A stretch of DNA of 64,000 nt from Candidatus Latescibacterota bacterium. Its GTDB lineage: Bacteria; Latescibacterota; UBA2968; UBA8231. Position 1 is the first letter of the stretch, and each line of letters begins with the position of its first letter. The translations under genes were made by a program, and so were the position numbers. A model generated the notes under the pieces. It saw only the letters and a program-made list of their open reading frames with translations, ran no database searches and was not told where the DNA came from. Below are positions 1-64,000 of the stretch, one piece after another. The DNA lies in contig CBDETY010000003.1 in NCBI GenBank assembly GCA_965243025.1, positions 32,001 through 96,000 on the forward strand. The letters are read 5' to 3'.

Positions 1-2
1 CC

Positions 3-911
3 AGCGACGACGCCGGCGTCTACCGGCTCGGGGAGGACACGGCGATGGTCGTCACCGCGGACTTCATCACGCCGCCGGTAGACGACCCGTTCACCTTCGG
101 CCAGATCGGCGCCGCCAACTCCCTGAGCGACGTGTACGCGATGGGGGGGCGGCCGGTCGCCTGCCTCAACCTGATCGGGTTCCCTTCGGACGATCTCGGC
201 CCCGAGGTGCTGCACGGTATCGTCGAAGGGGCGCTGAGCAAGATCACCGAGGCCGGGGCGGTGCTGGCCGGCGGCCACACCACCAACGACGACGAGCCGA
301 AGTTCGGCCTCTCGGTCACCGGGCTGGTGCACCCGGACAGGTACTGGCGCAACGCCGGGGCCCTTGCCGGGGACGCCCTGATACTGACCAAGCCGATCGG
401 CAGCGGCGTGATCTTCAACGCCAACCTGAAAGGCATGCTTCCCCGCCAAGCCCTGGAGGAGACCCTCGCCGTGCTGACCGACCTGAACAGGACGGCGGCC
501 GAGACCCTGGCCCGGTTCGACGTGCACGCGGCGACCGACATCACCGGCTTCGGGCTCGCCGGCCACGCCCTGGAGATGGCCCGGGGATCCGGGGTGACCC
601 TCGAAATCGACGTCGACTCGCTGCCGACCCTGCCGCGGGCCCTGGAGATGTACGAGCGCGGCGTCACCACCGGGGCGAACGCGGAAAACCGCGAGCAGGT
701 CGGGGAGGCGGCCCTGTACGAGAAGGAGCTTCCGGGAAAGCAGGGGGAGATCCTGGTCGACCCGCAGACGAGCGGGGGCCTGTTCGCCGCGGTTCCCCAA
801 GCCCAGGCCGCCGCGGCGGTCGACGCCCTGCACGAGGCCGGCGTCGAGGCGGCCTGCATCGCCGGCCGCGCCGTCGACCTTTCGCCGCCGCACTACCTGA
901 AGTTCCGGTAG
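3..911 (+). CDS. selD: Selenide, water dikinase (selenophosphate synthetase), 5'-truncated by the window edge
   Basis: The frame is open from position 3 (SDDAGVYRL) and contains SelD motifs TADFITPPVDDP, GQIGAANSLSDVYAMGG, GGHT, ATDITGFGLAGH and DPQTSGGL. The N-terminal Cys/Sec site lies outside the window. Confidence 0.95.
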   Translation, partial: SDDAGVYRLGEDTAMVVTADFITPPVDDPFTFGQIGAANSLSDVYAMGGRPVACLNLIGFPSDDLGPEVLHGIVEGALSKITEAGAVLAGGHTTNDDEPKFGLSVTGLVHPDRYWRNAGALAGDALILTKPIGSGVIFNANLKGMLPRQALEETLAVLTDLNRTAAETLARFDVHAATDITGFGLAGHALEMARGSGVTLEIDVDSLPTLPRALEMYERGVTTGANAENREQVGEAALYEKELPGKQGEILVDPQTSGGLFAAVPQAQAAAAVDALHEAGVEAACIAGRAVDLSPPHYLKFR

Positions 912-995
912 CAAGCTCGGGCCGAACGCATTTTACATTCATCCTTCAATTCTTCATCCACCGCGGTTCGCTTCACCAGAAACAGGAGGACCAAA

Positions 996-1856
996 GTGCA
1001 ACTTCGCAGGATCTGCCTTGCCCTGACCCTTGCCCTTGCCACCCAGGCATCGGCCGCGGACCAGTTCCGCTTCACCGCGATTCCCGATCAGAACACCGCC
1101 CGTCTCAAGGAGCGCTTCGACCGCGTCGCCGTGTACCTCTCGGGAAAGCTGGGTATCGACGTCCAGTACATACCGGTCAAGTCGTACGCGGCGTCGGTGA
1201 ACGCCTTCAAGAACGACGAGGTGCAGCTCGCCTGGTTCGGCGGCCTGTCCGGCGTCAAGGCGCGGCGCGCCGTGCCCGGATCCCAGGCGATCGCCCAGGG
1301 GGAAGAGGACCTTCAGTTCGTCACCTACTTCATAGCCAACGCCAGCACCGGCATCGAGCCGTCCGACGAATTCCCCGCGGCCATCGCCGGCCGCACCTTC
1401 ACCTTCGGTTCCAAGGGGTCGACGTCGGGCCGCCTGATGCCGGAGTTCTTCATCAGGCAGCATTTCGAGAAATCGCCTGACGAAGTCTTCAAGCGCGTCG
1501 GCTTCAGCGGCGACCACTCCAAGACCCTCGCCCTCGTGCAGTCGGGCAGCTACGAGGCCGGGGCCCTCAACTTCAAGGTGTTCGACAAGGAGAAGGCCGC
1601 GGGCAACGTCGACTCGACCAAGGTCAGCATCATCTGGCGCACCCCGACCTACCCCGACTACAACTGGTCGATCCGCGGCGACGTCGAGGAGAAATACGGG
1701 GAGGGGTTCACAGCCAAGGTCAAAGACGCGCTGCTCGCCCTCGACGACCGCGAGATTCTCGACCAGTTCCCGCGCACCCGCTTCATCGCCGCGGACAACT
1801 CGATGTACGCCTCCATACTCGAGACCGGGACCGCCATCGGCATCTTCGAGGAATGA
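996..1856 (+). CDS. PhnD-like ABC substrate-binding protein (putative selenate/selenium-oxyanion binding family)
   Basis: AGGAGG RBS, signal peptide (ALTLALATQASA), motifs FTAIPDQ, LAWFGGLSG, FTFGSKGSTSGRLMP and TPTYPDYNW. Lies directly after selD. Confidence 0.85.
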   Translation: MQLRRICLALTLALATQASAADQFRFTAIPDQNTARLKERFDRVAVYLSGKLGIDVQYIPVKSYAASVNAFKNDEVQLAWFGGLSGVKARRAVPGSQAIAQGEEDLQFVTYFIANASTGIEPSDEFPAAIAGRTFTFGSKGSTSGRLMPEFFIRQHFEKSPDEVFKRVGFSGDHSKTLALVQSGSYEAGALNFKVFDKEKAAGNVDSTKVSIIWRTPTYPDYNWSIRGDVEEKYGEGFTAKVKDALLALDDREILDQFPRTRFIAADNSMYASILETGTAIGIFEE

Positions 1857-1887
1857 TCCCGGTGATGCCGCAGTCGCGCAGGGAACC

Positions 1888-2568
1888 GTGTACGACCTCG
1901 AAGACCTGAGCGTTGCGTACGGGGAGACGCCGGTCCTGGCCGGCCTCTCCCTGCGCATCGGCGCCGGGGAGAAGGTCGTCGTCATCGGCCCCAGCGGTGT
2001 CGGCAAGACCACCCTGCTGAAAAAGCTGTACGAACTGCGCCAGGAGCAGTGCGCGTTCGTCCACCAGGACTACGCGCTGGTGCCGCAGCTGTCGGCCTTC
2101 CACAACGTCTACATCGGCCGCCTCGACCAGCGCCCGACCGCGGCCAACCTGCTGAATCTCATCCGGCCGCGGCGCCAGGAGATCGGGGAGATCCGTCCGA
2201 TCTTCGCCGCCCTCGGCATGGAGGAGAAGATGTTCGACCGGGTCGGCAACCTCTCGGGAGGGCAGCAGCAGCGGGTCGCGGTCGGCCGCGCCGTGTACCG
2301 CGGCTGCGACATCATCCTCGGGGACGAGCCGGTCTCCGCCATCGACCCGCTGCAGGCCGGGACCGTGCTGCAGCTGATCCGGAAAAGCGCCGCCACCGTC
2401 GTCCTCGCCATGCACGACGTCAAGCTGGCGCTCGCCCACTTCCCGCGCATCGTCGGACTGCGGGAAGGGAGCATCGCCTTCGACCTGCCGGCCGCCGAAG
2501 TCGACGACGGGATCCTCGCCGACCTCTACCGCGGCGAGGCGAGCGAAGGGGCCGAAGCGCTTCCCTGA
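1888..2568 (+). CDS. PhnC-like ABC transporter ATP-binding protein
   Basis: Walker A GPSGVGKT, signature LSGGQQQRVA, Walker B ILGDEP, H-loop MHD. The start is uncertain (see findings). Confidence 0.9.
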   Translation: MYDLEDLSVAYGETPVLAGLSLRIGAGEKVVVIGPSGVGKTTLLKKLYELRQEQCAFVHQDYALVPQLSAFHNVYIGRLDQRPTAANLLNLIRPRRQEIGEIRPIFAALGMEEKMFDRVGNLSGGQQQRVAVGRAVYRGCDIILGDEPVSAIDPLQAGTVLQLIRKSAATVVLAMHDVKLALAHFPRIVGLREGSIAFDLPAAEVDDGILADLYRGEASEGAEALP

Positions 2569-2586
2569 AACTGGCGTTCACCCCCG

Positions 2587-4104
2587 ATGCTGCGAACGAG
2601 CCTCCAGTTTGTCGGCGTCGCCCTGGTCTGCCTGGCCCTGGCCGACCTGGAGGTCACCACCCTCGACCCCTGGGGGGAGCTGCGGCGCATCGGCTTCGGC
2701 TTCCTCACTCCGGACCTGCCGGTCCTCTACACCTTCCGGGAGGCCCTGCTCAACACCGTCACCTTCGCCTTCTGCGGCATCACCCTCGGTCTGGCGCTCG
2801 GCAGCGTCCTGGCCCTCTTCTTCCAGGTCACCGCGGTCAGGCTGTTCTGCGCCTTCATCCGCGCGATCCACGAGATCTTCTGGGCCTTCCTGTTCCTGCC
2901 TGTCGTCGGCCTCAACCCGATGTGCGGAGTGCTGGCCATCGGCATCCCCTACGCCGGCATTTTCGCCAAGGTGTTCGCCGAGATCATGCAGGAGGCGGAC
3001 CAGACCCCGCTGAAGGGCCTGCCCCTGCACACCCCGAGGCTGAGCAGGTTCTTCTACGGGGTGCTGCCGGTGATCTACGCCGACGTCAAACACTACACCT
3101 CGTACCGGTTCGAGTGCGCCCTGCGCTCGAGCGCCATCCTCGGGTTCATCGGCCTGCCGACCCTGGGGTTCCACCTCGAGACCGCTTTCCGGGAAGGGCT
3201 CTACAGCGAGGCCCCGGCCCTCCTCTACGCCTTCTACCTGCTGATCGCCTCGCTGCGCTACTGGCTCAAGCCCAGGGTCGCGGTCGCCTGCGCGGCGGCC
3301 TCGTTCGCCCTGATTTCCACCGAGATCCACCTCTCCTGGCAGAACATCGCCCGCTTCGCCACCTGGGAGATCCTGCCCTGGCCGATGCGGCGCGAGGGGT
3401 TTCTCGAGGGCACAGGCGAGATCTCCTTCCCGGCGGGGAAGGTGTGGGACTGGGCCCTGGCCATCCTGTCGCAGGAAGCCCTGCCCGGGGTCTGGAACAC
3501 GGTGCTGCTGACGCAGGTGGTGCTGGTCGGGACCGGGCTGTTCACCCTGGTCTTTTTCGGCGCCGTCTGCCGCCACTTCGTCAGGACCCGGGTTTCGCGC
3601 GGGCTCGCCAACTACTTCCTCATCGTCATGCGGACGACGCCGGAGTACATCCTCGCCTACGTCTTCCTGCAGCTCTGGGGCCCGTCGATGCTGCCGGCCG
3701 TCCTCGCCATCACCCTGCACAACGGCGCCATCCTGTCGCACCTGACCGGCCAGAACGCCAACCTCGTGAAGCTCGAGATCGACGCGGCGAAGAAGCGGGC
3801 GAACCGCTACCTGTTCGAGGTCCTGCCGCGCGTGTACGGGCAGTTCATGGCCTTCCTGTTCTACCGCTGGGAGGTGATGATGCGGGAGTCGGCGATCCTC
3901 GGGATCCTCGGGATCTCCACCCTCGGGTTCTTCATCGACAGCGCCATCGCCGACGACAAGCTCGACAAGGCGGTGTTCCTGATCCTGGTGACGGCGGTGC
4001 TGAACATCGGCATCGACACCATCTCGCAGAAGATCAGGAAACGGCTGCGGGTGAACACAGGGGCGGTGTTCACCTACCAGCGGCAGGCGGGCGCCGGGGG
4101 CTGA
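2587..4104 (+). CDS. PhnE-like ABC permease with two fused permease domains
   Basis: Many TM segments and two PhnE-type repeats (RAIHEIFWA...YRFECALRSSAILG; RTTPEYILA...YRWEVMMRESAILG). Confidence 0.88.
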   Translation: MLRTSLQFVGVALVCLALADLEVTTLDPWGELRRIGFGFLTPDLPVLYTFREALLNTVTFAFCGITLGLALGSVLALFFQVTAVRLFCAFIRAIHEIFWAFLFLPVVGLNPMCGVLAIGIPYAGIFAKVFAEIMQEADQTPLKGLPLHTPRLSRFFYGVLPVIYADVKHYTSYRFECALRSSAILGFIGLPTLGFHLETAFREGLYSEAPALLYAFYLLIASLRYWLKPRVAVACAAASFALISTEIHLSWQNIARFATWEILPWPMRREGFLEGTGEISFPAGKVWDWALAILSQEALPGVWNTVLLTQVVLVGTGLFTLVFFGAVCRHFVRTRVSRGLANYFLIVMRTTPEYILAYVFLQLWGPSMLPAVLAITLHNGAILSHLTGQNANLVKLEIDAAKKRANRYLFEVLPRVYGQFMAFLFYRWEVMMRESAILGILGISTLGFFIDSAIADDKLDKAVFLILVTAVLNIGIDTISQKIRKRLRVNTGAVFTYQRQAGAGG

Positions 4105-4297
4105 GGCGGGACCCGGGGATCCGGATCCCGAGGGGGGACTGTCGCCTCCCGGACTTCCTTCCGGATCGCCCGCAGGCGGGGCGGCACCACCCGGAAGTTT
4201 CCGGCCGGGTCGCCGGCCAGAGTCAGGATTCCTGCCGGTCGCAGAAGTCCCGATGCGGGAGCGGCCCGGAAGAAGGGCGCAGCCCCCGGCGTCTCTC

Positions 4298-6736
4298 CTA
4301 TTTCAGCAGCATCATCTTCCGCATCGACACGAAGCCGGCGGTGGAAAGGCGGTAGATGTAGACGCCGCTGGCCGCCTCGCGTCCCTGTTCGTCCCTGCCG
4401 TCCCAGGTGAACGCGTGCCGGCCGGGGCCGAGGCCTTCCCAGGTCAGCACCTGCACCCTGCGCCCGGACAGGTCGAAGATCTCCAGGTGCAGCGGCCGGC
4501 CCCCCTGGCGGTCGAAGATGTCGAAGCGGATGGTGGTCCCGGCATTGAACGGGTTGGGCGCGTTCTGATGCAGAACCGCGGCGGCGGGCAGCGCCGGGGC
4601 CCGCAGGCGATAGGCCTGTTCTTCCGCCACGACGATCATGTCCCGCTGGAGGGAGGCGAACTGCTTCAGCTCGGCGGAAGGTGACCCCACCGCGTCATAC
4701 TCGAGGACCGGATCCCCCGGGGTGTACTCCGAGTCGATCCAGACGCCCCCGCGCAGGTAGAACTGCCGGCCGAACCAGGATGCGCTCGCGAGCTGTTCCT
4801 CGACGGCGGTGGTGAAACCATCGCCGACCGCTTCGTCCGAAACCCCCTGGGGCAGGGCCAGCGGCTGTTCCACCCTCGACAGCTCGGTGCCGTCGTTGCG
4901 AACCACCCGGTCCACGGCGACGAAGGAGGTGTAGGCGGTGAGCAGGTTGTAGGTCAGCCCCAGCTCCATGATGTGGCTTTGCACCCGCAACTCGTCTTCG
5001 TACCCCAGCCCCGCGTAGTCCCCGAGGGTGGCGATGAGCCGGCGGGCCCAGAGATAACGGAGCGCGGCGTTGGACGGGTCGGAGGCAACCTGCGAGACGT
5101 CGATTTCATAGCTGTACTCCCCCTGTCCCGTATGCCCACGCAGGGACAGGGTGCCCTGCCGTTCCCCCTGCCATTTCCCGTAGACCAGGACGGGCCGCTG
5201 CGCCAGCAGGTCGGGGATGACGACCGGCTCCACTTCGTAGATGTCGAACCCCTCGGCCGCGAGGGTCGCCCCGGAAAGGACCGGTGTGCGGATGTACTCG
5301 CGGAACCGGGCGGCCGTCTCTTCCGCCTCCTCCTGGTGAGTGACCACGAACGGCTCGCCGAACCCGACGCGCGCGATCCCCTCGATAAGGTGGCGGTTGA
5401 CGCTCGATCCTATGCCGAAGGCGAAGACGTTCGCTTCTCCGAGGTTGTCCCTGATCAGGTCGAACACCTCCGCTTCCGCGGAGATGTAGCCGTCGGTGGC
5501 GATCACGATCGAGCGGGAGGTCGTAGCGCTCGTTCCCGGCAGCCGCATGGCGCGCTCGAGGGCCGCCCCGAGCCGGGTGCCGCCCCCTCCCTCCCTTGCG
5601 TCGATGAACTCGAGGGCAAGCTCTATGTTCTCGCTCGAGGCGGGAAGGGATGTATCCGACATCAGGTTGGAAACCCCGGCGAACAGCATCACGTTGAAGT
5701 GGTCGGTCCGACGGAGCGGCTCGATCAGGTCCCGCAGCAGGGCCTTCGACACATCGAGCGGATAGCCCCTCATAGACCCGGATACGTCGACGACGAAGAT
5801 GTACTCCCGCGGGGGTATCTCCTCCTCGGCGACGCGTTCGGGCGGCTGCCCCATGAACAGGAAGAAGTTTTCGTCCAGGAAGCTGTCGCCCTCCGCCTCG
5901 TAGAGCAGCAGGCCGGTTTCGATCCGGTTCCCCGCCAGGCTGTAGCGCAGGATGTAATCCCGGTTGCCGCCGGACTCGTCCGAATCGAGCAGTCTGACCT
6001 GCGCCCTGCCGGCTTCCGGAAAGGAGACGTCGACTTCGTGGGAAATGGAGTACACGGATTGAACAGGCACCCCGGTGTTCAGCTCGACGTCGATGTCAAA
6101 ACTATAGGTGGCCGGCTCCCCTTCACGGGTGTACGGCGTCGCGACGAACAGATCCCTTGGATCGGCCTCCGCCAGGGGGGTCTCGGAGTACCGCGGTCCG
6201 ACCACGGTCGGATAGACGAATTCGTACGCCCCTTCGGTCGGCACGAGAGTTTCGGTATAGCTGAGCTCGACGAAGATGCGGTCTCCCGGCAGGATGTTGC
6301 CCACCGTCATCTGGAAGACGTTGGGCCTCTGCTGCTCGAGGAGCGAGGCGGTGCGGCCCTCTTCGATGGCCTCCTCGTACTCCTGCCGCGCCTGCTCCCG
6401 CTCCCGTATCTCCGCGGTGATGACGCGGTCGCCGATGGTCATCTCCATTCCGTAGACCGCAGCCTGGGTCGAGGCGGGAAAAATGTAGGTGGCTTCGAGG
6501 GGCCGTTCCCCCTCGTTGGCGTACTCCTGGCGGATCCGGACGTCGGCGATGACCCCGGCGATCGACACGGCGGCGTAAACCGACTTCAGGGGCAGCTGGT
6601 CGAGGTCGGGATCGTCGGTTTCGACGAAGAAGAACGGGGAGAGGGTTTCCTGCGGCGGCTCCAGGAATTCGTGATCTCCACGACCTGGGGCCGGAAGGAG
6701 CAGGAGGGTCAGAAGACAGGCGATGGAAGCGGCCAT
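4298..6736 (-). CDS. Secreted VIT + vWA domain protein with C-terminal FlgD-Ig/T9SS-like sorting domain
   Basis: Signal peptide, VIT motif (LEATYIFP...AAVYGMEM), vWA MIDAS DVSGSM...GGT...TDG, C-terminal NAPNPFN...WDGRD...SGVYIYRL. Confidence 0.88.
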   Translation of the reverse strand: MAASIACLLTLLLLPAPGRGDHEFLEPPQETLSPFFFVETDDPDLDQLPLKSVYAAVSIAGVIADVRIRQEYANEGERPLEATYIFPASTQAAVYGMEMTIGDRVITAEIREREQARQEYEEAIEEGRTASLLEQQRPNVFQMTVGNILPGDRIFVELSYTETLVPTEGAYEFVYPTVVGPRYSETPLAEADPRDLFVATPYTREGEPATYSFDIDVELNTGVPVQSVYSISHEVDVSFPEAGRAQVRLLDSDESGGNRDYILRYSLAGNRIETGLLLYEAEGDSFLDENFFLFMGQPPERVAEEEIPPREYIFVVDVSGSMRGYPLDVSKALLRDLIEPLRRTDHFNVMLFAGVSNLMSDTSLPASSENIELALEFIDAREGGGGTRLGAALERAMRLPGTSATTSRSIVIATDGYISAEAEVFDLIRDNLGEANVFAFGIGSSVNRHLIEGIARVGFGEPFVVTHQEEAEETAARFREYIRTPVLSGATLAAEGFDIYEVEPVVIPDLLAQRPVLVYGKWQGERQGTLSLRGHTGQGEYSYEIDVSQVASDPSNAALRYLWARRLIATLGDYAGLGYEDELRVQSHIMELGLTYNLLTAYTSFVAVDRVVRNDGTELSRVEQPLALPQGVSDEAVGDGFTTAVEEQLASASWFGRQFYLRGGVWIDSEYTPGDPVLEYDAVGSPSAELKQFASLQRDMIVVAEEQAYRLRAPALPAAAVLHQNAPNPFNAGTTIRFDIFDRQGGRPLHLEIFDLSGRRVQVLTWEGLGPGRHAFTWDGRDEQGREAASGVYIYRLSTAGFVSMRKMMLLK

Positions 6737-6785
6737 GGCTCACCTCCGGGATCCGGGGGGAAAAACCGGGCAGACTCTTTCGGTG

Positions 6786-6814
6786 AGTGTAATCGTCTGT
6801 GGACCGGATGTCGA
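6786..6814 (-). promoter_or_regulatory. Putative sigma70 promoter for the VIT-vWA gene
   Basis: Minus strand TCGACA-N17-TACACT about 50 nt upstream of the ATG at 6736. Confidence 0.45.
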
Positions 6815-6831
6815 TGCCGCCGGCGGGCAGG

Positions 6832-8022
6832 TCAGACCGCGACCAGGTGCCGGCGGTTGGCGAGGATGTCCTTCACCGCGGCGATCAGGCGGTCCACCTC
6901 GTCGCAGGTGTTGAAGAAGTGGACGCTTGCGCGCAGGTAGCTGACCCCGTGAATCTGCGGGCAGCTGTTCTCGATCTTCTCGTCCCAGAGGCACTGGCTC
7001 AGCTTCATCATGTCGATGCCGTCGATGACGAACGTCGACATGAAACAGGAGGTTTCCGAACCCATCGGCACGGTGAGGCTCAGCCCTTCGATCTCCAGCA
7101 GCCGCTCCTTCAGGTAGCGGCTCAGGCGGTAGCAGTAGGACTGGACCTTGTCCGGCCATCCGATCTCGCGCATGAAGTCGATGGTCGTGCCCAGGGCGGC
7201 GAAATGGGTCTGGTCGCGGGTGCCTGCGAGGTCGTACCTGCGCGCCGTCGGGGCCGGCCGGTCGTCGCCGATGAAAAGCGGGCGCAGCACGTTCTGGAAC
7301 TGCTCGGAGACGTAGATCATGCCCGTCCCCTTGGGGCCGAGAAGCCATTTGTGGCAGCTGCCGATGTAGAAGTCGCTGTCGATGTCGGACAGGTCGATGT
7401 CTATCTGGCCGAGCGAATGGGCGCCGTCGATCGCGGTGATGGCGCCGTGCTCGTGCGCCAGGCTGCAGATCTCGCGGGCGGGAACCATCAGCCCGGTGAA
7501 GTAGTAGACGTGGCAGAAGGTGACGACGCGGGTGCGCTCGTTCATCGCCGCGGCGAAAGCGGCGGCGACCTCTTCCTTGGTTTCGGCGCGGTTCGGCAGC
7601 TCGATGGCGCGGACCGTCAGGCCGTCCCGCCTGGCCACGTACCGCCACAGCGCCTCCATCGCCGGGTACTCGTGGTTGCTCATCAGGATCTCGCCGCCCG
7701 CCTCCAGGCTCAGTCCCTGGGCGACGGTGTTCATCCCCATGGTGGTGTTGAGGACGAGGGCGATCCGGTCCGGCGTCGTTCCGGTGAAGGAGGCCAGCTT
7801 CTCCCGCGTCTCTTCGTTCAGCGGCCCGAGTGTATGGCCCATGTGCGCGCCGACGTCGGTGTTGAGCAGCGCGTTAAGCTCGGCGATGCGGTCGACGACG
7901 ACCCGGGCGCACGGCCCGAAGATGCCGCCGTTCAGGTAGGCGATGTCCGGCTGCAGCAGGAACTGCTCCCGCACCCGGGCCCAGTGGTTGATTTCTTCCC
8001 TGGAAATGCCGTGATCTGCCAT
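6832..8022 (-). CDS. PLP-dependent class V aminotransferase (isopenicillin N epimerase / EgtE-like C-S lyase family)
   Basis: YLNGGIFGP, NTTMG, EYP, IDGAH and PLP-lysine motif GSCHKWLLGPKGTG. Start placed at ATG 8022 after a GGGGGAG RBS. Confidence 0.85.
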   Translation of the reverse strand: MADHGISREEINHWARVREQFLLQPDIAYLNGGIFGPCARVVVDRIAELNALLNTDVGAHMGHTLGPLNEETREKLASFTGTTPDRIALVLNTTMGMNTVAQGLSLEAGGEILMSNHEYPAMEALWRYVARRDGLTVRAIELPNRAETKEEVAAAFAAAMNERTRVVTFCHVYYFTGLMVPAREICSLAHEHGAITAIDGAHSLGQIDIDLSDIDSDFYIGSCHKWLLGPKGTGMIYVSEQFQNVLRPLFIGDDRPAPTARRYDLAGTRDQTHFAALGTTIDFMREIGWPDKVQSYCYRLSRYLKERLLEIEGLSLTVPMGSETSCFMSTFVIDGIDMMKLSQCLWDEKIENSCPQIHGVSYLRASVHFFNTCDEVDRLIAAVKDILANRRHLVAV

Positions 8023-8152
8023 TTTTGGGTCTCCCCCTTGTTGAGGCCGGAAAGGTAACTGCTTGACCGCCTCGGTTGAAGTGTCGAGGCGGGTGGACCT
8101 CGCCGGCGAAGGTATGCCGGATCGCACCCAAGCCCCTGCTTGCGGCGAGACG

Positions 8153-8548
8153 TCACACCCGCGGCATGGGCTCGTACAGGGAGATGTCGTCCATCGGGTA
8201 GTGGCCGCGGTTGCAGGTGACGAGGACCAGACCCCTCACCTGCGCGGTGGCGGCGATGAGGGCATCGGCCCGGCCGAGGGTCACCCCACGGCGGCGGAAG
8301 TCGCGCCAGTACCCGGCCGCGGCCAGGGCGATGCGGCTGTCCGCCGGAATCTGGTCCAGTGTATCGAGGAACCGGCGGGTCGGCTCCTCCTCCTGGAGGC
8401 GGGCGCCCGCCCAGACCTCGAACGCGGACAGCGCCGAGCAACCCAGGGGCTGCTCGTCCTCGATGGTCCGCAGCAGGGCTTCGGTGGGCTCGTGGCCCCG
8501 CAGGTGCCAGATGATGACGTCGGTGTCGAGAAGGTAGCGAAGCGCCAT
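8153..8548 (-). CDS. vapC: VapC PIN-domain toxin
   Basis: YLLDTDVII, conserved Glu (AFEV), ADALIAATA and LVTCNRGHY; 131 aa. Confidence 0.92.
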   Translation of the reverse strand: MALRYLLDTDVIIWHLRGHEPTEALLRTIEDEQPLGCSALSAFEVWAGARLQEEEPTRRFLDTLDQIPADSRIALAAAGYWRDFRRRGVTLGRADALIAATAQVRGLVLVTCNRGHYPMDDISLYEPMPRV

Positions 8549-8824
8549 TCAACCCGACTCCGGCGTTCCGGGTCTACGCCAGCCCTCGTCGTCCCGAAGG
8601 GAATCGATGTGATCCCACACGTCCGCGTGGGTCCGCAGGTGAGGGTAATCGTCGTCGCGCCAGGCCCCGAAGGTCCGTTCCCTTTCGGTTCGGAAGGCCA
8701 GTTGCATCAGGCGGTTCTCGATGGCCTCGGCGATGAACTCGCTTCGTTTCCGCTCAGGAACGCTGGCGCGCAGCTTGGCCGCGGTCTCCTCCGGAAGGAC
8801 GATGGTGGTGCGTACTTTGGTCAT
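8549..8824 (-). CDS. vapB: Antitoxin (ribbon-helix-helix type, VapB-like)
   Basis: 91 aa abutting vapC; N-terminal beta strand (RTTIVLPEE) followed by RSEFIAEAIE. Confidence 0.75.
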   Translation of the reverse strand: MTKVRTTIVLPEETAAKLRASVPERKRSEFIAEAIENRLMQLAFRTERERTFGAWRDDDYPHLRTHADVWDHIDSLRDDEGWRRPGTPESG

Positions 8825-8837
8825 TTTATGTGGCCTG

Positions 8838-8884
8838 TTTGTATGATATATGAGGTTGAATTTGTATGACTTGTTATATGCATA
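8838..8884 (-). promoter_or_regulatory. AT-rich vapBC promoter/operator region
   Basis: Direct repeat TTTGTATGA at 8838-8846 and 8861-8869 plus a TATGCATA palindrome just upstream of the antitoxin start. Autoregulatory operators are typical of type II TA systems. Confidence 0.5.
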
Positions 8885-8936
8885 AACATGCAGCGGAAGC
8901 TTGAGGAGTCAAGCCGGCCTCGCTGACGGGGGAGCA

Positions 8937-9048
8937 GCGGCATGGTTCGCAAGGATGCCTTCCGTGGGCTGCGGCCGCGCTTGAAGGACCGGACAAGCTC
9001 TGCTGGTCCGCTGCGAAAAAACGCGTCTGCCCGGCCGAGGGTCACCCC
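8937..9048 (-). pseudogene. Decayed fragment of a vapC 3' half
   Basis: 20-bp exact match GCCCGGCCGAGGGTCACCCC (8268-8287 vs 9029-9048), with patchy colinear similarity continuing to GCGGCATGG (8161 vs 8937). Translates GVTLGRADA like vapC, then is broken by indels. Confidence 0.65.
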
Positions 9049-9085
9049 CCCGGCGAAGGATGGACGCTTCGGCTGGCGGTCCCGC

Positions 9086-10096
9086 TCAGGGGCGGAAGAG
9101 GTTGACGCTGAAGCGCCGCCTGGAGTCGAACCACTGGCGCTCGAGGATCATCCCCGCTGCGGCTGCGAGCGCCTCGATCTCCGCCGTTGAATACTTGTAG
9201 GAGTTCTCGGTGTGGATGGTCTCGCCGTCGGCGAACCCGATTTCGAGGTCCAGCCCCTCTATGGCGACGGTCTGGGCCCCGGCGCTCTCGAGGTGCATCT
9301 CGACGCGCCCGGGCTGCGCGTCCCAGACTGCGCGGTGGCGGAACCGCTCGAGGTCGAACCGCCCCCCGAGGTCGCGGTTGATGCGCTCCAGGATGTTCCT
9401 GTTGAAGCGTGCCGTCACCCCCTCGCGGTCGTCGTAGGCGGCTTCGAGCACGGCCCCGTCCTTGCGCAGGTCGATCCCGGCGAGAAAGCGGTCTCCCGGG
9501 GACATGGCGGCGCGCACCCCGGCGATGAAGTCGGCGGCTTCCGCCCGCTCGAAGTTGCCGACGTTCGAACCCAGCCACAGGATCAGCCGCGGTTCCCCGG
9601 GGTGCTGCCGGAGGAATTCCAGCCCGTCCCCGTACTCCCCGGCGACGGCGAGAATTTCCAGGTTCTCGAACTCCCCGGTCAGCGCGGCCGAGCTTTCCTC
9701 CAGGGCGGACCGCGAGATGTCGACGGGAATGAAACGCAGGCTTCCCTGGCGCTCGATCAGGGCCCTGATCAGCAGCCGCGTCTTGACCGCCGAGCCGCTG
9801 CCGAGCTCGACGAGAGTGACGCCGCCGGCGAAAAGGGCGGCGATCTCAGCGGCCCGCTCCGCCAGGATGGCGTGCTCCGCCCGGGTCAGGTAGTACTCGG
9901 GGAGGCGGCAGATCTCCTCGAACAGCTTCGAGCCGGCCTCGTCGTAGAAGTAGCGGCAGGACAGCCGCTTCGGTGAGGCGGTCAGGCCGGCCCTGACGTC
10001 GCCGGCGAAATCGTCGGAGTGGACGCGGCCGTCCGCGGCCAGAAGAATGACCGGACCGGCGGCGGTGGAGGCGGGCTGGACGGCAAAGCGTGCGAT
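9086..10096 (-). CDS. egtD: L-histidine N-alpha-methyltransferase (hercynine-forming)
   Basis: GLTASPKRLSCRYFYDEAGSKLFEEICRLPEYYLTRAE, VELGSGSAVKT, LGSNVGNF, AAYDDREGVTARFN and GETIHTENSYKY. The start codon is unclear (in-frame ATC at 10096, GTG at 10216, or a frameshift). Confidence 0.92.
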   Translation of the reverse strand: MARFAVQPASTAAGPVILLAADGRVHSDDFAGDVRAGLTASPKRLSCRYFYDEAGSKLFEEICRLPEYYLTRAEHAILAERAAEIAALFAGGVTLVELGSGSAVKTRLLIRALIERQGSLRFIPVDISRSALEESSAALTGEFENLEILAVAGEYGDGLEFLRQHPGEPRLILWLGSNVGNFERAEAADFIAGVRAAMSPGDRFLAGIDLRKDGAVLEAAYDDREGVTARFNRNILERINRDLGGRFDLERFRHRAVWDAQPGRVEMHLESAGAQTVAIEGLDLEIGFADGETIHTENSYKYSTAEIEALAAAAGMILERQWFDSRRRFSVNLFRP

Positions 10097-10112
10097 CGCT
10101 CGGGCTCCCGGG

Positions 10113-11633
10113 TTACTCCACCGGCTCGAGCCGCAGGCCTTTCGGCACCAGCACCCGCTCGGAAAGCTCGAACAGCCCCTGCACCGCCAGGGCGAGGAGC
10201 GCCGCGGGAATCGCACCCTCCATGATCAGCCGGTTGTCGGCGAGCCGCAGGCCGGTCATGATCGGCTGCCCGTAGCCGCCGGCGCCGATGAAGGCCCCGA
10301 TGGTGGCGAAGCCGACGTTGATGACCGCCGAGGTCTTGATGCCGGCCAGGATCGAGCGCGAAGCGAGGGGGAGCTCGATGCGCCGCAGCCGCACCCGCGG
10401 CGGCAGGCCGAGGGCGGCGGCCGACTCCATAAGCGGCCCCGGTATGTCGCGGAGGCCGGTGCAGGTGTTGCGCACGATCGGCAGCAGGCTGTAGAGGAAG
10501 AGGGCGGCGATGGCCGGGGGTTCGCCGATGCCGAACGGCTGGATCATGAACACCAGCAGGGCGAGGGCCGGCAGCGTCTGGATGACCCCCGTCATCCCGA
10601 GGATGACCTGCCCGAGCCGCGCCCACTTTGCCGCGAGGATCCCCAGCGGCAGGGAGACGGCGATGGCCGCGGCCAGCGAGATCCCGGTCAGGGCGAGGTG
10701 CTCACGCGTGCGCCGCAGCAGGCGGTCCCACAAGGTGGTCTCGACGACCTCGCTTTCGACCTTCAGGGCCCCGGCGAGGAAGTCGGCGGCGACCTGCGCC
10801 TCGGGCACGAGGTCGAGCTTGGCGCGGCCGTTCAGACCCGACATGGTCCTGTCGTCGATGAGCCCCTCGAGCCGGAGGATCGACTGCACCGCCTCCGGGG
10901 CCCTGGCGGCGATGTCGGAGCGGTAGAGGACGACGGCGTTGTAGGCCGGGAAGTGGCCCAGGTCGTCGGCCAGCGTCCGCAGGTTGTAGAACTCGATCTC
11001 GGCATCGGTCGAGTACAGGTCGGTGACGTCGATGTCCCCGGACTCGAGCCCGCGGTAGGCGAGGTCGTGCTGCAGCCCCTGCACGTCGCGGTGCGGCAGG
11101 CCGTAGCGGTCGCGCAGGCTGGGCCAGCCGTCGCCGCGGTCGAGGAACTCGTTGCTGAAGCCGAAGCGCAGGCCGGGCTGCTTCTTCAGGTCGGATATGG
11201 TCCGCATCCCGAGGCTGTCGGCGAGCGCCTCCGGCATCCCCATGGCGTAGGTGTTGTTGAAGCCGATCGGGCGGCTCATCGACAGGCCGTGCTCGGCGAG
11301 GGCGGCGGGGATCGCCTCCTCGCCGCCGAGGTTGCGGCCGGACAGGATCTCCTGGCTGATCGTCCCCGTGTACTCGGGGTAGGCGTCGAGGTCGCCGCGC
11401 AGCAGGGCCTCCCACAGGACCCGGGTGCCGCCAAGCTCGCGCTGATGGTCGACCTCGGCCCCGGAAGCCGCGGCGAGCTGCGCCGCCATCTCGCCGAGAA
11501 TGACGTTCTCGGTGAACGCCTTGGAGCCGACGCGGATCTGCGGAGCCTCGGCGCCGTCTCCCGGACCCGCGGTCCCCGCCAGGAGCAGGGAGGCAACTGC
11601 GGCCATGGCGGCGTTCTGGCCGAAAGGGCTCAT
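10113..11633 (-). CDS. Fused substrate-binding/permease subunit of an OpuB/EgtU-type betaine ABC transporter
   Basis: Signal peptide, SBP motifs GSKAFTE, YPEYTGT, GFNNTYAM and DLYSTD; C-terminal permease with EAA-like motif (ESAAALG) and ATIGAFIGAGGYG. Confidence 0.9.
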   Translation of the reverse strand: MSPFGQNAAMAAVASLLLAGTAGPGDGAEAPQIRVGSKAFTENVILGEMAAQLAAASGAEVDHQRELGGTRVLWEALLRGDLDAYPEYTGTISQEILSGRNLGGEEAIPAALAEHGLSMSRPIGFNNTYAMGMPEALADSLGMRTISDLKKQPGLRFGFSNEFLDRGDGWPSLRDRYGLPHRDVQGLQHDLAYRGLESGDIDVTDLYSTDAEIEFYNLRTLADDLGHFPAYNAVVLYRSDIAARAPEAVQSILRLEGLIDDRTMSGLNGRAKLDLVPEAQVAADFLAGALKVESEVVETTLWDRLLRRTREHLALTGISLAAAIAVSLPLGILAAKWARLGQVILGMTGVIQTLPALALLVFMIQPFGIGEPPAIAALFLYSLLPIVRNTCTGLRDIPGPLMESAAALGLPPRVRLRRIELPLASRSILAGIKTSAVINVGFATIGAFIGAGGYGQPIMTGLRLADNRLIMEGAIPAALLALAVQGLFELSERVLVPKGLRLEPVE

Positions 11634-12379
11634 GACTCCCCTCCGAGAACCTCCAGCGGCGTCCGCTGCGCGTTGATGAACCGGGACACGAACGGATCGG
11701 CCGGCGATTCGACCAGGTCCTGCAGCGACCCCTGCTGCACGATCTCCCCCTCCCGCAGGAGCACGAGACGGTCGCCGAGGAATCCGGCCTCGCCGATGTC
11801 GTGGGTGACGGCGACCACGGTTTTGCGCAGGGCCCTGAAGATGTCGCGCAGGTCTCCCTGCAGCTCGGAGCGGACAATGGGATCGAGGGCGCCCAGCGGC
11901 TCGTCGAGGAGCAGCACTTCCGGATCGAGCATCAGCGCCCGCATCAGGCTGACCCGCTGCTTCTGGCCGCCGGAAAGCTGCGCCGGGAAGCGGTCGAGCC
12001 CGTCGAAGGGAAAGCGGGTCAGCTCGGCCAGCTCGCCCAGGCGTGCCTCGACGCGGCCCTCGTCCCAGCCGAGGTGGCGCGCCAGCAGGGCGGCGTTGTC
12101 GCGCGCGCTCAGGTGCGGGAACAGGCCCCCGTCCTGGATCACGTACCCCATGTGGCGGCGCAGCTCGAGCACATCGGCGTCTTCGACCGCCCTGCCGTCG
12201 AAGGAGACGGTCCCCGTGTCCGGGGGGATCAGGCAGATCATCAGGCGCAGCAGCGTCGACTTGCCGCAGCCGCTCGGGCCGATCAGCACCGTGGTGACCC
12301 CGGCCTCGACGGTCAGGTCGGTCGGGCGCAGGGCGAGGGTGGCGCCGAACGACTTCGAGACGCCGGTCAGCTGCAGCAT
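11630..12379 (-). CDS. OpuA/ProV-type ABC ATP-binding subunit
   Basis: GPSGCGKST, GYVIQDGGLFPH, LSGGQKQRV and LLLDEPLGALD; ATGA overlap with the next gene. Confidence 0.92.
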   Translation of the reverse strand: MLQLTGVSKSFGATLALRPTDLTVEAGVTTVLIGPSGCGKSTLLRLMICLIPPDTGTVSFDGRAVEDADVLELRRHMGYVIQDGGLFPHLSARDNAALLARHLGWDEGRVEARLGELAELTRFPFDGLDRFPAQLSGGQKQRVSLMRALMLDPEVLLLDEPLGALDPIVRSELQGDLRDIFRALRKTVVAVTHDIGEAGFLGDRLVLLREGEIVQQGSLQDLVESPADPFVSRFINAQRTPLEVLGGES

Positions 12380-12551
12380 GCTTTTCTGTCCGCTTTCAAC
12401 TGGAAATCAGACGGGGCCGGGGCCTGATCCTGCCGTCGCTGATCACGGGCTGGGTCGGAGGTTTGATTTTGTTTCGGGAAAGGGACACGTCCCGCACGGG
12501 CCGGATGGGGCGGCGGGAACGCGAACCGGAGGCTCCTGCCGGGGGGCGCCT

Positions 12552-12580
12552 AGAATAGCCACGGCCCCGGGGACCGGCAA
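12552..12580 (-). promoter_or_regulatory. Putative sigma70 promoter of the ABC-egtD operon
   Basis: Minus strand TTGCCG-N17-TATTCT. Confidence 0.5.
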
Positions 12581-12626
12581 CTTTCGGCGCGGTCCCAGGC
12601 GGGAGTTCCGCGGCCTGGCCGGAAAA

Positions 12627-12804
12627 AGCCGGGTGCGGGGAAGGACCGTCGGCCGGGCTGCTCGGTACAGGACAGGAACCCGCTCCCGGGGCAATAACCG
12701 GGGACCGTGAAAGCCTGCCTCGCCAGCGGCCCGCAACTTGCTGCTGTGGGAGTCACAGAATGCCGCCGCAACAGCCGGGTGCGGGGCAGGACCGCTGTCC
12801 GGGC
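12627..12804. repeat. Imperfect intergenic direct repeat
   Basis: AGCCGGGTGCGGGG(A/C)AGGACCG-N4-CCGGGC at 12627-12658 and 12773-12804; CCGGGGACCG also occurs twice (12567, 12698). Confidence 0.6.
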
Positions 12805-12859
12805 GAAACCGGTGCGCGGGAAACAACCGCCCCGTCAGCCGCCGCCCTGTTGAAAACGG

Positions 12860-13633
12860 TCAGAGCAGCCGGCGCAGCCGGACCATGCGCAGCACCCAGA
12901 AGGCCCCCAGGGCCGCGAACAGGTGCTTCAGGGTATGGCCGCTGACGAAACCCACCGCTTCGTACACCGCCAGATCCAACAGCTCGGCCGCTTTCGCCAG
13001 CACGTAGAACAGGGCCGCCAGGTAGAAGTCGGACCCGCGCGTGTACGGCGACGGCAGCAGGCGGACCATGAGGGGTACGAACAGGAGCGGGTAGCCCTGG
13101 GCGACGATGTAGTAGCGCAGGTCTCCGGCTCCGGCGCGCTCGGTGAAATACCAGTAGAGAACGCTGAAGATGCCGAAGGCGATCAGCGGCAGCAGGGAGA
13201 CGATGCCGGCGCGCCGGTCGAGGCGCTCGGCGAGGACCGCGGAGAGAAAGGCCATGAAGGCGATGCTGATCGGCAGGCGGTCCCAAAGCAGGGTTTCGTT
13301 GGAGGGGTCGAGGTGATACCAGGAGGAGCCCAGGCCCACCAAGGCCACCGAGAGAAAGAGGACCTGGTACGCCAGCGAGTCGGCGGGGCGCAGGAACGCC
13401 TGCTGCTGCGGGTCTCCGGAAAGGCGGAACACCGCGCCGAATCCCCACAGACCCACCAGCAGGAAGGGGAGGTTGGAGATGACGTTGAGGCAGTGCGGGA
13501 TTCCGAGCAGGGTGCGCTGGTCTGCGAACCCGTGGTAGGCGGGGTCCTGCGGGATCGGCGCCTGCAGGAAGACCGCGGCCCAGAAGGCGACCGTCAGGCA
13601 GGCGAGCAGCCGCAGGCGGTGGTCGCGCTTCAT
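12860..13633 (-). CDS. Ceramidase-like (alkaline phytoceramidase/CREST family) membrane protein
   Basis: PIPQDPAYHGFADQR, NVISNLPF, GSSWYH, WDRLP and SGHTLKH (CREST-type His motifs); about 7 TM segments. Confidence 0.8.
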   Translation of the reverse strand: MKRDHRLRLLACLTVAFWAAVFLQAPIPQDPAYHGFADQRTLLGIPHCLNVISNLPFLLVGLWGFGAVFRLSGDPQQQAFLRPADSLAYQVLFLSVALVGLGSSWYHLDPSNETLLWDRLPISIAFMAFLSAVLAERLDRRAGIVSLLPLIAFGIFSVLYWYFTERAGAGDLRYYIVAQGYPLLFVPLMVRLLPSPYTRGSDFYLAALFYVLAKAAELLDLAVYEAVGFVSGHTLKHLFAALGAFWVLRMVRLRRLL

Positions 13634-13645
13634 CTGGCGGCGCGG

Positions 13646-14074
13646 TCAGCCGGAGGATGAGGGGGAGTCGGAGCCCTGCCGCGCCCCGTAGGGGACCTCG
13701 CAGGCCTCCTCGGCGCACTCGACCCGGCCGAACCGGTGGCGGTTGCGGGCGACGAGGCCGTACCCCGCGCGGAACAGCTGCCTGATTACCGGCAGGCGGT
13801 AGACCCAGGTGAGCAGGTGCCAGGGCGGGAGCCGGCGGTAGATCTCGTACACCGCGTCCGCCCCGACGTCGACCCGGCCGCCGTCGTGGATCAGGCGCAG
13901 CCCGGTGTTGAAGTCGGAACTCGCGAGGACGGGAAACCGCTCCTCGATGCCGGCGGTCTGGCGCGGCAGGTACTCGAAGCGGCCGTTGCGGTCGAAGCGG
14001 CGGATGCGGCCCAGGCTCCAGAGGCAGAACCGGCATTCGCCGTCGTACACGATTGCGGGGCGGGGGTCGCTCAT
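13646..14074 (-). CDS. DCC1-like thiol-disulfide oxidoreductase (DUF393)
   Basis: YDGECRFC (DxxCxxC) and YGLVARNRHRF. TTGCGC-N16-TATCTT ends 6 nt before the ATG, so the mRNA may be leaderless. Confidence 0.85.
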   Translation of the reverse strand: MSDPRPAIVYDGECRFCLWSLGRIRRFDRNGRFEYLPRQTAGIEERFPVLASSDFNTGLRLIHDGGRVDVGADAVYEIYRRLPPWHLLTWVYRLPVIRQLFRAGYGLVARNRHRFGRVECAEEACEVPYGARQGSDSPSSSG

Positions 14075-14300
14075 GCCTTCAAGATAGCGAGCCTGAAATC
14101 CGGCGCAAACCGCCCGGCGCACCGGGGCGTCGCTCCATCTCACACTGCCGCAACGGGTTGAGCTGTCCCGATTCATTGTCTGGAACTGCGGTCAGGCGAA
14201 AGCGGGGCAGGCGTCCGCGTCCTGTTGTTGAACCACTGCCGGGCAGTCGCCGGATTGCCCATTGCCCTGAAGGTTTCGCCTGTCGCCGGCCGCGGCCTCT

Positions 14301-15758
14301 TCAGCCAGGGGGCGCCGTGAACCGCAGGCTGTACAGGTCGGCGTCGCTGAGTGCGAAACGCAGGCGCACCGGTATGCCGGCCAGGGCGCTGACGTCGGCG
14401 GCGCCCTTCCAGGTGACCGTGCGCTCCAGGAAGTCGCCGTAGATCTCGTCGCAGTCGCGCAGGGCGTACTCCTTCAGCGCCCTGCCGCCGCCGTCCTGGA
14501 TCTCGACGCGGACCGAGCCGGCCGCGGAGGTGGCCGCGTTCAGGCTCAGGGCGGCGCCTGCGAAAGTGAAGGGCCGCGTGATCAGCTCGCCCCCCTTCAG
14601 CGGGGCGTTGGCGGACACGAACCCGTCCAGGCGCAGGGTGAAGCGCCGCAGCCGGCAGGCGTCGCCGCGGTAGTAGCCCTCGGTGGTGAAGATCGACAGC
14701 TCCCTGGGCGCCGTCGGCAGGTCGCTGGCCGTCTCCAGGATGCCCCAGGCCGTCATGTTGTTGCGGTTCTCCCAGCGCTCCGGCTGCAGCCCGGGCCGCA
14801 CGAAAGCCTCGCTCCAGCGCTTGAAGCGCAGGCCGTCGCGGCTGGTCATGTACACGGCGTCGGAGACGCCGCGGGCGGTGTTGCCGGGCAGACCGCGGTC
14901 AGGCACGAAGCGCTTGGGGAAGCCCATGCAGATGTGCGGGGCCCGGTGGTAGGGGGTCACGGCATTCGTGTAGAGGTGCTCGACAGGGGCGTCGCCGAAG
15001 TCGAGCCACCGCGGTTTCGTCCAGCGGCGGAAGTCCTTCGAGGTGCAGGTCATGATGTTGCGCACGCGCACGCCGTCCGGGTAGATGGAGTCGCGGTGGT
15101 AGTCGACGTAGCAGCCGCGCAGAGGGTCGTAGAAGGCGAGGTTCAGCGAGTCGAAGGCGCCCACGGTGATCACCGGCTTCTCCGACAGCAGGCTCCAGTG
15201 CACGCCGTCCGGCGACTTGAAGGCGTACAGGGCCTGCTCGCCGGCGGTGCGGGCGCGGGCGCTGCCCAGGGCCTTGTAATCCTCGCCTTCCCGGCAGTCG
15301 GGGTTGCGGTCGCGGAAGGGCGCGAAGTTGTGCGCCCCGATGCCGTCCCAGACGATGTTGTTGCGCGTCGTACCCTGGAAGTTGACCAGACCCAGCTCCG
15401 GCCGGTGCCACTCGATGCCGTCGCGGCTTTCGGCGCAGCACACGACCGGCCGGTAGTGGTTGCCTGAGGGGTCGTAGTGGGAGCCGCGGTAGTAGGCGCG
15501 GAACAGCCTGCCGTCCCGGAACACCGTGTGGTAGGCGCTGGTGTTGCCCTCCCAGGGCACGTCGTGGTCGATCGCCACGTTCCGCGGCACCGGTTTGTTC
15601 AGGCGGAGCTCGACGCCGGACAGCCGCTCGATCAGGTAGTCGTCGACGAACAGCTCGCGCCTGTCCCCCAGCTCGATGACGCCGGCCGGGGCGGTCTTCA
15701 CCCGGGCCCTTCCGGCCGTTCTCTTCGTTGTTGCCTTCTCTGCCTTCCTCCTGGCCAT
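14301..15758 (-). CDS. Putative five-bladed beta-propeller glycoside-hydrolase-like protein
   Basis: RELFVDDYLI, repeated Asp-box motifs (ESRDGIEW, KSPDGVHW, TSKDFRRW, TSRDGLRF) and C-terminal LRLDGFVS...LYSLRF. No signal peptide. Confidence 0.65.
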   Translation of the reverse strand: MARRKAEKATTKRTAGRARVKTAPAGVIELGDRRELFVDDYLIERLSGVELRLNKPVPRNVAIDHDVPWEGNTSAYHTVFRDGRLFRAYYRGSHYDPSGNHYRPVVCCAESRDGIEWHRPELGLVNFQGTTRNNIVWDGIGAHNFAPFRDRNPDCREGEDYKALGSARARTAGEQALYAFKSPDGVHWSLLSEKPVITVGAFDSLNLAFYDPLRGCYVDYHRDSIYPDGVRVRNIMTCTSKDFRRWTKPRWLDFGDAPVEHLYTNAVTPYHRAPHICMGFPKRFVPDRGLPGNTARGVSDAVYMTSRDGLRFKRWSEAFVRPGLQPERWENRNNMTAWGILETASDLPTAPRELSIFTTEGYYRGDACRLRRFTLRLDGFVSANAPLKGGELITRPFTFAGAALSLNAATSAAGSVRVEIQDGGGRALKEYALRDCDEIYGDFLERTVTWKGAADVSALAGIPVRLRFALSDADLYSLRFTAPPG

Positions 15759-16090
15759 CTCAGGTTTTCCTCTGGATTTTGATTCCACCCCGCCGGGCAA
15801 TTGTTCCGGCGGCATCTCCGCCGCCAAACGATAGCCGAATGACTCTGCGGGAAACAGGCGGCCGCAGCGCAGGACTGCTGACAGGTTCGCTGGTGGTCTT
15901 GATTGTATCCGTGGTCAGTTGTAGATGGGTACCCGCCCTTACCACTGAGCTGTAGCGTTTCGGACAGCCACGCTTCAGTGCCGCTCTGCCTCACAAAGGC
16001 GACGAGGAAAAGCAGAACCGATGACCATCACGTCACCCGAATTCAGTTACCCCAGTGCCCGGTCGGAGCCGCCGGAGTGAAAGCATACAG

Positions 16091-16876
16091 GTGAGAGACG
16101 ACTCCAGAGGTTATCCCGAGGCCGTACCCGTCCGGCAGGGGTACGCCCGCTGGTCCGGGACTTACGATACCCAGGACAATCCCATGATCGTCCTGGAGGA
16201 GCCCCTGGTGCGGTCCCTCCTGGGGGACGTCCGGGAGCTCACGGTCGCCGACATCGGCTGCGGCACGGGACGCCACACCCTCTACCTGGCGGAAGCGGGG
16301 GCAAGGGTAACCGCGGTCGACTTCGCTCCGGAAATGATGGCGCGTGCCATCGGAAAGGCGGAGGGCGGCAACGTGCGGTTCGTTACCCACGATTTGACCG
16401 AACCCTTCCCGTTCGACAGGGACAGCTTCGATCGCGTCCTCTGCTGCCTCGTTCTCGAGCACATCTCCGACCTGGACCCGGTGATCGCAGAGATGGGGGG
16501 GATCTGCCGGCCGGGAGGGTTCATCGTCATCTCGGAACTCCACCCGGCCATGCGTCTCCGCCGCCTGCAGGCCCGCTTCACCGATACCGGGACGGGCCGG
16601 AAGGTCAACGTCGAGAGCTATCCCCACCTGATCGCGGACTATGTCAATGCAGCCGTGAAAGCCGGGCTGCGTATCGACCGCATCGAGGAGCATCCTGCCG
16701 ACGAATCCCTGCTCGAGAGGTCCCCGAGGGCGAAGGAGTACTGGACCGGGTTCCGGGAGGATTTCGATCTTGGCTGGCCGATGCTGTTGCTGATGAAGTT
16801 GGGGAAACCTCCAACCCGCCCCGAACAAGGCACCGGCGTTGCCCACAACCCAGGGGCCGGGAGCCACCAGGGATAA
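16091..16876 (+). CDS. Class I SAM-dependent methyltransferase
   Basis: ADIGCGTGRH, VDFAPEM, FDRVLCCLVLEH and RPGG; start uncertain. Confidence 0.88.
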   Translation: MRDDSRGYPEAVPVRQGYARWSGTYDTQDNPMIVLEEPLVRSLLGDVRELTVADIGCGTGRHTLYLAEAGARVTAVDFAPEMMARAIGKAEGGNVRFVTHDLTEPFPFDRDSFDRVLCCLVLEHISDLDPVIAEMGGICRPGGFIVISELHPAMRLRRLQARFTDTGTGRKVNVESYPHLIADYVNAAVKAGLRIDRIEEHPADESLLERSPRAKEYWTGFREDFDLGWPMLLLMKLGKPPTRPEQGTGVAHNPGAGSHQG

Positions 16877-16892
16877 ACGCAGGATACAGTCC

Positions 16893-18152
16893 ATGGCAAA
16901 AAAACGCGGCAGACAGAATCCAATCCGGGTCGGCGTGGTCGGCGTCGGCCGCGGCAGGTCCTTCATGCAGGCGGCCTCGGCGACCGGTATGGAGCTGGTC
17001 GCCATCTGCGACACCTGGGAGGAGCGCCTCCTTGCGGAGGGAAAGGCGCTCGACGTGCAGACATACCTCGACTACGACGAGTTCCTCGGCTGCGACATGG
17101 ACGCGGTGGTGCTGGCCAACTACTTCCACCAGCACGCCCCGTTCGCCGTCAGGGCGCTCGACTCCGGCAGGCACGTGATGAGCGAGACCGCCGCCTGCCA
17201 CACCCTGGGGGAAGGCGTCGCCCTGGCGCGGGCGGTGGAGAAAAGCGGCAGGACCTACATGTTCGCCGAGAACTACCCCTACATGGTCTTCAACCAGGAG
17301 ATGAAGCGGCTCTACCGGAAGGGCCGCGTCGGCGAGTTCAAGTACGGCGAGGGGGAGTACGTCCACCCGGACCCCCCCGAGGTGAAGCTGGCGCGCAGCT
17401 GCGGGCGCGACCACTGGCGCAACTGGATCCCCGCCACCTACTACTGCACCCACTCCATCGCCCCGGTCATGTACATCACCGACACCCGGCCGGTGAAGGT
17501 GAACGGCTTCGTCATCCCCTTCGATTTCGCCGACCGCACCCAGACGCTGCACATGAACCGGGGGGACACTGCCGCGGTGATCATCTGCCGCATGGACAAC
17601 GACGCGGTGATGAAGTCGCTGCACGGCGGGCTGCGCGGCCACGGCAACTACGTCCGCATCCACGGCAACAGGGGGGTGATGGAAAACTGCCGCCACGGCG
17701 ACCGGCAGCGGCTGCGCGTCTGGTACGAGCCGTGGGAAAAGCGCAGGAGCGATCCGGTCGAAACCGTGTACAGGCCCGACTTCCCCGCGCACCATGCCAG
17801 GGCTGCCCGCACCGGACACGGCGGCGGCGACTTTTTCACCACCTGGCACTTCGCCGAGGCGATCCGCAGCGGCGAGCCGCCCTACCTCGACGTGTACCGC
17901 GGCATCGACATGAGCATCGCCGGGATCCAGGCCTGGCGTTCGGCGCTGAACGACTCGGCGCCGATGGAGGTGCCGGACTTCCGCCGCGAGTCGGTGCGCA
18001 GGAAGTACGCCGGGGACGACTGGTCGCCGGACCCGGAGCGCAAAAAGAGGGGTCAGCCGCCCAGCAGTGTTCTTGGCGCAATCGAACCGGACGCGGAAGC
18101 CGGGAAGCTCGCCCGCAAGGTCTGGAGGGAACAGGGCTACCTGGGCGATTGA
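16893..18152 (+). CDS. Gfo/Idh/MocA family oxidoreductase
   Basis: IRVGVVGVGRG, DAVVLANYFHQH, HVMSET, YCTHS and GHGGGD. Confidence 0.88.
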   Translation: MAKKRGRQNPIRVGVVGVGRGRSFMQAASATGMELVAICDTWEERLLAEGKALDVQTYLDYDEFLGCDMDAVVLANYFHQHAPFAVRALDSGRHVMSETAACHTLGEGVALARAVEKSGRTYMFAENYPYMVFNQEMKRLYRKGRVGEFKYGEGEYVHPDPPEVKLARSCGRDHWRNWIPATYYCTHSIAPVMYITDTRPVKVNGFVIPFDFADRTQTLHMNRGDTAAVIICRMDNDAVMKSLHGGLRGHGNYVRIHGNRGVMENCRHGDRQRLRVWYEPWEKRRSDPVETVYRPDFPAHHARAARTGHGGGDFFTTWHFAEAIRSGEPPYLDVYRGIDMSIAGIQAWRSALNDSAPMEVPDFRRESVRRKYAGDDWSPDPERKKRGQPPSSVLGAIEPDAEAGKLARKVWREQGYLGD

Positions 18153-18176
18153 GCGGTCCACCCTGATGCGCAAGGG

Positions 18177-18926
18177 ATGAAGTCAATGCACGGAATTGAT
18201 ACACCGGCTGATACCGGCGGGAGGGAATGGTTCGAGCTTCTCCACGACAGCCTGTGGCTTCGCCCGGATGAAGGAGGAGAAGAGGAAGCCGAGTCCCTGG
18301 GGCGGCTGTTGCGTATCCGCAAGGGGCAGCGGGTGCTCGATGCTCCGTGCGGCGCGGGGCGGGTCGCCTTCCACCTGGCGAAACGCGGGGCAAGTGTAGT
18401 CGGCATCGACCTGCGGAAATCCTTCATTGACCGGGCAAGGCGGCGGTTCCGAAGGCAGGGCGTGAAGGCCGACCTCAGGTGCATGGACCTGCGCGCCATC
18501 GAGTTCGAGAGCGAGTTCCACGCGGTCTGCAACTGGTTCAACAGCTTCGGGTATTTTTCGGACCGGGAGAACGCCGACGTGGCGATGCGGTTTTCCCGCG
18601 CCTTGCGTCCCGGAGGGCGGCTCCTGATCGAGCAGCTGAACCGCGAGCGAATCCTCAGGAACTTCCGTCCGCAAGCGGTCCGGGACGGGGCGCTGTTCAG
18701 ATCGAGGTGGCGCGGCGGGGAGCGTCTGATCGCGCGGTGTGTGGTCGAGGGGATCGCCGCGGAAGAGAGCAGGTCCTCGCAACGGCTCTACACCCCTTCG
18801 CAGATGCGCAACCTGCTTTCCTCCGCCGGCCTTGAAGTGGAGGCTGTCCACGGTTCGCGGGAAGGGGAGCCGTACGGGAGAGGCAGCCCCCGGATGGTCG
18901 TCGTCGCCCGCAAAACCGCAGTGTGA
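18177..18926 (+). CDS. Class I SAM-dependent methyltransferase
   Basis: VLDAPCGAGR, FNSFGYF and LRPGGRLLIE. Confidence 0.88.
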   Translation: MKSMHGIDTPADTGGREWFELLHDSLWLRPDEGGEEEAESLGRLLRIRKGQRVLDAPCGAGRVAFHLAKRGASVVGIDLRKSFIDRARRRFRRQGVKADLRCMDLRAIEFESEFHAVCNWFNSFGYFSDRENADVAMRFSRALRPGGRLLIEQLNRERILRNFRPQAVRDGALFRSRWRGGERLIARCVVEGIAAEESRSSQRLYTPSQMRNLLSSAGLEVEAVHGSREGEPYGRGSPRMVVVARKTAV

Positions 18927-19000
18927 GCGAACGTCGCTGCCGAAGCCGGCACCGGGCACGACGTCGGATCGTTTTCGGCCGCGCAAGCAAGGAATGGCTC

Positions 19001-19447
19001 ATGGATGAACGGACATTCGATCTGACCCAGCCTGCGAGCCGCCCGGTCCAGGTGCTCTGGATCGTCATGGGGATTTGCTGGATCATGAGCGGTCTTTTCA
19101 GCCTGCGGGGGGACGACTTCGTCGGGGTTCTTCAGATTGCATTCGGTTTGTTCGCTCTCCCCGCGGGTTTTCTGATGCACCGTTTGAACCGATACGCCAT
19201 TGAGTTCAAGGATGAGAGCCTGGAAACTCGCACAGGGTTGTTCAGACATCGGAAAACCCCATGGGAAGCGATCTCGGAGATCCATGTCAGGTTCATGAAG
19301 GTCGAGCTCCATCTCGCCGGTGGGAAAACCGAGGAAATCCAGTTCGGTGCCATGAGCTACAGCGCCAACCAGGTCATCAAGCCCCGGATCATCTCCCGGC
19401 TGAAGGCGTTCGCCGAGGCCAGGGGGATTCCAGTCAAGGAGGGATAG
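19001..19447 (+). CDS. Hypothetical membrane protein (2 TM plus PH-like soluble domain)
   Basis: Two hydrophobic segments followed by a bPH-like pattern (KTPWEAISEI); AAGGA RBS. Confidence 0.6.
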   Translation: MDERTFDLTQPASRPVQVLWIVMGICWIMSGLFSLRGDDFVGVLQIAFGLFALPAGFLMHRLNRYAIEFKDESLETRTGLFRHRKTPWEAISEIHVRFMKVELHLAGGKTEEIQFGAMSYSANQVIKPRIISRLKAFAEARGIPVKEG

Positions 19448-19664
19448 ACTGGTGACCGCAGCTTCCCGGAAAACCCCGTTCGCGGTCATGGGGTTTCTCG
19501 CCCTGGCCTGGCCGTCCGCCGGGGAGGATCCCGGCCCGGAGAACGACTACCGCCGCGACAGCATCCGCGGCGGCACTATAATGATGTCACTGAACGCGCC
19601 CGCTGAAAGGATGCCGCCATGGATTTGATTGACAAGCGGATGCCCCCCGGACTGGAGGCAGGGT

Positions 19665-20411
19665 TTGGAAACTGACTGGTGGAAGAGCTTCTTCTCGGGG
19701 AACTGGCTCGACGTGCAGAGGAACCACCGTTCGGACCGCACCCTGAAGGAGGTGGAGTTCCTGCAGCGGAATCTCGGTTTGACCGCGGGGTGCCGGGTCC
19801 TCGACGCGCCGTGCGGCAACGGCAGGCTGGCGGTTCCGCTGGCCGAGCGGGGCTGCCGCGTTACCGGCGTCGATATAACCGCGGCCCTTCTTCAGGAGGC
19901 GCAATCCGTTTCGCAGGAAAGGAACCTCGGCCTCGAGCTTGTCGAGACCGACATGAGGGACCTGCCCTGGACGGAGAGGTTCGACGCGGCGTTCTGTTTC
20001 TGGGGGAGTTTCGGGTACTTCGACGACGAGGGTAACAGAGATTTTCTCGGGGCGGTGCATCGAGCCCTCAAGCCCGGTTCGAGGTTTGCCCTCGATCTGT
20101 CCAACCTCGCCGAAACGATGCTCCCGAAGCTGCAGCCGCGCAGCTGGAGCAAGGTGGGTGAAACGCTCGTCCTGGAGGAAAGGACGTACAGGCACGAGGA
20201 AAGCCGGATCGACTGTGAATGGACCCTGGTTGCAAACGGCGTTTCGGAAACGAAGACGTCCTCGATGCGGGTCTACGGGTACCGGGAGCTGACCTCCCTG
20301 TTTTCCGAAGTGGGCTTCGAGGTGTGCGGGGCGTTCGCGTCACTGGACGACGATCCCTTCGAGCTGGGGAGACGCGGGTTTTTCACCGTCGAAAAAAGAA
20401 GCCCCGAGTGA
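19665..20411 (+). CDS. Class I SAM-dependent methyltransferase (paralog of 18177-18926)
   Basis: TTG start after GGAGG; VLDAPCGNGR, WGSFGYF and LKPGSRF. Confidence 0.88.
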   Translation: METDWWKSFFSGNWLDVQRNHRSDRTLKEVEFLQRNLGLTAGCRVLDAPCGNGRLAVPLAERGCRVTGVDITAALLQEAQSVSQERNLGLELVETDMRDLPWTERFDAAFCFWGSFGYFDDEGNRDFLGAVHRALKPGSRFALDLSNLAETMLPKLQPRSWSKVGETLVLEERTYRHEESRIDCEWTLVANGVSETKTSSMRVYGYRELTSLFSEVGFEVCGAFASLDDDPFELGRRGFFTVEKRSPE

Positions 20412-20557
20412 ACGGGCCCGACCTTGAAGAACTCGCAGCCGGCGTCACCCGGGCAGAAGCCATCGCGCGCGGGAAGGTGAAGGCCGGGTACACGCAACGG
20501 ATCCGGCAGACGGCGGGTTGAACCCGGGCCGGACAGACAGCTGAGAAAGGCAGGACC

Positions 20558-21619
20558 ATGACCGACAGGAACCGCATCGAGTGCCTCTTCCTCTCGCAGG
20601 AGGACCTCCTCGAGGCCGGATGCCTCGACATGCGGCTGGCCACAAGCGCCGCGGAAGACGCCATGCTCGCGTTCCGCAGGGACGAGATCCTCTTCCCGGA
20701 AAAGATCGTCCAGATCTTCGACGACGAGACCCAGGAGCGGATCAACTGCCTGCCGGCCACCCTGCTGCCGGAGAAGGTGTGCGGGGCCAAGTGGGTGTCT
20801 GTGTTCCCCCCCAATCCCGAGAAGTACGGGGTGCAGAACCTGTCGGCGGTGATCATCCTTTCGGAGATCGAGCGCGGCTTCCCCATAGCCTTCATGGACG
20901 GCACCCTCTGCTCCAACGTCCGCGTCGGGGCGATGGGAGCCCTCGCCGCCAGGCATCTGGCGCGGCCCGACTCGAAAAGCATCGCCTTCATCGGGGCCGG
21001 CGAGCAGGCCAAGATGCACCTGATCGGCATGAAGACGGTCGTTCCCGGGCTCGAGGAGTGCCGGGTTTCCGCGAAGTACGCCGCCGAGGAGCAGCAGTTC
21101 ATCGAGGAGATGCAGCCTCTGTTCGGGGACATGCGGTTTGCCGCGGCGGGCACGGACGGGCGGCAGGCCATGGAGGGGGCGGACATCCTCGTCACCGCCA
21201 CCAGCGCCCAGGCCCCCCTCCTCAAGGCGGCGTGGATGAAGCCGGGCAGCTTCTACAGCCATATCGGCGGCTGGGAGGACGAGTACGCGGTGGCGAAGCA
21301 GTGCGAAAAGATCGTCTGCGACGACTGGGAGACCGTGAAGCACCGGACGCAGACGCTGAGCCGCATGTACAAGGACGGCGAGCTGAAGGACGGGGACGTC
21401 CACGCCAACCTGGTCGAGATCATCGCCGGCGAGAAGAGCGGCAGGGAGACCCCGGAGGAGCGGGCCTACTTCAACGCCGTCGGCCTCGCCTACGTCGACG
21501 TGGCGATCGCCCACGCCATGTACCTGCGCGCCAGGGAAGCGGGTGCGGGTCGCATGTCGAGCATCCAGGAGACCATGATCTTCCAGCACGAGAAGCTGGC
21601 CGACTGGATCCGGATGTAG
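20558..21619 (+). CDS. Ornithine cyclodeaminase / mu-crystallin family protein
   Basis: KWVSVFPPNP, RVGA, FIGAGEQA, ADILVTATS and FNAVGLAYVD. Confidence 0.88.
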   Translation: MTDRNRIECLFLSQEDLLEAGCLDMRLATSAAEDAMLAFRRDEILFPEKIVQIFDDETQERINCLPATLLPEKVCGAKWVSVFPPNPEKYGVQNLSAVIILSEIERGFPIAFMDGTLCSNVRVGAMGALAARHLARPDSKSIAFIGAGEQAKMHLIGMKTVVPGLEECRVSAKYAAEEQQFIEEMQPLFGDMRFAAAGTDGRQAMEGADILVTATSAQAPLLKAAWMKPGSFYSHIGGWEDEYAVAKQCEKIVCDDWETVKHRTQTLSRMYKDGELKDGDVHANLVEIIAGEKSGRETPEERAYFNAVGLAYVDVAIAHAMYLRAREAGAGRMSSIQETMIFQHEKLADWIRM

Positions 21620-21687
21620 GTCACCGGACCGCAGGCATTCACTGATTGAAACACCGGCCGCACGGCCGCCCCCGAGGAGGAACACAC

Positions 21688-22752
21688 ATGGCTTCCAGGG
21701 TACTCGACAACCGCACCGTGAAACCGCTGCAGCCGGCGACGTCGCTGTGGAAGCAGTACGACCCGGCGGCGGCCCCCCGCGCCTTCAAAGCGGAGACCGC
21801 ATCCGCGGCGCGGCGGTGGCAGAGGACCACGCGCCGCGCCCTTTCCAGGCTGCTCCGCCTCGGGGAAGTGGACGGCCCCGCCCCGGCGCCCCGCAGGATC
21901 GAGGTGGTGGACAAGGGGGATTTCCTGCGCGAGAAGATCCTCCTGGGCGTCGGTCCCCACGCGCAGATGCCGGTCTACCTCCTGGTGCCCAAGGGCGCCG
22001 AAGGACCCCTGCCATCGGTGGTGGCCTTCCACGGCCACGGGTACGGAGTCAAGGACATCGTCGGCCTGTGGGAGGACGGCGGCGAGCGGGACGTTCCCGA
22101 CGGGTACCACAAGGACTTCGGCGTCGCCCTGTGCCGCGCCGGCTTCGCCGTGGCCGCCCCGGAGATCTCCGGCTTCGGGGAGCGCCAGACCGATTTCTCC
22201 CACCTCGACCTCGGGCAGGGATCGCCGTCGACCTGCGCCCACATGGCCTTTCTCGCCTTCCATCTGGGAACCTCGGTGGTCGGCATCCGCGTGGGCGAGG
22301 CCCTCAGGCTCGTCGACTACCTCGAGACCCGCCCCGAGTTCGACACCGGCCGCCTCGGGGCCATGGGCATCTCCGGCGGCGGCATGCACACCTTCTTCTC
22401 CACCTGCATCGACGAGCGCATCCGCGCCTGCGTGGTCAGCGGCTATTACTCGAGCTTCCGCGACAGCGTCCTCGCCATGCACCACTGTCCCTGCAACTAC
22501 GTGCCGGGCCTGGCCGAGTTCGGCGAGATGCACGACCTGGCCGGCCTCATCGCGCCGCGGCCGATGCTGGTGGAAGCCGGCACCCACGACCCGATCTTCC
22601 CGGTCTCGGCGGCGCGCTCCGGCCTGGCGAAGGCGCGCCGGGTGTACGGGGTCTTCGGTGCCGGCGACCGGGTGAAGGCGGACATCTTCTCCGGGCGGCA
22701 CCAGATCAGCGGCGCCCGCGCCTACGACTTCCTCGGGGAGGTTCTCGCCTGA
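21688..22752 (+). CDS. Alpha/beta hydrolase (dienelactone hydrolase / acetyl esterase-like)
   Basis: GAGGAGG RBS, HGHG, nucleophile elbow GISGGG, LIAPRP, catalytic D (HDPIF) and H (GRH). Confidence 0.82.
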   Translation: MASRVLDNRTVKPLQPATSLWKQYDPAAAPRAFKAETASAARRWQRTTRRALSRLLRLGEVDGPAPAPRRIEVVDKGDFLREKILLGVGPHAQMPVYLLVPKGAEGPLPSVVAFHGHGYGVKDIVGLWEDGGERDVPDGYHKDFGVALCRAGFAVAAPEISGFGERQTDFSHLDLGQGSPSTCAHMAFLAFHLGTSVVGIRVGEALRLVDYLETRPEFDTGRLGAMGISGGGMHTFFSTCIDERIRACVVSGYYSSFRDSVLAMHHCPCNYVPGLAEFGEMHDLAGLIAPRPMLVEAGTHDPIFPVSAARSGLAKARRVYGVFGAGDRVKADIFSGRHQISGARAYDFLGEVLA

Positions 22753-22865
22753 GGTCCGGGCGAAGGGGTGGATCGGCAGGCCGCTGAATGTTCGGCGCTC
22801 CGGTGCGCTTCCGGGGCGGTGCCGGTCCTGTTCCAGCCGAACCTTCCCGCCCAGGTTGATGCCCG

Positions 22866-25800
22866 ATGAGATTCACCAGGCCGACCCTCTTTCTGCTGTT
22901 CTTCCTCTCCGGAGGGTGCGGGCTGATCTACCAGGTGGTCTGGGTGCGCATGCTCGGCTTCGTGCTGGGCAGCACCGTGCTCGCCGTGAGCACGGTGCTG
23001 ACCGCGTTCATGGCCGGCCTGGCCCTGGGAAGCTTCTGCTTCGGCCGCCTCGTCGATCGCCGCACCGACGCCCTCAGGATCTACGCGTACCTGGAAATCG
23101 GGATCGGGCTTTTCGGCCTCGCCATGCCGGCGCTGCTGCAGGGATTGAGTCCCGTCTGCATCGGGTTGACCCGCCTTCTGGGCGACTTCGAACCGGCGCT
23201 GTCGCTGGCGCGGTTCGGGGTGTGCCTCGCCCTGCTGGCAATCCCCACCACCCTGATGGGCGGCACCCTGCCTGTCCTCAGCAAGTTCCTGGTCGAACGC
23301 AGGGAAGCGCTGGGGAACGACGTGGGGACGCTCTACGCGCTGAACACGCTGGGAGCGGTGGCCGGCTGTTTTGCCGCCGGGTTCGTGCTGATTGGAACCG
23401 TCGGCGTCGTGGAGACGGTCTACATCGCCGCGGTCATAAACCTGCTCGTGGCCGCCGGAACCCTCCTGCTCGATGGCGCAATCAGGAGCGGCCGGGAGGC
23501 GCAGCCGGCAGCGCCGAAACCGGAGCGGCGTCCCCGGGCCTCGGGCATGGCGCTGTTGATCCTGTGCGCCTTCGGGGTTTCCGGTTTTGTCTCGCTGGGG
23601 TACGAAGTGATCTGGGCCCGGCTCCTGGTATTCTTCGTGGGCAACTCGACCTACGCCTTCAGCGCCATGCTGACCACCTTCCTGCTGGGGCTGGCCCTGG
23701 GCAGTTTCGTCGCCGGCAAGCTCGCGGACCGCCACGGCGACCCGGTCGGGGCGTTCGCGGTGATGGAGATCCTCATCGGCCTGTCCGCCCTGACGGGCAT
23801 GCTGGTGTTGAGGGGAACCCTGGAGGCGGAGGGTCTGTGGGTGATGCGGGAACAGGCGTCTTCGGGCTGGCTCGGAGACGTCGGGCGCATGTTCGAGGCG
23901 TCGTTTGCGGTGATGTTCGTCCCGACTTTGCTGATGGGGGCGACCTTTCCCCTCGCCGGCAAGGCCTACGTGCGTTCCGTGCGGGAAGTGGGACGGGATA
24001 TCGGCGCGGTCTACTCGGTGAATACCCTGGGGGCGATCCTGGGGGCCTTCGTCGCCGGTTTTTTCCTGCTGTCGTGGCTCGGGGTGCAGGGAGCGATCAT
24101 CTGCCTGGCCGCGATCAATGCCCTGGTGGGTCTGTTCCTCCTGCTGGTCCATCGCGCTTCGGCGAACGGACTGCGATTCATCGCGGCCCCGGCCCTGGCC
24201 GCCGCGGTCCTTGTCGCCGCGGTCTGGCTTCCCTCCCGTTTGGCGCTTCGCAGCGACTTCGAGGACAGTCGGGATACCGTGCTCTTCTACCGGGAAGACC
24301 GCGCCGGCACGGTCAAGGTCTTCCGCAAACCTGACGGCCATCTGCTCATCAGTGTGGACGGCAACACCATCGGCGATACCCGGGACGACCTCGACGCCAA
24401 GCAACGCCTGCTGGCTCACCTGCCGCTGCTGCTGGTTCCCGAGCCGGAATCGATTCTGGTGATCGGCCTGGGCAGCGGTATCACCGCCGGCGCCATGACC
24501 GCCTACGAGGAGGTGGAGCGCATCGACGCCGTCGAGATCGTGCCGGGAGTGGTGGAAGGAGCGCTGTACTTCGGGAAACACAACCGCCGGGCGCTCAAGC
24601 AGCCGCAGGTCGAGGTGGTGGTCGCCGACGGCATCAACTACCTGATGACTTCCGAGGGCAGGTACGACGTCATCTCTTCGGACGCCAAGCTCAACCCGGG
24701 CTACACGGGAAATGCCGTCTTCCTGTCGAGCGACTACTACCGCCTGTGCCTCGAACAGCTTACCGATGAAGGGATGATGGTGCAGTGGATTCCGCTGCAT
24801 CTGCCGCAGGACAGCTACCGCATGGTGCTGAGGACCTTCGCCGAGGTCTTTCCCTACGGGTCGGTCTGGTTCCTTCCCGGCAGGCACACCTTCCTGATCG
24901 GCACCCGGAAGCAGCTGGAGATCGACATGGACCGGCTCCTGGACCGCCTGCGGCGTCCCGGGGTTGGCGGGGACCTCGCCCGCTTCGGACTGGGGCATCC
25001 GTGGGCGCTGCTCAGCGGCTACAGGGGAGGGCTGGCGGATATCCGCCGGTTTGCCGGCAGCGGTCCGGTGAGCAGCTGGAACCACCCCTACATCGAGTTC
25101 CGGACGCCGCGGGGGCTGGGACGCGAGTCGGCAAGGAACCGGGCAGCCAACCTGCGCGCCCTGGCACAGGTGAGGGGAGACGTCCGCCGGTACTTGAGAG
25201 GGATGACCGGGCCTGACCCGGAAGCAACGCAGGCTTCCTGGCAACGGTATGCCCGGGGGACCGACCTGCTGCTGGCCGGCCTGGCGCAGGCGGAAGAGAG
25301 CGGTCTGCTGAGCTATGGGGAGGGTTTGTTCCGGCAGATGCTGCAAGCCCACCCGGAGGACAGGCGGGCGCAGTACTGGTTCGGCCGCGCCCGGGGGGAG
25401 CGCAGGGCCGTTCAGCACGCCACCGCGGAGGCCGGTGATGCCGGGGCCTGGATCCTGCGGGGCAACAGCTTCCTGGCAGAGGGGGCTTTCGCGGAAGCCC
25501 TGGAGGCTTTCGAACGGGCGGCGGCCCTGGAGCCTGAGAACGCCCAGGCCCACTACCACCTGGGCGTGGTCAGTGAATACAACGCCGAGGGCAGGCGCTA
25601 CGGCCCCGGGCTCGCTCTCGACCGGGCGGTCGCGTCGTACGAAAAGGCGATCTCACTCCGGGAGGGGTACGTGGAGGCCCACTACAACCTCGGTGTAGTC
25701 TGCCAGTACGACAGCGAGGGGAAACTCTACGGTCCGAACGCCCGGATCGAGAAGGCGCTGGCGAGCTTCGAACGGGTTACAGAGCTGGCGCCCGATCACG

Positions 25801-25949
25801 CCAGGGCCTGGAGCAACATGGGAGGGATCCATTTTCACAGGAAGCGTTACGCCGAAGCGCGAGCGGCGTGGGAGCAGGCGCTGGTTGCCGACCCGAATCT
25901 GCGCTCCGCGCAGATCAACCTCGGCTACCTTGACGACAGGGGTTTGTGA
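22866..25949 (+). CDS. Fused membrane (MFS-like) / spermidine-synthase-like protein with C-terminal TPRs
   Basis: SGGCGLIYQVVW, LMGGTLP, LYALNTLGA, SAM-binding LVIGLGSG, and TPRs (AHYNLG, AWSNMG). Confidence 0.85.
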   Translation: MRFTRPTLFLLFFLSGGCGLIYQVVWVRMLGFVLGSTVLAVSTVLTAFMAGLALGSFCFGRLVDRRTDALRIYAYLEIGIGLFGLAMPALLQGLSPVCIGLTRLLGDFEPALSLARFGVCLALLAIPTTLMGGTLPVLSKFLVERREALGNDVGTLYALNTLGAVAGCFAAGFVLIGTVGVVETVYIAAVINLLVAAGTLLLDGAIRSGREAQPAAPKPERRPRASGMALLILCAFGVSGFVSLGYEVIWARLLVFFVGNSTYAFSAMLTTFLLGLALGSFVAGKLADRHGDPVGAFAVMEILIGLSALTGMLVLRGTLEAEGLWVMREQASSGWLGDVGRMFEASFAVMFVPTLLMGATFPLAGKAYVRSVREVGRDIGAVYSVNTLGAILGAFVAGFFLLSWLGVQGAIICLAAINALVGLFLLLVHRASANGLRFIAAPALAAAVLVAAVWLPSRLALRSDFEDSRDTVLFYREDRAGTVKVFRKPDGHLLISVDGNTIGDTRDDLDAKQRLLAHLPLLLVPEPESILVIGLGSGITAGAMTAYEEVERIDAVEIVPGVVEGALYFGKHNRRALKQPQVEVVVADGINYLMTSEGRYDVISSDAKLNPGYTGNAVFLSSDYYRLCLEQLTDEGMMVQWIPLHLPQDSYRMVLRTFAEVFPYGSVWFLPGRHTFLIGTRKQLEIDMDRLLDRLRRPGVGGDLARFGLGHPWALLSGYRGGLADIRRFAGSGPVSSWNHPYIEFRTPRGLGRESARNRAANLRALAQVRGDVRRYLRGMTGPDPEATQASWQRYARGTDLLLAGLAQAEESGLLSYGEGLFRQMLQAHPEDRRAQYWFGRARGERRAVQHATAEAGDAGAWILRGNSFLAEGAFAEALEAFERAAALEPENAQAHYHLGVVSEYNAEGRRYGPGLALDRAVASYEKAISLREGYVEAHYNLGVVCQYDSEGKLYGPNARIEKALASFERVTELAPDHARAWSNMGGIHFHRKRYAEARAAWEQALVADPNLRSAQINLGYLDDRGL

Positions 25950-26012
25950 GGAAGTTCCCGTCTGAAGAACAGCGGCAAGGCTGCGGCGAAACCTGCGGGC
26001 TCGGGCTGCTCC

Positions 26013-27461
26013 TCACGGATGGTTGGCCGCGGCAGCCGCCTGGGGACCGACCGGGGCATACCGGTACATCCCGTAATGGGACTGGTAGAGGTTGAAGTCC
26101 CCGGTCCCGGTGACTATCTCCCACATCCGGGTGGCCATCGCTTCGGCCAGGGGCCCGGACGAAGGATCTCCGGCCAGGTTGCGAAGCTCGTGCGGATCTG
26201 ACTCCAGGTCGTAGAGCTCGTCTTCGTCGAACCCGTTGAAGACGTACTTGCAGCGGTCCCGCCAGAGAATCCTCTGGGTATAGTTGAAGCGCACGCCGTG
26301 GCACTCGGCGAAGGCTTCCTGCTCCCAGCCGGCCTTACCGTTGAGGCGCGGCACCAGGGAGCGCCCCTGACAGGGGAAGTCCTTTCCCAGCAGCAGCTCG
26401 ACCAGCGTCGGGGCCAGGTCCATGGTACTCACGACGTCCGCGGTCGTCCGCCCTTGCGGGAGCCCCGGGCCTTTCATGATCAGGGGCACCCGGTAGACCT
26501 CTTCGAACGGGGGAATTCCCTTCAACAGCAGGCGGTGGGCGCCCATGTAGTCTCCGTGGTCGGACAGGTAGACGATGAGGGTATCTTCCTCCTCCCCCGT
26601 TTCCGCGAGCGCGGTCAGGAGCCGCCCCACCTGGTCGTCGATCATCGTACAGACGGCGTAGTAGCAGGCGGTCGCGCGAGCGAAGCTCTGCCAATCCATG
26701 TCGTGCCACACACTCTGGGTACGCCTGTAGATCCCCGGCCTGTCCGCGAGGTCGTCCGCGAAGCTGGCCGGTCTGGGGATGGAGGCCGGATCGTACCGCT
26801 CAAAAAAGGATCCGGGCGCGACGTAGGGATCGTGCGGCCCCGGTACGCTGACATACAACGCCCAGGGCCGATGCGGTTGGCTGGCTGCTTCCTTCAGGAA
26901 ATCGATGCCGCGCGAGAACAGGTAGTGCTCCATCGTCGCTTCCACCGGCTCGTCGGTGACGCCGTAAAGCAACAGGTCCCGATAGCCTTTGTGGCGCGCG
27001 TAGTGCGAGTCCGCCAGCTCCGGCCTGTCCTTCAAGCCCAGCCTCTGGCGATGTTCCAGATACCTGCGTTGATTCTCCGGTTCTCCCCGGACTTCATAGG
27101 TGTCGAAACCGAAGTTTTCCAGGAGGTTGGTACGCTCGACGTGCCACTTGCCGAAATAGCCCTGTCGATAACCCGCTTCTTTCAGCGAGCGCGTCCAGAT
27201 GGACAGCCCTTCCCTGAGGTTTGCCCTGGGCGGCTCGGCGGTGTGGGTGCAATCCACGACGCCATGGCTGTGAGGCAACAGCCCGGTCAGGATGCTGGCA
27301 CGGCTGGGAGAGCAGACCACGTTGGCCGAGTAGCACCGCTCGAAGCGAACCCCGGCCGCAGCAAGCGAATCCAGGTTGGGCGTCTGGCAGATCGACCCGG
27401 GGTGGACAGTGCCGGCCTGCTGCTGATCCGATATGAGGAAAACCAGGTTTGGTGAACGCAA
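26013..27461 (-). CDS. Cys-type (formylglycine) sulfatase
   Basis: PNLVFLISDQ, CSPSRASILTG, FGKWH, PHDPY and LSDHGD; TTG start after AAGGAG. Confidence 0.92.
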   Translation of the reverse strand: MRSPNLVFLISDQQQAGTVHPGSICQTPNLDSLAAAGVRFERCYSANVVCSPSRASILTGLLPHSHGVVDCTHTAEPPRANLREGLSIWTRSLKEAGYRQGYFGKWHVERTNLLENFGFDTYEVRGEPENQRRYLEHRQRLGLKDRPELADSHYARHKGYRDLLLYGVTDEPVEATMEHYLFSRGIDFLKEAASQPHRPWALYVSVPGPHDPYVAPGSFFERYDPASIPRPASFADDLADRPGIYRRTQSVWHDMDWQSFARATACYYAVCTMIDDQVGRLLTALAETGEEEDTLIVYLSDHGDYMGAHRLLLKGIPPFEEVYRVPLIMKGPGLPQGRTTADVVSTMDLAPTLVELLLGKDFPCQGRSLVPRLNGKAGWEQEAFAECHGVRFNYTQRILWRDRCKYVFNGFDEDELYDLESDPHELRNLAGDPSSGPLAEAMATRMWEIVTGTGDFNLYQSHYGMYRYAPVGPQAAAAANHP

Positions 27462-27514
27462 GGCTGCGCTCCTTCGCAATGGATGACAGCAAGATCGGGG
27501 GCGGCATCGCTGTC

Positions 27515-27526
27515 TGCAATCATTGC
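27515..27526. promoter_or_regulatory. Palindrome TGCAATCATTGC in the divergent sulfatase/GH32 intergenic region
   Basis: GCAAT-N-ATTGC palindrome; a near-identical element lies at 57501-57512. Confidence 0.35.
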
Positions 27527-27540
27527 GGCCAGGCGGCAGG

Positions 27541-29079
27541 ATGAACCACACTGGAACGGGTTCAGGAAAACATCCCGAAATGGACGAACAACCGGGTCAG
27601 CTGAAGGACGTCGACGCCGCGACGGAAAGGTTCAGAGAATCGCGGAGAAGGCTCCATGCGGAAGATCCCCTTCTGCCCGCGTATCACTTCTCCCCGCCGG
27701 AAGGGTGGCTCAACGACCCCAACGGTCTCTGCTTCTGGCAGGGCAGGTACCACCTGTTCTATCAGTTCCGGCCCGAAGGGGAGTCGCGGGTGCATTGGGG
27801 GCACACGGTCAGCGACGACCTGATCCACTGGAGCGACCTGCCCCCAGCCATATCCCCCTCGATAGAAGACTGCTGCTTCAGCGGGACCACCTGTGTCGAA
27901 GACGGCCGGGTAACGGCGCTCTATTACGGCACGAAGCAGGGAAGCATGGTCGCCGCTTCGGAGGACCCGCTGCTGCTGAACTGGGAGAAGCACCCCGGCA
28001 ATCCGGTGATTCCCGCGGTCGACATCGACGAGACCGGGTACCGGGGCGGCGGCGGCGACCCGTGCATATGGAAGGAGGAGGGGGCGGGGTACTTTGCCCT
28101 GGTGGGAGGACGGGGGCGTGAATCAGCCGATCTGCCGTTCCACCTGACGGCGCGTCTGTTCTTCTCCCAGGACCTGGGCCGCTGGGTCTACCTGGGAAGA
28201 TTCTTCGACGACCAGATAAACACGACCCCGCACGATGACGGGGCCTGCCCCTATTTCTGTCCGATCGGCGACAAGCACCTGTTCTGCTACTTCAGCCACA
28301 AAAGCTCGTCGGGGTACTTCATCGGCGACTACGACCGGACCCTGAGGCGCTTCAAACCGCTCACCCACGGGCGATTCACGGGCGGCGAGGTTCTTCGCGG
28401 CAGTATTCACGCGCCGAGCGTAATGCCAACAAGTGACGGGGGGTGCTGCGCGATATTCAACGCCAAGGAATGCAGGGAGCGCGACGTGGGCCGCATACGA
28501 TCCATCATGACGCTGCCGCGCGAATTCACGCTTCGGGCGGACAACACCCTGGGCATCCAGCCGGCAGAAGCAGCGAAGACCTTGCGGCATTCTCCCAGGG
28601 ATACAGGGGCGTTCGGCCTTCCGGCAAACGAAGACGTCCCGTTGAACGAAGCCTGTGGGAATACCATTGAAATCGAAGCGGAGATAGATCCCCTGGCGGC
28701 CAGGATGGTGTGCGTGAACGTTCTTCAGTCGCCGGGCAGAGAGGAGTATACACCTGTGTGCTTCCACATCGACGCCGGAGGAAGAACGGAGAACCTCGCC
28801 AAGGTGCTCATCGATCCATCCCGGTCTTCGCTCAGGGACGACGTCAATGCGCGGATTCCCGAATCGATGGACGTGCAGCTGGAAAAGGACAGGATTATCG
28901 ACTGCCGGATTTTCGTGGACAGGAGCATCATCGAGGTCTTCGTCAACGGACTGCAGTGCGTCACCCTCAGGGTGCATCCGTCCCGCCCCGACAGCACCGG
29001 CATTTCCTTGAGAGCACAGGGAGGGGCGGCTCTCGTCAGGGAAATGACCGTTCACCAGATGCGCAGTATCTGGGAATAG
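27541..29079 (+). CDS. Glycoside hydrolase family 32-like protein with atypical catalytic motifs
   Basis: YHFSPPEGWLNDPNG, YHLFYQF, HWGH, CFSG and C-terminal FVDRSIIEVF. The RDP and EC motifs are altered. Start 27541 or 27580. Confidence 0.85.
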   Translation: MNHTGTGSGKHPEMDEQPGQLKDVDAATERFRESRRRLHAEDPLLPAYHFSPPEGWLNDPNGLCFWQGRYHLFYQFRPEGESRVHWGHTVSDDLIHWSDLPPAISPSIEDCCFSGTTCVEDGRVTALYYGTKQGSMVAASEDPLLLNWEKHPGNPVIPAVDIDETGYRGGGGDPCIWKEEGAGYFALVGGRGRESADLPFHLTARLFFSQDLGRWVYLGRFFDDQINTTPHDDGACPYFCPIGDKHLFCYFSHKSSSGYFIGDYDRTLRRFKPLTHGRFTGGEVLRGSIHAPSVMPTSDGGCCAIFNAKECRERDVGRIRSIMTLPREFTLRADNTLGIQPAEAAKTLRHSPRDTGAFGLPANEDVPLNEACGNTIEIEAEIDPLAARMVCVNVLQSPGREEYTPVCFHIDAGGRTENLAKVLIDPSRSSLRDDVNARIPESMDVQLEKDRIIDCRIFVDRSIIEVFVNGLQCVTLRVHPSRPDSTGISLRAQGGAALVREMTVHQMRSIWE

Positions 29080-29142
29080 TCTGCGGCAGGAGTCCGCCGG
29101 GTGCGATGGTCGCTGGCCCGCGCCGGGTCCGCCCGATGTTCC

Positions 29143-29595
29143 TTACCGCCCCGAAATCGAGAAGGGAGCTTCGAGAGCCACGGTGACCGCTTTTTCCCCG
29201 TGGCCGATGACGAGCCTCTCGTACTCGCCGTACGGCATCCAGCGCTTCGAGCCGTTTGCCCACTCATGCTGCGGCTCCTCCTTCGGCCACGAAATCCCCA
29301 CCTTCTCGAGCGCCTTCTTCTGATCGAATGGCTCCATCCCTTTGAAGGAGTAGGTCACGTAGCAGGACAGACTGTCCCTGGTGATGACGACCACCCGGGT
29401 GCTGTCTCCGTCGATATCCTTCCATTGCAGGAGATTGGTGCGGTCGTCCTTGGCGCTCCAGTCGTCGGGCTTGCCGAAGGCCGCCTCCAGTTCCGCTTCG
29501 GTCTTGTCCAGGACTCTTTCGACGTCGAGGTACTCCGGCTCGCCGCAACCGGCCGCGGCGAGCATGCAAACAGCGATCCTGAAATACCTTGTCAC
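29143..29595 (-). CDS. Hypothetical lipoprotein
   Basis: GTG start, hydrophobic leader and lipobox LAAAGC. Confidence 0.65.
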   Translation of the reverse strand: MTRYFRIAVCMLAAAGCGEPEYLDVERVLDKTEAELEAAFGKPDDWSAKDDRTNLLQWKDIDGDSTRVVVITRDSLSCYVTYSFKGMEPFDQKKALEKVGISWPKEEPQHEWANGSKRWMPYGEYERLVIGHGEKAVTVALEAPFSISGR

Positions 29596-29666
29596 AGCGG
29601 TCTGTCTGTCTGGGAGAAGAGGGCGGGTGCGACTATGATTCAACCTTTCGCGAGGCTGCGGAACCG

Positions 29667-29695
29667 AATATAAAAGGTCTTCCATGCCTATCCAG
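29667..29695 (-). promoter_or_regulatory. Putative promoter CTGGAT-N17-TATATT
   Basis: Same geometry as the elements at 37067-37095 and 57461-57489. Confidence 0.45.
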
Positions 29696-29735
29696 GCGCC
29701 CACGCCGGCCAAGCCCCGTTGCCAGGGAGAGACGT

Positions 29736-31607
29736 TTGTTTGATCGAAGATACCTGCCCGAGGCGGACTGCGAGTTCGTCGTCATCTCCGACACCCACTA
29801 CATGCTCGACGTCGGCGATGCGCCGCTCGAGTTCGAGTCGCGCCGGAAGCAGACTGCCCGGGCAGGGGTGGCGCTCCGCCTGGCCGCGGCCCTGGACGTC
29901 GATCCCATCGTGCATCTCGGCGACCTGGTCCAGGAATACCCCGAGACGCCGGACTTCGACCGCGCCGTCGACGAGGCGCTCCGCCAGATTCGCGACGCCG
30001 GCCTGGCGCCCCACCACGTCGCCGGGAATCACGACGTGGGGGACAAGCCGGACCCGGCCATGCCGTTCCACCGCGTCACCGGCGAAACACTCGGCAAGTT
30101 CCACCGCCGGTGCGGTCCCTCCTGGAAACGGGTCGACCTCGGTCCGCACCGGATCCTGATCCTGAACTCCCAGATCCTGAACACCGACCTGCCCGAAGCC
30201 GCCCGGCAGCGCAGCTGGATCGCCGGGCAGCTGTCTGAACGAACCGGCGGGCGCACGTTCTTGTGCCTTCACCTACCCTTGTACCTGTTCGACGGGAAAG
30301 AGCAGGGCTTCGGTCACTACGACGTCATCGATGAGCCCGACCGGACCTGGCTCCTCGACCTTATCCGTAAAAGCGAGGTCGATACGGTCTTCGCCGGCCA
30401 CGTCCATTTCGCGTTCGCCGGCCGGATCGGTGCCGCCGACTACCGCGTCCTGCCGTCCCCCTCTTTCACGCGGCCCGGTTTCTCGCACCTGTTCTCGTCG
30501 GACGCGCCGCCCGAACAGGGACGGGACGACGCGCCCAAGTTCGGTTTCACCCTCGTTCGGACGGTCGGCGAACGAACCGACCTCCACGCGATTCGAACCG
30601 GCGGCGCCGAAGCCGTCGACGGGCGGTCCCGACTGCTGACGCGCACGAGCGCCGCCCTCCCCGACTCCCCCGTCGGCGTCACGCTGCGGGGGCCGGTCTC
30701 CCCGGCCGGCAAGGTCCCCGTCGCCTACCCGTCCCTGATCGAGCAGCCGGTCCGCAACGACTACCCCCTCCTGTCATGCCTGGAGATGGGGGTCCGCCAC
30801 GTCCGGGTTCCCCTCGAGGAGGCACTGGACCCGGGCCAGAAGACCGACATCCTCAGGTCGAAGGGCATTTCGGTCACGGCATACCACCTGTTCGCCGCGG
30901 CAGAAGACGTCGCCGGTGCCGTGTCCGCCCTCGCCGGCCGGTGCGACGCTCTCGAGGTCCAGTACCTTGCCCGGGATGCCGCCGCCTTCGAGGCGGCCGG
31001 GGAGATGGACCTGCCGCTGGTCTGCTGTCCCGTCACTGCCGGCGTCGTCGTCGCCGGCAAGGCGCATCCCCGCCAGCGCATCGGCTGGAGCCTCGACGGG
31101 GAAGCTCGGGACTGGCCCCGGGGCCGCACCCTCTGCCGCGTGGCGGCGGGGGATTCGCTCCTGGAATGGCGGGACCGCGCGGCGTCCGCTCCGCGGGGCG
31201 CCGACTTTGCGATCGACCTGCCCGGCGTCGACGACGGAGAAAACGCCCGGCGCGCCGCCCAGGCCCTCCTCGCCCTGTCGACCGTTCCCGGCGCGCGCCT
31301 GTTCATCGACCCGCTGACCGACTTCGACCGTACGAACGACGCCGCGCACGGCCTGATCGACACCCGGTGCAACCCGCGTCCCGCCATGACCGTCGTCCGC
31401 CTCCTCGGGACCATCCTGTTCTCCCGCGGAGAGCGCTGGTCCCTCGCGTCTGACGACCCGTGGACGATCGCGTCGGAACGACGGCGGCTGGTCCTGACGG
31501 ATGATGTGCCGGGGGCCGAGTGGTACTACGGGCTGACGTCGGGAACCGCGGGCAGGCGCGGACCGGAGCTGGCGGATGAACTGGTTCTGGGAGAGGTCCC
31601 GGCGTGA
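29736..31607 (+). CDS. Calcineurin-like metallophosphoesterase with long C-terminal domain
   Basis: All five MPP motifs: ISDTH, HLGD, GNHD, H (LHLP) and GHVH. TTG start after AGGGAG. Confidence 0.82.
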   Translation: MFDRRYLPEADCEFVVISDTHYMLDVGDAPLEFESRRKQTARAGVALRLAAALDVDPIVHLGDLVQEYPETPDFDRAVDEALRQIRDAGLAPHHVAGNHDVGDKPDPAMPFHRVTGETLGKFHRRCGPSWKRVDLGPHRILILNSQILNTDLPEAARQRSWIAGQLSERTGGRTFLCLHLPLYLFDGKEQGFGHYDVIDEPDRTWLLDLIRKSEVDTVFAGHVHFAFAGRIGAADYRVLPSPSFTRPGFSHLFSSDAPPEQGRDDAPKFGFTLVRTVGERTDLHAIRTGGAEAVDGRSRLLTRTSAALPDSPVGVTLRGPVSPAGKVPVAYPSLIEQPVRNDYPLLSCLEMGVRHVRVPLEEALDPGQKTDILRSKGISVTAYHLFAAAEDVAGAVSALAGRCDALEVQYLARDAAAFEAAGEMDLPLVCCPVTAGVVVAGKAHPRQRIGWSLDGEARDWPRGRTLCRVAAGDSLLEWRDRAASAPRGADFAIDLPGVDDGENARRAAQALLALSTVPGARLFIDPLTDFDRTNDAAHGLIDTRCNPRPAMTVVRLLGTILFSRGERWSLASDDPWTIASERRRLVLTDDVPGAEWYYGLTSGTAGRRGPELADELVLGEVPA

Positions 31608-31662
31608 AGAGGCGGCCGCCCGGCAGTCCCTTGCCGCGTTTGCTTCTCCCTGCGAGTCGACA

Positions 31663-34464
31663 ATGACGGCCTTGCTTTGCCTGGCGTTCTTCCTGTCGGG
31701 GGCCGCGGGTCTGATTTTCGAAATCCTCTTCTTCCGCATGGCCGGCCTGACCTTCGGCAGCAGCGTCTGGGCATCCTCCCTGGCCCTGTCCAGCTTCATG
31801 GGGGGGCTGGCGCTCGGAAACGCGCTCTCCATCCGTTTCGGGTATCGAATTCGACGCCCTGTCGTTTTCTACGCCCTGCTGGAAGTCGCCGCCGGCCTGG
31901 TGGGTTACGGGCTGGTCGTTCAGTTCCCGGGACTTCCCGAGACATTCGCTCCGGTTTTCAGACCGCTTCTCGGTGAATCAGCGGCCCTCAACCCGCTCCG
32001 CTTCGGGATAGCGTTCGTCCTGTTCCTGCTTCCCACCACCGCCATGGGGATGACCCTTCCCGTCATGGTGAAGGGTTTGAACGAGTGGAGTCGCAGTTTC
32101 TCCATGACGCTGGGAAAGCTGTATGGCTGGAACACGCTGGGTGCCATGAGCGGCGCGGTCCTGATCGAAGAAGCGCTGATCTCGCACCTCGGCATAAACG
32201 AAAGCGCCCTGGCTGCCGCATCGCTCAACGCCGCCGCCGCGGTCATCGCCCTCGCAGTAGCGTACCTCGCGGCCGCACCCCGGTCTCCCGCTTCACCCGA
32301 GGTCCCGCTCCTGCTGCCGCGTCGTTCCCGCAGGCTGGTCTGGGCCGCCGCCCTGTCGGGAGCGATCCTGCTGGCCCTGGAGGTCGTCTGGTTCCGGTTC
32401 CTGCAGTTGTTCATCCTGTCGTCGACCCGCGGCTTCGCCGTGATGCTGGTGGTGGTGCTTCTCGGTATCGGCGCGGGGGGGTTGCTCAGCGCTTTGTGGC
32501 TCCGCTTTCAACCGGCGGCCTACCGGTATTTCGGCCACCTCGCCCTGGGAGCCGGGCTTGTCACCGCGTGGTCCTACATCGCTTTCGAGGGGGTGCCGCA
32601 GCAGTTCAGCGGCGCGAGGACGGGCGACCTCGCCCACATGCTCGCCCTGTCGCTGCGCCTCATGCTGCCCGTCTGCCTGGTCTCCGGAGTGCTGTTCACT
32701 TTCCTGGCGCGCGGAGTCTTCGAGGACTGCCCGGAGGAGACGCGTTCCACGGGCTGGGTGACCTTGTTCAATACCCTGGGGGCCGCGGCCGGGGCGCTCC
32801 TGGGCGGCTTCCTCCTTCTGCCCCGCCTGGGGATTGAACTCTCCTTCTTCCTGCTTGCCCTCTGCTATCCGGGAGCGGCCTTGCTCTCACCCCGGGACTG
32901 GTACTGGCCGTCCCCCAGGAAAATCAGCCCCGCCTGGGCCGTACTCGCCCTGCTCTCCCTGCTGACGTTTGCGGCCTTCCCGTTCGGTCTGATGCGGGAC
33001 CATTTCATTCCCGCCACGGCGCGCCCTTACCTCGTGGAAGATTCCCGTATCGCCGCGGTGGAGGAAGGGTTGACCGAAACCATCATCTACGTGGAGCACA
33101 ACTACCGGGGCGTTCCCATCTCCTATCAGGTGATGACGAACAGCTACTCCATGACCGCCATCAACCTGGTGGCGGAGCGCTACATGAAACTCTTCGCCTA
33201 CTGGCCCCTGGCCTTTCATCCCCGGGTGGAGAAGGCGCTGCTGATCAGCTTCGGGGTGGGGAGCACGGCGGAGGCGCTCACAAGCGCCCGGGAGATCGAG
33301 CGGATCGACGTGGTGGACATCTCGAGGGACATGGTCGAATTCAGCGAGGTCGTCTTCGGGCCGGAGCGCCGATCGCCGGCAGCCGACCCGCGGGTGCGGG
33401 TTTTCATCGAGGATGGACGTTTCTATCTCCTGACGACCGGAGAGCAGTACGATCTCATCACCGCGGAACCGCCCCCCCTGATGATGGCCGGCGTGGTGAA
33501 TCTCTACACGCAGGAGTACTTCGATCTGCTCAAGCGGCGTCTCCGGGAGGGTGGTTATGTCACATACTGGTTGCCGGTATGGCAGCTCACAGCCGGCGAC
33601 GCACTATCGATCGTGAGGGGTTTCTGCAACGTGTTCGAGGATTGCTCGCTGTGGAACGGAGGAGCGATGAATCTGATGCTCGTCGGTTCGCGGGATGCAT
33701 CCACCGGGCTGAACCGCCGCGAGTTCTCCCGGCAGTGGCGCGACGAAAAAACCGCCGCCGACCTCGGGTTGCTGGGTTTCGAGAACCCCGAGCTCCTCCT
33801 GACCACCTTCGTGGCCGACGCCAACCAGCTGGGTCAGCTGGCCGGGGAGCTGCCGCCGCTGACAGACAATTACCCCCACCGCCTGGGCCGGGAGGTCGGA
33901 CGCGGCAACGGTTTCTTCGCCCGCCTTCTGGCACCCCGGGCCCTGGTCGAGCGCTACCGGGACAGCGACTACCTGGCGGAACTGCTGCCTCCGGAGTTGC
34001 GGGAAAGCGCGGGGGATCATTTCGCTTTCCAAACGCTTGCAGACCGCGCCCTGCTGAAATTCCCCAAGCCGCCCCCTCTCGACCTGCCCGCCCTGGACCG
34101 GGTTCTGACCGGTACGAACCTGCGCACCGTTGCTCTCTGGACCCTGGGAGACCCGCTGGAGACGAGCGGCGCCATCGAGCAGCTGGTGGAGAACGGCTCG
34201 ATTGACGGAAAGGTTCACTACCACCTCGGCCTTCGCCTGATGGCCGACAGGCGCTTTATCGAGGCCGAGGACCACTTCCGTCAATGGCAGCTGCTGGAAG
34301 GGAACAGACCGAACATGTACTACTTCCGCATTCTCTGCTTCGCCTACGCCGGAGATATGGAGAGGGCGCGCGAGCTCGTGGCCGAGCTGTCCCGGGCCGG
34401 CTCTCCGGAAGGGGATGAACAGTACTGGTCCTTCGTCGGCGAGCGCTTCGGGCTGGAGCGATAG
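31663..34464 (+). CDS. Second fused membrane / spermidine-synthase-like protein
   Basis: SGAAGLIFEI, AMGMTLP, LYGWNTLGA, LLISFGVG, EDGRFYL, YDLITAEPP and a TPR-like C-terminus. Confidence 0.82.
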   Translation: MTALLCLAFFLSGAAGLIFEILFFRMAGLTFGSSVWASSLALSSFMGGLALGNALSIRFGYRIRRPVVFYALLEVAAGLVGYGLVVQFPGLPETFAPVFRPLLGESAALNPLRFGIAFVLFLLPTTAMGMTLPVMVKGLNEWSRSFSMTLGKLYGWNTLGAMSGAVLIEEALISHLGINESALAAASLNAAAAVIALAVAYLAAAPRSPASPEVPLLLPRRSRRLVWAAALSGAILLALEVVWFRFLQLFILSSTRGFAVMLVVVLLGIGAGGLLSALWLRFQPAAYRYFGHLALGAGLVTAWSYIAFEGVPQQFSGARTGDLAHMLALSLRLMLPVCLVSGVLFTFLARGVFEDCPEETRSTGWVTLFNTLGAAAGALLGGFLLLPRLGIELSFFLLALCYPGAALLSPRDWYWPSPRKISPAWAVLALLSLLTFAAFPFGLMRDHFIPATARPYLVEDSRIAAVEEGLTETIIYVEHNYRGVPISYQVMTNSYSMTAINLVAERYMKLFAYWPLAFHPRVEKALLISFGVGSTAEALTSAREIERIDVVDISRDMVEFSEVVFGPERRSPAADPRVRVFIEDGRFYLLTTGEQYDLITAEPPPLMMAGVVNLYTQEYFDLLKRRLREGGYVTYWLPVWQLTAGDALSIVRGFCNVFEDCSLWNGGAMNLMLVGSRDASTGLNRREFSRQWRDEKTAADLGLLGFENPELLLTTFVADANQLGQLAGELPPLTDNYPHRLGREVGRGNGFFARLLAPRALVERYRDSDYLAELLPPELRESAGDHFAFQTLADRALLKFPKPPPLDLPALDRVLTGTNLRTVALWTLGDPLETSGAIEQLVENGSIDGKVHYHLGLRLMADRRFIEAEDHFRQWQLLEGNRPNMYYFRILCFAYAGDMERARELVAELSRAGSPEGDEQYWSFVGERFGLER

Positions 34465-34625
34465 TTTCAGTCCCGGTTGGAGACGGCGGCCGACCGGGCG
34501 GGCGAAGAGCCCCATATCAGCGGCTCCCGGCGTTGCCTTCCCCCCGCGGTCCCCGGAACCACTCGCCCAGGGCGCCTTGCGAGCCGGGCGCCCCAGCGCC
34601 GGGGTTTCAAGTTATCCGTGGGACG

Positions 34626-35975
34626 TTACAGCTCGAGCACCGCCGGGGTGTCGCGGCCGCTCGCTCTCAGGCGGGGGCTGTCGTTGATGAGATCGGGGCT
34701 GTTGCGCAGACACAGCGCGTGCATCGGAACCGCTGCTTTTTCCGGCCAGTGGTACTCGACGTTCCGCAGGGACAGGCGCACGACGTTGTCCGCGACAACG
34801 GCGGCGCGCACGGCCCGGGTGTGCGGGTTGAAGTTGGATAGCTGCATGCTCCTGGCGGCCGGCACCGATTCCTCCGGATCCTCGATCTCGGGAACCCTGA
34901 CGATGACGGTGTCGAGGGTGACATCCCGTATGGTCGCCCCGTCCTGGGCCGTCATCACGATACGGCCGCGGCTTTCGCAGATGATGTCGCGGAAGATCAG
35001 GCCGCTCACTTTCCCCAGTTCCGCTCCGGGCCGCTTGAACTGCTGAATGTCGACGTAGATGGGGCGCTCGTTGGCCACCCCTTCATCGGGGAAGGTTTTG
35101 CCGGTGATGCCGCTGAAGAGAGCGCGCTCCACCTGTCCGGGAAACCACATCTCCACCTGAATCATGCGCAGGGACCGGTTGACGACACAGCCGCTGAAGA
35201 CCACGTCCCGTACAACGCCGGCCACGTCGGCGCCCAGGCCGAGAGCGGCGCAGTTGCTCGACAGCACGCAGTTGGCGACCGTCACCCGCTCGCAGACCGA
35301 GTCCTCGTTGGTCGCCTTGACGATGATCGCGTCGTCCCCGGTATCGACGTCGCAGTGGCTGATCCTGACGCCGCGGCAGCCGTTGACGCCGATGCCGTCG
35401 GTGTTCGGCCCGTAGCGGTTGCCGCGGATTCTGACCCCGTGCACCGATACGGTTTCGCAGTCGAACAGGTGCAACGCCCAACCCGGGGCCCGGCGAATGC
35501 CGATGTCGACGATCCTGAGATTGGTGCAGCCGGCCAGCTGCACGAGCGGGCTCGGGCGGCCGTCGGCGCCGCCGTTCACCTTGAACCTGAAAATGCCGTA
35601 AGGCCGGTCCTCTTCCCCCTCGCAGGGGATCCAGAATGCCGTGTCCTGTCCATCGATCACGCCGTCGCCGCTCAAGGTGACATTGTCGCAGCCCCGCGCC
35701 AGCAACAGGTGGAAAGGGGACTGGTCGACGTTGCGGGCGGCCCTCTCCGCCCGCGGGTAGTCATTCAGGTCGTGGTGGGCCTGAAGGACCGCCCCGCGCT
35801 CCAGATGGAGCTCGATGTTCGATCTCAGCGTGACCGTGGTCGTGATCCAGGTTCCGGGCCCGACGGTCACCCTGCCGCCGCCGCTTTCATGGACGGCGTC
35901 TACAGCCGCCTGCAGGCGTTCGGCCTGCTGGCGGCCTGGATTCAGCTTCCCATCGAATTCGATCCGTTCGTTCAT
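34626..35975 (-). CDS. GH28-like / pectin-lyase-fold beta-helix glycosidase
   Basis: LQAAVDA...GGGRVTVGPG, GVIDG, PNTDGI and TGDDAI. Confidence 0.8.
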   Translation of the reverse strand: MNERIEFDGKLNPGRQQAERLQAAVDAVHESGGGRVTVGPGTWITTTVTLRSNIELHLERGAVLQAHHDLNDYPRAERAARNVDQSPFHLLLARGCDNVTLSGDGVIDGQDTAFWIPCEGEEDRPYGIFRFKVNGGADGRPSPLVQLAGCTNLRIVDIGIRRAPGWALHLFDCETVSVHGVRIRGNRYGPNTDGIGVNGCRGVRISHCDVDTGDDAIIVKATNEDSVCERVTVANCVLSSNCAALGLGADVAGVVRDVVFSGCVVNRSLRMIQVEMWFPGQVERALFSGITGKTFPDEGVANERPIYVDIQQFKRPGAELGKVSGLIFRDIICESRGRIVMTAQDGATIRDVTLDTVIVRVPEIEDPEESVPAARSMQLSNFNPHTRAVRAAVVADNVVRLSLRNVEYHWPEKAAVPMHALCLRNSPDLINDSPRLRASGRDTPAVLEL

Positions 35976-37015
35976 CCCGCCCTCTTTACCTCCGCAACAC
36001 CTTGTCCCTTTTCCGCTTCAGCCATGGCTTCGATGATCCTCAGGCCGGAGACGATCGATTCGGGCGTCGCGGTTTCATCGATCGACTCACCCCGGACGGC
36101 GGCTGCGAACTCCTCCCACTGATAGTCCCCGCTCATGCGGCCGACCTGCCCCCTCTCCACCACGGCGCGCCCGGCGTCCTGCGAGCCCATGACGAGCGCC
36201 AGGTCCGCGCCCGGCCTGCTGTTCCGCGCCGGATCGGCGTTTCGATACACCGTTCCCCTCTCGAAGTTGAGCACCATGCGCAGGCGGTGGTGATCGCCGT
36301 CCTCCACGCAGAAGGATGCATAGACGCTGGCCAGGGCGCCGCTCCTGAACAGAATGGACAGCTGGGCGTTGTCCGCGGTGGGTCGCGGGGTGAACACACG
36401 GCTCGAAAAAACGGACAGGCGCTCCGCTTCCCCGAACACCCGGACCAGGTCGTTGATGAGATAGATGCCGATCCTGAAGACGGGTGCCGCCGGGCATTTC
36501 CCGGGGTCGTCGTACCACCGGCCGTCGGGCGCTTCGCGGTAGCGGACCCACACCGACGCGCTGCAGCCCACCGGCTCTCCGAGGCGGTGGGTCTTCTGCC
36601 ACCGGCGGATCAGCTTGAAGTCCGGCGTCTCCACCGGCGATGGAGAGTTTAGATGGATGACGCGGCCGAGCTCCTTCGCTTTCCTCAGAACTGAAAGCCC
36701 GGCGCCGCAGTCCAGCTCCAACGGCTTTGTCGTCATGACGTCCTTGCCCGCCTCTACCGCCCTGTCCAGGAGCTCCGCTCTCCCGCCGGGCCCGGTGAAC
36801 AACCCGATCGCCGGGATGCCGCCATCGGCCAGCAGCCGATCCAGATCGGTGTAAAACGGCACCCGGAATTCATCGGCGCGCTGCCTCGCCTTGTCTTCGT
36901 CGATATCACAGACGGCAGCGAGCTTCACATGCCTTCCCGCTTCGCCACGGGCGATTTCGTGCGCGATATGGCGCCCGAAGTTCAACCCGACGATGGCTAT
37001 CGGGACGGGTTCCAT
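35972..37015 (-). CDS. Gfo/Idh/MocA family oxidoreductase
   Basis: IAIVGLNFG, AVCD and GKDVMTTKP; ATGA coupling to the GH28-like gene. Confidence 0.85.
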   Translation of the reverse strand: MEPVPIAIVGLNFGRHIAHEIARGEAGRHVKLAAVCDIDEDKARQRADEFRVPFYTDLDRLLADGGIPAIGLFTGPGGRAELLDRAVEAGKDVMTTKPLELDCGAGLSVLRKAKELGRVIHLNSPSPVETPDFKLIRRWQKTHRLGEPVGCSASVWVRYREAPDGRWYDDPGKCPAAPVFRIGIYLINDLVRVFGEAERLSVFSSRVFTPRPTADNAQLSILFRSGALASVYASFCVEDGDHHRLRMVLNFERGTVYRNADPARNSRPGADLALVMGSQDAGRAVVERGQVGRMSGDYQWEEFAAAVRGESIDETATPESIVSGLRIIEAMAEAEKGQGVAEVKRAG

Positions 37016-37066
37016 TGACGATATCCCTCGTTGTTCAATCTTTTTCCGCCGACCGTTTCGGGCCTC

Positions 37067-37095
37067 AATATAGAGGGCCTTCGGGTGGCATCCAG
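37067..37095 (-). promoter_or_regulatory. Putative promoter CTGGAT-N17-TATATT
   Basis: Upstream of the oxidoreductase start at 37015. Confidence 0.45.
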
Positions 37096-37175
37096 AAGCG
37101 CCCGGACCTGCCCGGCGGTGGCCAGGGGCGGTGCAGGCCTCGGGCCGAAAAGTGGGGATGAAGCGGGACGATCCG

Positions 37176-40100
37176 GAGCAGAGGAGACGCGGATGCGGGT
37201 GATTGAAAAATGGGACCTGGTCGAATACGTCGACCACGACTGGCCCGCCGAGGTGGTGTGGCGCGGCCTCGAGTCGATGCCCGGCGCGGACCATCTGGAG
37301 GTGGTCGACGAAAGCGGCAGGGCAACGGCGGCTCAGCTGCACCACTCCGAGCCGAAGGTCGCCTGGGTGACCGATCTGCCCGCGGGGGCGCGCAAATCCT
37401 TCGCTTTGCGCGAGGCTGCGGCGCCGCCGGACACTCCGCTTTCGCTGAAGATCTCCCCCGGCATCGCGGAGGTGACCAACGCTTCCTTCGGCCTGCGCCT
37501 GGGCTGGGAGGGAGCCGACCCGCAAGCGGGCCCGATAGTCGCGGTCCGCGGAGTCGACGGCATCTGGTTCGGGGGCTCCTCCTTCGCCGCGGACACGCCG
37601 GAGCCGCAAGGCCTGGGCTGCGAAGTCCTCGCCGGCGGTCCGGTGGTGGCGCGGCTGCGCCAGACCTTTGCGCTGGCCGGCGGCTCCACCCTCCGGCTGA
37701 CCTGGGAGGTCGACGCGGCCACCGCCGCGGTGCGCTGCTGGCAGGAGCAGCAGGGGGACGCCGGCGGAGCCGTGGTCTGGCACCTCGGCCGCGGCTTCGA
37801 GCCGACCCAGGCGTACTGGCGCCCGCACACCTCCTCCCGGGTGCCCATCCATCGCCAGCACGATTACCACCGGCATACCTACCCCATGCGCTATCCGTCG
37901 GAGCCCGAGCGCATGGAGCTGGGGTTGATGTACATGCACGGGTTCGACCGCAGCAACATCTGGGCGGGCTGGTACGCCGGAGGGGAGCGGCGGGACGTGC
38001 TGATGGTGGCGCCGATCCGCCCCTCCCGGACCCGGGTGGCCGCAGGAGAGCTGTGGACGCGGCACCCTTCAGGCGCCGGCTACACCCACGCCAACCGGCT
38101 GCGCTGGACGCAGCACTCGGCGGTTGAAGTCGACGGCGAGAAGCGCATCGACCTGGCGCTGCCCCTGCAGGAGGGGGTCAGGCCGTTCGCGCTGGCCATG
38201 CTCGACCGCGAAGGGGCCGACCTTTCCTGCGAGCCGGGGAGGAATCCCGCCAACGACATCGACCGTCTGTGCGCGCGGCTGATGGCGCTGGGTCTGAACG
38301 ACTACGCCCGGATGGATCTCGACTGGCCCGGCATCGAGGAGGCCCGTTTTCCCGGCATCTTCCTCGGCGCCGGCGAGCTGCCGGAGATCCGCAGGACGCT
38401 GGAGGAATGGGACTGGTTCAGGGAGACCTTCTTCGCCCATGTGGAGGACGAGTTCTTCAACAGTCTCGCCGCGGAGGACATGCTGCTGTCCAAGGGGCTG
38501 CCCCCGATCGGCCGCGATCTGGCGGGCGGATACCTGGCCACCGGCGACGAATCCTACGCCCTCCGCGCCAAGGAAGAGCTGGTTCCGCGCTTTGCCGGCC
38601 TGGTCGAACACATGCTCGGATACAGCATCGGCAACGAGCTGAATTTCGGCATGAGCCTGGGACAGTGGATCCCCCGCGACGCGCTCGCCCTCGATTTCAT
38701 TCTCGGCAGCGGGCAGTTCACCGCTCAGGAGCGCCTGGCCCTGCTGCGCAAGATGCTGTTCCTGGCCGAGACCGTCATCAGCGAGGACGCCTGGCCGCGC
38801 TACGAATCCGGCCTGGCCCTCAGCATGCGGAACTTCAACACCCACGTGATCTTCGGTCGCGCCGTCCTTGCGGGCCGCGCCGAGGGACATCCGAAACAGA
38901 AACAGTGGTTCGCCGCCATCCGCGATCAGATCGACTGGGTGCTGGAGAACGAGGTCGACGACGCCGGGACCGGGAACGAAGCGCTCACCTACCAGATCAT
39001 CGATTTCGGCTACTTCCTGCAATGCGCCCTGATCATGGGCACCGACGAGGCCAGGCCGTTCCTCGAGAAACCCCGGTTTCGAAAGGTCCTCGAGTACTGG
39101 ATCGACACCCTGACGCCGCCGGATCCGCGCAACAGGAACAAGCGCATGTACCCGCCGCTCGGGCATACGTCATCCGGATCGGACGGCTTCGCGCAGTCGG
39201 CCTTCCTCGCCCTGGCGGCAAAGGTGTACCGCCCCATCGACCGCGGCTTCAGCCTGCGCTGCATGCGCGCCTGGCGCGCCTGCGGGTCCTACATCATGAA
39301 CTGGCGCGACGCCGGGGCGCACGGCTGCACGGTCTGGGCCCAGCCCTTGTGTTTCATCGACCGCGAACTGCTCGAGGACGATCTCGAAGTCGAGGTCGCC
39401 GACTCGCGCATGTGCGGCGGGACCGGCGCCATGCTGCGCCACCGCCACGGGGACGGCAAGCGGACCGAAGGCTTCCTGATGTTCAAGACCGGAAGAAACC
39501 GGGGGCACTTCGACGGGGACGAGGGGAGCTTTCTGTGGTATGCGTACGGCACGCCGATGCTGATCGACTACATGACCGGGTACAGCCCGCTGATGTCCCA
39601 GCCCTGGATGAACAACCGCATATCCATCGACCACAGGCAGGACCGCCGCAATCCCGGGCGCTTCCTCGCCCACCGGTTTTCCCCGGAGATCGACTTTCTC
39701 TGCGCCGAACAGACCATCTCCGAGCTGCAGGAGGTCCCGGAATGGCCGCGGCGCTTTAGATACCAGGTGTTCGAATACGACCGCGCCCCGTGGGAGCAGG
39801 TGCCCGAACACCGCTGGCGCCGCCACCTGCTGTACCTGAAGCCCCTGGAGACCTTGGTGCTGCTCGACGACATCGCCGGCACCCTGCCCACCGACTGGAG
39901 CGTTCACGTGCTGGCCGACAACGTGCGGGCGACCGGGACCGGCGCCCGTTTCACAGGCCAGCTCGGGATCGACCTGGCCGTCGCTTTCGCCCGGCCGCAG
40001 GAGCCGGATCTGCTCACCAGCGGCTTTGCCCATCTCGGCAAATACGAACGTGGACAGATGGGGGAGTACAAGCGCACCTGGTACTGGTCCCGCGAAGACA

Positions 40101-43100
40101 TCGGCGAGGGGGACCTGTTTGCGCGCACCGGGGGGGAGCATGCGATGATTCTGCGCGCTCATGCGCAACCGGGCAGTCCCTTCCTCGCCATGCTCACCGC
40201 CCATCGCTCCGGCGGCCCGCCGCCGGAGATCGCGGTCAAACCGGACCACGACGGGTTCGAGCTGCAGACCGGCGCCGGCGAAGCCGACGTCAGCGTCGAC
40301 GGCGATTTCACGTCGTGGAAGGTCAGGCTGCGCACATCCTCCGGGGAGGTCCGACAGGAGCTGAGCATCCGATGACGCGGGGTGAGTCAGAGGCAGAGGA
40401 GACACGGATGCGGGTGATTGACGAATGGGACCTGGTCGAATACGTCGATCACGACTGGCCGGAGGAGGTGGTGTGGCACGACCTCGAGTCGATGCCCGGC
40501 GCGGCCCATCTGGAAGTGGTCGACGAAAGCGGCAGGACAACAGCGGCCCAGCTGCATGAATCCGAGCCGAAGGTCGCCTGGGTCACCGATCTGCCCGCGG
40601 GGGCGCGAAAATCCTTCGCCCTTCGCGAGGCGGCCGCGCCCCCGGACACCCCCCTTTCCCTGAAGATCTCGCCCGGCATCGCGGAGGTGACCAACGCCTC
40701 CTTCGGCCTGCGCCTGAGCTGGGAGGGAGCCGACCCGCAAGCCGGTCCGATCGTCGCCGTCCGCGGGGTCGACGGCATCTGGTTCGGCGGCTCCTCTTTC
40801 GCCGCGGACACGCCGGAGCCGCAAGGCCTGGGCTGCGAAGTCCTCGCCGGCGGTCCGGTGGTGGGGCGGCTGCGCCAGACCTTTGCGCTGGCCGGCGGCT
40901 CCACCCTCCGGCTGACCTGGGAAGTGGACGCCGCCGCCGCCGCGGTGCGCTGCTGGCAGGAGCAGGAAGGGGACGCCGGCGGGGCCGTGGTCTGGCACCT
41001 CGGGCGCGGCTTCGAGCCGACCCAGGCGTACTGGCGCCCGTCCCAGTCCCCGCGGGTGCCGATCTATCGCCAGTTCGACTACCACCGGCATACCTACCCC
41101 ATGCGCTATCCCGCCGAGCCCGAGCGCATGGAGCTGGGGCTCATGTACCAGCACGGGTTTGACCGCAGCAACATCTGGGCGGGCTGGTATGCCGGCGGCG
41201 AGCGGCGGGACGTGCTGATGGTGGCGCCCATCCGCCCCTCACAGACACGGGTGGCCGCGGGAGAGCTGTGGACGCGGCACCCTTCAGGCGCGGGCTACAC
41301 CCACGCCAACCGGCTGCGCTGGGCGCAGCACTCGGCCGCCGAGGTCGACGGCGAAAAGCGCATCGACCTGGCGCTGCCCCTGCAGGAGGGGGTCAGGCCG
41401 TTCGCGCTGGCCATGCTCGACCGCGAAGGGGACCTTTCCTGCGAGCCGGGGAGGAATCCGGCCAACGACATCGACCGCCTGTGCGCGCGGCTGATGGCGC
41501 TGGGTCTGAACGACTACGCCCGGATGGACCTCGACTGGCCCGGCATCGGGGAGGCTCGCTTTCCCGGCATCTTCCTCGGCGCCGGCGAGCTGCCGGAGAT
41601 CCGCAGGACGCTGGAGGAATGGGACTGGTTCAGGGAGGTCTTCTGCGCCCATGTCGAGGACGAGTTCTTCAACAGTCTCGCCGGAAACGACATGCTGCTG
41701 GCCAAGGGGCTGCCCCCGGTCGGCCGCGATCTGGCCGGCGCGTACCTGGCCACCGGGGACGAATCCTACGCGGCCCGCGCCAAAGAAGAGCTGGTTCCGC
41801 TCTTCGAGCCCCTGGTGGAGTGCATGCTGGGATACAGCATCGGCAACGAGCGGAACTTCGGCATCAGTCTGGCCCAGTCGATTCCCCGCGGCGCGCTCGC
41901 CCTCGATTTCATTCTCGGCAGCGGGCAGTTCACCGCCCGGGAGCGCCTGGCCCTGCTGCGCAAGATGCTGTTCCTGGCCGAGACCATCATGAGCGAGGAT
42001 ACCTGGCCGCGCTACGAATCGGGCCTGGCCCTCAGCATGCGGAACTTCAACACCCACGTGATTTTCGGGCGCGCCGTCCTGGCGGGCCGGGCCGAGGGCC
42101 ATCCCAGGCAGAAACAGTGGTTCGCCGCCATCCGCGATCAGATCGACTGGGTCCTGGAGAACGAAATCGACGACGCCGGGGCCGGGAACGAAGCGCTTAC
42201 CTACCAGATCATCGATTTCGGCTATTTCCTGCAGTGCGCCCTGATCATGGGCACCGACCAGGCCCGGCCGTTCCTCGAAAAGCCGCGGTTCCGCAAGGCC
42301 CTCGAGTACTGGATCGATATCCTGACGCCGCCGGATCCGCGCAACAGGAACAAACGCATGTACCCGCCCCTCGGGCATACGGCATCCGGTTCCTCCGGCG
42401 GTTTTTCCCAGTCCGCTTTCCTCGCCCTGGCGGCGAAGGTGTACCGCCCCATCGACCGCGACTTCAGCCTGCGCTGCATGCGCGCCTGGCGCGCCTGCGG
42501 CTCCTGTATCATCAACTGGCGCGACGCCGGGGCGCACGGCTGCACGGTCTGGGCCCAGCCCTTGTGTTTCATCGACCGCGATTTACTGGAGGACGATCGC
42601 GAAGTCGAGGTCGCCGACTCGCGCATGTGCGGCAAGACCGGGGCCATGCTCAGGCACCGCCACGGGGACGGGAAGCGGACGGAAGGGTTCCTGATGTTCA
42701 AGACCGGAAAGAACCGGGGGCACTTCGACGGGGACGAGGGCAGCTTCATCTGGTATGCGTACGGCACCCCGATGCTGATCGACTACATGACCGGGTACAG
42801 CCCGATGATGGACCAGCCCTGGATGAACAACCGCATCTCCATCGACCACAGGCAGGACCGCCGCAATCCCGGGCGCTTCCTCGCCCACCGGTTTTCACCG
42901 GAGATCGACTTTCTCTGCGCCGAACAGACCATCTCCGAGCTGCAGGAGTTCCCCGAATGGCCGCGGCGTTTTCGACACCAGCATTTCGAGTACGTCAGCG
43001 CCCCGTGGGAGCAGGTGCCCGAACACCGCTGGCGCCGCCACCTGCTGTACCTGAAACCCCTGGAGACCCTGGTGCTGCTCGACGACATCGCCGGCACCCT

Positions 43101-43584
43101 GCCCACCGACTGGAGCATCCAGGTTCTGGCCGACAACGTGCGGGCGACCGGGACCGGCGCCCGTTTCACAGGCCAGCTGGGGATCGACCTGGTCGCCGCC
43201 TTCGCCCGGCCGCAGGAGCCGGACCTGCTGACCAGCAGCTACGCGCATCTCGGCTCCTATGAACCGGGACAGATGGGGGAGTACAAGCGCACCTGGTACT
43301 GGTCCCGCGAAGACATCGGCGAGGGCGACCTGTTTGCGCGCACCGGAGGAGAGCACGCGATGATTCTGCGCGCCCATGCGCAACCGGGCAGGCCCTTCCT
43401 CGCCATGCTCGCGGCCCATCGCGCCGACCGCCCGCTGCCGGAGATCGCGGTCGGACCGGACCGCAACGGGTTCGAGCTGCGGACCGAGGCCGGCGAAGCC
43501 GAGGTCGGCGTCGACGGCGGCTACACCCGGTGGAAGGTCAGGCTGCGGACATCTTCAGGCGAGGTCCAACAGGAGCTGAGCATC
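37176..43584 (+). repeat. Tandem gene duplication, period ~3215 bp
   Basis: Both units start GCAGAGGAGAC(G/A)CGGATGCGGGTGATTGA and end CAGGAGCTGAGCATC. Confidence 0.95.
37193..40375 (+). CDS. ~1060-aa putative polysaccharide-lyase-like protein (alpha/alpha toroid + heparinase II/III-like), copy 1
   Basis: GAGGAG RBS; YLATGDESYA, NEALTY, and GHFDGDEGSFLWYAYG resembling the Hepar_II_III HxHxDxxSF motif. No signal peptide. Confidence 0.6.
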   Translation: MRVIEKWDLVEYVDHDWPAEVVWRGLESMPGADHLEVVDESGRATAAQLHHSEPKVAWVTDLPAGARKSFALREAAAPPDTPLSLKISPGIAEVTNASFGLRLGWEGADPQAGPIVAVRGVDGIWFGGSSFAADTPEPQGLGCEVLAGGPVVARLRQTFALAGGSTLRLTWEVDAATAAVRCWQEQQGDAGGAVVWHLGRGFEPTQAYWRPHTSSRVPIHRQHDYHRHTYPMRYPSEPERMELGLMYMHGFDRSNIWAGWYAGGERRDVLMVAPIRPSRTRVAAGELWTRHPSGAGYTHANRLRWTQHSAVEVDGEKRIDLALPLQEGVRPFALAMLDREGADLSCEPGRNPANDIDRLCARLMALGLNDYARMDLDWPGIEEARFPGIFLGAGELPEIRRTLEEWDWFRETFFAHVEDEFFNSLAAEDMLLSKGLPPIGRDLAGGYLATGDESYALRAKEELVPRFAGLVEHMLGYSIGNELNFGMSLGQWIPRDALALDFILGSGQFTAQERLALLRKMLFLAETVISEDAWPRYESGLALSMRNFNTHVIFGRAVLAGRAEGHPKQKQWFAAIRDQIDWVLENEVDDAGTGNEALTYQIIDFGYFLQCALIMGTDEARPFLEKPRFRKVLEYWIDTLTPPDPRNRNKRMYPPLGHTSSGSDGFAQSAFLALAAKVYRPIDRGFSLRCMRAWRACGSYIMNWRDAGAHGCTVWAQPLCFIDRELLEDDLEVEVADSRMCGGTGAMLRHRHGDGKRTEGFLMFKTGRNRGHFDGDEGSFLWYAYGTPMLIDYMTGYSPLMSQPWMNNRISIDHRQDRRNPGRFLAHRFSPEIDFLCAEQTISELQEVPEWPRRFRYQVFEYDRAPWEQVPEHRWRRHLLYLKPLETLVLLDDIAGTLPTDWSVHVLADNVRATGTGARFTGQLGIDLAVAFARPQEPDLLTSGFAHLGKYERGQMGEYKRTWYWSREDIGEGDLFARTGGEHAMILRAHAQPGSPFLAMLTAHRSGGPPPEIAVKPDHDGFELQTGAGEADVSVDGDFTSWKVRLRTSSGEVRQELSIR

Positions 43585-43587
43585 TGA
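40408..43587 (+). CDS. ~1059-aa putative polysaccharide-lyase-like protein, copy 2 (tandem paralog)
   Basis: Colinear and near-identical to 37193-40375, including the RBS; an alternative coupled start lies at ATG 40372. Confidence 0.6.
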   Translation: MRVIDEWDLVEYVDHDWPEEVVWHDLESMPGAAHLEVVDESGRTTAAQLHESEPKVAWVTDLPAGARKSFALREAAAPPDTPLSLKISPGIAEVTNASFGLRLSWEGADPQAGPIVAVRGVDGIWFGGSSFAADTPEPQGLGCEVLAGGPVVGRLRQTFALAGGSTLRLTWEVDAAAAAVRCWQEQEGDAGGAVVWHLGRGFEPTQAYWRPSQSPRVPIYRQFDYHRHTYPMRYPAEPERMELGLMYQHGFDRSNIWAGWYAGGERRDVLMVAPIRPSQTRVAAGELWTRHPSGAGYTHANRLRWAQHSAAEVDGEKRIDLALPLQEGVRPFALAMLDREGDLSCEPGRNPANDIDRLCARLMALGLNDYARMDLDWPGIGEARFPGIFLGAGELPEIRRTLEEWDWFREVFCAHVEDEFFNSLAGNDMLLAKGLPPVGRDLAGAYLATGDESYAARAKEELVPLFEPLVECMLGYSIGNERNFGISLAQSIPRGALALDFILGSGQFTARERLALLRKMLFLAETIMSEDTWPRYESGLALSMRNFNTHVIFGRAVLAGRAEGHPRQKQWFAAIRDQIDWVLENEIDDAGAGNEALTYQIIDFGYFLQCALIMGTDQARPFLEKPRFRKALEYWIDILTPPDPRNRNKRMYPPLGHTASGSSGGFSQSAFLALAAKVYRPIDRDFSLRCMRAWRACGSCIINWRDAGAHGCTVWAQPLCFIDRDLLEDDREVEVADSRMCGKTGAMLRHRHGDGKRTEGFLMFKTGKNRGHFDGDEGSFIWYAYGTPMLIDYMTGYSPMMDQPWMNNRISIDHRQDRRNPGRFLAHRFSPEIDFLCAEQTISELQEFPEWPRRFRHQHFEYVSAPWEQVPEHRWRRHLLYLKPLETLVLLDDIAGTLPTDWSIQVLADNVRATGTGARFTGQLGIDLVAAFARPQEPDLLTSSYAHLGSYEPGQMGEYKRTWYWSREDIGEGDLFARTGGEHAMILRAHAQPGRPFLAMLAAHRADRPLPEIAVGPDRNGFELRTEAGEAEVGVDGGYTRWKVRLRTSSGEVQQELSI

Positions 43588-43751
43588 CGGCCCCGGCCCG
43601 CCTGGTGCATGCGCCCGCAATTCCGCGCATCCCGGCTCGCGGCCTGGCCTTCGCTCGCCCGACACCCCCGGAACGACTCGCTCAGGCGCCATGAAAGCGG
43701 GGGGCATCGGCGCCCTCGTCAGGACGCTTGCCTGGCGTCCAGGCGCCAGTT

Positions 43752-45227
43752 TCATCCGGGTCTACCCGGAAGAGAATCCACAAGCCGCAGGTCCCAGCGC
43801 ACCAGTTCTTCGGTCAGCTCCTGCCGTCTACCGCTGTGGGCCGGGTCGTTCGCCAGGTTCCTCAGCTCGTGCGGATCGGCCTTCAGGTCGTAGAGCTCCC
43901 GGGCGCCGTACGGATCCAGAACCAGCTTCCAGTCCCCCTTGACCACCATCTTCCACTTGCCGGTCTGGGTGACGTCGTTGAGCTCGTTCCAGGTCCCCAC
44001 CGACTTCAGGGTGAAGCTCCCCCCGCGCAGCGGCGGATCGTCCTCCGCTTCGTACGGCCTGCCCTCCACCCCGGCTTCGGCGTACATCGAGTCGAGCTCG
44101 GCCCCGTCGCCGGCGCCGCTCAACAGCGGCCACAGGTCCCTCCCCTGCACCCCCGGGGGCGGCTCCAGCCCGAGCATGCCGCACAGCGTCGGCAGCACGT
44201 CGACCAGGGAAACGTGCGCCATGCCGGGCTGCGGGCGCGGCGCGATCCCAGGCCCGCGCCAGACCATCGGGATCCGCACCAGGTTCTCCGGCAGTCCGAC
44301 CCCTTTGCGGTGCAGGCCGTAGTCGCCGGCGTAGTCCGCGTGATCCGAGGTGAAGAGCACCGCCGTGCTCTCGCTCAGGCCGCTCCGGTCCAGGAAATCC
44401 AGCAGGCGCCCCACCTGGTCGTCGATCAGCCGCAGCATGCCGCAGTAGTTGGCGCGGTAGCGGGGGACCAGCCGCTCCGGATCGGGGAAGTACTCCTCGA
44501 TCAGCCGCCGCGAGAAGCGCCACTGGAAGTTCCGCCCTTCCAGGACCTCCCTCCCAGCGGCCGGGGGCGGGATCTCACCGGGAGGAAACAGGCTGAAATA
44601 CGGCTCCGGAACCTGGTAGGGACTGTGCGGCGGGTCGATGCCGAGGAACAGGTAGAACGGCTCCCGGCGCATCTGTTCGAGCAGCTCGATGGCCGCGTCC
44701 ACCACCCGCACCGGCTGCTGCAACCGCGCGGGAAAAGGAGTCGGCTCTTCCGAGATCCCGTGGGCGAGGCCGCGCATCCAGCGCCAGTACTCCTCCTGCC
44801 GGGCGCGAAGCGCCGGGTCGGGATGGGCCATCTCGTCGACGTACCAGCCGTACATGTGGAAGTGGTAGCCAGTGGCGGGGGGACTGCACGACCCGCGCAG
44901 GGCCCCTTGCCGGTAGGTGTGGTCCTTGCCCACCAGCGCCGTGGTGTAACCGGCGTCGTTGAGGAGATCGACGAGGTCGCGCTCGTACCGGGGTTCCGCC
45001 ATGGTGTGGATCCTGACGCCGTGGGCCCGCGGGAAGCGCCCCGTCAGGTAGCTGCAGCGGGCGGGCAGGCACAGCGGAACCGGAGTGTAGGCCTTGCGGA
45101 AGCGGACGCCTTCGGTCGCCAGCGCGTCGACGCGCGGCATGGTGTCGAGCGGAAAACCCTCTCCGGCCATGAAGTCCGGCCGCTGCTGGTCGGTCATGAC
45201 GACGATGATGTTGCGAGGTGAGCTCAT
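43752..45227 (-). CDS. Cys-type (formylglycine) sulfatase
   Basis: RNIIVVMTDQQ, CLPARCSYLTG, VGKDH, PPHSPY and TSDHAD; no signal peptide. Confidence 0.92.
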   Translation of the reverse strand: MSSPRNIIVVMTDQQRPDFMAGEGFPLDTMPRVDALATEGVRFRKAYTPVPLCLPARCSYLTGRFPRAHGVRIHTMAEPRYERDLVDLLNDAGYTTALVGKDHTYRQGALRGSCSPPATGYHFHMYGWYVDEMAHPDPALRARQEEYWRWMRGLAHGISEEPTPFPARLQQPVRVVDAAIELLEQMRREPFYLFLGIDPPHSPYQVPEPYFSLFPPGEIPPPAAGREVLEGRNFQWRFSRRLIEEYFPDPERLVPRYRANYCGMLRLIDDQVGRLLDFLDRSGLSESTAVLFTSDHADYAGDYGLHRKGVGLPENLVRIPMVWRGPGIAPRPQPGMAHVSLVDVLPTLCGMLGLEPPPGVQGRDLWPLLSGAGDGAELDSMYAEAGVEGRPYEAEDDPPLRGGSFTLKSVGTWNELNDVTQTGKWKMVVKGDWKLVLDPYGARELYDLKADPHELRNLANDPAHSGRRQELTEELVRWDLRLVDSLPGRPG

Positions 45228-45234
45228 ATCCCTG

Positions 45235-47268
45235 CTAGCCTCCGGCGGATCCCAAGGACAGCGCCACCACCGCCCAGAACACCTCCATGGCAAGGTGTCC
45301 GAGCGCCAGCCCCAGGAAGGCCGGCAGCGCCTTCTGATACAGCCGCACCCCGCCGTAGCGCAGCATCGTCGACTTGATCGCCCAGGCGATGAGCACCGAG
45401 GACCACAGTTTGTAGCCGAACCCGGTGCCGACCACGAAGCCGATCGGATGCAGCGGCCAGTGCGAGAACACCCGCCGCAGGACGGCGAGGGCGGCGGTTA
45501 CCGCGAAACCGATCCCCTCGAAGGCGTAGTTCAGCCAGGCCGCGGCCTGCGGTTTGTATGCCCAGTGGACGGTGTGATGCACCTCACGGCCGTGGTAAAA
45601 GGAGACTGCCGCGTACTGGTTGCCGCTCCCCATGTCCTGGAGCCCGTGGGTGTAGATCGCCGTCAACGAGGTCCAGAAGGCGATCGCCAGCCCCAGCGCG
45701 AAAGCCAGCACCAGCGCCAGGGTCATGCGGGGGGCCGGTACGGCGGCGGCCTGTCCCAACTTGTACGATTCGAAGAGGATCACCATCAACATGCCGAAAC
45801 CGCCGGCGCAGAGCATGTTGAGGTGAGAGAGGACCTGGTAGTCGGAGGCGGAGTAGATTGCCGGGCCGGTGCCGGTCGCCATGTAGATCAGGAACGGTAC
45901 CGGCAGCAGCTCGTAGGTGAACGGCACTCCAGCCTCGGCGCGCATGCGGGCGAAGGCCAGCGCCAGGAGCAGAAACAGCACGAAAAAGGCCAGTCCCCAG
46001 CCGATACCCAGGCCCGCCATGTGAGCCCAGATCACGCAGATGGCCAGGGCCCCGGCCAGCCCCCCGACCGTGAAACCCGCGGAGAATGGTTCCCCCTCTT
46101 CCCGTCCCGGGCGGGCTTGCCGGAATCTGAACGCTTTGCCGAGGAGTTCCCGCAGATGCGACCGGGCGCTCCAGACCATGAAGATGATCAGCACGTAGAT
46201 GCCGCCCTGGGCCTGGCTGCTGAAGAAGGGAAACTGCCTGGCGCCGGAAAAGAACATGAGCCGGTTCGCAGCGGTCATCTGGGACAGCCCGGTCAGCTCG
46301 GCACCGAGCAGTTGCAGACGGGTGAGCAGGAAAAAGAGCCAGACGCTCAACAGCGTATTCAGCGGGAACAGGTAGGCGATGCCGATCATGAGCGGGGAGA
46401 CCGAAAACAGGAAGGGATCGGAAGGCAGCATGGTTTCCAGGGTCATGGCGCTCCACGGTTTCTCCACCAGGAAGTTGGCGAAGTCCAGCTCCAGGCTCAC
46501 CGGGGTCAACGCCTGCACGTACCTGGTCAGCCCGTTGTAACCCAGAAGCAGCGCCGATACCGCAAAGCCGGTCCACGTCAACCGGTTGCGCAGCAGTCCG
46601 CCCGGGGCGGCCCCCGGGGCCTCGCCGCCGATGAGGGCCAGCGGCAGCTGCGCTATCGGGAAATTGAGGTTCTCTGTCTCCGTCCACTGCCGCCGCAGCA
46701 GGATCACCACGCACAGCATGGCGAAGAACAGACTGCAGATCAGCACCGACCAGGCGGCCAGCGGCAGCAGCCAGGCCCCCCAGGGCACGCCCCCCCCGGT
46801 GGGCGCGAAAAACTCGTCCACGGCCCCGGGGTCGGCGGCGGCGGGACCGAACCAGGCGGGGATGTATTTCAGGAAAGGGTAGTACCACGTCCCCGGTTCG
46901 GCGTACATGAAATGGTTGGTGACCATTCCGGGCAGCAGCCGGTGCACCAGACCGGTTCCCGACAGCAGGGAGCCCACGCAGGCCATGCAGTAGATGACGG
47001 CCAGTTCGCCGCGACTCAGCCGCAGCCACGGCAGCAGTCCCCGCAACCCGGACAGCAGCAGCACGAGCAGGCCCAGCAGGAAGACCGGGCCCGCCGGCGG
47101 GGCCCACTCGTTCAGGTCGGGACCGCCCAGGGCCAGCGTCACCCGCTGCAGGAGCAGGCTGATCAGCGCGATCGCCCCGGCCCCGAGCAGGAACGATTTC
47201 AGCGTCAGCCCGCGGTCGACTGCCCCGCTGCTACTGTCGCGCCGATCGGTGCCGTGCGTCCTGGCCAT
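45235..47268 (-). CDS. Polytopic membrane protein, DUF6785/DUF6784-like (OPT-related putative transporter)
   Basis: Roughly 15 or more TM segments; LSRGELAVIY, LRRQWTETENLNFP, RMRAEAG, WPLHPIGF and LRYGGVRLY...PAFLG. Confidence 0.7.
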   Translation of the reverse strand: MARTHGTDRRDSSSGAVDRGLTLKSFLLGAGAIALISLLLQRVTLALGGPDLNEWAPPAGPVFLLGLLVLLLSGLRGLLPWLRLSRGELAVIYCMACVGSLLSGTGLVHRLLPGMVTNHFMYAEPGTWYYPFLKYIPAWFGPAAADPGAVDEFFAPTGGGVPWGAWLLPLAAWSVLICSLFFAMLCVVILLRRQWTETENLNFPIAQLPLALIGGEAPGAAPGGLLRNRLTWTGFAVSALLLGYNGLTRYVQALTPVSLELDFANFLVEKPWSAMTLETMLPSDPFLFSVSPLMIGIAYLFPLNTLLSVWLFFLLTRLQLLGAELTGLSQMTAANRLMFFSGARQFPFFSSQAQGGIYVLIIFMVWSARSHLRELLGKAFRFRQARPGREEGEPFSAGFTVGGLAGALAICVIWAHMAGLGIGWGLAFFVLFLLLALAFARMRAEAGVPFTYELLPVPFLIYMATGTGPAIYSASDYQVLSHLNMLCAGGFGMLMVILFESYKLGQAAAVPAPRMTLALVLAFALGLAIAFWTSLTAIYTHGLQDMGSGNQYAAVSFYHGREVHHTVHWAYKPQAAAWLNYAFEGIGFAVTAALAVLRRVFSHWPLHPIGFVVGTGFGYKLWSSVLIAWAIKSTMLRYGGVRLYQKALPAFLGLALGHLAMEVFWAVVALSLGSAGG

Positions 47269-47274
47269 GGCCGC

Positions 47275-50200
47275 TCAGATTCCCAGTACCGCGCGGGGGT
47301 CCCTGCCTGCCAGTCCGGCGGCGCGGCCCTCGTAGCCCTGCCGGGCTTCGTCGCCGATGGCGCGCCAGATCAGGAACTGCTTTCGCAGGTCGTTGAAGAA
47401 GGCATAGTTCTTGCGCAGCCAGCTTTCGCGGTCGCCGGAAACCCGGCTCGCCTGCACCTCGACCTCGTAGACGTCCTCCTGGCCGGGGACGGCCTGCAGC
47501 TCGAGCCGCTGGCTCACATTCAGGTCGAAGGGAGCCAGCCAGACCTGCAGGCCGACCGCGTGCACCGCTCCGCCGGGTGTGTCGAGGCGCTCGTAGCGGG
47601 CATCCCGGGTGTAGAAGGCGGCCCCCACGGTCTGCTCTTCGTGCAGGGCGAAATACTCCGTGAGGTAGGCCATCAGGCCGGCGACGTCCGCCTGCCGCAC
47701 GGTGACCGGGATCGTCATCGACAGCTCGTCTCCCACCGCCGGGGGCAGGATCCACTTGCGCTGCACCGCCGAGGCCGCAACCCGGAAGGCCAGGCTCGCC
47801 GGATACAGGCTGGAGAGCAGCACCATGGCCATCACCAGGGCGATGCTGTAGACGACCGACAGCGAGGAGTAGTTGAGGGTCAGCCCGGAAACCAGGTCGA
47901 AGGAAGAGACCACGGTCGACACCAGCTGGCCCGCCAGGTATCCCAGCACCGCTCCGAAACTCGCATACACCGCGGCTTCGGCGACGAACAGACCGGCCAC
48001 GTGCAGCGGCGACAGCCCCACCGCGGTGTAGGTGTTGATCTCCTCCCGCCGCTCGTACACGGAGCCCAGCATCGTGTTCAGCACGATCAGGGCCCCGATG
48101 ACCAGCGGTACTATGATGTTGCTCAGACCGCCCACCGACTGCAGATCCACCGCGTTCAGCAGGTAGCGCCGGCCATCGATGCCCGCGGTCATGTTGACCG
48201 CCAGCCCCGCCATCCAGTCCTCGATCGCCCTGCCGACGGCTGCGGCGCTGGCAAAGCCGATGGCGACGGAGCGGATGCTTCCCCCCCAGCGGCGCGCCAC
48301 CGCGTAGGGCACGACGACCGCCTGCTCGGCGGCGAGGTGGACGAAGCTGACCTCTTCTCCCGACAGGGCGCGCTCGGCGGCCCCCCCGGTCTTCTCCGGC
48401 GGCTGCGTGGCATCGGGATCCAGCGGCGTCAACGGCGCGTTGCCGAGGTCCAGCAGATTGTCGAACAGCCCTTCGTCCAGCAGCCCGACGACGGTGAAGA
48501 CCTCCCCGGAGATCACCACCCGCGCGATACCCGCGTCGGCCGCCCCGATACGCAGCTGGCGCGCGAGGCGCAGCGGCAGGATGCAGACCTGCTCCTCGCC
48601 CGGCTCGAACCAGCGGCCGGCGTACAGGGCGCGCTGGGGGGCGGTCAGCGCCGCCTCCTGCGCCGTCAGTCCGAGGACCGCCATCGCCGTGCCGGCCCGG
48701 TCGCGCCGGTCCAGCCGTTCGACCCGGACCCTGCTCTGCGGCGCGACGCCCGCCACCCCCTTCGCCGTGCCGTCGAACCAGGCCCGCGGGCTCACGATCT
48801 GCTCCCGGAACTGGTTGGCGATGCCGGCATGGATCCCTTCGTTCACCGGTGCCCAGCCCACCTGCCGCACCAGCAGTCCGTCGTAGAGGGCAGGGCCCTG
48901 TGCCGGCACCTGGTTGAAGCCCAGGAAGGTCTTTACCGAGGTGAAACCCAGCACCGAGAACGTCACCAGGACGATCGTCGACATCGCCAGCAGGGTGCGC
49001 AGCGGCCGGCGCCGCATGTTGTTGATGCCCAGGTCGAAGGCGCTCCAGACGGCCCCCGAGCGGTCCATGTCCGCCCGGTGCACCCCGCCCACGCGGCTCA
49101 TCATCCTCCGGATCTGTCGCTGCATCCTGGTCAGACCGATGCGGATCACCAGTACGCTGAGGGCGAAGATGATGAAGCCGAGCAGGATGATGCCGGGGTT
49201 GAGCGCCAGGTCGAAGGCGGGGTGGACCCACCTCAGGATCCCGAAGGCCGCCAGGAAGAACGCGGCAAGTCCCAGCAGCTGCCGCCTGATGGTCGCCCCG
49301 GCCAGCAGCAGCCGTTCGCCGAACCAGGCGAAGGGGATCAGCAGCGCCATGTAGAAGAGCACTCCCTTGACCACGTCGCCGGTCGTGCCGTGCACGTCGA
49401 GGTAGGCTCGGCTGGCGTAGGTCCAGGAGCGGCGGGCCATCTCGCCGAAGCGGTCGTACTCCTTCTTCTCCAGCGCCTTCCCGGCTTCGTCCAGGTAGTC
49501 CAGCGCCCGGTCGTGCAGGTTCCGCAGGCGCTCGTTGCGCACCCCGTGCCGCCGCAGGTTGTCGATGCGGCTGTCGTTCAGCAGACTGATGTCCCTCGCC
49601 ACCCGGTAGGCGGTATGGGTCAGGCGCGTCTGCCGGGAGACCGGGAAGCCCTCCCCGATCGCCGTTTCAGGAGAGCTGTTGAGGAGCAGAAGGCGGTTGC
49701 CCAGGCCGTAGAATCCCCAGGTCATGGCGATCTTCATCCGCGTCCCGGGCGGGGCGAAGACTGTCACGCAGGGTTCGACCAGCGAATCCAGTTTCTTCTG
49801 CACCCATCTGGCATTGTAATCGAAACGAACCCCCGCCTCGCGGTCGTTATACGGATACAGCGGCAGGGTGTAGCCGAATTCGACCGGCTGCACCTCGCGC
49901 CCCTCCTCCAGCACCGACAGGCTGTTCAGCACATCCAGATAGCGGTGGTCGAGCGCTTCGAAGAGGGTCATCCCGTCGGCCTCGAAGAGCACGACGCTGA
50001 CTTCTTCGCGCTTGCGGTCCAGATCGAGCTCCAGCGGGTAGCGCTCGGCCCCGTTGACCCCCAGGTCCGCGACATGGTCGACCGAACCATCGACGGGATC
50101 GAGGTGATACGCTTCCAGCTTCACCGGCACCATTCCGGAAAAGGAGGCGGCGCGGATTACCCCGGGCATGAGGAAACGGCCGTGGCGGTCGGCCATGGCC

Positions 50201-52284
50201 AGGAACTCGGTGCGCACCCCGACGAGGGTCTTGGCGGGCAGGCGCAGGCGCACCAGGGAATGGGGTACCGGCGCGTCAGGGACGAAGCCGGTGTGCGGAT
50301 CGAAGTAGACGGTCCGGCCTTCGACGTAGCCGAAGAAGTCGGACTCGCCGCGGGCGATCATGGCGATCCGCGGATCGTCGGCGGCTTCGCGCAGGAACGG
50401 CAGGAGGAACTCCGCCTGGCGGCCCAGGCGCGAAAGGTCGAGCCCGGCGGCGCGGTCCAGGGGCGTGTCGAAGGCGGAACGGGTGTCCGCCAGGGTGGCC
50501 AGGGTCGCGGTGAGGAACCCCCAGGCGTTCAGGGGGCCGCCGTTGAACGGGAGGGGCTCGTGGTGGCCCCCCAGGACCAGCCGCCCGCGCTCGAACTGGA
50601 TGCCGTCGAAGAACAGCGGCGGTTGGCCGAAGCCGGCGGCCGCCAGTGTTTCCTCGACCCGTTTGCCGGCCGCCATGACCCGTTCGTAGAACGGGGAATC
50701 GCCATGGGTATTGCGGTTGTGGGCCCAGCCCGGCCCGAAATCATAGAAGCCGCCGCCCCCGAAGATGCCGACCCGGTCTCCCCCCGCCGACAGATCCAGC
50801 CCCAGGCAGGCGTCGAGGCGGTAGCGGTCGAGCACCGCCAGAAACCGGCCCTGCCCATCGACGACACGCAGCTTCTGCCGGAGATCCCTCATCTCCTCCG
50901 CCAGGCGCCGGCGCAGCACTTCCACCAGGGCGGGTGAGCGAAACAGGGACTCCATCTCCGCGGCGGTTTCGATCCAGCGCAGGGGGCGCGCCACCTCGAG
51001 CATGGCTTCCAGGCGAACGCGTTCGGCTTCCTCCAGCTCCCCTTCGAGCCTGTTTTCCTGCCCGGCAACAACGCGGGCGGCGTTGTCGGCGAGCTCTTCG
51101 ACGAGGCGGGGGAGGCTCTCCGTCCCCGGCGGCAGGGAACCGCCATCCTCCAGATAAGCGGTGAACTGCTCCAGCAGGCGCAGCCGCCCGGTGAGGCGGC
51201 TACGGCGCTGCGCCAGCCCTCGCTGCCCTCCGTCCATCAGGGCAACCAGCTGGCGCATGCCGATCAGCGCCTGGAAGTGGCCGCCGCTGGCGACGAAAAC
51301 CACGGTGCGCGCCGGCGGCCGGGCGGCAAACTCCCGGGCGGCCTCCAGCAGCACCGCCACACCCGACGCCGCCCCGGCCCCGGGAGCACGGGCCGGCACC
51401 ACCGAGGCGGCGTCGTAGTAGGCCTCCAGCACGAGGGCGTGGTCCCTGAGCTCGGGGTCGCTCCCCTCCACGACGCCGAGGATGTGGCGGCCAAGGGCGT
51501 TCGCCCAGTCCATGCGGGCGGTGAGATGGACCGGCTGGCCGAGGTGGTTTTTCAGGGTTTCCCCGGCCCGGCGCGGCACCCAGAACCGCGGCAGGTCGGC
51601 CGGCACCGAGAGGAATTTCTGTTCGGCCTCGGTGCGGTTCGGCTTTTCGGGCTCCAGAAACAGGACCGCCGAGGCCCCCAGGTCGAAGGCGTTTATCCAG
51701 TTCATCCCGGAATCGAACTCCATCAGCACCAGCTGCCCGGCGACGTCGAGTCCGTTGAAAGCCGACAGCTCGCCATGGCCGCCGTAGACCAGCCGGCCGC
51801 TGATGCCGCCCGGAGGCAAGGTGGGCGTGCGCACCAGGTTGGGCCACAGGCAGAACAGCTCGACCGCCGGACCGTCCGGCTGCACCACCAGGCGCGCGCC
51901 CCGGTCGAGCGGCACCGGCAGCTCGAACGGCATGGCGGTCACCGACTGCAGGCCGATCCGGCGGAACCGGTCTTCGATCCAGGCGGCGGCGCTGTCAGCG
52001 CCGGGATAGCCGGTTACGCGGGAAGGGTAGCCGGAAAGGGTCGCGATCGCGCGCCGCAGGCGCTCCAGGTCGACGCCGCTCCTGGCGGCGGAGCCGGCGT
52101 CGGCGGAAATGCGCGGCGCAGCGGTATCCGGGAAGGACCGGAAGGAAAACGGGAAATCGGCGAAGTAGAAGTGGAGAAGCGATGCGAGGGCGGCTGCGGA
52201 CGCCAGCGCCGCGGGCCAGGCCCATGGGAAACCCGCCGGCGGGCGCTGCGGATCGTCCCCTTCCCGGGATCCGGAGTTGTGCAC
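47275..52284 (-). CDS. 1669-aa membrane protein: PA + degenerate M28 peptidase domain, central TM bundle, FtsX/MacB-type permease C-terminus
   Basis: SRVTGYPG, PA motif GRLVYGG...VAGQLVL, M28-like SGVAVLLE, NMRRRPLRT and FtsX motif VYERREEI...AVGL. Confidence 0.75.
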   Translation of the reverse strand: MHNSGSREGDDPQRPPAGFPWAWPAALASAAALASLLHFYFADFPFSFRSFPDTAAPRISADAGSAARSGVDLERLRRAIATLSGYPSRVTGYPGADSAAAWIEDRFRRIGLQSVTAMPFELPVPLDRGARLVVQPDGPAVELFCLWPNLVRTPTLPPGGISGRLVYGGHGELSAFNGLDVAGQLVLMEFDSGMNWINAFDLGASAVLFLEPEKPNRTEAEQKFLSVPADLPRFWVPRRAGETLKNHLGQPVHLTARMDWANALGRHILGVVEGSDPELRDHALVLEAYYDAASVVPARAPGAGAASGVAVLLEAAREFAARPPARTVVFVASGGHFQALIGMRQLVALMDGGQRGLAQRRSRLTGRLRLLEQFTAYLEDGGSLPPGTESLPRLVEELADNAARVVAGQENRLEGELEEAERVRLEAMLEVARPLRWIETAAEMESLFRSPALVEVLRRRLAEEMRDLRQKLRVVDGQGRFLAVLDRYRLDACLGLDLSAGGDRVGIFGGGGFYDFGPGWAHNRNTHGDSPFYERVMAAGKRVEETLAAAGFGQPPLFFDGIQFERGRLVLGGHHEPLPFNGGPLNAWGFLTATLATLADTRSAFDTPLDRAAGLDLSRLGRQAEFLLPFLREAADDPRIAMIARGESDFFGYVEGRTVYFDPHTGFVPDAPVPHSLVRLRLPAKTLVGVRTEFLAMADRHGRFLMPGVIRAASFSGMVPVKLEAYHLDPVDGSVDHVADLGVNGAERYPLELDLDRKREEVSVVLFEADGMTLFEALDHRYLDVLNSLSVLEEGREVQPVEFGYTLPLYPYNDREAGVRFDYNARWVQKKLDSLVEPCVTVFAPPGTRMKIAMTWGFYGLGNRLLLLNSSPETAIGEGFPVSRQTRLTHTAYRVARDISLLNDSRIDNLRRHGVRNERLRNLHDRALDYLDEAGKALEKKEYDRFGEMARRSWTYASRAYLDVHGTTGDVVKGVLFYMALLIPFAWFGERLLLAGATIRRQLLGLAAFFLAAFGILRWVHPAFDLALNPGIILLGFIIFALSVLVIRIGLTRMQRQIRRMMSRVGGVHRADMDRSGAVWSAFDLGINNMRRRPLRTLLAMSTIVLVTFSVLGFTSVKTFLGFNQVPAQGPALYDGLLVRQVGWAPVNEGIHAGIANQFREQIVSPRAWFDGTAKGVAGVAPQSRVRVERLDRRDRAGTAMAVLGLTAQEAALTAPQRALYAGRWFEPGEEQVCILPLRLARQLRIGAADAGIARVVISGEVFTVVGLLDEGLFDNLLDLGNAPLTPLDPDATQPPEKTGGAAERALSGEEVSFVHLAAEQAVVVPYAVARRWGGSIRSVAIGFASAAAVGRAIEDWMAGLAVNMTAGIDGRRYLLNAVDLQSVGGLSNIIVPLVIGALIVLNTMLGSVYERREEINTYTAVGLSPLHVAGLFVAEAAVYASFGAVLGYLAGQLVSTVVSSFDLVSGLTLNYSSLSVVYSIALVMAMVLLSSLYPASLAFRVAASAVQRKWILPPAVGDELSMTIPVTVRQADVAGLMAYLTEYFALHEEQTVGAAFYTRDARYERLDTPGGAVHAVGLQVWLAPFDLNVSQRLELQAVPGQEDVYEVEVQASRVSGDRESWLRKNYAFFNDLRKQFLIWRAIGDEARQGYEGRAAGLAGRDPRAVLGI

Positions 52285-52296
52285 CTCGACAAAGGC

Positions 52297-52737
52297 TCAG
52301 GGTCCGACTTGCACCGAGTCCGGCTCGGACGGCGGCCCCTGGAAGAGGTTCCGGTCGTAGGCGCGGACGCGGGCCAGCAGCCAGGCGCCGGTCTCTCCCT
52401 CATCGGCGGCGATACCGTCCGTGTCGAGACCGCTCGACGTGAAGCTGCGCACGTCGGCTCCCTCGACGGCGCGCTCGTACACGGGGTTGCCGCGGTGGCT
52501 CAGGGTGACGAGGAACCCGTGCGCGTCGGAAACCGCTTCCATCTCCCACGTCACCCGCACCTCGCCCGTTTCCGTCCACGCCGCCTGCACCCGGACCGGG
52601 GGCTCGAGATTCTGGTGGAACGAGGTGACCGGCTCGTGGTCCTTGTCGCAGCCGGCGAGCAGCGCGATAGCGGCCAGCGCCGCCGGAACGGCTCGCCGCA
52701 GCAGGGCGCCTGCGCGCGCAATTGCGCAACCAGCCAC
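52297..52737 (-). CDS. Lipoprotein with an FN3/Ig-like domain
   Basis: Lipobox LLAGC; PVRVQA...VTW...VRAYD...SEP pattern. Confidence 0.65.
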   Translation of the reverse strand: MAGCAIARAGALLRRAVPAALAAIALLAGCDKDHEPVTSFHQNLEPPVRVQAAWTETGEVRVTWEMEAVSDAHGFLVTLSHRGNPVYERAVEGADVRSFTSSGLDTDGIAADEGETGAWLLARVRAYDRNLFQGPPSEPDSVQVGP

Positions 52738-54032
52738 TATTCAGCCGCCCGGAAGACGAAGGGATAGACCACCGTGACCTCCTGGGTGGAAGCCCGGCGC
52801 TGGAGGGCCTGAGAGGCAGCGACCGCACTCTGGCGGGAGGGGCCGGCGCCGCCCACCTCGTCGGTCTCTCCTCCCGTTGTGCCCTCGACACCCGGCAGGG
52901 GGGCCTCGGCCATCCCCTCCCCCGCGGTCCGGAAGCGCCAGGCCGACACCCGCTCCGCCACACATGAACCCACCTCGTCGTTGGCCACGCTCGCCTCGAC
53001 GACCTCGGAGCGCCCCACCAGCCCGCTGGGAGCGATGGTGAACTCGATCACCACCTCGCCCGCCACCGCCTCGCCGGCGTCGAACCGCTGGCTGAAACAG
53101 CTGTTCACTTCACCGAGGCGGGACCTCGCCATGGCGTTAACCGCGGCTGCGGTCCGGGTGGGGTCCCCGGGTACGTTGCCGGTAATGCTCCGCGGCCCAT
53201 CCGCCGTCGCCTCGGTCGTCGCCGTCTCGACCTCCTGCCGGTCCCGGGTCCTCTCCGCCACTTCGATACGTCGATGGAAGTCGAAGGGGATGTCCAGCGT
53301 CTCCAGGGGGCGCCCGAAGCTGTCGAACCTGGTGACGAAATCCACGAGCACCAGACGCACCTTCTCCGCCTCCGGGCGCGGAACGTCGAATGCTATCAGT
53401 CCGCCGTAGTCGTCCCCCTTGAAGACCGGTTCGTCGCGGCCGTAGTAGGTGCTGCGCACCACGCCCATGCGGTAGTCGAAACGGTAGTACTCGTTGCCGC
53501 TCTGTCCGCGACGCGACCGGTAGTAGCGCTCGAAGCTGTTGCCATAGGGAGAAGAGAGAGCGGAAACGCCATACGCGTGGAAGAGCTCCCCCATGTCGGT
53601 CTTCAGTACCGCTTCGGTGGGGCTCAGCTCCACCTTGGCGTAGGTGTAGTTGTGCACCGAGATCTCGAAGCAGACGAAGCGGACGGGAGTATGGCCGAGA
53701 CCGGGATCCACCCAGTCGCCGTAGGTGTATGGATTGGTCGAGTGCTCGCCCTGGGACGACTCGTCGGGATAGCGCCGGTTCAGCTCCTCGTCCGCAAGCG
53801 GGCGCACATCTATACGCAACCCTTCCAGACGGAAGGAGACCTGGCCGCTCTCGTCCACCTCGTAAACCCCCAGGCCGGTCTCCAGTTGTTTCCCGGAGAT
53901 CGCCGAAGTCAGGGAGGAGCGGTAGTCGAAGCTCCTGGGGAACAGGGAACAGCCATCCATCAGCACCGACAGGCTCAGGGCGACCGCAGCCGTCGGCCAC
54001 AGCCGCCCGCGCCTCCAGAGTCGCTCAGCCAT
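52737..54032 (-). CDS. Putative lipoprotein with C-terminal TonB-C-like (AgmX/PglI-type) domain
   Basis: Leader ending in LMDGC; C-terminal CF...GEVVIEFTIAPSGLV...CVAERVSAWRF...VTVVYPFVF. Confidence 0.7.
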   Translation of the reverse strand: MAERLWRRGRLWPTAAVALSLSVLMDGCSLFPRSFDYRSSLTSAISGKQLETGLGVYEVDESGQVSFRLEGLRIDVRPLADEELNRRYPDESSQGEHSTNPYTYGDWVDPGLGHTPVRFVCFEISVHNYTYAKVELSPTEAVLKTDMGELFHAYGVSALSSPYGNSFERYYRSRRGQSGNEYYRFDYRMGVVRSTYYGRDEPVFKGDDYGGLIAFDVPRPEAEKVRLVLVDFVTRFDSFGRPLETLDIPFDFHRRIEVAERTRDRQEVETATTEATADGPRSITGNVPGDPTRTAAAVNAMARSRLGEVNSCFSQRFDAGEAVAGEVVIEFTIAPSGLVGRSEVVEASVANDEVGSCVAERVSAWRFRTAGEGMAEAPLPGVEGTTGGETDEVGGAGPSRQSAVAASQALQRRASTQEVTVVYPFVFRAAE

Positions 54033-54044
54033 ATCCCCTGCCCT

Positions 54045-55310
54045 TCACCGGCTCGCGGAATGCTCGTAGAAGTCGATGTGCTGCTGCGCTATCGAACCCT
54101 GCTGGGTCAGGGCGAAGACGACCATGTTGACCCCCATCTTCAACTGCGGCTCGTTCTCGTACTCCCGCTCCCAGTACTTGCCGTAGGCCTTGTCGGAGTA
54201 CACGGCCACCAGCCGGTCGCCCAGATAGATCCCCTCGAGGAAGTGAACGGGCTTGGATACGGCGTGCTGGATGCCGCGGGTGTCGCCCGTCAGCACACCC
54301 CTTCTTTCCCCGGACACGAGGGCCTTCCGGCTGACTTCCTCTCCCGGGGGCGGTCCGTCGAAGTCGAAGAAACAGTGGTATATGGGATGATCGTTGGGAA
54401 GGTTCCGGAAACGCGCCTTGTTGCCCAGCACCTGCTTGAACATCTTGCGCAGGGAGGCCTCGCCAGGCCCGTACTCCAGCTCTGCGACCCCGTTGTCGGC
54501 GAGGATGAACCCCCCGCTCTCGAGGTAGCGGCGCAGGCTCTCGATCTCCTTCTCGGTGATCTCGAAGGCGTCGTCGGCGGTGATGTACACGAACGGGGTC
54601 TCGAGCAGTTCGCTGGAGTCGATGAAGAGGTGGTTGTCGACGCGCGCCTCGATGCCGGTGTACCGGTTCATCGCCTCCACCAGCTTCGGAACGGCTCTGG
54701 GCGCATTCGGTTCGAGGTCCGTCCCCCAGGCCAGCGCCAGGTGGACGAATCCCTTGATATCCTGCCTGTTCTGCGGATCCTGGATCACCAGCGCCTTGTA
54801 CTTGCCCGTGTCCAGGGCGCGGACGTCGATGAACTCCTCCTGCATGCTGATCCGCTTCCCCGGTTCCTTGAAGCTGGCGACCTGCGCCGCGCTGTGGGCA
54901 GGCATCACCACCTCGTCACCGAGGGCGGCCCCGTCCTCCACGGAATAGGAAACCGTGGCCACCGTGCCGAAGACGTCGGGCCGGTCGATCCGCTTGCTCA
55001 GGGTGCGCACCTGCTCGGGCCTGGCGGTTGAGACCCTGCGCGTCATCACCCTCTGGGGCACCCGCTTCTTCTTCAACTCGAAGGGTTTCGTCATGCGCGG
55101 CTGGCGCACGAGGAACTCCACGGTCTGCGGCTTGGGCACGGGCTCTTCCCGCTGACTGAGCGTCAGGTAGAGTGCCATCCCCAGGTGGCAACCCAGGGCG
55201 ATCCCCAACCCCAGGTAGAGAAACTTGCGCGATCTGCGCCTGAGCAGGCGCAGATCGAGCCGGTCTGACGGTGTGGAAAAACGCTCTTCGCGCCGGGGAC
55301 GTGAAGTCAT
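54045..55310 (-). CDS. DUF4159-domain protein with N-terminal membrane anchor
   Basis: TM segment with His (ALGCHLG), PFVYIT, LRRYLESGGFILAD, HPIYHCFF, LEGI and KMGVNMVVFALT. Confidence 0.78.
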   Translation of the reverse strand: MTSRPRREERFSTPSDRLDLRLLRRRSRKFLYLGLGIALGCHLGMALYLTLSQREEPVPKPQTVEFLVRQPRMTKPFELKKKRVPQRVMTRRVSTARPEQVRTLSKRIDRPDVFGTVATVSYSVEDGAALGDEVVMPAHSAAQVASFKEPGKRISMQEEFIDVRALDTGKYKALVIQDPQNRQDIKGFVHLALAWGTDLEPNAPRAVPKLVEAMNRYTGIEARVDNHLFIDSSELLETPFVYITADDAFEITEKEIESLRRYLESGGFILADNGVAELEYGPGEASLRKMFKQVLGNKARFRNLPNDHPIYHCFFDFDGPPPGEEVSRKALVSGERRGVLTGDTRGIQHAVSKPVHFLEGIYLGDRLVAVYSDKAYGKYWEREYENEPQLKMGVNMVVFALTQQGSIAQQHIDFYEHSASR

Positions 55311-55408
55311 GCGAACTCTGACCGGTGACTGTCTTGGCGCTGGCGCGGGAACAGGTCGGCGGAACAGCCGCTGAAAGCGGTCGCCGCTTTCCGTTCCGGA
55401 GGAAATGG

Positions 55409-55450
55409 GGTCCGGGTGCGCGCCCCGCAGCTGAGACGCGCACCCGGACC
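55409..55450 (-). terminator. GC-rich hairpin (terminator or mRNA-stabilising stem)
   Basis: Perfect 14-bp inverted repeat GGTCCGGGTGCGCG/CGCGCACCCGGACC just after the stop at 55473, with only a weak U-tract; a second hairpin lies at 55373-55391. Confidence 0.6.
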
Positions 55451-55472
55451 TGGAGCCGGAGAGTCTGCCTGC

Positions 55473-57392
55473 TTACTTGAGCAGACTCATCCTCTTGGTA
55501 TCGGTATAGGACCCCGCCCGCATCTGATACAGGTAGACGCCGCTCGAAACAGGACGGCCGCTCGCATCGCGCCCGTCCCAGGTCGCGGTATAGAAGCCGG
55601 CGTTCATGACTTCGCCGTCAGCCAGCCGCACCACTTCCTGTCCGGCGGTGTTGTAGACCGTGAGGACCACTTCGCTGCGCTGGGGAATCTCGAAGCCCAG
55701 GGTGGTCATCGGGTTGAACGGGTTGGGGTAATTGTCGCCCAGCGAGAATTCCCCGGGGAGGCCGTCCCGCTGCTCTTCCACGACCGCCGTCGCCTCGCCG
55801 CCGATCATGCCCCGGCGGATTGCTCCGGGAGTGTGCACGAGCCAGCCCGGCTGCTCCTCGCTGTCCCACTCGTTCCTCGCGATCTGTTGCCTGTCGAAGA
55901 TGTGATCGAACCCCATCGAGTCGTAAAAGCCGTCGTAGTTGTTTCCGAACTCGTGGTACTGGATGCCCCCGTAGGTGAAATTGTTGGCGCCGTCGACTTT
56001 GAGCCGGGCCAGGCCGTTGCCGTCGGGGCCGATCACGAGTCCGATATACTGACTGAAGACACCCTGATCGCCGTTGGGACCGGTAAAGAACATGCCGTAC
56101 GGCCCGGCATTGATATTCTGCGAGGCTCGCCGCATGACGAGCTCGTTCCTGGTCTCCGGATCGTTGTCGTGGTCCCAGTCGATGGTGTCGCTCCAGCCGT
56201 CGCCGTTGTCGTTTATCCAGAGGACCTCGCTGTCGTGGGAGACGAAGGGGATCCAGGGATTGAAGTGGGTCACCGCGGCGACTCCTCTCGGGTTCAGCCC
56301 GGAGTCGACCGGCCCGTTGGACCAGGGAACCTCGTTCCCTTCGGCGTCGATTCTGACACCGGTGAAGACGTCGCCGAGGTCGATTGCGTGGAGGACCTCG
56401 CCGGTGGTCGGATCCAGCTTGATCACCGACGAAGTGAAGTCGGTCCTGTTCCAGCTGTCTACCCAGATGGCATCGTCGTACCAGTGGCAGTTGTAGACTC
56501 TCGACGGCAGCGGGAAATGACCGTTGTCGCCCCATTCGGTCACCGGCTCGACGGTTCCGTCATCCTTCATGAGGAGTTTGTGCACCCCCGTCGAAGGCCC
56601 CGAGAACATGGTTACGTAGACGGTGTTCTCCGCGGTCGGATCGAGCTGGATCCCGTTCGCCTGCAGAATCGCGTCCGGCTCGCCGCCCGCGTCGTTGACC
56701 GCCCTCATGTAGTCCGACGCATCGAATTGCTCGTAGGCGTCCGGGCTGGCCGCGTAGTCGGTGCCGATGAAGCTGCGGATTATCACCCTCTCCTCGAACC
56801 CCCTGCGGCCGTAGGGCGCCCAGACTTCCGGCGGGTCCTTCCTCCAGTCGATCGACCAGTCGCTCCAGGCGTCGTTGGCCACCCGGGCCACGGTGCGGGT
56901 GTTGTCGCCCCGGACGATGAGGTAGAACTGGTACTCCCCGGCCGCCACCGCGTCGCCGTCCATGTTGGTCCCGGGCCAGGTGATCGCATGCGAGCCGGCC
57001 CCGAAGTGAACCCCGTCCTGGGGCGTGCGCCACACCATGACATCGATGTTGGTGTTCTCGCCGCGGGCGATGGCACCCTCGGTGCCGTCCACCCATTCCT
57101 GCGCATCGTTGTCCCAGCGGCCGTCCGGTTTCCAGGCTACTGCCGGGGGATTGTACCCCGAAGTGTAGACGGCGGCGTACACCGTTGCGGGTTGGTCGAT
57201 CTCGAACGGAATGTCCACCGGCGTGCTGCCGTCGAACTCCGCCAACGCCTCCGGCACCGTCACCGAAATCGCTTCGGGCGGACCGCTGACCGTGGGGGTC
57301 CAGTTGGGTTCGTCGACGTCGTCCTGAGCCGATGCCGCGCCGGCCAGAGCGATGCATCCAGCTGCTGCGCAGACCGTTATCCATCTGGCCAT
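55473..57392 (-). CDS. Acidic secreted protein with FlgD-Ig-like domains at both ends (C-terminal T9SS-like sorting domain)
   Basis: AAGGAG RBS, signal peptide (AASAQ), N-terminal ITWPGTNMDG...AGEY, C-terminal NYPNPFNP...WDGRD...SGVYLY. Confidence 0.78.
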   Translation of the reverse strand: MARWITVCAAAGCIALAGAASAQDDVDEPNWTPTVSGPPEAISVTVPEALAEFDGSTPVDIPFEIDQPATVYAAVYTSGYNPPAVAWKPDGRWDNDAQEWVDGTEGAIARGENTNIDVMVWRTPQDGVHFGAGSHAITWPGTNMDGDAVAAGEYQFYLIVRGDNTRTVARVANDAWSDWSIDWRKDPPEVWAPYGRRGFEERVIIRSFIGTDYAASPDAYEQFDASDYMRAVNDAGGEPDAILQANGIQLDPTAENTVYVTMFSGPSTGVHKLLMKDDGTVEPVTEWGDNGHFPLPSRVYNCHWYDDAIWVDSWNRTDFTSSVIKLDPTTGEVLHAIDLGDVFTGVRIDAEGNEVPWSNGPVDSGLNPRGVAAVTHFNPWIPFVSHDSEVLWINDNGDGWSDTIDWDHDNDPETRNELVMRRASQNINAGPYGMFFTGPNGDQGVFSQYIGLVIGPDGNGLARLKVDGANNFTYGGIQYHEFGNNYDGFYDSMGFDHIFDRQQIARNEWDSEEQPGWLVHTPGAIRRGMIGGEATAVVEEQRDGLPGEFSLGDNYPNPFNPMTTLGFEIPQRSEVVLTVYNTAGQEVVRLADGEVMNAGFYTATWDGRDASGRPVSSGVYLYQMRAGSYTDTKRMSLLK

Positions 57393-57460
57393 GGTACTCT
57401 CCTTTGTCGAAAGGAAGTGGGAGAAACACTCGATAAATGCCGAATGCTCGATGGAGCCCG

Positions 57461-57541
57461 ATAATAGCCAATCTACCTGTCAAATCCAATAATAATCGAT
57501 TGCAATAATTGCTTGACACCCCACATGGGCACGTCCATCGT
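57461..57541. promoter_or_regulatory. AT-rich divergent promoter with palindromic operator-like sites
   Basis: Minus strand TTGGAT-N17-TATTAT (57489-57461); plus strand TTGACA at 57513-57518; palindromes AATCGATT (57494-57501) and GCAATAATTGC (57502-57512). Confidence 0.55.
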
Positions 57542-57649
57542 ATTCCGACTTCACCGCTCCGGCCAGCGAGGTCGAAACAGCTCGATGAAGGTCTCTGACA
57601 AGCGGACATCCGGAGCACCTGCTCCAGGCACTGTCGCCAGGAGGTCGCA

Positions 57650-59755
57650 TTGGTAGCGGCATGCGGACTCCGGCCGGCTCTGATCGCCTCCCTCGCGGCG
57701 GCATTCACCGTCGCCGCCAGTGCTGCGGCGGACGGCGAGATGCTTTCGATCGACCGCTGGCCGACAACGACCTGGTACCGCTACGATTTCACAACCGGAT
57801 CCGGGGGAGGGGGCACCATCCGCCTCACCGCCGTGGACCGGTACGTGCTTTTCCTCAACGGCCAGAGGGCCGGCGACGGTGCGGACTGGACCGCGCTCGA
57901 GGAGCATTCCGTCGACCTCGAGGACGGCGACAACCACCTGGGGCTGGTGGTCGACAGCGACGGGGACGGCTCGGGCGCCGGCCTGATGGTCGAAATCGTC
58001 GCCGGGAACGAGCAGTTCGTCAGCACCGTGACAGGGCCCTGGTACTGGAGCGGCCTGGAGCCGGAAGACGATGCCTGGCTGACCGACCGCGACATCGCCA
58101 ACGAACCGTCCTGGCAGCGGGTGCAGACGGCGACGTTCGACCGGTCGCGGATCTCCGGCTTCCAGAGCCTGGAGGTCGAGCCGGTCGCCGGCTTTCCCGG
58201 CGGCGTCGAGACCAGCCCGCATGGGGAAGGCGCCCTGCAGCTGCGCCAGATCGACGGCGAGAACCTCGCCGCTGGGGTGTTTGCCGCCCCGGCCGAGATA
58301 ACCGACGGCGATCTCAAGACGGCGTGGAACCTGTCGACGGGGGCTCTCAACGACTTCGCCCGTGTCGACCTGGGCCGCCGCCGGAGCGTCAACCGGGTGC
58401 GCGTGATCACCGAGGGGGACGACGCCGAAGAGCTCGAAGGCAACTCGCTGAGAGGCTACTCGGTCCAGATCAGCGACGACCGCTTCCGCTGGACGGAGGT
58501 GGGCGCCCTGTTCGGGATCACCGATTACCGCGAGACCGAGGTCGGCTTCCCGGCCGTCACCACGCGCCATGTGAGGATCGTGGTGACCGAAGTAGCCCGC
58601 GGCCTGTCCCCGAGCGTCGCCGAGGTGGAGGTCTTCGGCACCGGTTTCGCCGAAAGCGCCAGCTATCTTTCGCCCCCTCTCGAGTTCGACGCACCGGATT
58701 CCCCGAAGAACTTCGGCCTCGTCACCTGGGAGGCGGAGGTGCCGGAGCGTACCGGTCTCAGCCTGCAGTTTCGCAGCGCCGGAGCGGACATGGAGTGGAG
58801 CGACTGGAGCCGCCCCTATGCGGAGAGCGGCGTCTTCGCCGGTGTTCCCGAACCCCGGACACTGCTGCAGTACCGGGCGGGCTTCTCGACCAGCGACAAC
58901 AGCCGTACTCCGGCTCTGCGCTCGCTGCAGCTGCAGTTCGACGAAGGGCCGCTCGCCGCCGGCGGGGCGTCGGGCTCGATCAGTCCCCGCTCCGTCCCGA
59001 TGGGGCGGGATACCACGTTCGTCTACGAGGTGAACCTGGATTTCTCGGGGGACGAAGCCGGGGTGGAGAAGCTGTCCATCGACGTCCCCTCCCGGGCGGG
59101 GGCGGCCGGCAGCGTCACGGGGCCGGATGGCCAGGCCCTGCCGGTTGACAGCCGTTTCGATGCCGCAAGCCGGCAGTTCGTCGTGACCTTCACTCCTCCG
59201 ATCGCGGCAGAGGACGGGATTACCTCCATGCGTATTCCCTTCACCACGGCCCAGTTTCTGCCGCGGTTCGATTTCCGGGCCCGTCTCTTCGCTCCCGGCA
59301 GCGACAATCCGCTGGAAGCAGCCGAAGACCGCCAGGTGGATGAAGACACGGGGGAAGTTCTCAGATCGTGGGTGGTCTCCGTCTCCGAAGTGGTCGACGA
59401 GCTGCTCGTCCGCGCCGAGGCCAGGCCTCGCGTCATCACTCCCAACGCCGATGGCCGCAACGAATTCACCGTCATCGAACTGGTCATCAGCAAGCTCGCC
59501 GAGCCCCAGGGCGTCGAGATCCGCCTCTTCGATCTCGGCGGCCGGCTGGTGCGCGCCCTTCCGCCCGCCCGCCTGAGCGCCGGCACCTACCTCCATCCCC
59601 GGGACGCGGCGCTGGCCAGGCAGACTCCCGGGTTCTGGGACGGCGCGGATCAGGGCGGCAATCCCGTACCCCCGGGCAACTACATCTATCGAGTCGAGAT
59701 CGATCTCGGCGACCGTACCGAGGTCGGCATCGGCACCGTAGCGGTCGTCTACTAG
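57650..59755 (+). CDS. Secreted protein with F5/8 (discoidin/CBM32-like) domain and C-terminal FlgD-Ig / type-B CTD-like domain
   Basis: GGAGG RBS, signal peptide, ITDGDLKTAW...VDLG...YSVQISDD...W...RHVRI...EVEVFG, and ITPNADGRNE...WDGAD...PGNYIYRV. Confidence 0.78.
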   Translation: MVAACGLRPALIASLAAAFTVAASAAADGEMLSIDRWPTTTWYRYDFTTGSGGGGTIRLTAVDRYVLFLNGQRAGDGADWTALEEHSVDLEDGDNHLGLVVDSDGDGSGAGLMVEIVAGNEQFVSTVTGPWYWSGLEPEDDAWLTDRDIANEPSWQRVQTATFDRSRISGFQSLEVEPVAGFPGGVETSPHGEGALQLRQIDGENLAAGVFAAPAEITDGDLKTAWNLSTGALNDFARVDLGRRRSVNRVRVITEGDDAEELEGNSLRGYSVQISDDRFRWTEVGALFGITDYRETEVGFPAVTTRHVRIVVTEVARGLSPSVAEVEVFGTGFAESASYLSPPLEFDAPDSPKNFGLVTWEAEVPERTGLSLQFRSAGADMEWSDWSRPYAESGVFAGVPEPRTLLQYRAGFSTSDNSRTPALRSLQLQFDEGPLAAGGASGSISPRSVPMGRDTTFVYEVNLDFSGDEAGVEKLSIDVPSRAGAAGSVTGPDGQALPVDSRFDAASRQFVVTFTPPIAAEDGITSMRIPFTTAQFLPRFDFRARLFAPGSDNPLEAAEDRQVDEDTGEVLRSWVVSVSEVVDELLVRAEARPRVITPNADGRNEFTVIELVISKLAEPQGVEIRLFDLGGRLVRALPPARLSAGTYLHPRDAALARQTPGFWDGADQGGNPVPPGNYIYRVEIDLGDRTEVGIGTVAVVY

Positions 59756-59801
59756 ACGGGCAGACTGCAGGGATCGGGCTGGCAGACTGGACGGATTCGC
59801 C

Positions 59802-62474
59802 ATGAAACGGTACCGGGCGGGGATTCTGGCGGCAGGGGGCTGGGCAGTGCTTTTCAGTCTCCTTCACGACAGCGTCCATGCCCAGTTCCTCAACCGGCAG
59901 TTCTATCCGCGCTGGCAGCAGGAGAAGTACGAGAACCTCGCCACCATCGGCTACCGCGGCTACGACATCGACAGCGAGCAGCGCACCTTCGATGCCTTCG
60001 GCATGTACATGCTGGACGGTGTCGAGGTGTTCCGCCTCGAGGAGTTTCGCAGTATCGACCCCTTCGACGGCAGCCTCCTGTTCAAGGATTTCGCACTGAC
60101 CAACCTGTTCCAGAACCTGGTGATATCCAGCGACAGCTACCGCACCTGGTCCAGCAGACTGACGATCGGCAGGGCCGTGGAGTCCACCTTCACACCTCTG
60201 ACCCTCGACGTCGCCCGTCTCAACGGCGTTCGCTGGGACGCGGCGACCCGGCGCAACCGCTTCGCGGTGGTGGCCTCGCGCGTGTCCGACCCCATCCTCT
60301 TCGGAGGGCTGCGCAGCCGGGAGTTCGCCAACTACCTCTACGGGGGCCGCTGGGAGGGGACCCTCGGCGACGTGCTCACCTTCGGAGCCTCCTACGTCAA
60401 TCTCCACTACATCGACAGCCTGGCCGGCAGCAGGAGGAGCTCGCAGAAGGGCAACCTTCCCAACGACCTGCAACCCCCCGAGACCCTGTTCGTCCTGGTC
60501 TGCGACGACTCGCCCGACGACGGGTCCGGCGGCAGGGTGTACGACATGGTGATGCAGGTGGACGGCGTTTCCCGCGCTGACCTGACCCCGGAAATCCGAC
60601 GGGTGGAAGACATCGAGCACGAGCGCGAGCTGACCGTGGAAGAGGTCTCCCACCTGCGGCGGCGGCGGTCGTGGTTGAGCACTCTGCTGCCCTGGACGTC
60701 GATGCGAAACCTCATCGACGATGCCCCGGTCGTTTCGCCGAACGGACAGGAATACCTCGAAGCGAGCGGCACGGATGTTCTCGTCTACCGCTTCGACGTT
60801 CCCCGCGGCGCCTCCGCGGTGGAGTTCGAGGCGCTCGTCTCCCACGACTACAGCATCGACGTCGCGGCCGAGCTGCCCCGGCGAGGCGTTGTCGGCATCA
60901 CCTGGGACGACTGGCACAACGTGCTGCGGGCGCCCGGCAATCCCGGGGCCGGGGATGCCAACCCGCAGAGGAAGAGATTCTCCTACTCCGCCTCAACCGG
61001 GATCGCCACCTACGGAGCCGATATCGATCTGGCGCTGTACGGTTTTGCTCTCGAGGGGGAGTACGCGCGCAATTTCGACTTCTCCCAGTACCCGGCATTC
61101 GACGGCCGCCGGTTCGAAGGACAGCGCGATGCCTGGTACCTGACCCTGGAGCGGCCGTTGGGAAAATGGCGGCTGGGCATGGAACTGTTCGACATGCCGG
61201 CGACTTTCTCGACGGATTTCACCTACTGGCGGCAGGATATCAACCAGTTCGACGTCTACCGCATGGTGGAGGACAACGACGACCGCGACCAGTGGCCGGA
61301 CAACTGGGAGCACTGGGAGCCCCTCGATTCCCGATACACCCTGCAGTCGGTAGGCCGCCCCACCCCGGAAGCCAACCGCAACCTGGTTCCGTCTCCCGAC
61401 GTGGCGATCGGTTTCGGGGTCTTTCCGGGACTGGATGAGGACGGGGACGGCACGCCGGACACCAACGTCAACGACAACGAGCTGCCCGACTACCTGGAGC
61501 CCTTCCTCATGTACCACGTCGAGCCGGAGGACTTCGTGTTCGGAGACGACTTCAACAACAACGGCATCGTCGACGTCCGGGAAAACGACAACCTGCCCGA
61601 CTATCCCTACGAGCTCGACTCGGGAGGGCCGCACACCTTCGCCGCGTACCGTCCCTCGCCGGCGTTGGACATGACCGCCGGCTGGTACGGTATCGCACAG
61701 ACTGCGGGAGGGGGCGAAAACCGGGCGGCCTATCTGCGGCTGCGCCACCACCGGAAGCTGTCTTCGACGAGCCACCTCGAGTTCAACTACCTGGGCAGGA
61801 GGGTGCGCGACGACATCCCTTCGAGCACCTACGAGTTCAAGGTCGATCCACGAGTGCTGGGGAACTTCTCGATCCATGCGCGGCCCGATCCGCTGGAGAT
61901 GCGCAACAGCCTCGTCAACACCCTGTTCGCCAGGGCCCGGTCGCACCCGGTTTCCTCTCTGCGCCTGGAGACCATTTTGCGCTGGGAGCAGAACAACCAG
62001 CTCGAGGAGTCCGGGCAGGCGCGGGCGATCCAGGAAGAGCGCACCCTCCGTGGGTGGAGGGCGGTCGCCAAGGCCGACTACCTGCGGAAATGGCGCTCCT
62101 TCTCGCTCATGCCGATGGTCAAGTTCACCACGGCGCGAAAGACCGCCTCGGATGCCGAAGAGGCACTGGTTCGGGATTACACCCTCTTCCCGATCATCCG
62201 CCTCGACTACCATGCATCGCCGCGAACCGTGGTGCGGACCGGGGTCCAGGGATTTCCGGTCCTGTTCAAGCACCGCTTTCGCAGCGGCACGCCCGAGGTC
62301 GACGACTTCGACGCCGAACACTTCATCTTCACCGTGCAGACGCGGGACAACTACATCGGCTACGACGCGAGCTTCCTGATGGGCTACAAGGCAAGCCGGT
62401 TCGAATTTCCGGGAGACAGCTCGGCCGGGCCGCGAACCACGAGCGAGGTCTTCCTTCACATGCGGGTCGAATGA
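59802..62474 (+). CDS. Large secreted protein, putative outer-membrane beta-barrel with acidic Ca-binding-like loops
   Basis: Signal peptide, amphipathic beta strands, DxDxDG-type motifs (DNDDRD, DEDGDG, DFNNNG). Confidence 0.6.
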   Translation: MKRYRAGILAAGGWAVLFSLLHDSVHAQFLNRQFYPRWQQEKYENLATIGYRGYDIDSEQRTFDAFGMYMLDGVEVFRLEEFRSIDPFDGSLLFKDFALTNLFQNLVISSDSYRTWSSRLTIGRAVESTFTPLTLDVARLNGVRWDAATRRNRFAVVASRVSDPILFGGLRSREFANYLYGGRWEGTLGDVLTFGASYVNLHYIDSLAGSRRSSQKGNLPNDLQPPETLFVLVCDDSPDDGSGGRVYDMVMQVDGVSRADLTPEIRRVEDIEHERELTVEEVSHLRRRRSWLSTLLPWTSMRNLIDDAPVVSPNGQEYLEASGTDVLVYRFDVPRGASAVEFEALVSHDYSIDVAAELPRRGVVGITWDDWHNVLRAPGNPGAGDANPQRKRFSYSASTGIATYGADIDLALYGFALEGEYARNFDFSQYPAFDGRRFEGQRDAWYLTLERPLGKWRLGMELFDMPATFSTDFTYWRQDINQFDVYRMVEDNDDRDQWPDNWEHWEPLDSRYTLQSVGRPTPEANRNLVPSPDVAIGFGVFPGLDEDGDGTPDTNVNDNELPDYLEPFLMYHVEPEDFVFGDDFNNNGIVDVRENDNLPDYPYELDSGGPHTFAAYRPSPALDMTAGWYGIAQTAGGGENRAAYLRLRHHRKLSSTSHLEFNYLGRRVRDDIPSSTYEFKVDPRVLGNFSIHARPDPLEMRNSLVNTLFARARSHPVSSLRLETILRWEQNNQLEESGQARAIQEERTLRGWRAVAKADYLRKWRSFSLMPMVKFTTARKTASDAEEALVRDYTLFPIIRLDYHASPRTVVRTGVQGFPVLFKHRFRSGTPEVDDFDAEHFIFTVQTRDNYIGYDASFLMGYKASRFEFPGDSSAGPRTTSEVFLHMRVE

Positions 62475-64000
62475 TGCCCCCCCTGATCCTCCTGATCCTG
62501 TGGCTCGCCGCCCTTCCCGGCTCGAGCGAGGCGACGGACCAGCTCCTCTACAAGGAGTCGCCCCGGTACGAGAACTACGGCGAGCAGGGATACCGCCATT
62601 ACGGCCGCGGTGTCCTGGGGCGGTCGACGAGGCCCCTCTTCGACCGCCTGGGGGATCAGCTGATGAACGGCGTCGAGATCTACTCCCTCGGGGAAAGCCG
62701 GGTCGAGGCGGAACTTGTTCCCCCCGGCAGCCGCCTGAACAAGCACTTCTTCTACTACAGATATCTCAATGGCCTGGCCATAGCCCAGGACAGGTACAAC
62801 GGGTGGACCACCCGCCTGCTGATCGGCGACCGCATCCGCACCCACTTCACGCCTCTCACTCTCGACCTGGCGGCTCTCAACGGCATCCGCTGGGACGTGG
62901 AGGGCAGCGGTCACCGCCTGTCGCTGGTGACCTCGCGCCGCGACTTCCCGCTCTGGACCCTGCCGGACGTGGACCAGAACCAGGAGCTCAGCTTCTCCAC
63001 CTACCTGCTGGGGGGGCACTGGGAAAGAGACTGGGGCCCCTTGAAACTGGGCGCCACGTTCACCAACCAGCTCAGGGTGAACACGCTGCTGGGCACCGAG
63101 GGAAGCAGCATCAAGGGAACCACTCCATTCACCATCACAACGGTCCAGATGCTCGTCGTCAAGGTCGCCAACGCCGACGAACGCATGCACCACAACGCCC
63201 GCGTCTACGGTATCGACCTTGCGCTCAACGGGGAAGCGACGGATATCGAACCGGTGGTGACCCGTCACGACGCCAACTTCGTCAACCCGCGGTTCGAGAA
63301 CTTCGACGAGTTCTTTCCCCTCGGGAGAACGGTCCCTCCCTTCGTCGACTTCATCGAGGGGGACTTCCCTGCGGAAAGTCCCGATTCCCGGGGCGGAATT
63401 CAGGTGAACGACAGCGAATACCTGCTCTACTGGTTCGAGCTGCCGGAAGATGTCGTGGTTCAGCAGGCCAGCTTCGACGCCCTGGTCGCCAACAATTACG
63501 AGATCTCGGTCTCCGAGGTCTTCGTCCGCAACCCCCTTGCGGGCAGGCGCGACCCGGGGCAGCGGAACCGCGCCACCTACTTCGCCCGCATAACCGGAAG
63601 CGACGAACCGGCCCTGGATGGATCGAACCTGCGGCGGGTGCGCTTCGACTACGGCCGGCAGACGGGCAACATGGTCTTCGGGGCCAACGCGCAAACCGCG
63701 TTCAAGGGGTTTCTGTTCCGGGGCGAATTCGACGTCAACCTCAACCACCTCCAGTACCCCGACCTCGAGGGCGCACGGCACCGGCGCGAGGCGCTGGCGT
63801 ACTTCGTCAACCTCGAGAGGGAGCTGGGACCCCGGGTATCGATCGGGGGCGAGTACTTCAACGTCGACCCGGACTACAGCACCAGCATAACCGTACAGAG
63901 CGAAGGCTACGCGGCCTACACCGACCTGCCCGTCCAGCCGTATGTCAACGAGATCCACCACGGGTTTCCCGGGGATTACAACAACACCATCGAGATGGAT
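62471..64000 (+). CDS. Paralog of 59802-62474, 3'-truncated by the window edge (absent from the ORF track)
   Basis: ATGA overlap; MMPPLILLILWLAALPGSSEA signal peptide; YENYGEQGYR vs YENLATIGYR and FTPLTLDLAALNGIRWD vs FTPLTLDVARLNGVRWD. Confidence 0.75.
   Translation, partial: MMPPLILLILWLAALPGSSEATDQLLYKESPRYENYGEQGYRHYGRGVLGRSTRPLFDRLGDQLMNGVEIYSLGESRVEAELVPPGSRLNKHFFYYRYLNGLAIAQDRYNGWTTRLLIGDRIRTHFTPLTLDLAALNGIRWDVEGSGHRLSLVTSRRDFPLWTLPDVDQNQELSFSTYLLGGHWERDWGPLKLGATFTNQLRVNTLLGTEGSSIKGTTPFTITTVQMLVVKVANADERMHHNARVYGIDLALNGEATDIEPVVTRHDANFVNPRFENFDEFFPLGRTVPPFVDFIEGDFPAESPDSRGGIQVNDSEYLLYWFELPEDVVVQQASFDALVANNYEISVSEVFVRNPLAGRRDPGQRNRATYFARITGSDEPALDGSNLRRVRFDYGRQTGNMVFGANAQTAFKGFLFRGEFDVNLNHLQYPDLEGARHRREALAYFVNLERELGPRVSIGGEYFNVDPDYSTSITVQSEGYAAYTDLPVQPYVNEIHHGFPGDYNNTIEMD

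Follow-up and report, generated by a model that had tools for sequence, protein, structure and literature searches.

Our results suggest that the region between 43.7 kb and the end of the window (the whole 64-kb stretch of DNA that was analysed) is a lineage-specific operon around a widespread, uncharacterised inner-membrane pair, which would probably act as an importer, here of a sulfated solute. We give this reading a rough probability of 0.4. The pair consists of a 1669-aa M28-FtsX protein, referred to here as BIG, and a membrane protein of the DUF6785 superfamily. A sequence-only reading of the same DNA had described all eleven genes as one trans-envelope machine for sulfated glycans, composed of binders, channels, a TonB-like coupler and a translocator. 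The inner-membrane pair of that proposal was found to be conserved (50 of 52 loci), whereas its remaining parts recurred in only 0-2 of 80 loci.

Gene content and layout of the locus

The gene models were GC3-based, and domains were taken from Pfam and NCBIfam scans. The features are as follows.

37190-40375 and 40408-43587, plus strand: two tandem paralogues of about 1060 aa (context, convergent with the sulfatase gene)
43752-45227, minus strand: Cys-type sulfatase (Pfam Sulfatase)
45235-47268, minus strand: DUF6785 + DUF6784 membrane protein, 677 aa (Pfam)
47275-52284, minus strand: BIG, 1669 aa, M28 + FtsX (Pfam)
52297-52737, minus strand: predicted lipoprotein, 146 aa (LLAGC lipobox)
52737-54032, minus strand: TonB-C-like protein, 431 aa (NCBIfam AgmX/PglI C-terminal domain)
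54045-55310, minus strand: DUF4159 protein, 421 aa (Pfam)
55473-57392, minus strand: FlgD-Ig protein, 639 aa (FlgD_ig and type IX secretion system (T9SS) type A tail)
57393-57649, no strand: divergent intergenic spacer (G+C scan)
57650-59755, plus strand: F5/8-C (discoidin) protein, 701 aa (Pfam F5_F8_type_C)
59802-62474, plus strand: beta-barrel protein, 890 aa (AF2 and Foldseek)
62471-64000, plus strand, truncated by the window end: paralogue of the 890-aa barrel (GC3 frame and translation)

The gene content, the tight spacing and the AT-rich divergent spacer that had been read from the sequence were borne out by the gene models, domain scans and G+C scan. The genes that run from DUF4159 to the sulfatase are separated by successive gaps of 12, -1, 12, 6 and 7 nt. 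The spacer has a G+C content of 0.525 over its 257 nt, and the G+C minimum of the whole 64 kb, for segments of 150 nt, lies at 57376-57525 (0.44 vs about 0.67). The earlier description of this spacer as an AT-rich divergent promoter agrees with its base composition; a scan for the promoter consensus gave 1 site against 1.1 expected by chance, with no excess. Tight spacing and a shared divergent spacer favour a single machine built from all of the genes; against it, a gap of 162 nt with inverted repeats on the 3' side of the FlgD-Ig gene sets that gene apart. Among the gene models between 43.7 and 64 kb, no match to SusC/SusD, Plug/TonB-receptor, solute-binding or ABC ATPase families was found with Pfam or NCBIfam, in agreement with the reported absence of SusC/SusD, a TonB receptor and a solute-binding ABC set.

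BIG and its DUF6785 partner

According to sequence and hydropathy, BIG is bitopic-plus-polytopic and starts with a TM segment that is followed by a periplasmic PA/M28 aminopeptidase-like head. The Pfam match to Peptidase_M28 had an E-value of 3.3e-6, and the profile of the head matched the aminopeptidase 2ek8 (E 2.5e-22) and YwaD (6hc6, E 3.3e-18) in the PDB. The zinc-ligand and catalytic motifs of M28 enzymes are H-x-D, D-D and E-E. In the alignment of BIG with 2ek8, SHHDS is replaced by AYYDA, GANDDASG by GAG-AASG, and GAEENG by GGHFQA, and the consensus of the BIG family reads AYYD ... GHFQ. Judged from this alignment, the head is a PA/M28 fold with its metal ligands replaced, and because these ligands are lost it would bind rather than cut.

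About 600 aa with no assigned domain separate the head from extra TM helices at 970-1055, which lie ahead of a MacB/LolC-type FtsX unit (TM 1094-1123, a loop, and TMs 1381-1500; hydropathy). The loop spans about 257 aa between the hydrophobic segments 1094-1123 and 1381-1410, and the last 170 aa or so of the protein form a conserved C-terminal tail. Pfam matched FtsX at residues 1392-1501 (PF02687, E 1.4e-14), and in profile searches of the PDB the tail portion of BIG matched MacB (5lil, E 5.3e-13) as well as YtrF, LolF and LolC. The MacB periplasmic domain (PF12704) is precomputed on many BIG homologues, whereas the BIG of the window is itself unmatched by this Pfam family. Relatives of BIG (138 homologues, 452 genomic loci) are spread over many bacterial phyla. 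In the BIG tree the window protein sits on a long branch, and its join was flagged as unsure by the tree tool. A genome can hold two BIG paralogues, as with L021 and L030, which share a contig, and with L045 and L059, from a single isolate.

The resemblance of BIG to MacB, LolC, LolF and YtrF favours a different explanation, in which BIG is an FtsEX/LolCDE/MacB-like mechanotransmission device for envelope upkeep. It might, for example, activate or position periplasmic enzymes, or extract or export a molecule, while the partner of predicted OPT fold serves it and the sulfatase is a passenger. EnvC is degenerate and driven by FtsEX, and the dead peptidase domain fused to FtsX in BIG recalls it. 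The wide distribution of the family and the paralogues found in some genomes are in line with such a device. In addition, 16 of 77 loci encode an ABC ATPase no more than 3 genes from BIG, 19 loci have a small FtsX gene, and the neighbours of BIG include genes for envelope biogenesis, namely Lgt/LspA (4 loci), LptF/G (4) and signal peptidase I (5). Known permeases of the MacB/Lol/FtsEX type push outward or activate periplasmic enzymes and need an ABC ATPase, which counts against import. However, the ATPase is absent from the operon itself: no ABC_tran match lies between 43.7 and 64 kb, and the only two ATPases among the gene models of the window are encoded together with phosphonate and betaine transporters. 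The near-constant partner is modelled with a secondary-importer fold, the spacing to the cytoplasmic sulfatase resembles that of translational coupling, and a gene for a TonB-dependent receptor-like protein, an uptake protein, precedes the loci of the sister clade. Overall, a mechanotransmission role seems rather unlikely.

The partner protein matched Pfam DUF6785 (E 1.2e-104) and DUF6784 (E 2.9e-26). Its AF2 model (pLDDT 81.0, pTM 0.87) was searched against the PDB with Foldseek, and only barley YS1 was retrieved (7wst and 7wsr, E 2.4e-10, TM 0.66/0.74); both matches with E<=0.001 were YS1, and the next match had an E-value of 0.014. The DUF6785 protein thus models as an OPT/Yellow-Stripe transporter fold. 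The OPT family (PF03169) gave no match to the window protein even at E<=10, its precomputed matches cover 2 of 49 homologues, and the DUF6785 family profile had no match among PDB sequences. The identity with YS1 is only 13%, and therefore the substrate of YS1 is not transferable to the DUF6785 protein.

Of the 452 loci, 80 from other genomes were kept, and the BIG gene was called in 77 of them. The count of 50 in 52 given above refers to a DUF6785 superfamily member within 3 genes of BIG in loci with full flanks (2.5 kb or more to either side of BIG). Across the full set, DUF6785 and/or C1 was present within the same distance in 69 of 77 loci. C1 is a polytopic protein of 660-800 aa, encoded at BIG +1 in 51 loci and in 3 others at +2. 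By hhalign it is distantly homologous to DUF6785 (probability 96.7%, E 3.2e-10, 579 columns), and DUF6785 itself is present in 29 loci. Among the proposed parts, only the pairing of BIG with the DUF6785 superfamily holds across loci. BIG and DUF6785 are a widespread, undescribed inner-membrane pair that is probably an importer. The inner-membrane translocator proposed earlier therefore persists as a conserved, translocator-like pair with a modelled OPT fold, for which we infer a physical complex and the direction of transport.

The sole structural match, a metal-phytosiderophore transporter, and the aminopeptidase fold of the BIG head are also consistent with import of peptides or metal chelates in the manner of OPT/YSL proteins. 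The dead head would then bind peptide N-termini, and the sulfatase and lyase-like genes would be unrelated. The known substrates of the OPT family are oligopeptides, glutathione and metal chelates and not glycans, which counts against glycan import. Sister-clade loci encode a weakly heme-receptor-like TonB-dependent receptor, an Nramp protein (L039) and a SufS/PvdN-like aminotransferase, and a PqqD-like peptide-binding protein is encoded at BIG +3 in 17 loci. However, gaps of 6 and 7 nt join BIG, DUF6785 and the sulfatase, peptidase and metal-related genes are absent from the operon in the Pfam and NCBIfam scans, and the low identity to YS1 weakens the comparison. Import of peptides or chelates is unlikely on this evidence.

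The sulfatase and the envelope proteins of the locus

The preferred reading, import of a sulfated solute, involves the sulfatase gene, which starts 7 nt past the DUF6785 stop. Its product (Pfam Sulfatase, E 3.1e-41) has the N-terminus MSSPRNIIVVMTDQQ and no signal peptide, and its translation contains CLPAR, which we take to be a Cys-type sulfatase signature by the CxPxR rule. The NCBIfam matches to arylsulfatase and choline-sulfatase were under their cut-offs. The tandem paralogues of about 1060 aa are 91% identical and also have no signal peptides. They gave no Pfam match even at E 10 and no PDB sequence match, and a language-model lead suggests that they are possibly heparinase II/III-like. 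GH28, GH32 and a second sulfatase are encoded 8-18 kb from the operon. Lyase- and GH-like genes had been placed beside the operon; the GH28 gene is indeed present and its product has no signal peptide, but it is 8 kb distant, and the lyase label comes from the language model and not from Pfam. Other sugar importer families had no match among the gene models of the window. With a signal-less sulfatase and two signal-less, possibly heparinase-like paralogues, and with GH28 and GH32 encoded nearby, the neighbourhood is consistent with the import of a sulfated sugar and its degradation in the cytoplasm.

A glycan substrate is suggested by neighbours in one genome. Among the relatives, 2 of 80 BIG loci had a sulfatase and 4 of 77 had GH/PL/CE families no more than 4 genes from BIG, which counts against glycan import. 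The case for a glycan thus comes from this genome only, and the CAZyme linkage expected across genomes did not appear.

The DUF4159 protein (Pfam E 2.4e-34, domain 196-401; PDB 4i66, Hoch_4089, E 2.3e-10) had been credited with a TonB-like anchor. Hydropathy revealed a single TM segment at 30-51 followed by a charged, proline-containing linker, and the anchor label refers to no more than these two features. The 431-aa protein matched myxo_SS_tail, the AgmX/PglI C-terminal domain, at residues 295-373 (E 4.6e-18, 65 bits vs a cut-off of 40). Its other matches were tonB_Cterm at 20.9 bits, under the cut-off of 27.1, Pfam TonB_C (E 0.039), and GltG (E 1.8e-9) at 36.7 bits against an equivalog cut-off of 650. 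The N-terminal domain of about 250 aa has no assigned family, and many of the 131 homologues, which are mostly from Latescibacterota and Gemmatimonadetes, carry this domain only. No hydrophobic TM segment was seen by hydropathy, and the N-terminus is of the signal/lipobox type; the protein would be secreted or possibly a lipoprotein. ExbB, ExbD and MotA families had no match among the gene models of the window (Pfam/NCBIfam). The claimed energy-coupling module is thus left without ExbB/ExbD, and its TonB-C-like protein without a TonB-type membrane anchor. For the 146-aa protein, previously called an FN3 lipoprotein, an LLAGC lipobox is present, while Pfam and NCBIfam gave no match and the FN3 label goes back to weak fibronectin matches (E 0.07-0.09).

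The FlgD-Ig protein (FlgD_ig E 3.1e-16; TIGR04183 29.9 bits vs a cut-off of 23) and the discoidin protein (F5_F8_type_C E 2.3e-12) are both secreted, and the tail of the latter is weakly CTD-like (CHU_C and FlgD_ig under their cut-offs). The AF2 model of the 890-aa protein (pLDDT 81.3, pTM 0.80) matched SlpA (8ae1, E 6.2e-10) in Foldseek, followed by MtrB, LptD, TonB-dependent transporters and porins. This protein has an Asp-rich central segment and is 30% identical over 458 aa to the paralogue at 62471-64000 (E 2e-50). Its family, which has no name, comprises 465 representatives at E<=1e-3; in a protein atlas it matched unnamed clusters, commonest in Latescibacterota. The outer-membrane channels of the sequence-only reading are supported insofar as the 890-aa protein models as an outer-membrane beta-barrel, but a conserved link with BIG was lacking, the barrel family being present in 2 of 80 loci.

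Several of these features argue for one machine, namely the predicted barrels, the discoidin and TonB-C-like domains, and the sulfatase, GH and lyase-like genes in the vicinity. Locus L021 points the same way: there, a single string of genes divergent from BIG contains two ExbD genes as well as homologues of both barrels and of the FlgD-Ig and discoidin proteins. However, the BIG of L021 belongs to a different clade and has no DUF6785 partner, and L021 is the only locus with FlgD-Ig and discoidin homologues near BIG. Homologues of the DUF4159, TonB-C-like and 146-aa proteins were found in 0 of 80 BIG loci, and in L016 a TonB-C-like homologue lies on the same 2.68-Mb contig, away from the BIG locus. 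The expected co-occurrence of components was confined to BIG and DUF6785. Together with the missing ExbB/ExbD and TM anchor, these results make a single machine highly unlikely.

In the nearest BIG clade, three genes precede BIG-DUF6785-C1; they encode a protein like TonB-dependent receptors, a CTD-bearing protein and a barrel of the PorV/PorQ family (E 2.5e-53). This trio was present in all 3 loci with enough upstream sequence, and its PorV end was seen in a fourth; the four loci share about 80% identity and count as one lineage. Therefore, two separate lineages of the clade have outer-membrane proteins adjoining the pair.

Taken together, we propose that BIG and DUF6785 form one uptake unit, in which the BIG ectodomain would capture or gate a periplasmic solute and the predicted OPT-fold protein would carry it into the cytoplasm. 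The cargo here would probably be an organic solute that carries sulfate, with a sulfated uronate-containing oligosaccharide as the most plausible candidate, and would pass to the adjoining sulfatase and the two possibly heparinase-like proteins. The DUF4159, TonB-C-like, lipoprotein, CTD-bearing surface and barrel proteins would be local additions outside the conserved machine that possibly provide the outer section of the pathway.

Comparison with known systems

Like the SusC/SusD PULs of Bacteroidota, the locus combines carbohydrate-binding-type surface proteins with predicted outer-membrane barrels, a sulfatase and genes of a putatively glycan-degrading type. In contrast to them, it has no SusC/SusD in the whole window, its enzymes look cytoplasmic, its inner-membrane step is neither MFS nor binding-protein ABC, and its genes do not recur together as a set. 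The AgmX/PglI (TonB-C-like) C-terminal domain of the 431-aa protein is shared with TonB-ExbB-ExbD and Myxococcus GltG/GltJ systems; however, this protein has no N-terminal TM anchor, and the window has no match to ExbB/ExbD, AglRQS or other Glt proteins. Regarding type IX secretion, the FlgD-Ig tail passes the type A sorting cut-off and a PorV/PorQ-family gene stands beside BIG in the sister clade only, whereas PorK/L/M/N, Sov/SprA and PorU had no match among the gene models of the window. In these gene models no known secretion or gliding apparatus was matched beyond single domains, a result in line with the sequence-only reading.

The head of BIG is similar in sequence to M28 metallo-aminopeptidases, with the zinc-ligand and catalytic motifs replaced. 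The DUF6785 protein would resemble OPT/Yellow-Stripe transporters (YS1, 7wst) over its whole chain, with no other family close in the structural comparison; it differs from them in its 13% identity, in having no Pfam OPT match and in being always adjacent to BIG across the examined loci. With the type VII ABC permeases (MacB, LolC/E/F, FtsX, YtrF), BIG shares the FtsX C-terminal TM bundle, in which the first TM is followed by a long loop, as well as PF12704 on many homologues and, in a minority of loci, an adjacent ABC ATPase and small FtsX gene. Unlike these permeases, BIG lies in an operon without an ATPase and is near-constantly paired with a protein of predicted OPT fold. It also differs in its N-terminal ectodomain, which is about 920 aa long and includes the dead PA/M28 fold, in about 3 additional TM helices that are highly conserved and contain invariant columns, and in the conserved tail formed by its C-terminal 170 aa or so.

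Gene content of the two divergent strings

Gene models were picked by third-position G+C in the window, whose overall G+C content is 67%, and the encoded proteins were scanned against Pfam and NCBIfam. The gene content, the tight gaps and the AT-rich divergent spacer proposed in a sequence-only reading were confirmed by the gene models, the domain scans and the G+C content. The genes of the two strings are as follows, BIG being our name for the giant protein with a PA/M28 head and an FtsX unit, and for its homologues.

55473-57392, minus strand: 639-aa secreted protein with an FlgD_ig tail (E 3.1e-16), which passes the cut-off for a T9SS type A sorting domain (29.9 bits against 23)
54045-55310, minus strand: 421-aa DUF4159 protein (E 2.4e-34), with one hydrophobic segment (30-51) and a charged linker
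52737-54032, minus strand: 431-aa TonB-C-like protein, residues 295-373 of which match the AgmX/PglI C-terminal domain over the cut-off (E 4.6e-18)
52297-52737, minus strand: 146-aa lipobox protein with a weak fibronectin likeness (E 0.07-0.09)
47275-52284, minus strand: BIG, 1669 aa (gene model)
45235-47268, minus strand: 677-aa protein with DUF6785 and DUF6784 (Pfam/NCBIfam)
43752-45227, minus strand: sulfatase (Pfam/NCBIfam)
57650-59755, plus strand: discoidin-domain protein (Pfam/NCBIfam)
59802-62474, plus strand: 890-aa protein (gene model)

The 890-aa protein has a paralogue whose frame was set by G+C content (30% identity over 458 residues, E 2e-50). In transcription order, the minus-strand gaps are 162 nt after the FlgD-Ig gene and then 12, -1, 12, 6, and 7 nt, and the cytoplasmic-type sulfatase at the end of the string has a spacing fit for coupled translation. 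Measured over 150 nt, G+C falls to its minimum for the entire 64 kb (0.44) in the divergent spacer, and scans for consensus promoters and terminators returned hits at chance level. The 162-nt gap (55311-55472) is 70% G+C and contains two G+C-rich inverted repeats without a T-run, which may be a terminator or attenuator separating the FlgD-Ig gene from the rest of the string. An 812-aa VIT and von Willebrand A protein (4298-6736, minus strand) likewise ends in an FlgD-Ig tail, indicating that several secreted proteins of this organism use this tail type.

Three of the earlier labels stay weak. "FN3" corresponds to the fibronectin likeness of the lipobox protein, for which no Pfam or NCBIfam family was matched, "lyase-like" to a lead from a language-model search, and the third is "TonB-like anchor". 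The 431-aa protein matched tonB_Cterm more weakly and under that model's cut-off. The sequence-only reading had also said that matching a known secretion or gliding apparatus would count against it; isolated domains were found, and no apparatus. The interpretation of the locus as a T9SS, Glt gliding or Bat-type aerotolerance cluster was dropped, since only single domains match.

Two tandem paralogous genes, 37190-40375 and 40408-43587 (plus strand), converge on the sulfatase from upstream. They code for proteins of about 1060 aa that are 91% identical and without a signal peptide. Neither Pfam nor PDB sequences gave a match, and the lead from the language-model search is to heparinase II/III-like clusters. 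The two genes may stem from a recent duplication, their product being a putative heparinase II/III-like protein. A second sulfatase (26013-27551, minus strand), a GH32 gene (27523-29079, plus strand; E 7.9e-41) and a GH28-like gene (34626-35975, minus strand) lie 8-18 kb off, with no obvious signal peptide by eye. Judging from N-termini read by eye, the operon sulfatase, the paralogues of about 1060 aa and the GH28 protein are predicted to be cytoplasmic. Elsewhere in the window, 22866-25949 and 31576-34464 (plus strand) code for very large proteins (1027 and 962 aa) with a spermidine-synthase-like domain, the former also having MFS-like and TPR regions. At 9086-12379 (minus strand), a gene for an EgtD-like histidine-specific methyltransferase (E 6.4e-112) overlaps the end of a fused glycine-betaine-type binding-protein/permease gene and its ATPase.

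Partners of BIG in other genomes

Genome contigs from one-genome-per-species bacterial collections were scanned with the BIG alignment. The scan gave 452 stretches encoding relatives, of which 80 loci (32-40% identity; numbered L0xx) were kept, originating from Armatimonadota, Gemmatimonadota, Latescibacterota, Omnitrophota and several candidate phyla. The window proteins were compared with all ORFs of these loci by phmmer.

Loci matched by each window protein among the 80 BIG loci (phmmer, E<1e-3)
DUF6785 protein: 30
Sulfatase: 2 (L019, L049)
890-aa barrel family: 2 (L021, L005)
FlgD-Ig protein: 1 (L021)
Discoidin protein: 1 (L021)
DUF4159 protein: 0
TonB-C-like protein: 0
Small lipoprotein: 0
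Heparinase-like protein (one of the two 91% identical twins as query): 0
GH28: 0

The sequence-only reading had joined all genes of both strings into one trans-envelope machine for the uptake of sulfated glycans, expecting its components to recur together and beside carbohydrate-active enzymes. Neither expectation held for the most part: the DUF4159, TonB-C-like and lipoprotein components recurred in none of the loci, and the barrels and the sulfatase in two each. A TonB-C-like homologue occurs on the same contig as L016, yet outside its BIG locus. GH, PL or CE families were found within four genes of BIG in only 4 of 77 loci, namely GH130 in L068, GH4 and NamZ in L023, heparinase II/III in L049 and a deacetylase in L018. 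The remaining neighbours within that distance, searched against Pfam with one representative per BLAST cluster (ORFs of at least 110 aa; 63 + 135 + 21 proteins), were mixed, including RelA, RecD2, flagellin, Lgt/LspA, LptFG and tRNA synthetases.

A BIG gene was called in 77 of the 80 loci, while L039, L064, and L070 were without a call after the GC3 filter. According to gene calls and BLAST clustering, a polytopic protein of 660-800 aa, here C1, directly follows BIG in 51 loci and lies one gene further in 3. By the same clustering, 29 loci have DUF6785, 22 an ABC ATPase and 19 a 236-aa FtsX protein, and a PqqD-like protein and an unknown 336-aa protein are each present in 17. C1 matched no Pfam family, and its profile aligned with that of DUF6785 over 579 columns (96.7% probability, E 3.2e-10), which shows C1 to be a distant DUF6785 homologue. 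DUF6785 or C1 was located within three genes of BIG in 69 of the 77 loci with a BIG call, and in 50 of the 52 loci where BIG is flanked by 2.5 kb or more on both sides, the exceptions being L021 and L049.

Architecture of the paired proteins and the barrels

A BIG profile built from 25 sequences was compared with PDB sequences. Its first ~330 positions matched PA/M28 aminopeptidases (2ek8, E 2.5e-22; YwaD, 3.3e-18) and, more weakly, nicalin, transferrin receptor and nicastrin, and positions ~1180-1360 matched MacB (E 5.3e-13), YtrF, LolF and LolC. In the alignment to 2ek8, SHHDS is replaced by AYYDA, GANDDASG by GAG-AASG and GAEENG by GGHFQA, and the family consensus has the same replacements. 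The zinc ligands and the catalytic glutamate reside in these three motifs of 2ek8. With the M28 motifs replaced both in BIG and in the consensus, the head is a binding module at most. Hydropathy suggests that BIG starts with an N-terminal anchor, followed by ~920 aa of ectodomain, by extra helices at 970-1055 and by the FtsX unit, and closes with a conserved ~170-aa tail; the extra helices are among the most conserved columns of the family alignment.

The AlphaFold2 model of the DUF6785 protein, based on a 20-sequence alignment (pLDDT 81.0, pTM 0.87), had a sole match in the PDB, the barley Yellow Stripe 1 transporter (E 2.4e-10, TM-score 0.66/0.74; next E 0.014). The sequence profile matched no PDB sequence, the window protein had no Pfam OPT match, and PF03169 was precomputed on 2 of 49 DUF6785 homologues. 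Taken together, these results indicate that DUF6785 is a very distant OPT-fold protein. Our literature search returned no paper naming DUF6785 or DUF6784, and nothing on the combination of FtsX, M28 and DUF. For the OPT family with FtsX, it gave only an unrelated transporter census, and for DUF4159 only the Pfam paper. The dead-aminopeptidase/FtsX giant and the OPT-fold protein are a conserved, undescribed pair.

In the window, barrels and proteins bearing a C-terminal sorting-type domain (CTD) adjoin this pair. The 890-aa protein is a member of an unnamed family that counts 465 representatives at E<=1e-3 and is commonest in Latescibacterota. Its model (pLDDT 81.3, pTM 0.80) matched outer-membrane barrels only, including Deinococcus SlpA (E 6.2e-10), MtrB, LptD, TonB-dependent transporters and porins, at low TM-scores of 0.27 or less.

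Clades of BIG and a candidate uptake route

A FastTree phylogeny was built from 74 loci and the window, omitting L039, L064, L070 and three loci with BIG calls below 1300 aa. Four arrangements were observed. DUF6785-BIG occurs in Armatimonadota, and small FtsX-ATPase-BIG-C1 both there and in WS1. Gemmatimonadota, Latescibacterota, Omnitrophota and others show BIG-C1-unknown-PqqD, in some cases with the small FtsX and ATPase downstream, and a deep clade has BIG-DUF6785-C1. The window joins the deep clade with full local support, but the branches are long and the join was flagged as unsure. In the largest clade, the order BIG, C1, 336-aa protein and PqqD-like protein recurs (L006, L011, L016, L020, L022, L030, L034, L057 and others), which hints at a peptide-related role there. 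The 236-aa FtsX protein, which is without the large loop, and the ABC ATPase adjoin BIG in L002, L003, L007, L012, L017, L027, L037, L038, L044, and L054, and also in L041 and L066, suggesting an asymmetric LolCDE-like assembly in those clades. L079 carries the label Vermiphilus sp., but its BIG falls into a tight group with those of Omnitrophota, so its label or bin is doubtful.

In the deep clade, three genes precede BIG where upstream sequence is available (L039, L045, L070). They code for a TonB-dependent receptor-like protein of ~1000 aa (CarboxypepD_reg, with weak Plug, SusC/RagA and heme-receptor matches), an 840-aa protein with a CTD, and a PorV/PorQ-family barrel (E 2.5e-53); L051 retains the PorV end of this string. 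These four loci are ~80% identical to each other and count as one lineage. Their proteins are ~80-94% identical, yet they are labelled Planctomycetota, Gemmatimonadota, Latescibacterota and Gemmatimonadetes, so at least some of the labels must be wrong. Unlike this sister lineage, the window has no C1 and carries the sulfatase in its place, and it has other upstream genes and another kind of barrel across the spacer. In L021, the genes for homologues of the FlgD-Ig, discoidin and both barrel proteins are strung together with two ExbD genes; the BIG gene from which this string diverges belongs to another clade and has no DUF6785 partner. A small lipoprotein gene (L021, 7991-8524) lies there between the ExbD genes and the FlgD-Ig-like gene; its window homologue (29143-29712, minus strand; tblastn E 1e-20) is 26 kb from the operon.

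The pair may import a periplasmic solute, and in this genome that solute may be a sulfated sugar. We further propose, with a probability of about 15%, that BIG and its OPT-fold partner of the DUF6785 superfamily are an uptake machine of a new class, seated in the inner membrane and spread over Armatimonadota, Gemmatimonadota, Latescibacterota, Omnitrophota and other phyla. In such a machine, a MacB-type mechanotransmission permease with a dead aminopeptidase "receptor" head would catch a periplasmic ligand and gate an OPT-fold symporter. In the window clade, a route starting at outer-membrane barrels, TonB-dependent or PorV-type in the sister lineage and of the new 890-aa family here, would have the pair as its inner end, and in this genome the pair would import sulfated oligosaccharides without SusC/SusD. 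Against a glycan as the solute, the BIG family at large is without sulfatase or CAZyme linkage. The known cargo range of OPT proteins does not include glycans, and the known MacB-type systems are ATP-driven and work outward.

If the pair is one unit, it would provide a first functional handle on DUF6785, DUF6784, an unnamed paralogous family and the 1500-1700-aa BIG family, most of whose 452 places lie in phyla that have been little cultured or not at all, and it would point to a sulfated-sugar uptake route in FCB-group relatives outside Bacteroidota. The eleven-gene hypothesis is narrowed to a directly testable two-gene core. As one unit, the pair would also join two normally independent transporter architectures, that of a type VII ABC-like permease and that of an OPT-fold carrier.
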